Assembly (NCBI GenBank): GCA_050084985.1
Contig: JBITNC010000001.1
Coordinates: 26,908,001 to 26,972,000, forward strand
Reading direction: 5' to 3'
DNA length: 64,000 bases
Origin: Nageia nagi
Taxonomy: Eukaryota > Plantae > Pinophyta
In this document: one piece after another, positions 1 through 64,000 of the stretch
Position numbering within the stretch: the first letter of the stretch is position 1
Layout: each line of letters opens with the position of its first letter
Notes under the pieces: generated by a model
The model's database searches: none
What the model was told of the DNA's origin: nothing
Seen by the model: the letters and a program-made list of their open reading frames with translations, nothing else
Program-made: the position numbers and the translations under genes

Positions 1-1524
1 CCATTAAAATTAGTTTGTGATTTGTAAAGGGATTCTAATGAATTACCTCTTCCTTATAGACAGAGTTGACTAATATCTTTGTACGTGACATGAAGTGTGC
101 CACAGTTTTAAACATTTTTGTTTTTTCTTAAGAACTCTTGTAAACTAAGTGATGCTACTAGACAAGTGAAAACAGGAAAATCTAAATGTTTGGACAGATG
201 CACGACATGTAGAATTATTGTTCAGAAAATATATGCATAGTTTCAAAGAGGAAAAAAAAGTGAGGGCAAGGTAAAATTGCTACTATAAAAAATGTCACAC
301 TAGTTTTATGACTCGGCAAAAAGTGGAATTTTAATCAGCATATCACAAGTCCTTCAGTGTCTTGTTTCCTGGCTGAAAATTGATTGAAAATATCTTTCTT
401 TCAGTTTTTTGGTCTGTGGCAAATAATTGACTCTAAGCAACACTGGCATGCTAAGTGCTAGAGGCCTGCAGTCACCATCAACAGCCAACACAATATGTAC
501 TGATGCTCATGAGTTGAGTGGGCCTGGCTGGACTATCGTGGGAGAGTATGCAGAGCAGTCTCTAAAAAATCTCCTAACTGCCAAGGCTGGTGAAACTGTA
601 GAAGAAGGTCAGAAGCTGGAGATGCAAGTCTGATGGGACTGCCTGATCTATGGACAGGGGTAAGATGGCCCATGATGTCATGTTAAAATCATAACCAATC
701 ATTATAAAAGAAAATTGAGTGCCTCAATGCAAAACAAAATTCGGTAACTGTGATAAACAACAAAGTTCAAACTGATTAAGTTTCATTTGATTCTGAAATG
801 CTGAATCTTGTTCAATCTATTAATGACAAGACAATTCAAACTGAATAGAAAATATAAAATAGCATTAGTGAGAAGCCAATAACATATTCATAAACACATC
901 TTGTGCTCCAGCTTCCTGACTCCTGGCCAGATGTTTAGTAAATTATTAACTAAGTTTTGATGTTAGTGTAGTTGTTCCTAAAATACGTTTTTGAAAACAT
1001 TATTCAACACATTCATTGCAGAAAATTCAGTTTGCAGGAAGATTATATCAACTCTATATGGTTTTCAGATTGTAATAAAGGCGGGGGTTCTTTAGCAGGA
1101 GAGGTTCTTTAGAGTTCTACCCTGGTCATTGTGCATGATAAGGTTCTTGAAAATTCTTGAATTACAAACCACAGGAATTTGAATTCATCTTCTTAGCATG
1201 TTTAAAACTTTAACTTTCTCAGAAATTTCTTCTTATGTTGCATAAATAGAAATTCTTTATCTAGTGATAAGAATGTCACAAATACATCTGTAATTGATAC
1301 TTTGGCCTTCTTGTGATACTAGACATGTCATAGTTTAGATTAGTTTTGTCAGCATATAAGAAAATTCGTCCTGTGAAAAGTAGAAATGATAGTGGCTGAG
1401 TATCATCTCATATTTTTAATGTGACTATCTAAATATGATTTGAAATTTGAACATTTTTCTCTATATGTTTGTCAGGCATCAATTTTATGGTCCTCATTGA
1501 GAATGATTGAAATTCTGCATGCAG

Positions 1525-2129
1525 GCAAACATGAAACTGTCCAAGAGTCGAACTCTAATCAGTCTGTCTCTTCATATAAAGAAGTTGAGAATAAACCTTT
1601 TGTGAATTCATCAGACCCACAATCATTATCCCAGGCTTCTCAAAATGGAAGCCTTGAATTTCATTTTGAGCACAGTGCCCAAAGTGGAGTTGTAGAAAAT
1701 CGTTCTAATCATTTGTCCACTGAAGTAATGAATGGAACCAAAACAAATGTCAGTACAGCTGAACGTATTGGTGATGACGAAGCATCCATGCACAGTGCCC
1801 TGAGTATGGAAGGGCTGACAAATGTGACAACCACAGAAAAGTCAGCAGGTTCTAAAAGGAGGCTTTTAACAGAATCTGAATCAGAAAATTTGGAGAAAAC
1901 TGACAGTGAAAATGCTGCAACTGTTGAAAATGACCAGGACCTGGAAGAAGATGCAGATTCCTCTTTTGATTTGTTTCGAGAAGGAGATGATGCCTTGGCT
2001 GATGAGTATTCATATGACTATGATGATTATGTTGATGAAGCAGCCTGGGGAGATGAACAATGGACTGAATCTGTACATGAAAAAGAAGAAGATTTTGTCA
2101 ATATTGATTCACATATCCTTTCTACTCCA
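1525..2129 (+). CDS. DEX1: DEX1 internal exon (acidic/variable insert, ends ...[12 protein letters not shown])
   Basis: Frame of ORF 1440-2159 contains the DEX1-typical [25 protein letters not shown]...[18 protein letters not shown]. Donor CCA|gtaagt at 2129/2130. Acceptor taken as tgcag|1525; an alternative tcag at 1475 makes the 5' boundary less certain. Confidence 0.85.
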
Positions 2130-2279
2130 GTAAGTGTTATCAAAGATTTTCTACCATGAACCTTGATAACGTATTAAGGATATGTCTCAAAGCTCGATTT
2201 ACAGATAATTGCAAGTGGTAATACTGCAGTATTGGTTATGCTATGGATCAGTTTTATAATCCTGAGACTAATGTTTCAG

Positions 2280-2350
2280 GTGATAGCAGATATTGACAAT
2301 GATGGCGTAAATGAGATGATTGTTGCAGTGTCTTATTTTTTTGATCGCGA
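2280..2350 (+). CDS. DEX1: DEX1 exon (VIADIDNDGVNEMIVAVSYFFDRE)
   Basis: Acceptor tttcag|GTG, donor GA|gtaagc. Phase 0 in, phase 2 out. FG-GAP-like DxDxDG motif. Confidence 0.93.
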
Positions 2351-2596
2351 GTAAGCTCTCTTCTCCTTTTGTGGAATGTGATGACTGTTGTGTGTTTACT
2401 TTTACTTTCTAATAAGCTTCATATAGAATGTGACAACCTTGAAAGCAATTGTTAACTTAAACAGATATTTGCTTTTTTCTAATAAATTCATTGTAACTAG
2501 GCAAAAATGGATTTAGTTAGTTATAGATTGAACATGAATCAAGCTGAAATGTTCTGTTTTCAGCAAAATGGGATCTGTAATATGATTTCTAGTTCT

Positions 2597-2858
2597 TTAT
2601 ACATATGTAAAACATTTCAGCTATTTTTTGTAAGTTCCGTCAAGATTTAAATTGTGGATTGTGCCTTTGTCTTCTTTTCTGGTATACTAAGACATCATGC
2701 GCTATTTGACAGATTCTATGACAACCTCACTATATAATAACGTTTCCATTATTTTTTGTATTGGTTTTACTGTCAAAATTTTAATTGTGGATTTTGCGTG
2801 TCTCCCTTTTTGGTATACTAAGACATCATGTGCTATTTGACAGATACTATGACAACCC
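2597..2858 (+). repeat. Tandem duplication (~131-bp period) including a DEX1 splice acceptor and the first ~14 exon bases
   Basis: ggtatactaagacatcatg-gctatttgacag|at(t/a)ctatgacaacc occurs twice, with AG at 2711-2712 and 2842-2843. Confidence 0.85.
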
Positions 2859-3103
2859 GGAACATTCAAGAGAGTTGGGTGGTAATATAGATATTGGTAA
2901 ATATGTTGCAGGTGCAATTGTTGTCTTTAATCTTGATACGAAACAAGTAAAGTGGACTACCCAATTAGATCTTAGCACGGACTCTGGAAAATTTCGTGCC
3001 CATATCTATGCTCCTCCTACAGTGGTTGATCTGGATGGTGATAGTTATTTGGACATTCTCATTGGAACTTCATTTGGCTTCTTTTACGTTCTAGATCATC
3101 ATG
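2844..3103 (+). CDS. DEX1: DEX1 exon (YYDNPEH...[27 protein letters not shown])
   Basis: Acceptor gacag|A completes GA+A (Glu). Donor G|gtaata. Frame matches ORF 2785-3165. Confidence 0.95.
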
Positions 3104-4370
3104 GTAATATGTCCAACGGTTTTTTGTTAAATTTCATTCTCACCTTGAAAGTTCTTATTATTTGAATTGACAGCAAAACTGCATAAACATTAAGAATCAG
3201 GAACTGGATTAAAATATAATAGTGAAAGTTAAGATTGAGAAGAAGTTTACTTTTACTTGGTCAGTTCAAATTACAAATATCAACTTGAACCACCTCCAGT
3301 ACTATGTATTATATTAGTTTGAGATCCTAGTAGAGCTCATAATGAATATGTAGAACGTTACACTGTTAATAGCTTTGGCTTTACAGGCTGACGTATAACT
3401 TCAGAATATTTGCTAGAAACTGTATGCAAGCTGACCAACCCGAATTTACATGGGATGGTGGTGAAATTGGATGTAAAATTTCAATTGGTGCTGAGGGAAC
3501 AAGTTGGTAGAGATATAATACATCATTGTAAAATAGTAAAGTCAATATTAGATGAGTGGTAAAAACCACTCAATTAGTTAGGGATTGTGTTAGTTGTTTA
3601 TATCTATCCATTGGCATTTTGAATTTTTTTCATGGTATCAGGGATAGATATGCATTGAAAGGCTGGTGAGGTTATCCTCTCAGTTGAATATGTAGAAAAG
3701 AATAGGGAATGTGCTTCTACAATGCAATATTCCGTGTTAACAATAGTAGAATTGTACAGTCCATTTCTGTTCTCTTAGGCCTTAGAATATATCAAGTATA
3801 TATTCATTGGAAAGAGAACTTGAAGAGCTTTCAAACAACTGACATATTAAGTATTTGGATCAGTATTAAGAGCTATGGCTGTTTGAAGTTGACTTTGCAA
3901 TATAGATTTTTCACAATTTTGGTACACGGGAATGGACAAACTTTATATCCCACATATAAAATTAATTATTTATGAGTCAAGTTTTGTTTTTTTAAATCAT
4001 TATTCAATTTTTTTTTTTTTTTTTAAATTTTAGTTGAGCATTCAAAACTAATTTTATTAATAAAAGAAAATTTTTATGTTTATATGCAAGTGTTGATTGG
4101 AGTGCATAATTTATGGTATTCAAAGTTCATGCTCTGTAGTACTTGACACTCCTAAAATTTGTACTGTGAGAAGTTCACATTAAGGGGGGGGAGGATATAT
4201 TCTTTCCTCAAACTCAATGTGCACTTGATCAAGAAGATGTTTCAGCATGTCACACATGATTGAAGAAAATGAAGGATTGATATGGACCCAATAAAGTGAA
4301 CTTCGTAAGTAGTGATCTGCTCTATTACACTTGGTGGTTGCAACGATTTGTCATCCATAATCATAATTAT

Positions 4371-4651
4371 TGTGAATAGATGTGTATGCCCCTGTTCACA
4401 TGTTGGATAAATATGTTTGCCCCTATCCAATTATGTTGTATGATCATTGATGGAAGTGTTTATCCTTGCCCTTGGTTCTATGGATAATGTGTATGTCACT
4501 ATCCAATTATTTGCGATTGATTGTGTGTCTCCAATCACAAGTGTGTGAATAGTAGTGTTTGTCCCTATTCACAAATTCGACATTTGGATAACCTGTCTCC
4601 CTATCAAATTACGTAGAGAATCATGGATGGCTGAGTATGTCCCTAGCCATG
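4371..4651. repeat. Array of short hairpins with a conserved loop and variable complementary stems
   Basis: Examples: tgtgaatag-(tagtgtttgtcc)-ctattcaca; ttggata-(aatatgtttgcccc)-tatccaa; atggct-(gagtatgtccct)-agccat. Confidence 0.6.
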
Positions 4652-6632
4652 GTTAAATGTCTAGTAAGGTAATCCTATTGAAGAAGTGTAATGAGACAAA
4701 TTCTAATATTGCTTATCACGAATATATGTGTAAGACTCTATTCATACTTGGTATGTGTTGGTATCTTTTTCTTTCCTACCCTAGCATGTGACTATGAGAG
4801 ATGGGATCAAAGAACACACAACACCTTAGGTGAGGAGGCGTTACTCTCCCCCAGTTGAAGGGACTGGTACCCCAAGATTTTCTTGTCTTCAAATGAATAG
4901 GCTACACGCAGTAGACCTTGAAATGCTTGGACTAAGGTATGAGATAACTTGGAATAGGTCTCACCAAATGGTAGACTCAAAATAAAATTTGTTTTTGAAA
5001 GGACTCGGAGTTATCTTTGCACTTTGTTAAGAGGTGTTCCTTGACATTTAAAAAAAAGTGTAAAACAAAGAAAGAAAAAAAAGGAAAGTGAAAAGGAAAC
5101 AAAGTGAAAGGGATGATAGGGAACTTGCATTAAGCTCAACTATACTCTCTCCACCAACTTCACAAGGTTTGGATGCCTTTCTCTCTAGGTTTGTTATGAT
5201 TTCAACATTCACTTATCCACTCCTACAACAAACAACATGAATGCCATGTAGAAGGGAGCGCAAGGCGATATGCAATTGGAAGTGTGATTTAAAATGAGAT
5301 AGATCAAGACACTGTGAATATTCTCCTCAAGTTAAACTACATAGAGAGAACGATCCAAAATACATAAGTTTACATGCATATTATGAGTAATTTCTAATCA
5401 AGCAATAATATCAACATTGATATGTAATTTTATGAAGCTTATAGCTTACAAGAAAACATCACATACAAATTTTTGATTTTATTGCTTTCATTTTCTCAAT
5501 GCCCTCTATGTTCTTAATATGCACAAATCTGAAACATAATGCACATCCACATAAAGAACACAAGTATTTTTAGAAGTTCCTCTCATTGTTCTGAAAGTAC
5601 ATCCCCTTTTAATAGTTTTCTCATGATTTTATTATTGATACAAGGATGAAGCTTACATCCACAATTAGTCTGAATGCTGCCTCAATGTTTTGGATTTTCA
5701 CACTTTCAGTTCCCATGATCCTTTGGCTCTTCTAAGCTCAACCAAAATCAGGTTCATACTTATTTCTTACATTGCTACAACAACGCTAGCACTCAACCTA
5801 GCATTGGTACTGGTGTTTGCAACAATATATTCTTTTCTGGTTCTATCATCCCATGATCTAGAACTGTCCCTTCCATCATATTTGTGAAAGACTTTGATAG
5901 ATCCTTTCAGATCACTCTCTTTGACAACATATCTCTTTTTTTTTTACATTTCTTATTCATGTACTAGACTCACACACTATACCTTTCACAAATACAATAT
6001 TCTCTTAACAATGCAACTACCATTATTACATCATTGATCTTCCTAATACATAAGAAATAAAATAGCACAAAATGACTATGATATTGTTCATCCTATACTA
6101 TGGCTATACAACTTGATTAGGATGGCTATGAAATTGTCCATCATCTAATCAATATTACAACATGATGATGGAGAAGGTTCTCCCTTCTTATGAAGTTATC
6201 TATCTTCAACAATATTCAAGCCTCTATCAACAACCTCACACTCGACCAATAGTAGAACCAGTAATCCCACCACAAGAATCAGCTCACTAGGCTATTTCCA
6301 TCTCTTATGCTTCTTGTGTCCTCTTTTTGATTGTTGGATTGTTTTATAGACTCCCTAGGGGGTTTTTTCCAATGCGGGCGTTGACCTAAGCATTGGCACT
6401 GGCATGTCGGGTGTATAAGCATGTGAAAGGTCAGGTACCGGGTTAGGTGTCACACGAACTGTCGGGTGAACGATCGAGTCAAATTCAAAATCCCACATCG
6501 TAACTCTAGCAGCTTGGTTCAGTTGCCTGGACTACTTAATACCCTATAGTTCTATCACCCAACCATTAAACCTGAGTTGAACAGTCATATTTTTTTTCCC
6601 AAGTACATCATAAGCTTCCACATATGTATCTC

Positions 6633-6922
6633 ATTCAAATACACATGAGGAGATCTCTTAAGCATACGCAATAATGAAGCTTGGGTTTTGATGGCAAATA
6701 AAGCAAATATGGTGAGCATACAACGAGCACTAATATTATCATAATCAATAAACCCAAGTGCATATGCAATAGGATTCCACAACCTCTGAATGCTCTTGTG
6801 GGTGCGTACATGGGACATGAACCATTCAGAGAAACTTGTATTATTTAGTTTGCATATATCTTTCATAGCACCATTTGGCAATAACTTCCCAGACCATAGG
6901 ACTTGTAGTAGGGGTGATTGCA
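6633..6922 (-). pseudogene. ZDS: Captured zeta-carotene desaturase fragment
   Basis: [20 protein letters not shown]...[53 protein letters not shown] matches the conserved plant ZDS core as recalled (…[29 protein letters not shown]…[18 protein letters not shown]). Confidence 0.9.
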
Positions 6923-7121
6923 CTTGCCACAAGTGTTTCCACTTTTCCATCGATGAATGGACGTGATTCATAAATATCTATCCTTCCAAGCACATGTGTG
7001 TCTCTTCCTAGTGCCTCATGATCTCGAAAACATGATGATACATATTGCTTTTGACTTCACGGTTACCTGCAGGTAGACCGTGCATGGGGTATGTTGTTAG
7101 GTGGGTTCTCAAGCGCCGCAC

Positions 7122-7312
7122 AAAATCAAAGAGTTTAAGGACTTCTTCACTATAGCCATGGATCGCACATCCTTTGATGGACTATGCTTGTGGCCTGTAG
7201 CATGTGAAACAATTCCTAGGAGTCATGTATTCTTCCACATTTTGCTTGCATGTCTCTCAAGGCATCCACGACCACAACCAATATAGGGATCCACTGCCAA
7301 AGAGTCTCTGAT
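7122..7312 (-). pseudogene. Captured PLS-class PPR gene fragment
   Basis: Minus-strand translation VDALRDMQAKCGRIHDS*ELFHM, then GCAIHGYSEEVLKLFD. Resembles the PPR consensus ALIDMYAKCG..A..LF / GYA.HG..EEAL.LF. Confidence 0.7.
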
Positions 7313-10300
7313 GTAGGCACAAACCTTGTCGCAAGTCTCCCATAGCTCATCACCAATAATCTCCACAAGAGCATTCTCCAGTGCGCCTACCTGCCTTTAG
7401 TAACTTGGAATTATCATTTTGTATGAAAAGGTGATGAACGCATGATTTGAGGACACATTTTGTGTTTATTTATAAACATGTGCTAAGGAATGGGATATTA
7501 AGTTTAAGCGCATGATTTTTGGTATTCATACTTTTGTTTGTATGCAAAGATGCGTCCATGAATGATACTAAAATTGAGCGCAAACTATTTGGGAACATGC
7601 ACTTTATCTTTCCTTCTTTTAGAAAAAAATCAACATTAAGATTGTTTTTAATTTATTTCTTTTGCCTTTTCAAATGTGGTAACCAAAAATGGCTTATTAA
7701 AATATTTAATTTGCTTTTCACCTCTTTTAATGTCGGAGCCTCATCTTTTATTTCCCGTATGCACTTTATTTTTATTTTTATTATTATTATTATTCCCTTA
7801 TGTCTCCCTAGTGGCCATCTTCCTTTATTTTTAATTCTTAAAACATTAAGGTATAGAATCGAATCTTAAAACATAGCGTTTAAAAATTAAAATTCAAAGG
7901 CAAATTACTTGTCTCCTTTTGGATAAAATATCAACCCCCAATTAAATTCTTCCCCAAGCAGCCAAGAAAATATTATTATCCATCAACCAAGTTGGCGACC
8001 CTTTAATTGACTTACAGAAATAGTAAGTATATTCCAATGTGTTCAAAATGGCTCTCGAAAGTGGTAGTCGAGATCTGGTGATGACCCGAACCACTTTCAT
8101 AATTTTACCTTGTCTCCCTAACCATTAAACACCTTAATTATTTCAATGAGGTTTGGTGTGTAGAAAAATGATATTCTTGTCCTTTTGAATCATCTTTTCT
8201 TAAACACTTAGTCATTTTCATGGGGTCGCACCTACCTACAAACAAGGGATTTGACTTTGCTGGCATGTGACCTGGAGGCTTGGCGCAAACCTTCTAGAGG
8301 TGTAAATCCTTGTCCCGTTCAAAATTTGTGCCAAAGAGGGGCAATTGGAATTGGCACACATCTTTGCGAGGTCAAAAACCTTATCTTACTCAAAATTTGC
8401 GCAAGGAAGGAGGGTGCATGTCAAGCACAAGTCTTTAGGAGGTCATCATTTTTGTCTTGGTTAAGATTTGCGCCTGGGAGAGACATGCTGCTAACTTGTT
8501 ATTTTCCTATTTTTGAAGAACTTGTTCCCACAAGGAAGAATATGCAAGGTTTGCGTAGATTGGGGGAGAGTCACCATTTCTGTCTGTCAAAATCTGTGCT
8601 TGGGAGGAGACTGGCTTGGCGCAAGATCCAAAGGGGTTTGGAACCATGTTTGCTAGGAGATTTACGCCTAGTGTTGTCTTGCTTGGTCCTTAACTATTTT
8701 TGCTTCCTGCTCACCTGTGTTTGCGATTTGAGGTCTTTGGGAGTCTGATGCAAATTTTGGAGGGGACATGAATGTTATCTCCTTGAAAACATATGTCTGG
8801 ATGGGACTGGATCAATTTTCTGGTCTACATTTTCCAAAGAGTCACTTTGGCTATCTTTCACCCATTTGGAGCTCCAGTATCTCTTGATCATGCAACATTG
8901 TTCCCATGGTCATCGCACTCAGCATGTTCTTTTGCCAAAATTTGTGGTCTTCAAATTGCTGGAATTAAGGAGCGTGTTATGGAGGTCACAACAGTATGTT
9001 AATGAACTAATGAGTAGGTTCATCAAGTAGTCATCCTATTGGAGAATGATGTAATGACGTGGTGTTCGAGATAAATTACATCATTGTGAAATAATAAAGT
9101 CAAAATTAGATGAGTGGTAAACACTACTCAAGCAGTTAGGGATTGTGTGAGTTGTTTGTATCTATCCATTGACATCTTGTGAGGTGTTAGGATAGTGTTG
9201 GTATGTTTTTCTTTCCTCTCCCAAAACATGCACAAGATTTTGAGGAAACAACGTTACTTTTTTCCGCTTGAAATGACCGATTACCCCAAGCGCTCACATG
9301 GAATATGGTCTTGATGGCTCAACAGTCATAGATGCATGTTGTTAACCGTATACAAGGGAAATGCATGCCGAAGATCCTTTCCTTAAATGAGGAAAGATTG
9401 CAAATGTGAACGAAAGCGAAGAAAGATCACAAATGCAAAGACAAACACAAGGATAAATGCAAGGGAATGCAAGGAAAGGCAAAGGCCTATGAGGATGTCA
9501 CCAGGGATACAGTGTCTCGGCAAGTCATCTTCAGATTCATTATGGTCGATACACTCACTATCAAGTTGGGCAGCAAATAGCAAATATGCTCAAATCACTA
9601 CTAGACGAGAGCAAGAAGCTGTAGGGTCTTTATGAAAGACTCAATGGAAAGGGTAAAGATGGAGTGAGGGCGTAAGTGTAGTAACCTAACTGAATGACAT
9701 AAAGACAAGCTGTAGGCCTTAAAATATATACACTTGCGTGCAAATTATGCAAAGAAGGATCAATCTCTTTCAAAAAATAATCAATATGCAGTTCATAGAA
9801 AGAACCATTCAGATATGCATAATCCCACAAATGATGTTCCTCAAAGTATAACTTTATGATTTTCTTCCTCTAAACAAACACATTCATAATGATTTTCAAT
9901 AGCAGAACATGCATAGAACCCCTTATGCAGCAATCTTCTATGCAATGGAATGTGGATCTTATGACATGCAAAGGCTCAAAATGATTGTACAAATAAACTC
10001 AATAGCCTCAATCTCAAAATGCAAGAACTCCAATATATGATGCTTTTATTATGTGCAAAAGTCCAATGCAAAAATAGTACAAAGATCATATGCATAAACT
10101 CTTCATGTCAAAATTCCTCATGCAAAAATCCCGTATGTCAAAATCCCTTTCTAAATAGCCCGAGTGGGGTATAAATAGACCACTAGAAGTGATGCCCAAA
10201 AGGTATCAAATCTGATATGGTGTGCACACCCGCAACACACATACCGATACGAAATTAGATATCCACACAAAACTATGCAAGTGGCATCTAAAACTGATAA

Positions 10301-10597
10301 AATATAAATGCCACCGCCATAATGCATCTATTTTACCTCTAATCTATGCAATAGAAAATTAGATATGGAATGAATAGTCTAAAAAGGTCTGAAATCTAAA
10401 CATGCGGGAGCAAAACCTCATCCTTGCACCGGTCATATTTATAAATGAATTTGACACATTTGATCTGGCGGGAGCAAAACCTCATCCTTACACTAGTCAA
10501 ATCAAAATAAAGTAAAGTTTGACATAACCAACATAACCATATGCATTGAACACAAAAAAAAAAAATACTGTAGATGAAGTCTACAGGTGAATTAGAT

Positions 10598-13500
10598 CTA
10601 GGCCAGATCTGATTTGGTACGGATGGAGTTCCACTCCTCGTTGGTGAGACCATAGGACTCAATAATCTACCCCAAGAATGCCAAGGCCTTCTGCACACCC
10701 TTGTAGATTATGCCAATAGTGTTGCCATTCTGTCGAAAGTATCCCTTAATCTTCTTGATTGTAGCTTGCATCTGGTATCCTCAGATGACCATTCGCCTCT
10801 TGTGAATAATAGGATGCCCTACCTTTAGTAAGTTGAGATCATCAATCTCAAGATGCTCATGGATTAAATTTTGAGCCTCTGCCAACACCACCTCCTTCCT
10901 AACATTATTATCTTCCCCCTGGAACTTGAGTTGATAAAGATATTCACTCATTTGTTCCTCAACCTCCTTTCGCAAGGGGATTTTGATCTTTAGGACCACA
11001 TTGCACTTCTCAAGTGCGTGGTTCAACCAATCATGAAAATAGGTGAATTCATAACAGTAGAGCAACTTCTCAGGGTTATAGGCATGAATGTGCTGCAGAT
11101 GGGAGACGTTGGGAAGATAACCATTCTGTTAGACACCTAATCCTTAGGGATTATGATATAGTTAGTATAGTATTAGATACATACTATATTTAGTAAATTC
11201 GTAGCTTTGAATGTACTAGAATTTAGAGAGTCATTTCTTGTAGAATATGAGGAGCTACAATGTATCTTGAGCAGATTTGATTAAGGCATTGTATCCCACC
11301 TATTCAAACTATCTTGAATCTTTGCAAGCTAATGGTAACCTAAAGTCTCTCACATTTGACACTTTGTCTGATAAAATTGCAGAATGTGAGAAGGCTTTTG
11401 GCAAGAAATCTAGTGATTCTACTTCAGGCACATTGTGTATTGCTCAAAAGGGAAAGAATGTTATTCATTATTCTTCTCGAGGTGAAAGCAACAACCGTGG
11501 TCGTGGTAGGAGGAATTATAGAGGCAAGGGGGTAGATTTGATCAAGGTGATCGTGATGAGGGAACAATCTCCATTGCAAAAGATGCAATAGACGAGGCCA
11601 TGAAGCTAATACTTGTCGCACTCCATGGGACAAGATCAAAGAAAGGAATGAAAAACGGGAGCAAGACAAGCGTAAGAACTCTGATTCCGCTCATTATGTT
11701 ACTGCATATTGTAACAATACCATTGAAAATTTGTGTAATACTTCATTTGCATCTTGGGAGGATGCATGGTTATTGGTGCTACATGTCACATGACCTTTCG
11801 AAGAGAATTCTTTGAAGAAATGAATACCAACATTGATGTTGCGGTATATTTTGCTGACAAATCCTGCATCAAACCTTTGGGTATTGGTATTGTGAGACTT
11901 AAATTGCCAGGCCTTCCAGATATGGTTTTTCGAAATGTGCTCTACCTTCACTTGCTATCTCTTGTGCTCATTCGACAACAAGGACACTCTATTCATATAT
12001 TCGATGGCATTGTGGAGATAAGGAGGTCTTCTGACAACAAAGTGGTGATGATTGGCGGGGAGGATGAGAAGCTGTTGAAGATGCATGGAAGTTCTGCCAA
12101 ATCACAAAATTATGCCTACCTCACCAATCAAGAAAAAGGTACTCTCTCATCTAGTCTTTTGTGGCATGCAAGATTTGGCCATCTCAATTTTGATGATCTT
12201 TGTTTATTAAAAAAGAGAGGTTTTTTGGGATTGCCTACTATTCCTAGGAACATAGAACCTTGTGAAGCATGTGTCCTAGCAAAGCACAACAAACAACCTT
12301 TTCATGATTCAAATTTTAGAGCATATAGAAAACTAGAACTCATACACTCCGATTTGTGTGGTCCATTGCCTATCCCTTCTGTTGCTGGAAACAAATATAT
12401 CATGACCCTCATAGATGATTACTCTAGGATGTGTTGGGTGTATTTGTTAAAGAACAAATTTGAATGTTTTGCAAAGTTTAAAGGATTTCATGTGATGATT
12501 GAGAAAGAAGGAAATGCTCATATTGGAACACTTCGTTCTGATAATGGGGGTGAATACACTTCAATTGAATTCAAGAATTATCTTAGTGAACATGGAATCA
12601 AGCATCAAACAATTGTTCCCTACAATCCGCAACAGAATGGTGTAGTTGAAAGAATGATTAGAACTTTGTTGAATATGACATAGGCAATGTTGTTTTTCAA
12701 GAATGTGAAGATGATGTTTTGGGGTGATGCAGTTGCTTGTGCAATGTATGTTAGAAATAGATGTCCATCTCAGGCTCTTGATGATAAGACTCCATATGAA
12801 ATGTGGTTTGGCAATGTTCCTTCAGTTCGACATCTCAGGGTTTTTGGTTCCACCTACTATGCCCTAGTCCCTAAGGAACAAAGAAACAAACTTGGTGCCA
12901 AGAGTCAAAAATGTATCTTCTTGGGATACTCAAATACTACCAAGGGTTATAAGCTTTATGACGAGGTAAACAAAAAGTTCCTCTTTGCAAGGGACGTCAT
13001 TTTTCTAGAATGTTCCAAGAGTGACCCGACTGTTGAGTGGCAGCTTGATCACCTTGATAGGTTTACTCGTGGAAAGCATTTCTCTGAACATGATTACGAG
13101 ATTCCAAATGTTGAGGGGGGGATCCCTATTTTGGATCAATCATTGGAATCTACACCACTTGTGCCTGTTCCAGAAGTGCCTGATCCAGCAGTTGCACCTG
13201 TTCCAGTAGTACAAGCACCTCCTCCATCACAGGAAAATCCTTCCTCTTCGTAAGTCCCAGAAGCTCCTTTGGATCATGTGATTGAAGGGTTCGATAGGTT
13301 GAGTCTTGATGAGGATGAAGAACCTCCTCAGCTTGTTGACCAACTAGAAACATTGCAGAAGATTCCTAAGTGGCTTTCCAAAACACTTGAGAGTGTTCAT
13401 CCCCATGAAGTTGGAAAGACGGGAACTAGGAGTTCCTATAGAAACAAAATTGAAGATGGAGCAGTAGAGGATTCAGATTCAGGTGATGATATTGAGGATA

Positions 13501-16500
13501 TGGAATGTTCGTTTGATTGTGAATTGAATTTCTCTGTTGATTGTGAGCCAACTTCCTTTAAAGAAGCTTTTTCTCATGATGTCTGGAGGGATGCTATGAA
13601 GAAGGGGTATGATGCTCACATCAAGAATGGGACATGGAAGTTGGTGGATCCTCCATATGGAACCAAACCTATTGGATGCAAGTGGTTTACAAGAACAAAT
13701 ACAGATTAGATGGCTCACTTGAGAAACACAAAGCGAGGCTTGTAGCAAAGGGTTCTACATAGAAAGAAGGTATTGATTATGATGACACCTTTGCTCCCAC
13801 AACAAAATGGGCTACTATTCGTTCTTTGTTGGTAATGTCAGCTCAGCATGGATGGAAATTCATCAGATGGATGTGAAGATTGCTTTCTTGAATTATGATT
13901 TGAAAGTAAATGTGTACATGAGACAACCAGAAGGATTTGTAGTGAAGTGTCAGGAACAAAAAGTTTGTAAGCTTATCAAGTCCTTGTATGGCCTAAAACA
14001 AGCTCCTCGCGCTTGGTACGAAAAGCTTACTGAGCATCTTGTGAAGATAAACTTTGAACACTTTAATCTGGATGATGCAACTTTGTTTATCAGAAAAGTT
14101 AGCAAAACGGTTGTATATCTTGTGGTGTATGTAGATGATCTTTTGATAACTGGGAACATTGAAAGTTACATTGCATCCGTGAAACAAGATTTGAAGAGAG
14201 GTTTTGAAATGACAGATATGGGACATCTTCATTACTATTTGGGTGTTGAAGTGACACAAAACCCAAAGAACATTTTCATTTCCCAAAGAAAGTACATTGG
14301 AGAATTGTTGAACAGATTTGGCATGACAGATTGTAATCCCCTTTCTACTCTAATGGAACAAAATTTGAAGTTGAAATCTATTGAAGGGAATGCATTTGAG
14401 GATGCAACGAAGTATAGACAACTTGTTGGGAGTCTCATATATCTAACCACAACTAGATCAGACATTTCATTTGCAGTTGGAATTCTCTCTCGGTTTATGC
14501 AAAAACCGTGTGAAGGACATTGGAATGTAGCAAAAAGAGTTCTTCGATATTTGAAAGGCACATAGGAATTAGGGCTCAAGTATTCCAAAGTAGGAGACTT
14601 CAAATTAATTGGATATACAGATTCAGACTTTGATGGTGACAAAGAAAAAGGAGTTTCGACTTCAGGATATGCCATGAGTCTTGGATTAGCAGCTATCTCT
14701 TGGAGATCACGAAAGTAATCCGTTCTGGCAGATTCCACTACAGAGGCAGAGTATGTGGCTGCTGCAGAGGCAACAAAGGAGATTGTGTGGCTCAGGAAGA
14801 TATTGGATGATTTGCAGGAAAAATAGGTGAATCCAACTCCACTTCTAATTGATAATATTTCTGCAATTCAATTGGCCTTAGCAACTCCCCTTCAGATTAA
14901 AGGGGAATGTTAGACACCTAATCCTTAGGGATTATGGTATAGTTAGTATAGTATTAGATACTTACTATATTTAGTAAATTTGTAGCTTTGAATGTACTAG
15001 AATTTAGAGAGTCATTTCTTGTAGAATATGAGGAGTTACAATGTATCTCAAAAGTCACGCAAGAAGGTGAAGATGAAGAGTCTTTCTCAAATTGTACTTA
15101 CACAAGATTCTATACTAATAGAATGCTTTTTTGATCTTGGAGTTATCCGGCCTGCCACATTCAACGTGCCAAGGTGAGTTGAAATCTACATTTTGAGATC
15201 CTTGATCTCAACACCTTCGGCAAGGAGTTTGTAAATCTGCGAAGACAATCTTTCGACAGCCTCTATCACTTCATTCTTAAACTGCTCCTTCATCAATTCC
15301 CATCCTTCATGGAAGGAAGTCTGCTTCTTCAAGTGCAAAGGAGTGGTGCTATTTTTCTGGAAACTCCTTTATAATCTTCCTGATGGTTGTGAGTTCCTTC
15401 TTCAATCTCTTTACCTCCTTTTTGGCTTCATAGCCTTCCTGTTCCATGACTACAACGTTTTGGGTGACTATGTTTCCTGGTTGTCAACCCTAGCTTAACT
15501 AGCATCTTGAATGTCTCATTAACGCAGTCCTCTGCCCCCTGAGGATCCTTCTCTTTTGAGTAGCAATGACTAATGGAGATCTCCTTTCGAGAGGTGGAGA
15601 CAAAAGTGTCTACACTCCGAATCTTCTCTCCATTTGAGAGTTCTTCTTCCTCATCCTCAGAACACAGGTTCTGATTTATTTCTTCATCATGAGCTATACT
15701 CATGTTGAGGGATCTAAGGCAGACATCCAGGTCAAGATCTGGATGTTCGGTTGTTAGCTGAGGGGAAAACCTTTTTAACCAGCAATCTTCCTCTGTCAAT
15801 TTTCTTGACCTCTTTCACTAGAGTGGTTTACACTACGACCATTTCCTTGCCTTGATGCTCTTCATGCTTCTTTTTCTTCTTTTGCTCCTTAGTCTCTCTT
15901 TCATCTTCTTCATCTCCTTCGTTACCGCCTATAGATAAGCCTTGCTCCGGAGCTGGGGAGATCTCTCATGACTCCTCTTGGTAGAGGGTTTGTGCGAAGA
16001 AGGAGACTTCTTCCTATGTTCGGTAGGAGAGGACTTGGATACAACCACCTCTCTAGCGCACTTCTCAATAATCTGGACGTCTTCATCATAGGTGCCAACG
16101 TCCACTATCTCATCTTCTGGGATGGTTTCGACTTCAGTCTCATTGGGTGCTGAAGCATCAATGGCTACCTCCTCTTGCTTTGGTGTATTCGCAGCGTTGC
16201 CAGCATCATCATCTTCTTCTTCTTCCTCACTACAGCTCTCCGATTCTTCTACAGAATCCTCCACCGTATGGTAAGGATCTTCAGTCTCTTCATCGAGAGA
16301 AGAGGAATGCTCAGAACTAGAGCTAGAACTTGGTTGCAAAGGGGGAAATTTCTCCCTTGGACCAAGAGAATGGGCGGATCTAGAAGAAATCGCCTTAGTG
16401 GACGAAACACTACCACATGTTGTATTCACCACATCATCCAACACATCTTGGGGAAGAGTATGATATCCAACATCTCCAAGATCAACCTCTACTACATTGC

Positions 16501-18139
16501 ATTTGTTGGGACCCGGGATGGGCTCCGGGGCCTCTTGTCTTTTTCCTGCAGGAAGCAAGGGTGTCTTCTTTGGTGAGGACATGGTGTGAGTAGGAGACTT
16601 GATCTTCAAGGGGGCATATTTAGATTGAGGCTTGGTAGTTCGAGGCTTTTGAGGAGGTTTTTCTCCTTGAAGGGGAGCCTTCTTCTTGCTCAAAAGAGCC
16701 TTTATGCGTGCAATTTCTCCTTTGTTATGTACATTTCTATACCTCTCCTCATCTCCCAAAGGCTTATGTGAAAATGCAATGGGCCTATGAAAAGCTGTAC
16801 CATAAAAACACACAATTATCCCTTTAGGATCATAATTCTTAGCAGCAGCCTCTCTGAAGAAGTTGTTCTGATGTAGCTCCTCTCGCATATGCATTGCCTC
16901 CACCCATGTCTGGCACACATATCTGGATATAGTAATACGCAAATTTATTGTGGCGTTCTTCTTCTAGAGCCTCTCCTTTAGGAACAAGAGTTGCTTGACA
17001 TACTCCATGAGAATCAACCTGTTACTGGCTAATCTAGGCAAGAGTAGGGGTTGTTCTTCTGAACCAAAGTCTTTGATATATGTAAAATCGGCATCCTGCG
17101 AAAAGAAGTCTGCATGTACGCTGATGGCCTGAGTAGCTGCATCAGAAATCCTTTTCACCTTGGATTCTCCTTTGATATCTTTGTAGATATCATACTCTCA
17201 GAAATTGGCCCTCTCATAGACGTATTGGAACTTGTTCTGGCACCACCATTTCTGCTCTCCACACAGGGACGTTTTTTTGCTCCAAGTATCTTTCATCAGC
17301 TAGCTCCTTGGATCTGGCTTTGTCATGTAGCAACAGGTACACCAGATAAGAGTTCATATAAAATCTCTTCGAGGAGCCGAAAAAGGACAACTAATAGCGC
17401 ATGGCATCACTGATTACCCTAACCCATCGGATAGGTCCCCCCGAAACAATAGCAGCAATAAAACTTGTGAACTCTCTTTGGTACTTAGCATCATTTTCCT
17501 AACCGGTTACCCTTGACAAGAGGGTGATCAACTTTGCTACAACTGGCACGAATTCATCTCTCCGCGCACTGATCAACCTCTACCCTTGAAGGTTTTGAAA
17601 CTCTTCAAGTATCCAGGGTCGAATATAGTCTCCAGGCTGGGATGTGGAGTCATGGAACTCTTCAGAATGAACCAATGTATAATCATGCCCATATCTTTTC
17701 CAGCCAAAAGCTGCTTCAATTCTGGCAATGGAAAAGTCCATGATCACATTGCCTTCTGTGTCCTGCAGAACCCACTTGCTAAAGTCACACTTCCTGGCCA
17801 CTTCACTGCATAGGTCAGGAAAGGTACTGCAAATGGTATCATAGCAGCATTGAACAAACCGCATGTGTGGATAAGCTCCTCTAATAAGTCCTCTTTGCTG
17901 ATGGAGGACGTGGAGGCCATGGTCAGAGTAGGGTCCAAGTTTCCCCAATCTGTGTCACCAACGAAGATGTGTCTCCCCTTGAATTTGGCTTTAGGGAGAT
18001 CTGATTTGTCCTTCTACTGAAACTCTATTAGACTTTCCTTCACAAGCCTAGTCATCTAGCTTTTGGTCACATGCCTCTTGAACAAGTGGCTTTGAACCTT
18101 TTTGGCTTTCAACGGGGGTGCTTTGATGCTCAAAGCCAT
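10598..18139 (-). pseudogene. Decayed ~1,170-codon accessory ORF of unit A (interrupted by the Copia)
   Basis: Begins MALSIKAPPLKAKKVQ and ends YGLTNEEWNSIRTKSDLA*. ORF-track pieces 17580-17948, 16964-17158, 15929-16942, 15428-15799 and 10781-11065 align in order with unit B pieces. Confidence 0.8.
11127..15157 (+). mobile_element. Ty1/Copia retrotransposon, decayed and internally deleted
   Basis: TSD CATTC (11122-11126 / 15158-15162). 3' LTR 14908-15157 follows PPT ttaaaggggaa. 5' LTR truncated at ~11267. Domain order: gag remnant, PR (GATCHM), GAG-pre-integrase (LWHARFGH), IN (HSDLCGP, RSDNGGEY, PQQNGVVER), RT (QMDVKIAFL, LYGLKQAPRAW, YVDDL), RNase H, with stops and frameshifts. Confidence 0.95.
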
Positions 18140-21100
18140 GGAGAATTCCACTCAACTCCCCTCTCAACTCCACATGTCTGACCAATCTAGGCATAAAGTT
18201 CTAGATGAGTGCAAAAGCACAGCTTGAAAAGTGTGCGATTGGGCCTAGGGTCAGTTAGCCAATTTTTTTTTTTTGAACACAATTCTTCACTCCATATCTG
18301 GGCACATGGTTTTGGATGAGTGCCTTGAGCACTACCTTAAAAGTATGCGACTAGGTCCCAGGGGTGAATTGAAATGTCTTAGTCAGAAACCTTCCTCCTC
18401 CCTTGGTTGCATGTTTTAGAGTGAGTGCATAATCATGCATGAAAAATGGTGCACCTAAGCTCTGAGATGGGGTATGCAACGTTCCTCAATCTGTTTCCTC
18501 CTTGGTCGCATGTCCAGGAATGAGTGTATAAGCATGCATGAGAAATGGTGCGACTAGGAAATGGAGTGATTTTGAAATGGTGTGTTTGAAATGCTCAATG
18601 GGCTAGGATATTTATAAGTTCGTGTAACTGCCAGGTGTCACTTTCTTATTGGTCCTTCTAAGGGTCAAATAGAAGGCCCACAACAAGGTCGCATGTTTCT
18701 TAAGGAGTGCAAAAGGACATGATGAAAATGATGCGACTAGGAAAGGGGGTGACTTAGTCAAATTCCAAACTTAGTTCAAAGCCTTAGTCCCTGGTTGCAC
18801 CCTTTTGGATGGGTGCCCAAAGCACTTGTCTTAACCCTTGCGCCTAACTGGGCATGCTTCCCAAGGCCTGGGATCTAAAAAAACTTTGAAAAATGTGCAA
18901 GTGGTCCTTGGTTGCATGTCCAGGAAGGAGTGCCTTTTCTTCTTATCTCCCACGCTTTACCCTAGATGAACTTGCGAACTGAAATAAGGGGGCTGACTTC
19001 CCTTTTATAGCCCTCCGTATGGGACACGTGTCACTACAGAATAGGCGTAGATGGAGATCCAATGCATGAGCTTCCACTTGTCAATTGTCAACAAAGTTCA
19101 ACACTTAGCTAATTTTCTTCTCCCCATTCTAGTTAGCTAATTTTCTTCTCCCCATTCTAGTCGCATGGTTTTGGATGAGTGCAAAAGGACACATCAAAAT
19201 CCTTGCGACAGCCTTTGATGCTCGGAAAAATGACTGTCCCCTTCACCTTGGTCGCACCCTTTTGAAGGGGTGCAAAAGGACTCTTCATAATGCATGCGAC
19301 AGCCTTTGGGCTCCAAAAATCTGCTAAATATAGAATCTCTTTGGTCGCACCCTTTCAAAGGAGTGCAAAAAGGACTCATCTCAAAACATTTGACAAGAAG
19401 AAAAATGCTAAGTATAAGTTGTTGGTCGCACCCTTTTGGAGAGGTGCAAAAGGACTCCACAAAATACATGCGACAATTGAATGCAACGAAAAAAATGCTA
19501 AGTATGAGATGATGTTTAACTTGGTCGCACCTTCCCTGGAGGGTGCAAAAGCACTCCCTCAAAATCATGCGACAAGCTGAAAATGAGAGTTTTGCTTTGC
19601 ATTTTCAACAAAAAACGACATATGAGATGTAGATGAGGTTCCTACAACATGGCGGTCTTCAGGGTACCTTCAAATGTAAACATGCAAACGATAAAACCGG
19701 AGAAGGTTGACTAGTTGCATGGTTTGAGACGAGTGCAAAAACACTCAGTGAAAAACATGTGACATGTTGAAAAATGCATGATTTTGACTTCAACTTACCA
19801 TGAAAATGCACTGTAAACATATTCCCAAGACTAGATTGAAAGATATGCATCTTCTTTGACAAACTTTTCATGCAATTCCTCTTTTGTTTCGTGAGGGTCC
19901 TCAAAATGCAAAAAATTTTGGGGGGTGGGGGTGTCGTGTAGGCACAACAGATAGTATTACATCATGGGTATAATATTTAGGGTGGTTGTAGTTATTTGTC
20001 TATCTTTTTGTTAGTGTCATGTGATGTTGCTTTTGCTCAACAAACCATTTCTTGTATAAATATGCTTATACCATAATGACATCATAACTTTTATTGTATT
20101 AATTTAATGTTGTCATCTCATTTCTTGTGATTTTTCCTAAAATTTCAATTGGAAATTTAGTTTCTATTATGATTTATCAGCTGTAATATTCATCAACTTT
20201 ATCATCTTTGTTTGTGCTAATACCTTGTGAAAGTCTTAAGTGACGTTCGCAAATCTACACTTTTTAGCCCAACTTTGGAGCTCTTTGTTTTTGCATCATT
20301 TTCTATTGTAACTAGATTTACTTTTTGCACTCATTGACAACATTATAATTTCTCACCTTGGCCAAACTTAATATTTATTGTTTTCATAGTAGTCAAACTT
20401 TGGGAGTTTGGCGAGTACTCATAAGGAATCTCGCAAAGTTGACCAGACCAATACTGATAGTCAACTTGCAAACTTTATTTGATTTTTAACCAAATTGTGA
20501 GTTTTTGGAGATTTGTTTTTTGCGAGTCATTAGTTTTAACAAGTTATTTGAAAAATCTTATTCTTAATTTTTTATTTTTAAATTTTTGTTGAGTTTTTAG
20601 TGGAGCTTTTCCAAGTTTAAGTTATTAACTAGCCTGTTGGGGGATTTTTCTTTCCTACCCTACAAATAGGCAAATGACTTGCAAGGCTTGAGAAAGGCAC
20701 CAACAACTAGGTGGAAGGGCGTTACCTCTACCCGCTATGAGGACTGGTTACCTCAAAGGTATCGTGCAATGGATGTGCAAACATTGACTCAAGAGATTGG
20801 CTAGGATGTTTGAAGCTATCACCAACTCAAATAAAATTTGTTAACCAAGGACTCGAAGTGTTCCTATCTCTAGACAAATGGTTGTTTCTCAAACAAACAA
20901 AATAAAATGGGGTTGCGAAGGCCACGAAAAAAAGTGAAAATAAAGAAAAAGTGTGTTCTAGACAATGGTACGTGCATTGAGCACAAGTGCATATGGTCTC
21001 ACTGGCTAGTGCAATGATTAGGATCTACTTCTCTCGAGCTTGTTATAAGTTCCACGCACTCCTTATCCCCTTCACTAGCCAACAACATGAATGGACTAGT

Positions 21101-24100
21101 GCGAGAAGTGTGAAGTAATGACAACGATGGTAAGAGGTAGGTCATGGGTAGGTCTTCAATGGTGGAGTGAAGTTCCTATGCTAAGTGACATAAGAGATTC
21201 ATCCCAAACAACACAAGTCTAACATGCAAACTACAAACTATTGCAAGTCACATTTTACTCAAAGATTACTTCAAAGGGTATTCAACGATTTTTTCATCCA
21301 CCTCAACACAAGGTTTATGAAAATGGTCCAAGCAAACTTAAGCAAAACAAGATAGCAATATTACTCATTCACTCAAGATATACAACAAAGCATTCACAAC
21401 ATGTTCATAGTTCCAACAATGAGAGCATTCATCATTCATTTACTTGAGATAATACCACATTCACAAATGGATCAACTTGTTTATTTAAAAATAGTAGTTA
21501 AGTTTTGACAAGTGCAAAATGTCTAATCCTCTAACAAATGAACCCAAATTGGCTATGAATAGTTTTTCAGCAACACAAAGTGTTGCCCTAACCCTAATTG
21601 CGTTTTTCGAGGAAAACATGAGGTCCAATAATAAAGCGCCACATGGTGTTACAAGATATCTTCCAAACTTGTGGGAGGAAATCCTCATCCGTTACAAGTT
21701 TGAGAATAAAATAATAATTAAAATTTTTCTACTAAAAATAAAATGTTTTTGCTAAAAAAATAAAATAAAATAAAACGACTGACAATGGTGGCTTTAAGGT
21801 CGCAACTCGATCTTCGAGACCCTTGTCCAGGAATTTGGCCATAAACTCCAAACCATGAACCATCTCAGAGGTCTTCCTAAAGTTCTTTATCATGCAACTG
21901 TGAACCTTGCAGATGATCTTATCCATTTCCATCTTCCAAGCATGCACCCTCATCATGTGGCTGGCATGGCTTTCAGTCTAATATGCATGGATGTCCTCTG
22001 TCATTGACAAGCTTTGGAGTAGATGTTTCACTTCGGCTACCACTTCGTTTGATTCTTTGATGGTGGTGTTTTCCTCAAGGAACTTGACTTCATATTCCAT
22101 CTGCTCCAACCTTGAGTTCGCCTTGTCGTTAATCTTCTTGACTTCCTTGCTCACTTCTTGAAAGCGAGTAGTCCTCTGTTGTACCACCCCCAAGTAGAAC
22201 CAATAATCATCGTAGAAACTAGCATCTTTCAGTCTCTGATTTCGAGTCATCTAAAAGTTCTCAACAATAGGTCTCCAAGACTCTAACCTCTTGAGGAAAT
22301 CCACTTTGTTCATCACAGTCCCCTTCAGCTTGTCCTCTTCGATGGAGATCTTTTGCAAGGCCTCCACAAACTGTGCTAGCACTACTAGTACTTTTTCAAT
22401 CAACTATTCTTTGATGACCACCAACCTCTCATTTAGCGATTTCAACATCTTGAGCTCTTAGGGGGGCACCTTTATGGATTCTATCTCTCGTGTCAATCTC
22501 CTCTGGGAAGCTAACTCCTTTTTTGGGCTCTTGATTTCTTTCTCCTTTTTCATCCCATCCTTGGTGATTGCATTCGCATTGGCTATGATAGAGTGCTTCC
22601 TAACCACAATTTTGATAGGGCCTATGTTGATGATTTGGTTAATTTGCTTAAGATCTTCAGGCATTTGTGGGTTAGCCTTGTTTGTGTACCCGGTCTTGAT
22701 ATGAATTGCATCACTGGTCATTAGCTCTCTTCTACTTGGTCATTAGCTTCAACATCTCCAAACTCCTCTCCGACATCCATGTTGAAAATGTCAAGGCACT
22801 CGTCTATATCAACACCCCACTCATCATTTAGTGGTGGTTGGTGGGTTTCAACAATTGTTTCATGGTTGATTGTGACATTTGTCCTTTGTTTCTTTGGTGG
22901 TCTTATCTCTTCATTACCATTCTCTTCATCACTCGCTTCGGATGACTGTGATTGTGAAGTTATCTTCAGCTGTGGCCTTCTGGGAATTGACTTAGAGACT
23001 GGGCTCTTCCCTCTTCTGCTAGATGTGGAAGGATTCAAAGAAGCGAACTTTTATACTACCTCCAGAATTGCAAAGACTGTACCTTATGACCATCTGGAAT
23101 TTGAATAGGGTGACCTTGGGTTTCTCCTTGTTCACCACGTTCTTCTCGATCATCCTCTTGGCTATCTTTTGGTTCATACATGTCATTAGAGGATGTGGAC
23201 CTTGATGGTGGAATGACTGTAGATGGGCATTAGATTGGCTCTCTAGGGGGTTTTTGTGGAGGCAATGGATCCTTCTCCCTATTCCTTACACACCTCACTA
23301 CCTTTTCTGCCGCCACGTCTTCCAATTCTCTCAGATCATGCTCATCCATGGTCTCCCTTACTTGCTCGACCATTGTCTTAATTGGGTTCTTTCCATGCAT
23401 CGAAGCATATTGACCAACAAGTTCTTCAATTATCAAGGGGAACTGTGTGACTCTAGATGTAGACCCTTGTGGTCTCTTCCCCTTGGCATGTGACAACCTT
23501 TTGTCAATAGTAGCTTCCATTGTCCTTTGCTGCTTCTTGGCCTCTTCTTGCAATTTGGCACGAATCTTCTTCATCTCCACCTTGTTGCTCACATTCCTAA
23601 ACAACTTATCTCCAAGTGGTTTATGCTTATAAGCTATTGTGCCTGCACAACACCCCCCAAAATTTTTGCATTTTGAGGACCCTCAAAATTAAAGAATAAT
23701 GCACGGAACTAAACATTTGTCTAAGGGAGTGTATGCATTCTGTTCTAGCTTCGGGAAACATGTTAAACCTGCACTTTCATGGTCACATCAAGTCAAAACC
23801 ATGCATTTTTCCTCCATCGCATGCTTTCAAGTGAGTGCTTTTGCACACCCCTTAAACGGTGTGATCAACCTCATACTGCACTTTCACGCTTATCACTTGC
23901 ATTTTCAGTCTTAAAATTGCTCTTTTAGGGTCCCTCATGTTGTAGAAGCTCATCTCTCCCTCATTGCATTTCATGTTCAAGGTCATTTTGGTCAAAAATG
24001 CAAGGCAAAAATTGTGTTTTCAGCTTGTCGCATGTTTTTCTATGGCAAAGCTTGTCGTGTGTTTTCAGGTGAGTCCTTTTGCACCCACTCAAAAAGGTGC

Positions 24101-25192
24101 GACCAGGATTGGAACCTCATACTTAGCATTTTTCTATGGCAAAGCTTGTCGTGTGTTTTCAGGTGAGTGCTTTTGCACCCACTCAAAATGGTGCAACCAA
24201 GGAGAAGTCATTTATACTTAGTCATTTTTGAGGCCATCAAAGCCTGTCACATGCTTTTAAACGAGTGCTTTTGCACCCCACCCAATCCATGCGACCAGAT
24301 TCATGAGGTGAAAACTTTGGCTAAGTGTCGGGCTCAGATTGTTGACAAGTGGAAATACATGCACTCGACCCCCTCTTGCACCTATCAGTTTGCAAATTTG
24401 TCTGGAGCATTGCATGGAGCCAAGGGAGAAAAGCACTTCCTCCAAAACGTGCAACTTGTGTCAAAACAACATTTTTCAAGTCTAACATTTTTCAAGTCTT
24501 TTTGGGATTTCTAGTCTTGGGAAGTGTGCCATACCCCAGGTGCGAGGATCAAGGTGCCTGCTTTTGCACCCTTTCCAAACTGTGCGACCAAGGATTGAGC
24601 TTTAGTGTGGACTTGAAAATTTGGCTAAGTGTTTAAGGGCTTAGTCACATGCTTTTCATCATATGCTTTTGCACCCCTTTAAAACCATGCGCCCCTGTTT
24701 TGGCTCCACCATTTGACCCCTAGTTTGACCAACCCAGAGGTGACACGTGGTAGCGTAGAAAGTTATAAATATCACGCCACCCCTTGTTCATTTTTGCCAC
24801 TTCATCTTAGATTCTTCACCTTTCCCTAGTCAGACCAATTCCATCACATGCTTTTGCACTCATCCGAAACAGTGCGCCAAGGAGAAACAAAGAGACTAGT
24901 GGGACGTTGTGCATCCAGATAGCCTGTTTTGGCTAAGGCATTCAGTAAGGTCCCAGGATCAAGGCTCATGCTTTTAGACACATGCTTTTTCACCCATCCA
25001 AATCCATGTGCCCAGGTGTGAGATGAAAGAATAAAGCTCTAAAATTTGACTAAGTTACCCTAGCCCAGTCGCATACTTCTCAAGCTGTGCTCAAGCATCC
25101 ATTCAAGACTGTGTGCCCAAGATTTCAAGCATCCTTCACAATGACTAGGCTTGTTCTTAGGTCCTTCTGGGGGCACTATTAGATAACTGTGC

Positions 25193-28100
25193 ATGGCTTC
25201 CACTATCAGACCACCTCCATTAAGGGCTAGGAAAATTCAAGGGCAGCTATTTGAGAGACATGTAACCAAGAGCTAGATGACCCGGCTTTCGAAAGACAGC
25301 CTAATTGAATTTCAAGAGAGGGAGAGACTAGAGCTCCTTGAAGCCAAATTCAAGGGGAGATACATTTTTGTTGGTGATACAGATTGGGGAAACTTGGACC
25401 CCATTCAGACATTAGCCTCCACATCCTCCATCAGTAAGGAGGACTTATCAGAAGAGCTCATCCACACATGTGGCTTGTTCAATGCCACTATGATGCCTTT
25501 TGCAGTACCTTTTCTTGACTTGTGCTACGAAGTATCCAGGAAGTGTGAGTATGACAAGAGAGTCCTATAGGACACAGAGGGAAATGTAATCATGGATTTC
25601 TCCCTCGCCGTAATTGAAGCAACCTTTGGATGGAGAAGATATGGGGACAATTACACATTGACATACTCTGAAGAATTCCATAGCCCGGCTTGGGGATTGC
25701 ATTTGGCCTTGGTTGTTGGAAGATTACCAAAATCTTCAAGGTCAAAGGTTGATCAGCGCTCGTAGAGAAGAGTTCTTACCTGTTGTAGCCAAGCTGATCA
25801 CTCTCTTGTCGAGGGTTACTGGTTAGGAGAATGATACTAAATACAAGAGGGAATTCACGGGCTTCATTGCAGTTATTAGCTCGAGAAGGGCTATCCAATG
25901 GGCTAGGGTAATCAGTGATGCCCTACGCCATCAGTTAGCCTATTTTGGTTCTTTGAAGAGATTCTATATGAAATCTTATCTTGTATACTTGTTATTGCAT
26001 GGCAAGGTCAGATCCAGCGAGTTGGTTGACGAGAGATATTTGGGACAAAAGAACACCCCCGTGTGGTGAACTTATCCAAAGTGGTGGTACTAGAACAAGT
26101 TCCAACATTTTTGTGAGAGGAATGATCATTGGGAGTACGATATCTACAAAGATATCAAAGGGGAGTTCGTGGTAAAAAGGATTTCTGATGCAGCTGTTCA
26201 AGCTATCAGTGTACATGCAAATTTCTTCCTGCAGAACGTTGAGCATACTTTCATCAAAGTGTATGGCTCAGAGGAGCGACCCCTACTCTTGCCAAGATAT
26301 GCCAATGATAGGTTGATCCTCATGGAGTTTGCTAGGCAGATCTTGTTCCTGAAAGAGAAAGTCTAGAAGAAGAACGCGACCATCAACATGCCAACCTCTA
26401 TTGCAAGATGTGTTAAACGTGGGTTGAGGCAGCCAGTATGAAGGAGCTGCAGCAATATGCCTTTTCCAAGGACGCGGTTGTGAGAACTATGATCCTAGGG
26501 GCATAATTGTGCATTTCTACAACATTGCATTCCACAAACCTATTGCGTTTCCACATAAGTCTTTGGGGAATGTGGAGAAGTACTAGAACGTCTAGGATGA
26601 GGAGGAGATTTTGAGCATAGATACTCTTCTGAGCAAGAAAAAGGCTCCCCTTCAAGCAGAAAAACCACCTCAGAGACCTTGAACCACAAAGCCCAAATCT
26701 AAGGAGGTCTCTCTCAGGATCAGGTTGTCTCCTCCTGCTCGTACTGCATCTCTACCAGGTTAGATGTCTTTGGTTTCTGTTGGAAAAATGCAAGAGGTCC
26801 TAAGGGAACACATTTCGGGCCCTAGCAAGCGCAACGTAGTAATAGGTGTCTCGGGATCAGGTTGTCTCCTTATCTTGCTCGTACTGCATCTCTACCAAGT
26901 TAGACATCTTTGCCTCCTGTTGGAAAGAAGCAAGAGGTCCTAAGGGAATACATGCCGTGCCCTAGCAAGCGCAATGTAGTAATGTTTGATCTCAAGGATG
27001 CTGACTATCACGCTCTTCCGTCAGATGTGCTAGATGATGTAGTGGATGAGGCTTGTGCCAGTGATTCACCCACGGAGGCGGTCCCTTCTATACTCACTCA
27101 TTCTCCTGGATGTAGGGAGAAAGTTACCCCATTACAACCAAGTTCTAGTTCTAGTCTAGTTCTAAATGCTCCACTTTCTCCTCCGATGAAGAGACTGATC
27201 AAGAGCCCGACCATACAACAATAGATTCTGAAGAAGAATTAGAAAGTCGTGGTGTAAGAGAAGAAGAGGAAGAGGAAGATGATGCTACCGTTGTCCTTGA
27301 GTAAGAAGATGTAGCTATAGGTGCCTCCACACTTGATGAGATGGAGATTGAAACTCTCCCGGATGACAGTGAGATAGTGGATGTTGGAACATATGATGAT
27401 GACGTCCAGATTGTTGGAGAAAAGTGTGCTAGAGAGGTAGGTGCCTCCAAATCCTCTCCTGCTGAGCATAGGACAAAGTCCCCTTCCTCTTTGCATAAAT
27501 CCTCCACAAAGAGGACGACCCATGAGAGATCTCCCTAGCCATGGAACAAAAGCATATTTATGGGCGGTAATGGAGGAGATGAAGAAGATGAAGGAGAGAC
27601 CGAGGAACAAAAGAAGAAGAGAAGGTAGGAAGAGCACCAAGGCAAGGAGATCACCCTTATTCAGACCGGTCCAACGAAAGAGATTAAGAAGATCGACAAA
27701 GGACGATTGTTGGTTCAGAGATTCCCTCCCTAGTCAACAACCGTTGAGCATCCAGATCTTGAACTAGATGCTTGCCTAAGAGCCCTTAGTGTGAGTACAG
27801 CTCATGATGAAGATATAGACTAGGATCTGCGTTCTGAAGATGAGGAAGAGGGGCTTTTGGATGGTGAGAAGATTCGAAGGGTTGACACGTTTGTCTCCTC
27901 CGCCTGAAAGGAAATCTCCATTAGCCATTGCTATTTGAAGGAGAAACATCCTCAGAGAGCAGAAGACTATCATTGAGACATTCAAGATGCCCGTGAAATT
28001 AGGATTAACAACTCGTAATCATATTGTCACTCAAAATGCTGCAGTCATGGAGCAGGAGGGGTATGAAGCCAAAAAGGAGGTGAAGAGGTTGAAAAGGGAA

Positions 28101-28858
28101 CTCATGGCTAGTAGGAAAATCATCAAGGAGTTCCAAAAAATCAGTACCACCCCTTTAGATTTGTAGAAGCAAACCTCCTTCCATGAAGGATGGAAGTGAC
28201 GAAGGAGCAGCTGAAGAAGGAAATGATGGAGGCTATTGAGAGATTGTCTTCTCGGATCCACAAACTCCTTGCTGAAGACGTGGAAATCAGGGAGCTCAAG
28301 ATGCAAATCTCAGTACATCTTAGCACTATGAATAGCCATCTTCCCAACGTCTCCCATATGGAACATGTTTACGTTGACAGTCCTGAGAAGCTAGTCTACT
28401 GCCACGAGTTCACATACCAACATGATTGGTTGAACCATGCACTTGAAAAGTGCAACATAGCCTTGAAAATCAAAATCCCCTTGAGAAAGGAGGTCGAGGA
28501 ACAAATGAGTGAATATGTTTATCGACTCAAGTTCCAAGGGGAGGACAACAATGTGAGAAAGAAGGCAGTATTGGCAGAGGCTCAAAATCTGATATAGGAG
28601 CATCTTGATGTCAATGATCTTAGCTTGCTGAAGACAGGGCATCCCATCGTCCATGAGAGGCGGATGGTCATTTGGAGACACCAAATGTAGGTTACATCGA
28701 ATAAGATAGATGATTATTTTCGGTAGGATGGTAGCACCGTTGATTTGATTTTCAGGGGCGTACGAAAGACTGTGGCGTTCTTGGAGGAGACCATTGAGTC
28801 GTATGGTCTCACCAACGAGGAGTGGAACTCCATCAGTATCGGATCAGATCTGGCCTAG
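25193..28858 (+). pseudogene. Decayed accessory ORF of unit B (homolog of the A ORF)
   Basis: MASTIRPPPLRARKIQ ... YGLTNEEWNSISIGSDLA*. Contains KVYGSEERPLLLPRYANDRLILMEFARQ, a Ser/Glu-rich linker, a C-terminal coiled-coil, and a ~140-bp internal tandem duplication near 26715-26985. Confidence 0.8.
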
Positions 28859-29395
28859 GTCTAATCCACTTGCAGATTATGTTTTCGGTATCTTTTCTTT
28901 TGTTAAATGCATACTTGATGGTGGTTGCTATGTCAGACTCTATTTTATTTGATTTGATTCGTGTAGGGATGACTTTTTGCTCCTGCCAAGTCAAATCAGT
29001 TAGACTCATTTATGGCTCTGACCGGTGCAGGGATGAGGTTTTGCTCCTGCCGGTTCAGATGTCAGACTTTTTTATTACATATTTGATATACTTTTGAGTA
29101 GTTTAGAGGTAGACTAAATGCATGTTAGTTGTGGCATTTATATTTTGTCAGACTTTTAAGTGCCACTTGCATCATGTAAGCAATTTGATTTTGTATCGGT
29201 ATGTGTGTTGCGTGCGTGCATACCATATCGGATTTGATGGCTTTAGGGTAACACTTCTAGTGGCCTATTTATACCCCATACTGGCCATTTAGAAGGGGAT
29301 TTTGCATTTGGGATTTTTTGGACTTGGAATATTGCATGATATTACGCATTATTGCATATGTGAGACTACACTTAAAGGAAATATTGCATATTGAG

Positions 29396-30906
29396 TGTTG
29401 ATTGAGATTGTGTAATATGTGCGCCTGGAACAATCTTAACCAAAGTAGTTCACGAACAGACTGTGGGACGCAGCCTGATCTCCGGAGAAGGCCGGTTCCT
29501 TATCCATTGGGTAGAGAAAAAGTAACAGGAAAGAGATGAAAAGAGTAGGGAGCGAGAGATTCAAGCAAAAGGATAGGGTAACAAGAAAGGAAGTAAAAGG
29601 ATAGGGTAACGAGAGAGGAAGTAAAGGGATAGGGTAACGAGAGAGAAAGCAAAGGGGTAGATCACTAGTTCAGCGCGGGCTTTCGCAGTGTGCGAAACCT
29701 TGGCCTGAATCTAGTGTCGCAGCCACAGAACAAGTTCTCACTCTCTGAATAGCTCCCCAGCTTCTACTCTACCATGTAGCAGACACAGTTATACTAGCAA
29801 CCCGCAACTATTACTCAGGAAACAAGCTAAGCTGCCACAATGTAACCAAATTAAGAATAACAATTACGAGTGCTAGACAAGAAAGGTCAAGATGGTTTCA
29901 TAGTACCGGACTGAAGCTACAGGTCTTCGAGAACAAATGAAAAGGGCAATACTAGGCTTCCGACCCTTCTTTCACTTTATTTTCATATACTTATACTGTA
30001 GTAACAACAGTTACAAGACTTGCAGAATAGAAACGTTTACAAAAACGGCCTCAAGATTCTGGCCTTCTTGAATTGACACCACCTACATACGCCACTTGGC
30101 CGTCTGTTACAAAGTTGGGCGGATTGCAGACGATACGGTTCCTAGATGATTGTGCTCAGGCATCTTGCAGACTTACTCTCTTTCGGGATTTCTTAATTCT
30201 ATGGCTCAGGCTCTTCAATCTTTCTTTGCGGGCCTATTTTCCTCCGGGACTCGGTTTCATTCACCAATGTTAATCTTGTTTCTTTCCCTGACGTCAGCTT
30301 CATATCTCCGGAATATTTCGCTTTTCGGAGGGACTTGTGTTGATCTCATCGCCTCCGGGGCCGGTTTCATTCACTAATGTTAATTTTGCCTTTTCTTGTG
30401 ACGTCATCCTCGGACTTCCGGAACGATTCGCCTTCAGGGCTCCGGATACTGAATTACTCCTTCCTGATGTCATTTCTTCCGGACTCCGGTTTTCCTCAAA
30501 ACGTTAACTTCATTTTTCGCCATGACGTCAGCTTCATATTTCCGGAATGCATCACTCACTGGCTCCGGGTACTGGATTACTTCGCGCTGACATCACCTCC
30601 TCTGGGCTCCGGTTCCATTCAAAATGTGAACGTTGTTTCCCCGTGACGTCATTATTTCATTTCTCCGGAATGCTTTGTTTCCCGGAGAACTTATGCTGAC
30701 TTTATCTTTTCCGGAACTTGGTTTTCACCCAAAAAATAATTATCTTATCCTCCGCACGTCTCCACTTTATTCCGGAAAACTTTACTCTGACTCCGGGCTG
30801 CTTTATCTGCTCCGGAAAAACTCCCGGAGATCTTCGAATGAATCCGTAGAGGCAGGTAGAGTACACCGTGGCTTTACTTCAAGGATTTATTATGGAGGAA
30901 TCTACA
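29396..30906 (-). repeat. 3' LTR of element C (1511 bp)
   Basis: TGTTGATTGAG...GGAATCTACA on the + strand; direct repeat of 36329-37838. Confidence 0.97.
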
Positions 30907-31000
30907 TTATGGCGACTTCTGGGGGAAAATTTCGCCTTTATCAAAGAGGAATTTAGAACCCAAACCTTTATTTCCATGAATCAAAAAATTGGACTTGCCT

Positions 31001-34000
31001 TCAGCTCTGTAGACTCAGGATTTGCTGGACTTTACTCCAGTCTGCTGGGATCCCGGAAAAATCTTTTAGCCTCGCATGAGCTAAGGCTGTATGGTTCAAC
31101 ACTTCGTAAGATACATTGGCATGTTTCCTCAATAATTGCTGTATGCGAAATCCGCCGTTAGCCAAAGAATCAAAGAATTTTACGAAATTGGTTTCGTCAA
31201 AGGAAACCAGGAGCGTATCGACATCATCAGTACTTTGAATCCTATTCTGTAGACTATTCAAAAACTCAGCCTCTGAGACAAGCGAGCCGTCGCTTTTCCA
31301 TAACTCTGGGATTCCGGACGCATTCAACCCTTGTATCTCTGATTTCAGATTTTCCATTTCTTGCGTCCGACGCAGGACATTACTCCGGATCTCCTGACAA
31401 ACCCATTTACCCCTCACTGGGTAATCGATTGCTGACATGAGCTCCACTCGATCACCAATATTATATGACTGTAATTTTTCATTTGAGAGGAAGTTCAGTC
31501 TTTTATTCGCTTGCTTTGCCTCTTCTGAAATAGGATTCAAAATACTTTCACATCTTGTGACCTCAGCTTCGAGCCTTTTGAGTTCTGATAAACATGACTC
31601 CACATAGTCCCTTAGATGAATTAAGTCTTTGACTTCCTGCATCCTCAGCTCCCAAAATTTTTCTTTTGTATTTAACAGAAAAGATTTGTCTACTTTATTT
31701 GCATTCAGCTTTGCTTGGAGTTCCACCATGTTAGCGTTCAGACTGCTGATCTCCGCTACTCTGGCAGTTATTTCCGCATCTCTTTGAGCGATGATAGCAT
31801 CCTTTTGGCCCAGCTTATCCGCTGTAGGAGCCACCGCTAAACTAGTCTTCAAAATTGATATATTATTCTCCGCAGCCTTCAGTTTTATTTTATTCGTGTC
31901 TAATTGCTGCTTCATGGCTTCATGGGCCTTTTGCAGCTTATGGTATTTGACCTCTAACTTGGTAAGTTCTGATATGTTGAGATCGACAGCTGTTTGTAGG
32001 AGCTCGTTCTTATCACTCCTAGATATGCTGCGGGTGTCAATCTTCACCCGGGTGTTCATGGATGACAAATCACTTAGCCCTTCTTGTGGATCCTGGACAA
32101 TAGCCATTTCCAGCACCTTATGCTTCGGATCCATGGATGTCCGGAACCTTACCGGATTTTCCGGAAGTGGAAGTTTTTTCGCTTGCTTCTGCATCCATGA
32201 CTCCTGCCCTTGTTTCATCTGCTGATACTGCTGCATGATGCCATCCACGGATACCTGCTGCCCTGATATCATGATGAAGGGGGGTCTGGCGCTCAACTCC
32301 TGAGATGAAGCGGCTACGATCTGTTGAGCTGGTGTCACGGGACTAGCTTGGCTGGCCCCGGGGTTGCTGTTGCCGGAAGGGTTAGCGGCAGGAAGTGTTG
32401 GGATAGATGAGGGAGCGGACGATGGAGGTGGAGATGGTGGAGTAATGAGAGATGGTATGGGTGCAGCTGGAATAGCCGCCGGAATTGGGGGAAGTGTAAT
32501 GGGAACGGAAATGGGAGCGGTAGGGGTAGGCAGAGCAGAAGTAAGAGAAAGAGGGGAAGAGGGAGTAGAAAGCGTACCTGATGGGGTCGGGCTCCTCCTT
32601 CTTCTCTTTGGCGGCGATGGGAGCGATGCCTTCTCTTTCTGGATTTTCCTTTTAGCTGTGTATACTCTCTCAGGCCTCCTAGCCACTGTCTCTGTGGAAA
32701 TCTCCATGATCTCCTCCTCGTGTTGCTTCCCCGAGCTGATGCTTGAGACTTTGCGTGTCTCTGCTCTCCCTCCTCGTCGCTGTCATCTGAATCTTCGCCT
32801 GTGGGGACTTCTGTGGGATGCTCTATTCCCCACATCTCCTCAAATTTATCGTCTAAATCGGAATCTAGAGGAGTATTCCGGTTCCCAGACTCGATCCTGT
32901 ACCGGGTAAAGGCAGCTATTTTTTCTTCACTCCATCTCTGATCTCTTAGTGTTTTCAAAGCCTTTTTTGAGATGGAGTCGGTCTTCAGGTCAAAAACGGC
33001 TTTCCTGTTATAGAAACTCAGCCATGGCGGTAACAAGTCCTGGGTGATTACGGCGGTGGGCATCACCTTGTCTTCCTGCTCCGGATTTCGCCACTTAAGC
33101 AGCTCTGGCTTATTTTCGGCTCTAAAAGCCGGGGAATTGGGTTGGCTTCTCAGCTTCTTGCCAAAAATATCCTCTGGATCATATAGACAATATGAACTCA
33201 ATTCCTTCAATTTTAGTTTCAATAATTTGCCCCTTAAATAGTCGCTTGCTCCCCGGCTTTGGAGCACCAGGTCATGCACTTTGTGGGGGAGAGCATAGAC
33301 TCCTCTCTTTTTGGCGGCAGCTCCGTATTTGGAGTCAATATAATCCATCTGTCTGGCGTATTCCACACTGAAAATCCAATCAGTCACATGAACTGGTAGC
33401 AAAAACGGGCCCCAGAAAACCCATACAGTCTTATGAAAGTCCCATTTTCCGCAAAAAACCAGTCCCCGACCTCTCCATGGGGCATGCGGAGGTATAGTTT
33501 GGAGGCTGTTGATAACCTCGGAACTGCGGGGGTTAATAGACCCATTGCTGGAACTAAAAATTTCTCCACAAAGGAGTAGTAATTTGCCGAGGACCTCACC
33601 TCCTCGGTCCACTTGTCCACTGGCTTCTGAGACCCATCTTCATTACTCTGGACCAGGGTTAAATTTTTGAAAACCTCGGCATTTTGATGAATCATCATCC
33701 AGACAATGTATGATGTATAAGCAAAATGAAATCCATCGCCAATCCTTGCTAGCTGTTCTGATATTCCATCCGAAAGGGCACTAGACCAGTCATACATTGC
33801 GGGAGAAACTGGGTGAGAAATCCGATAAGCTATAACTAACCTTGAAGGTGAGACGTATCTATCTGTTTCCTCCCCTGCTGCTATGGCTAGCATGGACAAT
33901 AGTAATTGCAGATGTGCAGAAAAGTTTGAGAGTGGGAGTTCAGAACTGGGGAACTCTCTAAACTTTGCGGAACCGGCTGTATTTTTATTTAGCCAAGCAG

Positions 34001-34478
34001 TGATATTTGCTCTTAGGTTGGCGCTAGGTGTGATATACCAATCAATTTGCATGAGGGGAACCATAGGAGGGGGTGGACTGAAAGCCTCCGCTATTGCAAC
34101 AGAATCCAAATTTAGGATAGTTCTACCTTGCAAGTCTCTGACTATCCTAGTTGCAGGATCGAATGCCCCTCTTATGATTTCTACCAACTCGGGAGCAGGA
34201 AAGCATCTATGAGGGATGAAATGCATGAGACCCGAACCCATTGGGGAATGAGCTATATGATTGAAGCTGAAGTTTGGGCACTTACCTTCCGCAGTGCCCT
34301 TGGGGTTCTTGTTCGGGGCTGTAATCTCGGTATCCCACAATAACTCCATGGAATCTGATACCTTCCTTGCCGTCTTCGCCACTGATCCTGAGCTCATTCT
34401 TGTTCGCTTGCGCCTTGCGCTGTGCTTATCAACCCTTCTTGTACCACTTCTTTTGCTATATTTCACAGCTCCTGGCAA
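31001..34478 (-). CDS. ~1,160-aa accessory ORF of element C, split by two single-base frameshifts
   Basis: ORFs 33384-34478, 32335-33612 and 31001-32707 join as NGTFIRLYGFSG/PFLLPVHVTDWIFSVEYARQ and ...SSGKQHEEEIMEIST. Globular N-terminal domain, Pro-rich linker, long C-terminal coiled-coil. Confidence 0.75.
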
Positions 34479-34915
34479 TGCTCAGTAGACACTAACTTTG
34501 CAAATTCGTGAGCCAAAGCTTTCTATGAATCCTAGCATTTAGGTATCTTGGTAAGTAGTGCTCTGGGTCTTTTAATAGCTCATTTAGATGCACGATCTTT
34601 CGGGGCGCGGGAAAATCGCCTCACGATAGCAGTATTAATAACTGATTTGGTATTTTACGATCTTTTCGGGAACCCCGAGATTTGAATTCCTGTACCCTTT
34701 TGGAAACTTCAATTCTGCCGGCGCAAAAAGGTGCCAATATTATTAACGCTAGGCTACTAATAAATCACTGACAACTATCACAACTCGAAATAAATGCAAC
34801 ATCACACCATTTACAATATGTATACAAATCAAATTCCTTCTTCCCAACGGTCACTTTCCCGCGCTGGCGGGCTTCAGAAAAACTACTGTGTCCGCTGGTG
34901 TGGAATTCATCAAGT

Positions 34916-36181
34916 TCACGTTCCGGCTTTGTCATCCGCTACGCCAGGCGGAGGAATACCTCCACTCCTCGACAGATACTCTTGGTATTGAAAAATAGGG
35001 CAGGTTGTTTGTTCATGAGCATCATTACAAGCCAAACACAACCCATTAACCGCCCCGGAAGTGGAAGCTTGGTCCACGTCCTCATTCAACACATGTTGAG
35101 CTTTCTCTACAGCAGGGTAGGGATATCTTTTGGCATTATTTTGTCTGGTCAACACGGTAATCTGGTTTGCCATATTTCTACACAAATTCCGGAGTTCCTG
35201 AATTTCTGTAGATGATGCTAATCCTTGGTTCATATTAGGCTGATGTGGAGCTGGTAAGGCCAAGGGAGCTCTAGGAATTGGCAAATTTGACGACCAGGGT
35301 TGAACAGGGGCAGGAATATTAGCCAGAGGCGGAACTGAACTGATTACCGGAGGTCTCAAAATTTGCTGTTGTGTTGTGGTTATTGGGAAATAGGGCATTG
35401 GCATACGGCTTGGTAATTTCCCAACTGCAATAAGGCATGATTCAGCATATACTGCTTGTCTATAGACCTCCGGAAAGGTATTCACTCCGGAATTTTGGAT
35501 TTGCAGAGAGAGATCCGGAGGAAAGGCTCTCAGATAATACATCAAAGCTTGAAACTGCTGAGGCCTGACTGGCATGGGTACTCTTGTCCACGTTCTCTGA
35601 AATCTAATGTTGAAATCCGGGATGTTTTCTTGTTCAAACCTTTTGATTGAAGTAAACTGGGTTAACAAGGAAAAGGGATCCCCTAGTTCATTAAACTCCA
35701 GGATAAAAGGCTCTGCCAGTTGAGCCCAGGTACTGATGGATCCATTAGAAAGGCCCCTGTACCAATCCAGGACCTTTCCTTTGAAAGACTGAGCCAGTAA
35801 TCTCACCATAATATCTTCATGCTGAATATTGTGAATCTTTGCTAGGCCGGCTACATCCACACAGTGCTCATAAGCCGTTTTTTCTGAAGTTGCATCAAAC
35901 TCCGGAAGGGTTTTAAAAACATTTGCTGGGATATCATGTAATACCGCCAGAGCTATGGGTACCCCATTGTCCCATTCCGGATAAATATTCTGAGCTGGAT
36001 TAGCCATTTCAGGAAAGGTATCTCTAGTATGAAGATTGGATGGTTCTGGCTTGATAAAGGATTTTAGGGAGTCGATACTATTCAGAGACTTGGACTTGAT
36101 CAGGGTCTTTCTCCTAGGAGTATCTAACTTCCCAAACTCCGGTTTTTCTTTTGCTGCTCTAGTTTTAGATCTTGTCCACAT
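34916..36181 (-). CDS. gag: Gag (Retrotrans_gag-like) of element C
   Basis: Likely ATG at 36181 (MWTRSKT). LPEFD...EDIMVRLLAQSFKGKVLDWYRGLSNGSISTWAQL...F capsid-like region, and C-terminal CLACNDAHEQTTC zinc-knuckle-like motif. Confidence 0.88.
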   Translation of the reverse strand: MWTRSKTRAAKEKPEFGKLDTPRRKTLIKSKSLNSIDSLKSFIKPEPSNLHTRDTFPEMANPAQNIYPEWDNGVPIALAVLHDIPANVFKTLPEFDATSEKTAYEHCVDVAGLAKIHNIQHEDIMVRLLAQSFKGKVLDWYRGLSNGSISTWAQLAEPFILEFNELGDPFSLLTQFTSIKRFEQENIPDFNIRFQRTWTRVPMPVRPQQFQALMYYLRAFPPDLSLQIQNSGVNTFPEVYRQAVYAESCLIAVGKLPSRMPMPYFPITTTQQQILRPPVISSVPPLANIPAPVQPWSSNLPIPRAPLALPAPHQPNMNQGLASSTEIQELRNLCRNMANQITVLTRQNNAKRYPYPAVEKAQHVLNEDVDQASTSGAVNGLCLACNDAHEQTTCPIFQYQEYLSRSGGIPPPGVADDKAGT

Positions 36182-36271
36182 AAACTCTAGATTGCAAAAG
36201 AAAATGACAGGTTCAAAGCACCTATGATATTCACAAATAATTTGCTTTAATACATACCATGGATGGTGCTT

Positions 36272-36285
36272 CAGCAGAGTCGCCA
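36272..36285 (-). promoter_or_regulatory. Second PBS-like motif, tRNA-Arg(ACG) type
   Basis: TGGCGACTCTGCTG, 14 nt downstream of PBS1. Confidence 0.65.
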
Positions 36286-36299
36286 ATAAATTTCTTCGT

Positions 36300-36317
36300 G
36301 TCCCACCGGGCGTGCCA
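36300..36317 (-). promoter_or_regulatory. PBS1 of element C, complementary to the tRNA-Arg(UCU) 3' end
   Basis: TGGCACGCCCGGTGGGAC, 11 nt inside the 5' LTR. tRNA assignment is from recalled plant tRNA-Arg 3' ends. Confidence 0.8.
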
Positions 36318-36328
36318 AAAAGAAATAC

Positions 36329-37838
36329 TGTTGATTGAGATTGTGTAATATGTGCGCCTGGAAAATCTTAACCAAAGTAGTTCACGAACAGACTGTGGGA
36401 CGCAGCCTGATCTCCGGAGAAGGCCGGTTCCTTATCCATTGGGTAGAGAAAAAGTAACAGGAAAGAGATGAAAAGAGTAGGGAGCGAGAGATTCAAGCAA
36501 AAGGATAGGGTAACAAGAAAGGAAGTAAAAGGATAGGGTAACGAGAGAGGAAGTAAAGGGATAGGGTAACGAGAGAGAAAGCAAAGGGGTAGATCACTAG
36601 TTCAGCGCGGGCTTTCGCAGTGTGCGAAACCTTGGCCTGAATCTAGTGTCGCAGCCACAGAACAAGTTCTCACTCTCTGAATAGCTCCCCAGCTTCTACT
36701 CTACCATGTAGCAGACACAGTTATACTAGCAACCCGCAACTATTACTCAGGAAACAAGCTAAGCTGCCACAATGTAACCAAATTAAGAATAACAATTACG
36801 AGTGCTAGACAAGAAAGGTCAAGATGGTTTCATAGTACCGGACTGAAGCTACAGGTCTTCGAGAACAAATGAAAAGGGCAATACTAGGCTTCCGACCCTT
36901 CTTTCACTTTATTTTCATATACTTATACTGTAGTAACAACAGTTACAAGACTTGCAGAATAGAAACGTTTACAAAAACGGCCTCAAGATTCTGGCCTTCT
37001 TGAATTGACACCACCTACATACGCCACTTGGCCGTCTGTTACAAAGTTGGGCGGATTGCAGACGATACGGTTCCTAGATGATTGTGCTCAGGCATCTTGC
37101 AGACTTACTCTCTTTCGGGATTTCTTAATTCTATGGCTCAGGCTCTTCAATCTTTCTTTGCGGGCCTATTTTCCTCCGGGACTCGGTTTCATTCACCAAT
37201 GTTAATCTTGTTTCTTTCCCTGACGTCAGCTTCATATCTCCGGAATATTTCGCTTTTCGGAGGGACTTGTGTTGATCTCATCGCCTCCGGGGCCGGTTTC
37301 ATTCACTAATGTTAATTTTGCCTTTTCTTGTGACGTCATCCTCGGACTTCCGGAACGATTCGCCTTCAGGGCTCCGGATACTGAATTACTCCTTCCTGAT
37401 GTCATTTCTTCCGGACTCCGGTTTTCCTCAAAACGTTAACTTCATTTTTCGCCATGACGTCAGCTTCATATTTCCGGAATGCATCACTCACTGGCTCCGG
37501 GTACTGGATTACTTCGCGCTGACATCACCTCCTCTGGGCTCCGGTTCCATTCAAAATGTGAACGTTGTTTCCCCGTGACGTCATTATTTCATTTCTCCGG
37601 AATGCTTTGTTTCCCGGAGAACTTATGCTGACTTTATCTTTTCCGGAACTTGGTTTTCACCCAAAAAATAATTATCTTATCCTCCGCACGTCTCCACTTT
37701 ATTCCGGAAAACTTTACTCTAACTCCGGGTTGCTTTATCTGCTCCGGAAAAACTCCCGGAGATCTTCGAATGAATCCGTAGAGGCAGGTAGAGTACACCG
37801 TGGCTTTACTTCAAGGATTTATTATGGAGGAATCTACA
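36329..37838 (-). repeat. 5' LTR of element C (1510 bp)
   Basis: Differs from the other LTR by one 1-bp indel and two substitutions that I could spot. The LTR-internal ORF translations in the track are identical apart from one D/N change. Confidence 0.97.
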
Positions 37839-39142
37839 TTGAGGATCCTGCATTTTTTGGGATGCTAGCTACGAGCTTTTGTGTGTGTAAGAATTTGAGT
37901 TGTTGCATCTGTTATAACTGAGGTTTACTGTATTCCATATGAATGCAACAAGGTTTTTTCTACATATGTTGGGGTTGTTGCGTCCTTAAGTATTTACATT
38001 CTGTTGCATAGAGGTTCGCTGCATAAGGGGGTCTATGCATGTTCATCATTGAATATCATTATGAATGTGTTTCTTTTGAGGAATGAGATTATAAAGCTAA
38101 TACTATGAAGGATGTCATTTGTGGGATCATGCATATATGAATAACTTTCTCCCCTTGGAGTTGCATATCGAATATTCATTGAAGTGGTTTGAGGTTTTTC
38201 TTTGCATGGTTTGCACATAAGTAGATGTATTCTAAGGCTCATAGCTTGTCTTTATATCATTCGGTTAGGTTCTTGCACTTACACCTTCACTTCATTTATT
38301 TTCCCCACCGAATCTTTCACCAAGACCCTACAGCTTCCTGCTCTCGTCTGGTAGTGATTTGAGCATATTTTGCTATTTGTTGCCCGACTTGATAGTGAGT
38401 ACATTGACCTTAATGAATCTGAAGATGACTTGTCGAGACACTGCATCACTAGTGATGCCTTCATGAGTTCATACTTCCTTGTATTCCTTTGCATTTATCT
38501 CTGTGTTTTTTCCCTGTATTTGTGATCTTTCTTCACTTTCATTCACATATTTAGTCTTTCCTTGTTGTGGAAAGGAGCTCCGACGTTGTATTTCCCTTGT
38601 ATACGGTTAACAACATGCGTCTTTGACTATTGTGCCTTCAAGACCATATTCCATGTGAGCACTTGGGGTAACTAGTCCTTTCAGGCAGAAACAAGTAATG
38701 TTGTTTCCTCAAAGTCTTGTGCATGTTTTGGGGTCTTGTGCATGTTTTTGGCTAGGAAAGAAAAACATACCAACATAAGCTCTCTTGCGCTCCTTCAATA
38801 TCATCGTCTCTATAGAGGGGTAGAAGTTACTACATGGAGCATTGATAAGAGCATTCCCGTTCAAGCCATGATGCTCTTCAAGCATCCAATCTCCGATTGT
38901 GATCGTGGCCCTGCTAGTGGACTGATAATGAACTAGTGACTCCACTTCACTGTATTCAAAGTTCCCTTCCCCTGTCCATTGGAATGCTTTCTTGATTGCC
39001 TCAGGATTGAAATACATAAGAACTCTTTTGATGTCCCTTAGCACTCTCTCACCTTTCTTCCAATGCTGGCTCACTTCAATGCATAGTTTTGGGAAAGGGA
39101 TTGCGAAAGGGAGAAGTGGGGATTTGGCGAGATTGGAGAACT

Positions 39143-42100
39143 TGTTGTGACCTACACAACTCGCCCCAAAATTTCACAATTTTGGGGACCCTTCGTAACT
39201 TACACACTGCCTAGCACCTAGTCGGTACAACCTCCCTTTGTCCCCAGTTGACTCAAAATCATGCCTAGCACCCTAGAACCTAAGTGTATTCATCTGCCCA
39301 ATCTTGGTCGTGTCATGTTGAAGAGTTAAAATCCTTGAAAAATGGCTAGGTCTAGGGAATCTAAGTTGAGTCTAGGTGAAACTGAGAAACTTGAGTTGAG
39401 TCGAAACCAAGCGAGTCGGATCTGGGCCAATCGTAGGCTTGGCGCATGCTCCAGGAAGACAAATTTTTTTCTTTTTGGGACGTGCGTTGGGGCCAAGAAG
39501 ATGCCAATTTCAAGATCAAGTCTGGAATGACAAATTAAGTCACTCTTGGACCTGGCGCATGCCATGAGAAGGCAAAATCTTGTCTTTCTGGGGCATGCGC
39601 CAGGCTTAGGAAGACACTTAGGGTAGAATGAAGGCTCGAAAAAAGTAACTTAGTGCATTTCGAGGTTGGTGCATGCCTCAAAAAGACAAAATCTTGTCTT
39701 TTGGGAGCATGCGCCTAAGCTAGGAGGTTGATAGGATGGATTTGAGACCTGGAAGATCGAAGTACAGACACCCAGGTTTATGGCACATGCCTCAAAAAGA
39801 CAAATTCTTCTCTTTTGGTAGCATGTGCCAAGCCTAGGAAGGCATCTAGTTGAGTTGAAACATGAAAATTGGTTAAGGCATGCGCCAAGCCTGAGAAGGC
39901 ACCAGGATGAATGAACTTGAAAACATGACTAAGTCCCAAGAGTAGAAGGCCAAAATGAAGCAAATCTAGCCACCTGCAACCCAATGCATGCCTTAAGAAG
40001 ATAGGATCATGACTTTCTGGATCATGCGCCTAGATTGGAAGAGCTGGAGAGATTGGGGCACATTTCAAAAAGACAAAATCTTATCTTTTGAAACCATGCA
40101 TTAGGCTTGAAGGGGCCTCTGGGTGAGATTGTTGGGAAAAATGAGCAAGCTGGACCCTCGAAAAAACAAAAATCAGGCAAGATCAAGTCTCAGGACGGGC
40201 TTCAAGGTCAAGTTGAATGAGCAAAAGAGCTAGGAAGGCCAACATGGGGAGTGCATTCAACCCCAAGGCTGGCGCATGCTCCAAAAAGACAAAATCTTGT
40301 CTTTTTTGGGCATGCGCCAAGCCTAAAAAAGCTCCTAAACCCCCATGTCTGATCTTGGCCAGATGGGCACGAAATTTCTTGTCTTTTTGGAGCATGTGCC
40401 AAGCCTAAAAAAGCTCCTAAACTCCCATGTCTGATCTTGGCCAGATGAGCACAAAATTTCATGGACACAAATCCCGAGGTCAGCCATCTAGATAGTTGGG
40501 ATGCATTTTCCTCCTTGACGTAGTCGACTAGTGTTTGTTGGAAGCCAGTTTCAGCTATAAACACCAGCCCGGAGAGCTCATTTTCTCAAACTCAAATTCC
40601 AAATCAAACTCCAGAACACCAAAGGAAGAGGATGAGACAGGGAAAGACATGACCATTGATAATGCCTCACCAAGTCGGAAGCACAATGTCGACATCGCAA
40701 CTTTAATAAGGTCACTTCATGAAGGTCCCAACCTAAGAACAAGAGATGAATCTACAAATACTCACTATGTGAGTAGGTTTGTGTTCAAAGTCAACAATGC
40801 ACTTCCTGTCACCAAAGTTTCCTTGAACAAAGATCCAAAGAAGCAACAAGACTAGGAGGTCCATAGTTTGAAAGCTCAAACCAATGAAGTCAAGACCTTG
40901 GGGCAGAATAGATCAAAGATATCGCCAAGCTTGCCAAGGAGCTGTAAGAGAGGCAGGAGAAGCTAAGCCTAGAAGGAGAGACCGCACCTTCCAATCCAGA
41001 TTTGCTTCAAGGCCAGGTAGCTATAGGCGGACAAGGGTACCCTCAACCAGCTGGTGATGAAGTCCTTAGGCGTAGTGTTGTAGAGAAAGAGAAGATGGAC
41101 CAACAGGAATAAACTGAAGAGCCATTGAGGCGGGATGTTGCAAGCACAACAATTAACTTTTATGTTATTTTAGTTTTTTGCAATTTTATTTCAAATTTGG
41201 ATCTCAAAGACTTATTAAATTTTGTACTGCCTTGTATCGGATGAGAATTTACTCCCACAAGTGTTGTAATAAATCTTGTAATGCCATGTGGCACTTTATT
41301 ATTGGACCATTGTTATTTTTCTTGGACCGCGTAATTAGGGTTAGGGCAACATTGATGGTTGCTCCAAAACTATTTATACCCCATTTTGATTCATTTGTAG
41401 GGGAATCAACACTTTCACAATTGGAAAGAACTTTGCGTGCAACACAAAATTTCTCTTAATTGTTAAATGTGATGTATGTGGATGCTTTTGTGATTATATA
41501 CTTGCTCATGTTGAGATAGTGAATATGAATGAATGGTTGATAGTGCTATCAGTGTTTGTTCTATCATTGCTTGGAGTTAATTCAATTTACTTGGTGCATC
41601 TTGTAAACTTCATTGGAGCGGACAAGAGATTGTTTGGATATCTTGCGAAGTAATTGGTTGATGTCTTGTTAATGGTAGTTCATTATTTGCAGTTCAGGCT
41701 TGGTCACCTCGGGATGTCTCACTAATGCCACTCACCATAGGAACTTCACCCAAGTCCTTATGCCCTACCCTTGCTCCATCTTGTCACCTTGCCTTGACTC
41801 CACGTTCCATCGACTATGCTATTCGTGTTGTTGGCTAGTGGATCGGATAGTGGGTGCTTGGCACCTACAACGAGCCTAAGTGAATTGACTTCTGAGGATT
41901 TGTCTCAAGCTCGTGAGTTTGTATGCCCACCATTGCATATGACTTCCCACGATCTTTCCACCATTTTTCTTTGTTTTACTTTTCTTTTATTTTACACCTT
42001 TTTTCGCAGTTTTCGCACCTCTAGATTTCCCTTTTCAACATTTACAGAAACAACCTCGTTGAAATCCAAATACATATTTCAGAGTCCCTTGAATCCACAT

Positions 42101-42282
42101 ATGATATTAATGTTGGTGGCAGCTCTAAACATCTCAGCCGTCTCCTGGGTTATTCTCGCATAACTCGCGAAGCTAACCTTTGGGGTAACCAGTACCCATA
42201 GCGGGAGGGACTAAAGTCCCTTCACCTAAGGTGTTGGTGTTTTTCCCACTACTTCAAAGTAGGAAAGAAAAACACCCCAACA
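39143..42282 (+). mobile_element. Unit E: 3.1-kb TG...CA family member inserted in D
   Basis: TGTTGTGACCTACAC ... GAAAAACACCCCAACA, TSD GAACT/GAACC. Shares the hairpin array and terminal ~1 kb with D; only a short decayed ORF. Confidence 0.8.
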
Positions 42283-45200
42283 GAACCCAACACCCTTATT
42301 CAACACACCCACTTGTGTGCTACGGATCTTTTCTCACATCTGCATGGGGTCGACCTTTTGCCAGTCTATATCTTTGATGGTGGCAAATCTGTTCTTTGAA
42401 AACCTAGCTCCTTGTTGGAAGGGTTCTTGTCTCTCACATATCGGAATGATGTAGTCTTACTTCAACCTCTCAAGCTCCTTAGTACTTTCCTTGGGCACAC
42501 TACTTGAGCTAGTCATCTTGGCTGAATAGATGATGGATGTCTTCGGGGATGATGTGCACACTTCCTTGGATGAGACCTTTTCAACGTTACCCTAGCCTTG
42601 CCTCCAAACCACCTGCGCAAGCCTAAAAAGGTGATGGGATGGACTTGAAACCTTAGATGTGATTTTCTTCTGCAATTTTGGCGCAAAAAATGAAAAGGAG
42701 AATGTATTGAATTTGAAAAAATGGCCCCAATCTCTTCATATTTATAGGCCAAAATTAGGTTTTCTCCAACCCTAATAGACCATGTTCCTGCAAAAATCCA
42801 TCTAAGCCATCAAGATGGTCGACCTAGGGATCTGTGCTGACTTCGGAACCAAGGTATGGTGGCTTGTGATTGGACGTGGGGGTGAAGAGGCGGTTTCAGG
42901 GTGAATGCATGCCCAAAAAACACAAGATTTTGTCTTTTTGGGTCATGTGCTTAACTTGGGAGTGCCTGATCTTTCGTCGTCTGACATCTTGACTCTCCAA
43001 CTTGTCTGATTTGACCTTGTGCTCATCTTCTGACCTCGAATTATTCCATACTTGTCTTTTCTAGGGCTTGGACTTGTCAAATTTCACCTTCGTGCTGCTC
43101 TAGGACTCCTCCCAAGCCAGGCGTATGTTTCAAAAAGACAAAATTTTGTCTTTTAAAAAACGTGTGTCCATCCCTCTTGACATTTCAGTTTGAGCGCATG
43201 CCTCCAAAAGTAAAAAAATTGTCATTTTGAAGCATGCGTTGGGTTCCTTTTGCCCAGTGTATTTGGGTTTCGAGCCTTCTGTGAGTGGGACTTAGCCAAA
43301 TTTCATCATTCATGTCGACCTGGAGTCTCCCTAAGTTAGGCGCATGCTATAGGAAGTCAAGATTTTGTTTTTTTCAACCATGCTCCTGTCCTCTTGATCA
43401 TGCCCGAGCTGGAGGCTAGCTTCAAAGTTCCATGCCTTAGTCAATTTTCATCATGAGCCCAGTCTGGACGTCCTCCTGCCTTGAGCGCATGCTTCCAAAA
43501 AACAAAATTTTGTCTTTTTGAGGGACATGCTCATCCTTACGTTACTTCAACTCTGCCTTTTCACCTTCGAGTCCGTCCCAGGCATCTTCCTGGTTTGAGC
43601 TCATGCTCCCAAAAGACAAGATTTTGTCTTCTTGAGGCATGCGCTTGGCTTAAAATGCATCAAGGTTGCCTCTTTCACTCTTCATTCCGACCCAGGCGGT
43701 TCATGGACCTAGGTGCATGCCCTAGAAAGACAATTTTGTCTTTTTGAGTAATGTGCTGGACCTTGGGGTGACCCAGTTTCGTTCCAATGCTTTGCGTAAA
43801 CTCGACTTATTGTTTCCAAACTTAGTCATTTTTTGAAGAGTTTTAAACTTTGTTTGGACATGGCTTGACTGGGTGAATGACAATACTTTAGGCTCGAGAT
43901 GATAGGCGTGATAACCAGGTAGTTGAAGTGACAAAAACATGACCTTATGTGGACCAGAGTTGCTGAGGGTGCCCAAAATCGTAGGATTTTGGGGTGTGTT
44001 GTCTTAGTGACAACAGAGCCAAAGGCTTGCTGAGTCTGAGTGCATCTACCACAATTGCTATCAATAGGTATGTTGAATTGTTGGCTAGGCCAACATAAAC
44101 CCCATATGTGCAGTGAGTACTTGTTAATATGGGTATCAAACAATTATCCTCAGTAATGCACCATCCAATGAACTTTATCTTCCCTTTGACTTCTAGTGAC
44201 TTGAAGGACAAGCAAGTGTACATGTTATGTTGACCAAAATATCATGCAATGCCTTATGCAGATAACCAGGAACTTCTGCTATCTGGTTGGTTAATCTGGT
44301 TTGTTCATCTACTGGACTAGTCAGTCTGTGCTTGTTTGGATTTAATAATTAATAATAAATTGTTTGCCATCAATGAATTGTTTGTGCTAAAACTTTTATC
44401 GTGCTATGTAACAATGATATCTTTGGTCTAGGGAACTGGGATGTTGGATCCATACAGTGTTTAATTGAGGTTATGTAACTAGTAGTTGGTTGTGGGTTAG
44501 GTTGAGGTTACTTGTGCTGTGACCGTTTGATTATGGAATTTATTTATGACATATATAAATGACTCTACTTGTTTTCGTGGGCTTGGCTGGAAAGAAAAGC
44601 TAGAGTCTGGGATTAATCCTGCCTAACAACCATGAAGGCTAAGAGTACTCATCTCTAGATGTCATTTGATAATGATCTTCCTCTACAATAGACCTTTTGG
44701 GCTTGATTATTGAGTTGTGTTTTATGACTAGTAACTGCTGAATGTAAGAGTTTTTATTATTTTTCCAGTGTATTAAGTGTTGGAAACTTGGCATCATCAA
44801 AGATAAAAATCAGGCATCAAAACTAAGTTTTCTTATACTCTGCTCAGAAACACAGCTCTGCCCACGTTTCATCAGGTCCAAACGCAGCCCCTACCGTGTT
44901 TCTAGGCAAACACGACCACGTTTTTTGAATACAACTGTGTTTCCTGTACGGAAAGCCTTTCTTCAATCTTTTTTGCAGTTACGATTCTGTAGGCATTTTT
45001 TATCGCTTCTAGTATTTGATACTTTGTGAAAATAATGTTTGTAACTCCTAGATAGTGTTTGTAGTCTTTAACTATTTGTAGTAGGGATTTGGTCAAGTTT
45101 CTTTTGTAACAGTCCAAGGTGTAGTGGTCTTTCAATGTTTTCAGTTATGGAGCATCTTATGTTGTAGCTCCAAATTCTATATATTTGTAATTTCGGTTCC

Positions 45201-47959
45201 TGAATCAATATATGATAGTAGTTGAATCTCTCATTGTGGTATCAAAGCTTGTAGATCTATTTTGTTAAAATAAGCTTGTGGATACTTAAGTGATTCAAAA
45301 CATTCTTCTTGTTGTTGCATTTGATTATGCATTGGAGTATGACTGTGCAAGATAAGATTTGTTTCAGAGGGGTTAGAATAAACCTGTAGAAGATCATGGA
45401 GATAGTTTACTAAACCCGTGTTTATTTGTTTCAAAGCCTTGTTAAAAAGTTGTGTTGGAATGTGTGAGATTTGTTCCAGAGTCAGTTGTGGATTCTTGTA
45501 GAAGATTTATGAAGTCTTTTACAAAATTGATTGCTTGTTATTCTTGGTATGATGGCCAACAACAACTATGAATTGGAAGCTCCAAATTTGTTGGAGAGGA
45601 TTATATTTTTTCGAATGTCAAAATGAGGACATTCTTGATTGTTAAAGGACTTTGGGACAACATTATTGTTGGATATGAAGAACCAAAAGATTGGAGAAGC
45701 TTTGTAGGAGAAGAAAAAAGAAAAAGGAAAGAGGAGCAACACCAAAACCGCTTGGCCCTCTTGGAGATCAGAAAAGGTATGAAGGAGAACACTTTTCCAC
45801 TCATTGTAAGTTGTATAACAGCTGCAAGTGCATAAAAAAGATTGCAAAATGTTTTTGGGAACTCTTGTGAGCTTGTGTGTGAAGATTGTATGAGAAAGGG
45901 GGAGCCTTGCATCCTCAAGGAGCCTTATGTTGAAGCTTGTGAAACTCTTTTCATGGAAGAGAGTTATAATGAAAATTGTTGTGAGAAACTCATTGTTGGA
46001 GGCATATCTTGTGATGAAGGCATGGGAAATTGTAATGATGAATTCTTTCTTATACAGGGAGAATATGATGAAAAGAAAAATTATCTTAATGAATCTCTTG
46101 TGAGAGTGACATGTTTAAGAAGCATGCACATTGATGATAAATGTCTCATTGAAGAGACAATGGATAAATAATCATTCTATGAGAATAATGAATATTGTGT
46201 TGAAGACAACTCCAAAGTGGAAGATTGCTTGTTTGAAGACCACCAAGATGAGGTGGAGTTGCATGAAGAGTGTCTCATGAAGAAGGCACAATCTTTTGCT
46301 GATGCAAAATGTCTCATGGAGGAGGCATATGTTGAAGAATGTCTCATGGAGGAGACATCATTTGTTGGAGAGGATTCATACCAATGATCCAAAGCTATTC
46401 TCATTGAGGAGAATGTTGAAGACAAGGAGCATTATTGGCATGGAGATGGATCAGCATTTTTCATAGAAGAATGTTGGAATGAAAACCATTTAGTTAGAAT
46501 GGAAGAATGCAGTGCTAAAATAACAGATTTGATTTATTGGCTTGAAGAACATTCACATTGGGTGGATGGAGATGTTGAAACTCACTCATTTGGAGTGAAT
46601 GATGATTGTCTTGAAGAGGCAATATGGGATTTTGATCCTAGAGAAATTGTTGATGATGAAGAGATGCAAGTTATTAGCTTCATGCTCAATGAAGATCACT
46701 CATCAAGATTGAAACATGTTTTGTGTAAACTGAAAAAGAAACGAAAGATGAGATTGATGTGTTTCATGTTGTAATGGCAATTGAGCCATCAATGAAGCAT
46801 GATGAAGATCACTCACATGGAGTGACAAAATTGAAGAATAGGAGTTGTCTTGGAGAGGCAACATTGTACGAAGAGGCAACAAAAGAAAGAAGAAAAAACA
46901 TTTGGCTACTCAATACTTCAAACAAAGAGGTGATGTTTTCTTGTTTGATGATTTATTTGCTAATGATTTCATGAGTAGATGTTTGGTGGATAGTTTTAAG
47001 GCTTTTGTTATGCATGCCAAGGATGGAGAATGTCTTATCGAGACATCATTAGAAACAAAGCCAGATTTGAGGGTTGTCTTATGAAGACAACCATGAAGAT
47101 CTCTCTTCTTGAAATGAAGACAATGTTTGCTGACAAACCTTGGAAGAAAGAGGAATGTGCAGCAGTGGTGAGGAATGATGTGATTTATATGGAGGACAGT
47201 TATTTCATGGCTGTAATTGTGAGAAAAAGAGTGATGCTTTGTGTGAGGAGCAACAATGGATTGTTGCATATGTAGTAAGTCATGTCATGGCTATATGTTG
47301 TTTAAAATTTTGTGTGGAAATATGTGAGAGAGTAATGAGGTTGAATCATCCAAATGAGATGATTCATTGTTGTAAATACACCACTTTGGGAATAAGATGT
47401 ACAAATTTAAGAAAAGATGAGCAAGAATGGTTGTTGAGAATCGTTGTTTTTGACATTGGTGGAATGTCACTACGGGAAGCTTTTGATGAAGGGGAAGTAG
47501 CTCATCAAAAGACACTTAGTTATTTGCAGGAAGAAGAAACAAACATGGATGACAACCCACATGGAAAGTGGAAGGTGTGACAAATAATTTTTGGATTCAA
47601 GATTGGAGGAAACGAAAAAGAATCAGTTTCGTCCAAGTTTGTGATGCTTTTGAACTCCTTGAAGAGTTCCTTCAGCATCAAGGGGGAGAATGTTGGAAAC
47701 TTGCCATCATCAACGATTAGAATTCGGCATCAAAACTATGTTTTCCTACGCTCTGCTCAGAAACACAGCCTTGTCCTGTGTTTTGTCTGGCACAAACGAA
47801 ACTCCTACTACGTTTCTAGACAAATGCGACCATGTTGCTTGTTCAGAATGAGTTTCTTTTGTCTTTTTCCCAATTACAATTCTGTAGACATTTTTTATTG
47901 TTTCTAGTATTTGTTACTTCATGGAAATAATGTTTGTAACTCCTAGATAGTGTTTGTAA

Positions 47960-50900
47960 CTAGATCACATGGTACGTCGGTACACAAATACAAGTACCCG
48001 GTACATGGTACGTTGGGTGCTGAAAATTCGGTACGTTGGTATGACATATATATATATATTCTAAAATACTATATTAACTTGCAATTTGCAAAAAATAAGA
48101 TGATAATTGATATCAGATACACTCATACACATAAATGAAAATAACATTTTAGAAGGAAAACCATGTTTAGAGTCTATATTAACTCCCAATGCCTATACAT
48201 GATACGTATAACATGATGCAATATTGAAAATAAGCCTTTATAAATGAGGCTTTACAAGTAAAACAAGAAGTAAGTAGTTTGTCTGATTGTCTCAAAACAT
48301 GAACAAAATGTAATGCCAAACATGATTAATGGACAAAATCAAATATTGTCTCTAGTCTACTCTCTAGTAGGAAAATATTTTGTATCAAAACCATCAAGGC
48401 CAAAGGCATCAGTATCCTCCTACCATCTTTGACTCTAGGTAGTCATTTTGATCCATACTTGCTGCAATTGTAGTTGATTATCCAAAAGTATCCTCATCAA
48501 ATGTCACTGGCTCTAGATATGGTGCATGAATATCTAGATTGGCTAATTTCAACTCAAATGAGTTGTCCAATGCCATCTCATCTGGTAGCACATTTCACAA
48601 TTTGGTACGACCCCTCTAATACTCTTGCCTTTGCTTGTATAAAAGACGAAGATTGGTGTGCACATACACCAAGTCTTCTGCCCTCTTCTGATCAAGTTTT
48701 CTACGCTCAACACTATGCACCTTGGAGTATGTACTCCAATTCCTCTCATAGCAAGAGGATGAGCTCACCTGTGATAGAAGTCGTAGGGCTAACTGCTGCA
48801 AAGAGGGACATGCTGATCCATGCAATGCCCAAAATGTATGGGGCTTCTTCGAACCCCTATCCCTGATGATATCATAACAACCAAACCTGCCTATACCTGT
48901 AGAGAACTCAGCAAATGCCTCCTCAATCGTATCTAATGTACCCTGATCAGGAAACAACCGCTTGAAAGCTATCTTCCTACCATTTGAAACCTCCTTATCC
49001 ATGTGTGGAGGGAAGCGTCGACTAGGACTAGAAGTAGAATTCAGCCATTCATCACTATAGTATTTGGGATTCAATGAGTGTGCTAAGCAATGAAGTGGTG
49101 TACAATTTTTCTCCCATCTATTAAGAAGGTTGCTGCAAATAGCTGAATAGATGTCATCAATAGAAGCATTAGCAATATTAGTTGCCAATGAAGTATGCTT
49201 ATAAATTAGATGTTTTACTTTTTCAATGACACTATCCCATGCCTCATAAACCTCATCAAGAACAACATCATCTGAATCAGCAAAACGGAGTAAAGATATG
49301 ATTGGCTTAACAATGAGCAAGGTGAAGTCTATCCTCTCCCACCATGTGTCATCAACTAGAAGCTCCTTGATCTCCTTGGATGTCTTTATGTCAATCTTTC
49401 TCCAGAAAGTCCACATCTCATCAATAACCGTCGCCTTTAATGCTTTCCTCACTTCCTTTATCCTCTTTAACATGATAAAAGAGGAAGCAAAACGAGTGTC
49501 TGCCACTCTAAGAAGGGAAAGGTGGCTATGTTTTTGATAGATGGTGAGTGCATGTGTATGATGTACAAAATTCTTTATCAACTTTGCATCCTCAATTATT
49601 TTATACATCCAAGGCAAGTCATATGCAATGGATTTTAGTGCAAGGTTTAGATTATGCACTATGCATGATGTTCAAAATACACTAAGGTACTTAGTCTCTA
49701 AAATCATCCTTGTTACCTTACAAACAGGTGCATTATCAGTAATCAGCTGCACAATGTTATTAACTCTCACTTGCTCAAAAATGTTGATAAATAACTCATC
49801 TGCATAGTGCATCACCACATAATCATACACCAATTGAAAAGATAGAATATGGAAAAGAAAACATAACTAAGTAATTATTAATTTAAATTAAGTATAATGA
49901 CTAGTCTAGATTTTGGTCAAAGAAATCAAAAGTACCTAAGTATGCATGGTCTTTGTATTTTCCTGCTGCATTGACACATTTGATGAAATTTGGACCATTG
50001 GGAGATGACACAATGAAATTAATCAATGGATGGCGAGTTGGATCAGTCCACCCATCTGATACTATGCTCACTCCTGATTGTGGCCAAGTTGCCTTAAGGG
50101 TTTCCAATTCTTCTTCTACCGTCCTCTTAGCTTTGTCCAAAATGGTGGTCCTCAATGTATCAGAGCTGGGAGGAATGAACTGGAAGGTGCACGCTGAACT
50201 AACCCCTTCACCATTTCTAAAAAAAGAGAGAATGTGCAGTATTGAAAGAAAAGCAATTACCATAGTGATACATACCAACAAGGAGGTCAATTTCCTCCAA
50301 CTCCTTCTGAAACATCCTATCCATGCTATAGCCAACAACTGTTCTTTTTGGACCAGATTTGATATTGGTGTGTTTCTGGTTCATATTCATGTCTTGAGAC
50401 TTGACCATTGGGTCAACCATTGGGTCAACCATTGGTGTTTTATGAGCAGCCACTGCTTCCAGTTCCTTCTTGTCTTCATTTTGCAATCCAAACAACTGGT
50501 TGGCTGAGATAGCAGGACAAGCAAAATCCCATGTCTAGACAATTTCAATAGATGAAATCTCACCCTTGAATAACTGCCACGGTATTTGTTTTTACAAAAA
50601 TGGCAAACCCATGTGGCATTGGAATGGGCATGTGTTTTTTGTTTTTCAATTGTCACATACCTCCACAATGGGGTTTTATTCACTTCTTCTGCTTCAACTT
50701 GTTGATTTTCAATAGCTGATTCATGAGTAGAAGTTCTTATTGCTAGTGCTTTTCCTTTTCCCCTTTGCCTAGAAGAAGCCTCTTGAGATGAACTATCCAT
50801 GTGAATTCTTTGCCTTTTCCCCTTTGCTCAAATGGCCAATGCTCAATCCTGGAATGCTAAAACCCTTGCAACTTGAGAGCTGAGTGTGAGTGAGAGAGTG

Positions 50901-51129
50901 TTTGAGTGTTAGAAATGAGAGAGGGCAGACTTAAAAAGGCAAAAAGTCAAAAGGCATGTGAGTTTTTTTTAATTTTTTAAGGCATTTGGAGACCCCCTTG
51001 CCCTGTACGCATGCGGTATGCGGCCGATACTCACGTGGTACATGTACCGATACACGATTGCACCTACCCACGTACCCTGTACGTATGGTACGTGGTACAT
51101 GTAGGTCCCACGCGTACCCTTTATGCTAG
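47960..51129 (-). mobile_element. hAT DNA transposon inserted in the 3' LTR of G
   Basis: 8-bp TSD GTTTGTAA; imperfect TIR CTAG.....A.GGTACG; dense GGTAC subterminal repeats at both ends. Confidence 0.9.
48616..50800 (-). pseudogene. hAT transposase (BED finger, DUF659-type core, hAT dimerization domain), frameshifted
   Basis: WVCHFCKNKYRGSYSRVRFHL; VSIVSDGWTDPTRHPLINF; RVADTRFAS; LALRLLSQVSSSSCYERNWS...RAEDLVYVHTNLRLL. Confidence 0.9.
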
Positions 51130-52020
51130 GTTTGTAACTGTCTTTAGCCATTTGTAGTAGGGATTTGGTCAAGTTTCTTTTGTAACAGTCTTAAGTTGTA
51201 GTGATCTTTCAATGTTTTCAGCTATGAAGCATCTTATGTAATAGCTTCAAATCCTATATATTTGTAATTTTGGTTCCTGAATCATTATATGATAATAGTT
51301 GAATCTCTCATTAAGGTATCCTGATAGGGCATGTAGCAATGTAGGTTTGTTAATCTACTTTAGAGAAAATGTCCACACCTAAAGTGGAAGTTGGGGATAG
51401 TTTCAATGGTGGAAATGATTAGAGACTTGTTTATATTTTATTGCGCTCACCATTTTGTAATATGTAATGTAAACATCTTATGTAACATACAGTGGTTACT
51501 GGTTAGTATATTTGTAATTCTTTATATTTTGGTTGCTAAATATGGGAGGGCACTCTGTATAAAGATTAGGATTTCTTTTTGGAAGATATTAATCACTTAC
51601 AGGTTGCAAGTTATTCTGTATTTCTGTGGCTGTTTGTTCATAATTTTATGACCTTCTCAATACCATTTCTTAAATAGTAAACCATACTTTTCTATCCATT
51701 TGTAGAATATATATGTTTTCATGGACCCACAAGGAAGTCCACTATCAAAATACTTGTTTTCTTTCCTTTTTGTCAATTTGAATATTTATCATTTTGTTTG
51801 TATTAGTTTTTGACATTTTGTCAATCTATTTCTTGAGATGCATTTTATATAATTCATGTGCATAAAATTTGAGTACAAATTTTTTAAACCGTAATATTCA
51901 ATTTGATTTTCTAGTTAATGGAAATATTCAGTTTCAAAAATGACAATATTTATTGTGATTTGCAGCCCTTTGTCAAAAACTTTCTTAAGAAGCATATGTT
52001 TATTTCCTTTTGGCATGCAG

Positions 52021-52202
52021 GGAAAATAAGAGAAAACTTTCCACTGCAAATGGGGGAGATTCAAGGACAAGTTATAGCTGCTGATATTAATGATGATGGA
52101 AAACTTGAAATGGTCACAACTGATACAAGAGGCAATGTGGTTGCATGGAATGCTCAAGGAAAAATAGTTTGGGAGAGACATCTCCGAAGTCTTATTGCAC
52201 AG
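52021..52202 (+). CDS. DEX1: DEX1 exon ([32 protein letters not shown]...LRSLIAQ)
   Basis: gcag|GG ... CAG|gttgag. Phase consistent with both neighbouring exons. Confidence 0.95.
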
Positions 52203-54662
52203 GTTGAGTACATAACTCCTAATCAATGAAAGTCCATATGTTAAATCTGCAATAATTTCCAATAGAACAAGAAGAAACATAGAGTACATAAAGTAAAGCG
52301 CACTTTAAGTTGCTGGTTATGTTGGGTGGTTCTATTTTGGTTGTTCATTACCAACCAACAAACCTATTGTGGTTGACACTTAGATACTGATATTTTGGCT
52401 TCTGTTTACTAAGTTCTTGCCTATTCATTCTTGAGGGTAATAAGAATCGTGCTGTCTCTGCATACTTTGTGTTGTCTCGATGATCATGTCCTAGGTGTTT
52501 CAATCTTCAACAATTTTGTTACTGTAAATGGACAAACTTGAATCTTGAAACATCATATCTATTTATAGAGTATTGCCTGTAGCAAGAACTTGAGCAAGAT
52601 CATGAAAGACAAATGTATTTAGAAATATATTGGTTAGTTGAAAGCAAAAGACTGATGAGACTAGGACTGAGTTGTTGAGTGCAAACGATATGAGGTGCTA
52701 GTTGAGCAATGAGAGAAAGAAAACAGCATGTGAGGAAGAATGTGACAACTGCTGCTTATACCTTGGCATTTTAAGGAACTAGGCATGCTATTTTGTTGGA
52801 TAAGGAGACATCTGAGTTTCATAGACATGCAGACATGAGCACCCCTGAACTAAGTATGATCATTAGCTATGAAAATCTTCTTTATAAAAACAATGTGCTA
52901 TTTGAACTTGTATTAGAAGTGTGATTAAAGTTTAGTTCAAGAAGAAGATTATTTTATGAATAGTAGGCAATGAAAAGAAGGAAGATCAGTGTAGGAATAT
53001 AGGAACAATATCCATAGTCACATGCGTAGTTGAAACATAATGAATCTCACTCAATTCACAAGGACTTTAATTATATAGCTGAGTGTGGCTGCTGTCTCGT
53101 GACAAAAACACTTTTCAGCTTGATATGATTTATTTTCAACCTTTCATTTCAAGCAATTTAACCGCTAGAAGATCACCAGTGGGACAATTTAACTCGCATG
53201 AGGACTTGATAAGAAGTGAGCTTGCTGCTACAAAGAATTCTCTGGCCAAGGAAATTCTGATATGTAATACTATCCAGGATGTTTCTAATTGTTTCCAATG
53301 CCAAAATCTGAATGGAATCTTTCATGTGTTGTGACAAATTACATGCAGATTGAAGACTGCCGATAATTTTCTCTGCTATTCTCATTGCTCGGTTAATAAT
53401 GGTATGTAGTCTGCAGTTTGGAAAAGGCTGAAGCTTACAATGTGCTGCTTCTAGAAATGATATCAAGATTAGAGGAAGGGAGAGGAGGGGAGGGGAGAAG
53501 GGAGGGAGGTAGGAGATGGAGTTCAGCATAGTTGAAATTCAATGTGAAGCATGTTATTTTCAGAAGCATTTGTTCCCTTAAGTGCAATTCACCATGATGC
53601 ATATCACTGAAGTAAACAAGAACTAGAGGGAGTTTTTACAAACAAAATTGTTTGAAAACAAGAATTTCGAGAATGAGGCAAAAAAGTGGGAGCTGAAGGT
53701 ATTGTGGCATGCACAATTATGAGCTCACTGTTGTATCAGATTCTAGATAGCAAGATAGCTTTATGAGTCAAGATTTAGTGGTAGGATTTTGTTTTCTGAA
53801 GTCTTCCAATATTGGAAACAAGTTGGAGTGTAGCATTGGAAAGTCTTATTTACAGAAAAGTAAATATATTCATATTCTGTATGCAAGTATGACTGGCTCT
53901 CCTGGCTTTATTTTCTTTCCTGCTAATTAAAATCTGAATTTAAAACAGATTTCTTTTCTTTTCTGTATGAATGGGACATGATTTGCTGCCTACATATGAC
54001 ATTCTTGTAACGGATAGGCCATCCAAGGGTGGTGTGATGATTACTGGTATTTACATAAGGTAATTAAGCTTCCCTGGGTTAGTGACCCAGATTTACAAAG
54101 AGCTTCTAGAACTAATGTAGGAGTTGGAACTTTCATTATTCTAAACTTTATTTTGCCTTATCTATATCTATTTGAAAAGACATCTAGATTTTTCTATGGT
54201 GTCATTTTTAGGTAGTACATGTCTATTGCTTCTTATACAACTGGGAATTCCCACAATATAGACCCATTTTGTTGCTACGCTTTCACCTGGCATGCAGAAC
54301 CTGGGTTCAAGGCGTATATCTGCAAAAATGAGAATGCTTCTTTGTTAGGCAACATGATTTTACTGAATTGATAATTGCTAAAACTGGACGTGATCTATAT
54401 TTTTTAATTCTAGTTGGACATTGGTCTATTGTTTGTCTGGCACATTAATCTGTGTACTGGCTACCTGTATACGTAGCAGTTCCTATGTAATATATCATTC
54501 TAGATGTTTGTGAATGCGTACTTCACAAATTTCATTACATTTATTATGTATTGTGCTGTCTTTATTGTATTTCCTGGGAAACTAAGATGTGCTCTTCCTT
54601 ATTGTACTATACGGATTCAAAGATTCTGAGCTTACAAACTGCAAACTATAATGATTCTGCAG

Positions 54663-54946
54663 GGAACAACCGTTGGAGATGTTGATGGAGATGGACAGAC
54701 AGATGTTGTGATACCAACTATATCAGGCAATATCTATGTTCTTAATGGTAAGGATGGTTCATATGTAAAGCCATTCCCCTTTCGCACTAAAGGGAGGATC
54801 ATGAGTCCAGTGCTCCTGGTTGACCTAAGAAAGCGTGGAGAAAATCGAAGAGGGTTGACTCTTGCTACAACATCATTTGATGGGTATTTCTATCTTATTG
54901 ATGGACAAACAGGTTGTGCAGATGCTATTGATATTGGAGAGACTTC
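54663..54946 (+). CDS. DEX1: DEX1 exon ([16 protein letters not shown]...ADAIDIGET)
   Basis: ctgcag|GGA ... TC|gtatgt. FG-GAP motif GDVDGDG. Confidence 0.95.
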
Positions 54947-55039
54947 GTATGTCACTTGAATCTACAAACTGTACGAGTATATTTTTAATGACTTACCCCA
55001 TATGAGTTAATTCTAAAAATTATTGTTATATTGCTGCAG

Positions 55040-55157
55040 TTATAGTATGGTTCTGGCAGATAATGTTGATGGAGGTGATGATCTAGATCTAATTGTAACA
55101 ACCATGAATGGCAATGTATTTTGCTACTCAACTCCTGCTCCACATCATCCCTTAAAG
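55040..55157 (+). CDS. DEX1: DEX1 exon ([40 protein letters not shown])
   Basis: ctgcag|T ... AAG|gtatgt. Phase 2 in, phase 0 out. Confidence 0.95.
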
Positions 55158-55621
55158 GTATGTGAAGGACTTTAAATGCCCCTGACATCTAGTTATTTTG
55201 GTTGACCTTATTATATGATTGCCTGGCTTTGCTTTTCTGGGAGAATATTTCTAGTTGGATCATTGCTAGACTGTCAGGCTTTGTAATGAAGGCAGAGAAT
55301 CCGTGAAATTTGTCAGAGTAGTTCTGTGGGTTCATAGATCCATATACATAGTGTCATAGCCGTAGAAGTTTTTCTGTTTCAGCCAACTGTCATCGTGAGG
55401 GATTGTGTAATGTATCAAAGTTGTTGTGATCCTCTGAAATTGGATGACAGTTATAGTGCATTAAGCTTGTTAAACCTTAGTTTTCTAAAATTATTCCATT
55501 CTCATAATATTTCATCTTGCTCATTTTTTTCGTATACTTGAAGCTTCTAAAATCGATATTTGAGTCTTGTTACAAATGTTATGAGAGGTAAACAATTATA
55601 AAAGCCGAATGATTTCATAAG

Positions 55622-56943
55622 TGGGACCAATCCGGCTATGGGATCTGGAGGTCTGATAAGACAAGCAACTAATAATCTAAAACAGGAAAACAATCACCCC
55701 TATTTCGAATTCCTAGACACTATGGCAAATCATATCGGACATTTGTGTATTTGCAAACATTTTCTCTGTTTCAGCCAATCATGTTAGTCCTATCTGTGTC
55801 TTGTGTAGAAAGTTGAAGTGTTTACCATGCTGGGACCCATGTTCAAAGTTCAAACCTTGTGGCCAGCCCATGCTGGGACCAATCATCTTCTGGGATTAGG
55901 AGATCTGATTAGATAAGCAATTAATAATTTAAAAAAAGAAAAAGCAATGTTCCACATGGCTGGGGAACGTGTATCTGGGAACGGGGGAAAAAATAGGGTC
56001 ATTTTTGGGAACGGCAAGTATAATACTAGTAAAAATGATCGGAATTTTCAGATTTTTTAGATTTTATTGTTTTCAATTCATTACTATTATGATGAATGAT
56101 CATATTATCAAATTCAATCATGTATACAAATTGAAAACATGGAATTGAAATTAGAAATTCAACTTCAAGACATAATTGTAAAAAAAAACAATAAATCTGA
56201 TAACACAATCATAATGTCATAATAAGTTTGAACCATAATGTCATTAGGTCTGAATCAAATACATAGAGTGGACATTGACATGAGTATGTCACATAGTGAA
56301 ATAAGCATAATAAAATGAGTATTTCTTCCTCCTTGCTCTCTTTCTCCCCACTGCTGTCTTTTTTCTACTAACTGCTGTTTTTTTTCTCTCCTAACTACAC
56401 ACAATGAAAATTGATTACAAAAACACTTTTGAATGGAGTTTATAAGATGCTTTTAGGGTTAGAGGGGTGGGAATGTTGGTGGGTCGAATCCCATGCACTT
56501 TAAGTGCTTTTTTTGAAGTCAAATATTGTTTTTTTTTTCTGCATCTATATCTGCCCAGATTTGAGGGGGAACGCCAAAAGTCTCCGTGAACGGCCAAAGA
56601 ACGCCGGAAGTTCCCTATGCCATTCCCAAATAGAGAAATGGTTAGGGAATGGTTCCCTTACCCTGGGGGACGTTCTGGGAACAGCTGGGAAATGTTTCCC
56701 TAGGTGTTCCCAAGACAAGGGAAGGCCTCCTCTAGGAGGTGGAATGCGTCCCTATGGAACACTGCGAAAAAGTCACCCCTATTTCTAATCACTAGACAAA
56801 ATGACAACTAATATTGAACTTTTGTGTATTCACAATCGTTTTCTCTATTAAAGCCAATCATGTTAGTTCTATGTTCGTCTTGTGTAGAAAGTTGAGGTAC
56901 TTACCATGCTGGGACCCAGATCAAACCTTGTGGCCAGCCCATG
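55622..56943. repeat. ~250-bp tandem duplication, second copy interrupted by a MITE
   Basis: tgggaccaatc...tcacccctattt...agccaatcatgttagt...ttgtgtagaaagttga...aaaccttgtggccagcccatg present twice. Confidence 0.75.
55945..56764. mobile_element. hAT-type MITE (820 bp)
   Basis: TIR CAATGTTCCACA / CAGTGTTCCATA; 8-bp TSD AGAAAAAG/CGAAAAAG; GGGAAC subterminal repeats; AT-rich non-coding core. Confidence 0.8.
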
Positions 56944-57166
56944 TGAGTGTCGACCCGGAGGGCAATTTGCAATTATTAAGAAGCTTCTGTAATTGACAAA
57001 AAATTGAAGTCTTGGGGGGAAGGAACAGCATCTCCATCCATATTGAAAATATGGAAGGGCCCAAATGTAGGTGATTTTATTACAATACAGCAAATAAATT
57101 ATACATGAATGAGAATCCTGTTCAACAACCTCCTAACTAACTGGCTAACAAACTAGACTTGTACGA

Positions 57167-58090
57167 TGTAAGAAACTAAGCCAAAATACCCAGAAATTTG
57201 CTAATAAAAATCAGATTTGCATAAATAAAACTCTAGATTTCAGATCTGAGTTTATGATAGAAAACAAGTGCAGATCAAAACATACAATTTTAGTTTTAGT
57301 GCACAACTACTTATTGATCATTAAAAGCAGAATGAGTCCAGAAATTATACAGAAAAATGCCTTAGGAGAGAGGCGTCAGTTTAGTAGGGGGCATGAACTG
57401 CTGATCAAAATCTCCAAAAATTATCTTCAATGTATCTAGGACTGGGCATCACAGAATAACGGATTCCCAAGCTGGCCGCTCCACCTTGGTGGCTAGATCT
57501 GAGTATCAAGTGCTCATAAATGTCATCTATGTCCTCCAATATGCTAGATCTCACTTTCAACTGCTGAATTTCACAGTAATAACACTAGAGGTTTGCTTTC
57601 CTCTTATGTTCCCACTCCTGTAGCTGTTCTTCTACAAGAGGAATAGAAGATTGCTTCTGCAACAATATTCTTTAGGAAAATCAAGTAGAATGATCAAAAG
57701 CATCTCCACAATAATCTACCCCTTCCTTAATAGCCTTCAAAAAATCCTAACTCCTTCCCCATATGGACGTCCTACTTCTAAGCCTATTTTTGGGTTCAAT
57801 ATCCAACATACCTCCTTGGGGAACATAGATTGACTTTATAACTCAAAATAGGTCAAAATCAGTTACAAGAGTAAAAAGGGGAGTTACAGATGCTAAATGA
57901 TAGTTACAAATTCTAGAAGGCAGTTACAAGTGCTAAATATATTAAATAATGCTTTATCCTTATGACCACACACTCCTAAATGCAAACCAAACACACCTAG
58001 ATACTCCAAGATGGACGTGCCTCTCCAAGATGCATAATTTCATCATTTAAACACAACAAAATGAAAGGGACACAAATTTGGGACATTACA
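57167..58090. mobile_element. Solo LTR (924 bp) inserted in an LTR of element I
   Basis: TGTAAG...GGGACATTACA; TSD TACGA/TACAA; absent from the other LTR copy of I. Confidence 0.75.
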
Positions 58091-58382
58091 TACAACAACC
58101 ACCCAATAACTTATCATCTTATGATCTTAATAAAAAAACAAATAAGATTTCTCTACCTAAAAACAAACTAAGACTAACTAATACAATAACAACCAAATTA
58201 ATAAAACTACAATAACAATAACCTAATGCATTATCTACTTTTGTAACATTCCTTGCATAATAAATTAGGTCCTAAAAAATGGTAGTGGAATCGAGCTCAC
58301 TAACCAAACATCATACTTCAGCAGAAATGGGCTCACTGATCTTCTTATGTGGCAATGATTAGGCATCACCATTCCTCTATTT

Positions 58383-61369
58383 TGAAAGGATGAAGGTGAA
58401 ACGAAGATAGAAAATAATACTCTTAACACCCCTCGTTAACCTAGTGAACTTAACCTAGGCTAGATACCTAAAAAGGTATATAGAAAATAATACTCTAACA
58501 CGCCCCTTAATTGATACTAGGAAGAAGTGTAGATAGCTAAGCAACAAGAAAATGAGTCTTGACAACAAGGCCTCATAAGGTGCTCATGTACAAAAGCTAT
58601 CATTGGAAAAACCATCTTCTAGAAGAGGAAAGCAAAAAAGAAAGGAAGGTGGAGAGGAAGGTGTCCTCATCAACACCCCCAAGAATAACTTCTTTCACTG
58701 CAATCAAGTAGGGTGATGCAAAGATGTTTGCAGTGATATCTCCCAATGTATAATCACCAACAAGGGAGAAATGCAAAAGATCAATGTAAAGTTCTAGAAA
58801 TATGTAGATACCTCTACCCCGAATTGAGTGTCTCCTGCTAGTAAGAAAGAAGCTAAGAGGCATACATCTGTAATCTTCCCAATACAAGAAAGTATGAGGA
58901 GGGAACATCATTGAATTTGGTATTGATGATGATGAACCAGGATACAAAGCATTCCAAAGTGAAGGTGTCACCAATGAACCAGGTAGAAGAGAGTTAGAAG
59001 AATCAATGTCCTGCTGCACAACAAAGGAAGCTATGGAAAAAGCAAGATAAGGAGGTAAAGAAACCTCAACATAACCTCTAGGATCTCCTAAATAGAGTCT
59101 AACCAAAGATGGAGGTTGAGGAGATTCGAAATGTATCTCATTAAAATCCTACTGCAAGATAAAGGGAGAAACAGAAGGATCCAAGGCAACAATAGTAAAA
59201 TGAGGAGAAGGTGGCCCATCCAAGCAAGGAAGGCTCACCACGATAATATCCTCAAGAGGGCCAATATGAGAAGATATATAAAATAAAGAGGTAAGCTCCT
59301 CATGAAGGTCAACAACATCAACAATATATGACTCTAGGAAGAGAGAATCAACACCATCAAGAATGTCCTCAAAATGCTCAATGTGAGCAATACATGAAGG
59401 ATCATTAAACAAGGATGTGAGCTCCTCATGAAGGTTGACAACATCTGAAATGTACAACTCAATGAAAAGAGAAGAAACTCCATCCAAGATGTCCTCCAAA
59501 GTCTTTGAAACAATATCAACAACATCCTGCATCATAATCTTCGTGCAACACAAAATCTTCATCTGAGAGAGCCTCAAAATGTGCACAAAGTAGTGAGAAA
59601 TATATATGTGGAGGCGGCAAGGAATAGTCGAAAGGTGGTAGAATACCATGGTAGACACTGTCAGTAGTGTAGCAAATGATGGCACTCACATCACAGAGTT
59701 TGGACCTCCAAAAAATAAACTCAGGTGTGTTATGATGAGGTTCAGGAACTAGACCAAGAAGATATGGCAAAAGCTCATGAGAGCGCAAGTGCTCAACAAT
59801 GCTATCATGACGAGCAAGATATGAAGCTCGATCAACCAAAGGAGTAATAAGAAGACTCAAGAAATCCTCCATTGTAGTCACCTGAACAAGATGACCAAAA
59901 TGATCCCCCCACAAAGTGTGCCTTCGATGCATATAAATGTATTCCACAGAAAATGCCTTTATAATTCAGGTGTACAACCAAATCTACTGAGAAATATTCA
60001 GAATCTGCTCCTACATACAAAAAAATGGCACTCAAGATAGAGTTCGTATGCAAAAGTTATGCAATTAATTCGGATTCGGACGAAAAATTAAAATTTAAGA
60101 CGTCAAAACTTTAGAAAATTAATTAAATTAAAAACTGGCTAGTTTAACTAATAATCTAATTCTGAAACTTTGTATTGCAATTGTGAGCAGATCTGGAAGG
60201 CAGAAGGGGTTGTATGAGTAGTCAAAACGATCCGCATGAAACGTGGAACACTGTGAAACTGTCCGTTCCGAAAAGCGGGGCTTGATCAAAGAGCAGTCTC
60301 AAAAAACGTGACTCTTACACAAGCTGCTCAAATTAAATTGAAAACAGATCTTCAAATGCTCATACCTTCATCAAATGAGGTTGAATTCGAGTGATACAAA
60401 ACCAAAAATGGTCTACTCAAAAAAGGGTATTTAGATCTGATCACGATTTTCACATTTGGTGAAAGAAAACGAGAAAAAATGTGTTTGCTACCTCCAATGA
60501 CGTTTTTGTGCCAGCTAAGGACTTTAAATCAGCAAACCAGCTTCAAATGCTTCTAACTTGTCCAAATGACATCGGATTCTAGTGATTCAAGAAAGAAAAG
60601 TGATCAGCTTGAAAAAGGGTATTTGAATATGCCCTTGGAATTCAGAGCAAAAAATGGACCTGCAAATTTCAGTGACGTTTTTGAGGCTGTGAGGGGCTGC
60701 AGATCCGTTGTAGACGCACATGGAGGTGAGATCAGGCCTTGTGGGCACAACAAAAGGGAGAAGAAGGCTGTTGAGGCATCCCAATAATGCTGATAGAATG
60801 CAGTTATCTTAAAGATCACATACAAATAAACACAGATCTATGCAAGAAGTGGAGATCTACACAAATCAATGCAGAGCCACACAAAACAAAGTCAATCTGG
60901 TAGAGCTGTTACAAATCACTGATGAAAGAAGAAGAATCCTGTACAATAGATCACAAGAACAAAGACCCAGCACAAAGCCTTCAATGGAGAAGAATTCTCC
61001 GAGAGTGGATCCTTGGATCTCCAAATCACAAGCAAATGCAACCGAGAAGACTCCATCAATCTCAAATCTCTAATACCATGAAAGGATGAAGGAGAAACAA
61101 AGTTCTCACCTAGAATACAAAGCCGAGAGACAATCACGAGAATACATGAATTGTTCACAAAAAAAATGAAATTATGGATTAATTAATCATAAGATACACC
61201 TTGCTTAAATAGCAAGTGAAATGTACAATAGCCACACAATCAAAATAATGCTAGCCATTGGATTAAAACAACCCGATAGGGATGACAACTAAGCACACCT
61301 ACCAGTGAACTTAAGATAATAATAACCTAGATACCTAACTAGGTAATAAAGCAAATAATACTCTTAGCA
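58383..61369 (-). mobile_element. Element H: decayed non-autonomous Copia-type element nested in I
   Basis: LTR 61079-61369 with PBS tggtattagag. Rearranged second LTR at 58383-58500 (tgaaaggatgaagg...aataatactcttaaca) with PPT-like ttaaggggcg. Internal ~120-bp tandem repeats (LEDILDGV.SLF). TSD degraded. Confidence 0.65.
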
Positions 61370-63208
61370 CATTCTTTGCGTGGGAATGACTGGGCATTTA
61401 CCAAATGTCCGAGGATAGGGAAAAACATATCTACCCATGATCAAATAACAAAGTATAAACAGGGACAAACACATTTGTTTACAACGACATAAAAAAAATG
61501 GTTAGGGACCAACACATCCAATCACAAAATCAAGGAAGTTTTGGGAATTTCCCTCGTAATCAAAATATTTACTTCTATCAATAAAAATGGACACAGCGTT
61601 GGGTTCCACTAATAATGCATTCTAGGGCACAAAAATAATGCATTGACACATTTGATCATAACACAATAAGTACCGTTTTGTTCCAAATACCCCCTAATAT
61701 CATCAAACTATCATTTTTCATGAAAAAATGATTAATATCCACCTTCAAAACATTAAACCTTTTAAGTCTACTGTCTGACACATGTCATACAATGCAGCGG
61801 TGGTGATTTGAACTAGAGAACTTTCATGAACTCCAATGAATGATGAGGGCATCTGATTTAAAACAGAAGTCCATTTCCACATCAGTTGTGTGCACGTTCT
61901 CTTCTCTTCTTGTGTGCGCTGGGTGTACACAGAACTTCCTTCGGTTTATGTATACACAGGTCCAAGTTCTTCTAGAAGGCATTGGACGCCCTCTTTGACA
62001 TAGTTATTTTAGATGCTTCATAAATTCCTTCACAGACTCATTTTACTACTTCTAGCATCATTTATTGATGCGCAGGTCTTTTTTTCTCATGATTACAACG
62101 CATATACACAAGATGCACTTCAATAGTAAATGGTTGCCTCCTCCCTGCAGGTCTTTGTATACACAGTCTCCTTTTCTCAGAAGCCATGCTCTTCACCAGG
62201 CAACACGAAGTCTTAACAGTCTTCTAAATGCAGGTCACTCTCAAGTTGTTTACGCAGGTCTGCATCTATTGCATTTCTGACCTCCAATGCTACACATTCC
62301 TCTTCTTTCTGTCAGATTGTTTCACAACACGCGTAGGTCATTTTCTGAATAATGGCAGTTTCTCAACAAATACGCATACAGCTTTTAATTTATTCCTTGT
62401 ATGCTATGAACATTAAATGCTCTAATGAACTTTGAATCCTTTGATGATTGATCTGCTCTCATACCATATTGAAAATATGGAAGGGCCCGAATGGACACTG
62501 ATTTCATTACAATACTGCAAATAAATAATAAATGAATTGAGAATCTTGTTCAACAACCTCCTAACTAACTGGCTAACAAACCAGACTTGTACATAACCAC
62601 CCAATGACTCGTCATCCTAATAAAAAAATAAATTTTTTTTTTTCCTAAAACAAAAACTTAGACCTACTAATACAATAACAACTAAATTAATAAAACTACA
62701 ATAACAATATATATTATCTAATTTTCTAACAATCCATAGCTCCCATGGTTTGTAATAATGGCTTCTTATAGTTATCTATCCCCTAAGGAGAGTCTCCTTA
62801 GCTTCATGTAAGCACTAGCTTGAAGTCCAAGTAGGCTACGTGCATAATATGTTACTGCTATATGGATAAAATAAAATTGAATTAAAAGGGAGCCAAATTC
62901 CGTTTGTAGTAGATAAATCAGAAGACTGCTTCTTTGTTCCTTACTTTTCTTGACTGAAACTGGATCTTGAGTCTGTCTGCTGTATTGATATTTTTCTTTT
63001 CTCATGTTATGATGTCTCGAGGTTGTCAACAATATGTTGAGGTTAACAACCACAGGTCTTTCTTGTTTTTCCAGATGTATATCGCGATTTTGAACTATGA
63101 TATTTGTCTCAAATCAACACTATTATTTTAATGTGATATTGTTATCTTCGTTGTTCTGCATCTTATGGATGTACTGAATAATGCGATCTAAAACATTTTC
63201 AGCTGATA

Positions 63209-63526
63209 AGAGTTTGCTTGCTTGTTATGTTTGTTTTCATATTTTTTATTTCATTAGAACTGAAAAAATACCGCTGCTATAAAAGGGGTCTGTGTCTTCC
63301 GAACATTGGATTTGATCTTTGTGTTGTGGTTGTGGCTGCTTTTTTGTTGTAGTCATGGACATTACAGAGAGTTTGCTTTCTTATCATGTTTGTTTTCATA
63401 TTCTGAACTTTATTAGAACTGCTAAAAGATCACTGCTATAAAAGGTGTCCGTGTCTTCCTAACATTGGATTTGATGATTGTGTTGTGATTGTGGCTACGT
63501 TTTGATTGTAGTCATGGACATCACAA
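63209..63526 (+). repeat. 159-bp tandem duplication including a DEX1 splice acceptor and the first ~14 exon bases
   Basis: ...ttgtag|tcatggacat occurs twice, with AG at 63351-63352 and 63510-63511; upstream ~140 bp also duplicated. Confidence 0.88.
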
Positions 63527-63694
63527 ACTCAGGGAGTAAATAATGTTGCAAGCCGTTACAATCGTGAAGGAATTTTCGTTTTGCCATCATCTAGAGCTTT
63601 TCGAGATGAGGAAGGTGATAGCTTTTGGGTGCAATTCAAAATTGTGGATCAGCATCGAATACCTTCAGGATCAAATGCGCCTTACAATGTTACG
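63512..63694 (+). CDS. DEX1: DEX1 exon ([20 protein letters not shown]...[10 protein letters not shown]...APYNVT)
   Basis: ttgtag|TCA ... ACG|gtgatt. 61 codons. Confidence 0.93.
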
Positions 63695-63816
63695 GTGATT
63701 GCTCTGAACGCTTTATTTGAAGCACCTTTAAGCAAATATTTAATATGGAGAGTTTTGTGCATTCTCTCTTTTTTCCTTTAGTGTTATATAGTTATCCAAT
63801 ATCTGTGGTGTTTTAG

Positions 63817-64000
63817 GTGACACTTCTGGTCCCTGGAAATTACCAAGGTTCAAGAAGGATAACACAACATCAAATATATTATCAACCTGATACCTACAAA
63901 ATGAAGCTGCCAACAGTGCCTGTGCGAACAACAGGGACGATAATTGTAGAAATGTTTGATAAGAATCATTTGCACTTTTCTGATGAATTTACTCTCACCT
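63817..64000 (+). CDS. DEX1: DEX1 C-terminal exon, runs off the window ([11 protein letters not shown]...[13 protein letters not shown])
   Basis: ttttag|GTG. Open to the window end; matches the DEX1 C-terminal region before the transmembrane helix. Confidence 0.93.

What the first reader, a model, noticed from the sequence alone, without database searches (positions are those of the whole stretch)
18220..43760. Subfamily-specific palindromic arrays paired with subfamily-specific ORFs: a possible protein-plus-target system
Seen: upstream of the ORF each subfamily has 1-1.5 kb of repeated CG-containing inverted repeats. A (18220-19790) and B (23810-25120) repeat a ~50-bp GTCGCA-ccc..ggTGC-AAAAG-..ATGCGAC unit (example 19425-19474). 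E (39440-40400) and D (42905-43760) repeat a different near-perfect 48-bp hairpin, GGCGCATGCtCCAAAAAGACAA-aatc-TTGTCTTTTTTGG-GCATGCGCC (40271-40318). F has GCGCAA/TTGCGC motifs (8270-8760) and C has TCCGGA arrays. Position is conserved while the motif changes as the ORF diverges. Established: Arabidopsis VANDAL transposons encode VANC proteins that bind family-specific motif arrays and remove silencing. Inference: the accessory protein may be an analogous sequence-specific DNA-binding or anti-silencing factor in retroelements.
Basis: inference. Interest (0 to 1): 0.75.

Follow-up and report, generated by a model that had tools for sequence, protein, structure and literature searches.

The report
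Retrotransposon LTRs carrying gene and palindromes
These are the long end-repeats of a plant retrotransposon group; some hold a whole extra gene behind a row of family-specific 48-51-base palindromes, and that gene's protein likely binds the palindromes to keep the element switched on, although no binding has been tested.

Summary
The arrays are real. A, B, D, E and F are solo-LTR-type units of 3.1-6.8 kb (TG..CA ends, 5-bp target duplications). A related LTR in a public contig is followed by a primer-binding-like site and reverse transcriptase. C is a young gag-only element with 1.5-kb LTRs.
The arrays are dyads of fixed span: 50 bp in A/B, 48 bp in D/E, 51 bp in F. They share their outer hexamers, lie at the LTR's TATA box, and change in step across all units of a subfamily.
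The accessory ORF lies inside the LTR in A, B and D. It was under purifying selection (dN/dS about 0.14). It is homologous to C's ORF but matches no Pfam family or solved fold. C's array word TCCGGA is also the most enriched hexamer in C's own coding sequence.
The claimed pairing is weak: only three lineages carry both array and ORF, E and short relatives keep arrays without an ORF, and linkage alone predicts co-divergence. Best reading: the element's own protein binds the arrays and activates the LTR (0.45). VANC-like anti-silencing is possible (0.25) but untested.

The parts
9196..19949 (-). Unit A: solo-LTR-type unit, about 6.8 kb without the nested Copia element, TG..CA ends, TSD GATAG; holds array, TATA box, broken accessory ORF and 3' LTR segment
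18185..19768 (-). Array of A: 11 dyad units of 50-51 bp flanking a TATA box at 18618
10560..18052 (-). Accessory ORF of A, many stops and frameshifts, split by the Copia insertion
11127..15052 (+). Copia element inserted in the ORF of A (141-bp LTRs 97% alike; integrase Pfam hits); right end approximate
23635..38775 (+). Unit B: solo-LTR-type unit, about 6.7 kb without C, TSD TAAGC, inserted in D; family copies end sharply at 38775
23811..25122 (+). Array of B: 9 dyad units of 50 bp flanking a TATA box at 24762
25277..28860 (+). Accessory ORF of B (about 1,190 codons, broken), inside the LTR
29396..37838 (-). Element C: young non-autonomous LTR element, TSD TTGAG, LTRs 29396-30907 and 36329-37838 differing at 3 places; gag, no pol
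37090..37790 (-). U3 array of the 5' LTR of C (TCCGGA x9, TGACGTCA x4, about 115-bp period); same array at 30150-30850
36303..36319 (-). Primer-binding-site-like word 10 nt after the 5' LTR of C (tRNA identity recalled only)
   Evidence: sequence
34919..36181 (-). gag of C (Retrotrans_gag E 7.7e-7)
31004..34397 (-). Accessory ORF of C in three overlapping frames (breaks near 33410 and 32770): conserved N-terminal domain, low-complexity linker, helical C-terminal part
20635..44015 (-). Unit D: solo-LTR-type unit, about 5.1 kb in three pieces (44015-42283, 39142-38776, 23634-20635), TSD TAGCC/GAGCC; ORF pieces homologous to those of A, B and C
42899..43765 (-). Array of D: 7 decayed 48-bp dyad units upstream of a TATA box at 42748
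39143..42282 (+). Unit E: short (3.1 kb) solo-LTR-type unit without ORF, TSD GAACT/GAACC, inserted in D
39436..40325 (+). Array of E: 7 dyad units of 48 bp (plus a partial 82-bp tandem copy to 40460)
4756..8993 (-). Unit F: 4.2-kb solo-LTR-type unit, TSD GTATG, three 51-bp dyads at 8282-8474, no ORF remnant found

Best explanation
The arrays are rows of 48-51-bp dyad repeats at the TATA box of Ty3/gypsy-type LTRs, and they are likely binding sites for the element's own accessory protein, which would act on them to keep the LTR promoter active. Shown: the LTR-type ends, the position of arrays and ORF inside one LTR in A, B and D, selection on the ORF, constraint on the dyad blocks, and synchronous mirrored change of the half-site between subfamilies. 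Inferred: Tat-clade membership, a gymnosperm host, transcription of the ORF from the TATA box inside the array, binding by an oligomer (a symmetric site, and a helical C-terminal part of the protein), and action in trans on short LTRs such as E that keep the array but lack the ORF. Because the gene lies inside the LTR, it would survive LTR-LTR recombination as a self-contained cassette. In C the cognate word would be TCCGGA, which is spread over U3 and over the coding sequence.
For: LTR nature: five units with TG..CA ends and 5-bp TSDs. Two more complete 3.0-3.1-kb units with TSDs lie in L062 and L065. In L078 a D/E-type end is followed by a PBS-like word and then an RT N-terminal part.
Real gene: A vs B dN/dS is 0.136 over 394 codons (dS 1.17) and 0.14 over 179 codons; the other two frames give about 1.0; L074 vs L051 gives 0.12. 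One profile hits C, B, A, D and L074. There are 43 distant representatives at E<=0.001.
Constrained sites: A and B are only about 41% identical at synonymous sites but 80% identical at unit core positions, against 62-63% in spacers and between units (core positions were defined on these same units). The A/B dyad has conserved symmetric blocks and non-covarying spacers, which fits a protein site better than a stem.
Synchronous change: in the 48-bp family positions 7-8, 19 and 22 change in both arms of all units of a subfamily at once.
C: TCCGGA occurs 11 times in 4,653 coding bases, against 2.1-2.2 in synonymous shuffles (0 of 500 as high; rank 1 of all hexamers), while CG overall is below expectation (137 vs 161).
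Literature: Tat accessory ORFs encode PMD or TRP28 plus a coiled coil (PMC4408406). TRP28 is predicted to bind DNA (PMC11963269). PMD and VANC's DUF1985 are reported as structurally alike (bioRxiv 2024.09.27.615353; PMC13547354).
Against: There is no direct evidence of binding. None of 45 family members matches PMD, DUF1985, TRP28 or any DNA-binding family at a meaningful score, and both models are poor (mean pLDDT 58 and 52). Only three lineages carry both parts, and they are physically linked. Six of seven D/E-type LTRs with array and downstream segment lack the ORF, and their half-sites differ among themselves, so the array changed in LTRs that carry no gene. The mirrored changes are about three events, and there is no covariation beyond marginals within arrays. 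C's array holds four TGACGTCA boxes, a host bZIP-type site (recalled). The hexamer null is imperfect: the Copia control also had an outlier (AACAAA, z 4.5, above its shuffle maximum of 3.7). The motif CpGs are decaying (A/B: 13 of 36 read TG or CA). No ORF-bearing long LTR was seen joined to a PBS: 1 of 15 ends in the loci had one and it was a short LTR, and contigs leaving B's end agree only 48-50%.
Confidence: 0.45

Rival explanations
1. The arrays are ordinary LTR enhancer repeats read by host transcription factors and homogenised by slippage and recombination. The accessory protein does another job (particle, RNA or integration step), and the two diverge together only because they are linked.
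For: U3 repeats are common, and family-specific tandem arrays of unknown function are known in Retand (PMC11963269). C's array holds TGACGTCA x4. The outer hexamer is shared by A/B, D/E and F, as a site for a conserved host factor would be. Arrays persist and change in ORF-less LTRs. The tree of LTR 3' ends mixes ORF-bearing and ORF-less LTRs (4 changes, no clustering).
Against: A 48-51-bp multi-block dyad with lineage-specific span is far longer than usual host sites (established knowledge). The interior blocks are conserved yet differ between lineages. It does not explain TCCGGA enrichment at synonymous sites in C.
Confidence: 0.33
2. The symmetry is structural or mutational. The units act as hairpins or cruciforms in RNA or single-stranded DNA during reverse transcription, or template switching between arms keeps perfecting them without selection for a binder.
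For: D/E-type units fold well (mean -16.8 kcal/mol vs -6.6 shuffled). 82.7% of cells are paired, with 49 double-sided changes (0 of 500 shuffles).
Against: The A/B unit is a poor stem (about 55% complementary; mean -11.3 kcal/mol, and the reverse strand folds better) yet holds the same place. Pairs 9-13 of the 48-mer are often unpaired. Within arrays the arms do not covary.
Confidence: 0.12
3. The protein binds the arrays as a repressor or insulator, limiting the element's own transcription rather than promoting it.
For: Units flank the TATA box in A and B, and one unit in L078 contains the TATA box itself, an operator-like layout.
Against: ORF-less LTRs keep the full array, which is easier to explain if the array brings a benefit. 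The known analogues (VANC, MAIL1/MAIL2) activate.
Confidence: 0.1

Closest known systems
VANC proteins of VANDAL (Mutator-like) transposons (PMC5735166, PMC10398659; passages read)
   Same: An accessory gene of a mobile element beside family-specific motif arrays in non-coding DNA; units of an array change together.
   Different: Here an LTR retrotransposon. The unit is a 48-51-bp dyad, against the 8-9-bp motifs of VANC21 and VANC6. No DUF1985/DUF287 match. In C the word is also enriched in coding DNA, whereas the coding-region probes tested for VANC21 lacked its motif. Binding and demethylation are not shown.
Extra ORFs of Tat-clade elements: PMD-CC of Ogre-type and gymnosperm lineage III, TRP28-CC of Retand, eORF-5'F/3'F of TatII (PMC4408406, PMC6317226, PMC11963269; passages and supplement rows read)
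   Same: A long accessory ORF with a conserved N-terminal domain, a low-complexity linker and a helical C-terminal part; family-specific repeats nearby; function unknown, DNA binding proposed. C's sense ORF downstream of gag fits the eORF-3'F position.
   Different: No Pfam PMD or TRP28 match. In A, B and D the ORF is inside the LTR, not in the internal region. The repeats are dyads at the LTR TATA box, not internal tandem arrays.
MAIL1/MAIN/MAIL2 PMD-C proteins and their M1M/M2M motifs (bioRxiv 2024.09.27.615353; passages read)
   Same: A transposon-related domain paired with a promoter motif, palindromic for MAIL2, that keeps genes active.
   Different: Host genes acting against Polycomb; no homology shown to this protein.
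Retroviral genes in or overlapping the LTR: MMTV sag, HIV nef, foamy-virus tas (recalled, not tested)
   Same: A gene within or reaching into the LTR; for tas, an element-encoded activator that binds its own LTR.
   Different: Animal retroviruses with short genes; here about 3.6 kb of ORF in a 6.7-kb plant LTR, with no homology expected.
Rice Retrosat2/RIRE3/RIRE8 (PMC3485330; passages read)
   Same: LTRs over 3 kb, many solo LTRs, and an orphan extra ORF under selection.
   Different: The passages place ORF0 upstream of gag-pol as a separate ORF and do not place it in the LTR.

Membership tests
LTR retrotransposon LTRs (Ty3/gypsy) | TG..CA termini with a 4-6-bp target-site duplication | tested here: met
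   5 of 5 window units and element C, two TSDs with one mismatch and B with a changed first dinucleotide; L062, L065
LTR retrotransposon LTRs (Ty3/gypsy) | LTR followed by a primer-binding site and gag/pol | tested here: met
   C (gag) and short D/E-type LTR in L078 (RT part); 1 of 15 ends in loci; not seen for any ORF-bearing long LTR
Tat clade (TatII/TatIII) | RT phylogeny within Tat | not tested
   No reference RT set was at hand
Tat clade (TatII/TatIII) | Additional RNase H domain and its position | tested here: inconclusive
   The 90-aa piece between PBS and RT in L078 has no Pfam hit; its likeness to an aRH tail is recalled only
Tat clade (TatII/TatIII) | PBS for tRNA-Asp/Asn (TatII) or tRNA-Arg/His (TatIII) | tested here: inconclusive
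   Types from PMC6317226 supplement; assignment of the PBS-like words to Asn (L078) and Arg (C) is recalled; paper search for the words found 0
PMD / TRP28 accessory proteins | Pfam PF10536 or PF04195 match by sequence | tested here: not met
   0 of 45 members at E<=10;
PMD / TRP28 accessory proteins | Shared fold | tested here: inconclusive
   Low-confidence models; best Z 4.3 (rmsd 4.3, 66 aligned) and 3.1 (rmsd 3.8, 50 aligned); no library of predicted cellular structures was available
VANC anti-silencing system | Encoded by a Mutator-like DNA transposon | tested here: not met
   LTR structure, gag, RT
VANC anti-silencing system | DUF1985 (and DUF287) domain by sequence | tested here: not met
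   0 of 45 members
VANC anti-silencing system | Family-specific motif accumulated in non-coding repeats whose units change together | tested here: met
   definition from PMC5735166
VANC anti-silencing system | Protein binds the motif in vitro and in vivo | not testable with these tools
   needs EMSA, DAP-seq or ChIP
VANC anti-silencing system | Sequence-specific loss of DNA methylation in trans | not testable with these tools
   needs methylomes; motif CpGs in these old copies are decaying
Known structured RNA families | Rfam match at gathering score | tested here: not met
   0 matches in the window

The most novel reading that the evidence does not exclude
A group of plant LTR retrotransposons has its own sequence-specific anti-silencing system, parallel to VANC. 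An orphan protein family binds family-specific dyads or words, shields them from methylation, and is carried inside the LTR, so that solo LTRs keep a working protector cassette while short ORF-less LTRs exploit it in trans. This could help explain how such elements filled giant tree genomes.
Probability: 0.25. Interest if true: 0.85.

Novelty: new variant of a known kind. Interest (0 to 1): 0.58.

Why it matters
The function of the extra ORFs and family-specific repeats of Tat/Ogre/Retand elements is stated as unknown in the papers read (PMC4408406, PMC11963269). Here gene and candidate target sit in one LTR, and the target is a sharply defined dyad with natural variants (50-, 48- and 51-bp types, plus half-site variants within the 48-bp type). 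This makes the question directly testable by binding assays and methylomes. A long gene inside a plant LTR that survives solo-LTR formation was not found in my 10 paper searches, which cover only an open-access library and match words, not meaning.

Tried and rejected
No whole genome was held, so a family-wide co-phylogeny could not be run.
Pfam scans of the accessory ORF pieces and relatives gave nothing meaningful. The search for longer homologues scored 7,987 candidates and found none at E<=0.1, which is weak evidence. ESM Atlas returned only unnamed clusters at 0.90-0.91 with low recognition, and 0.76 among named ones. PDB sequence search gave 1 hit at E 0.063. Fold searches gave no match at E<=0.001 and no Z>=5; an unlisted family is not excluded.
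Viral contigs: 10 pattern matches, none related to the window, and no protein match.
No RNA holder was listed for C; this says nothing on expression. Laying contigs on B's end showed no shared primer-binding sequence; short overlaps may have hidden it. Three look-ups of earlier findings returned nothing. The VANC21 structure paper is not held.
Rejected readings: that the units are DNA transposons with short inverted ends (L078 shows a PBS-like word plus RT); that the ORF is junk (dN/dS); that E is a one-off deletion (two complete relatives of the same size); that all units are RNA hairpins (A/B).
Full report
ANATOMY. The window is a nest of retroelements at about 37-45% GC with low CpG. A scan for shared termini and a self-BLAST resolve six related or nested units. 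F (4756-8993, minus), A (9196-19949, minus), D (20635-44015, minus), B (23635-38775, plus, inside D) and E (39143-42282, plus, inside D) each begin TGTTGTG (B: TATTGTG), end ..GGAAAGAAAAA..CCAACA, and are flanked by a 5-bp duplication (two with one mismatch). Without nested insertions they measure 4.2, 6.8, 5.1, 6.7 and 3.1 kb and have no internal LTR pair. C (29396-37838, minus, inside B) has 1.5-kb LTRs that differ at three places, a gag gene, no pol, and an accessory reading of about 1,130 codons in three frames. A wind-pollinated gymnosperm is my inference from the repeat landscape and from air metagenomes being among the main holders of C.

THE UNITS ARE LTRs. A scan of metagenome contigs for the shared 3' end gave 105 loci, of which 13 are related to the window. 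They hold 15 such ends. One, in L078, is followed after 5 bases by a primer-binding-like word and, 450 bases on, by the N-terminal part of a reverse transcriptase (37% identity to an RT with Pfam support, E 4e-32). The gag further downstream in L078 appears to belong to a second, nested element. L062 and L065 hold complete 3.1- and 3.0-kb units with target duplications. Contigs from public runs cover B's last bases deeply and stop at 38775, with unlike flanks (agreement 0.48-0.50). So the window units are most simply solo LTRs. The gap in this argument: the only end seen with a primer site is a short, ORF-less LTR; no long ORF-bearing LTR was seen in a full element.

THE ARRAYS. The units are dyads with shared outer hexamers and a lineage-specific span: 50 bp (A/B), 48 bp (D/E and five loci), 51 bp (F). 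Weight matrices find 20 and 14 units in the window, 34 more 48-bp units in L031, L062, L065, L070 and L078, and four weak A/B-like units in L065. There are no cross-hits in the window, and nothing above 5.4 bits in 665,626 unrelated bases. In A/B the conserved positions form symmetric blocks (1-6, 10-13, 21-30, 38-41, 45-50) and the spacers neither stay fixed nor covary. In the 48-bp family the arms pair in 82.7% of cells (20 of the 48 units aligned). Three features (positions 7-8, 19, 22) flip in both arms, but by subfamily: nearly all half-sites of an array carry the same variant, and within arrays there is no covariation beyond marginals. This is synchronous turnover of a half-site, a few events in all. 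In A and B the units surround a TATA box; in L078 one unit contains it. C's U3 is different: a repeat of about 115 bp with TCCGGA and four TGACGTCA boxes. Rfam finds nothing.

THE GENE. A profile of C's first frame and 44 public relatives hits pieces in B (E 7e-7, 9e-7), L074 (4e-5), D (0.002) and A (0.003) among 3,684 stretches. Natural proteins P0019 and P0044 run across the junction of C's first two frames, so these are one gene. In A, B and D the gene lies between the array TATA box and a second conserved CTATTTATA box, inside the LTR. A vs B gives dN/dS 0.136, 0.21 and 0.14 in three parts, with dS 1.1-1.3. Other frames give 0.9-1.0. A non-coding control gives 0.50, which shows some bias from picking the best frame. 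D-type copies are saturated at synonymous sites with pN 0.24-0.31. All window copies are broken. The family has no Pfam, Atlas, PDB-sequence or fold match, and both AlphaFold models are weak. Its layout (conserved domain, acidic or Pro/Ser linker with a basic patch, helical C-terminus with weak coiled-coil-type hits) is like the PMD-CC and Tr28-CC proteins of Tat elements (PMC4408406). Local motif likeness to PMD, DUF1985 and PF20167 is my recall and was not shown by any search.

IS THERE A PAIRING? Only A/B, D and C carry both array and gene, and each pair is inherited as one piece, so joint divergence is expected without any interaction. Seven D/E-type LTRs show an array and the downstream segment (D, E, L031, L062, L065, L070, L078); only D has the gene. 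L036, L051 and L074 have the gene, but their contigs end before the array. On a tree of the segment before the second box, short and long LTRs split weakly (69/94); on a tree of the last 330 bases they are mixed, which suggests recombination. Two results do go beyond linkage. First, the unit cores of A and B stayed 80% identical while synonymous sites fell to about 41% (the core was defined on the same units, so this is partly circular). Second, C's U3 word TCCGGA is the top hexamer in C's coding sequence under synonymous shuffling (11 vs 2.1; z 5.1 vs a shuffle maximum of 4.4; gag 6, last frame 4, middle 1, conserved domain 0). It ranks 301st or lower in five control sets. One control set had its own outlier, so the null is not exact. 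CCGG makes up 18% of CG in C's interior against 0-7% elsewhere, but the other elements are old and decayed. Against lasting protection from methylation, 13 of 36 motif CpGs in A/B and 30 of 86 in the 48-bp family read TG or CA.

MECHANISM. I commit to an element-encoded activator that binds the dyads at its own LTR promoter and serves ORF-less LTRs in trans (0.45). Rivals are host-factor enhancers plus an unrelated protein role (0.33), structural or mutational symmetry (0.12), and autorepression (0.10). The specific VANC-like version, with demethylation, is the novel case (0.25). It works like VANC in layout and in synchronous motif turnover. It is not a VANC member: the host element differs and there is no DUF1985 match.

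LITERATURE SEEN. Passages: PMC6317226 (plus supplement rows for TatII/III), PMC11963269 (first 10,000 characters and passages), bioRxiv 2024.09.27.615353 (its supplements were not seen and may hold the motif sequences and structure comparisons), PMC13547354, PMC13468544, PMC10398659, PMC12859917, PMC4408406, PMC5735166, bioRxiv 10.64898/2026.07.23.736688 (102), PMC5751070, PMC3485330. Tanaka et al. 2026 on VANC21 structure was seen only as a citation. Extra ORFs and family-specific repeats in Tat-clade elements are known and unexplained. An anti-silencing protein of a plant LTR element, or a long gene inside a plant LTR, did not appear in the ten searches listed under Why it matters. Reported solo-to-intact ratios in conifers run from about 1:9 to 2.8:1; the excess of solo-type ends here (19 of 20 ends without a primer site) is higher, but short-read assemblies may lose the primer-site junction.

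VERDICT. The elements are a new variant of accessory-ORF LTR retrotransposons. The protein-target idea is plausible, has two lines of indirect support, and is untested. Interest 0.58.

Noticed in passing
window 30908-30927: Where element C should have a polypurine tract, the sense strand has none; instead a second primer-binding-like word lies there in inverted orientation, 3 nt from the LTR, so the sense strand reads like a tRNA 3' end (identity recalled, not tested). Possibly unusual plus-strand priming.
   Followed up: no
window 31004-36181: TCCGGA, the U3 repeat word of C, is the most enriched hexamer in C's coding sequence under synonymous shuffling.
   Followed up: yes
window 10169-10180, 29263-29277, 41368-41382 and ten related loci: A conserved CTATTTATACCCC box about 0.9-1 kb before the LTR end reads as a canonical TATAAATA on the opposite strand; it could drive antisense transcription into the accessory ORF or be the main sense promoter.
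   Followed up: partly
window 38776-38800 / 23610-23634: D's ORF appears to carry an in-frame deletion of roughly 270 codons of the conserved domain that predates the insertion of B (judged by eye against L074).
   Followed up: partly
L078:7683-7740: One 48-bp dyad unit contains the TATA box itself; a similar degenerate unit is at L062:4877.
   Followed up: no
L065:5776-6890: Four weak A/B-like 50-bp dyads, probably a further subfamily.
   Followed up: no
window 29522-29660 and 36454-36592: 28-bp tandem repeat (3.5 copies) near the 3' end of each LTR of C.
   Followed up: no
window 48619-50380: hAT transposase pieces (DUF659, Dimer_Tnp_hAT).
   Followed up: no
window 44778-45243, 47691-47958, 51130-51320: Another decayed LTR-like repeat family flanking an acidic, G-skewed degenerate coding region.
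   Followed up: no
window 1425-2159: 244-codon acidic open frame with no Pfam match.
   Followed up: no
window 3505-3621 and 9063-9179: A 117-bp repeat (87% alike) flanks unit F and the end of A; it may belong to an older element that hosts them.
   Followed up: no
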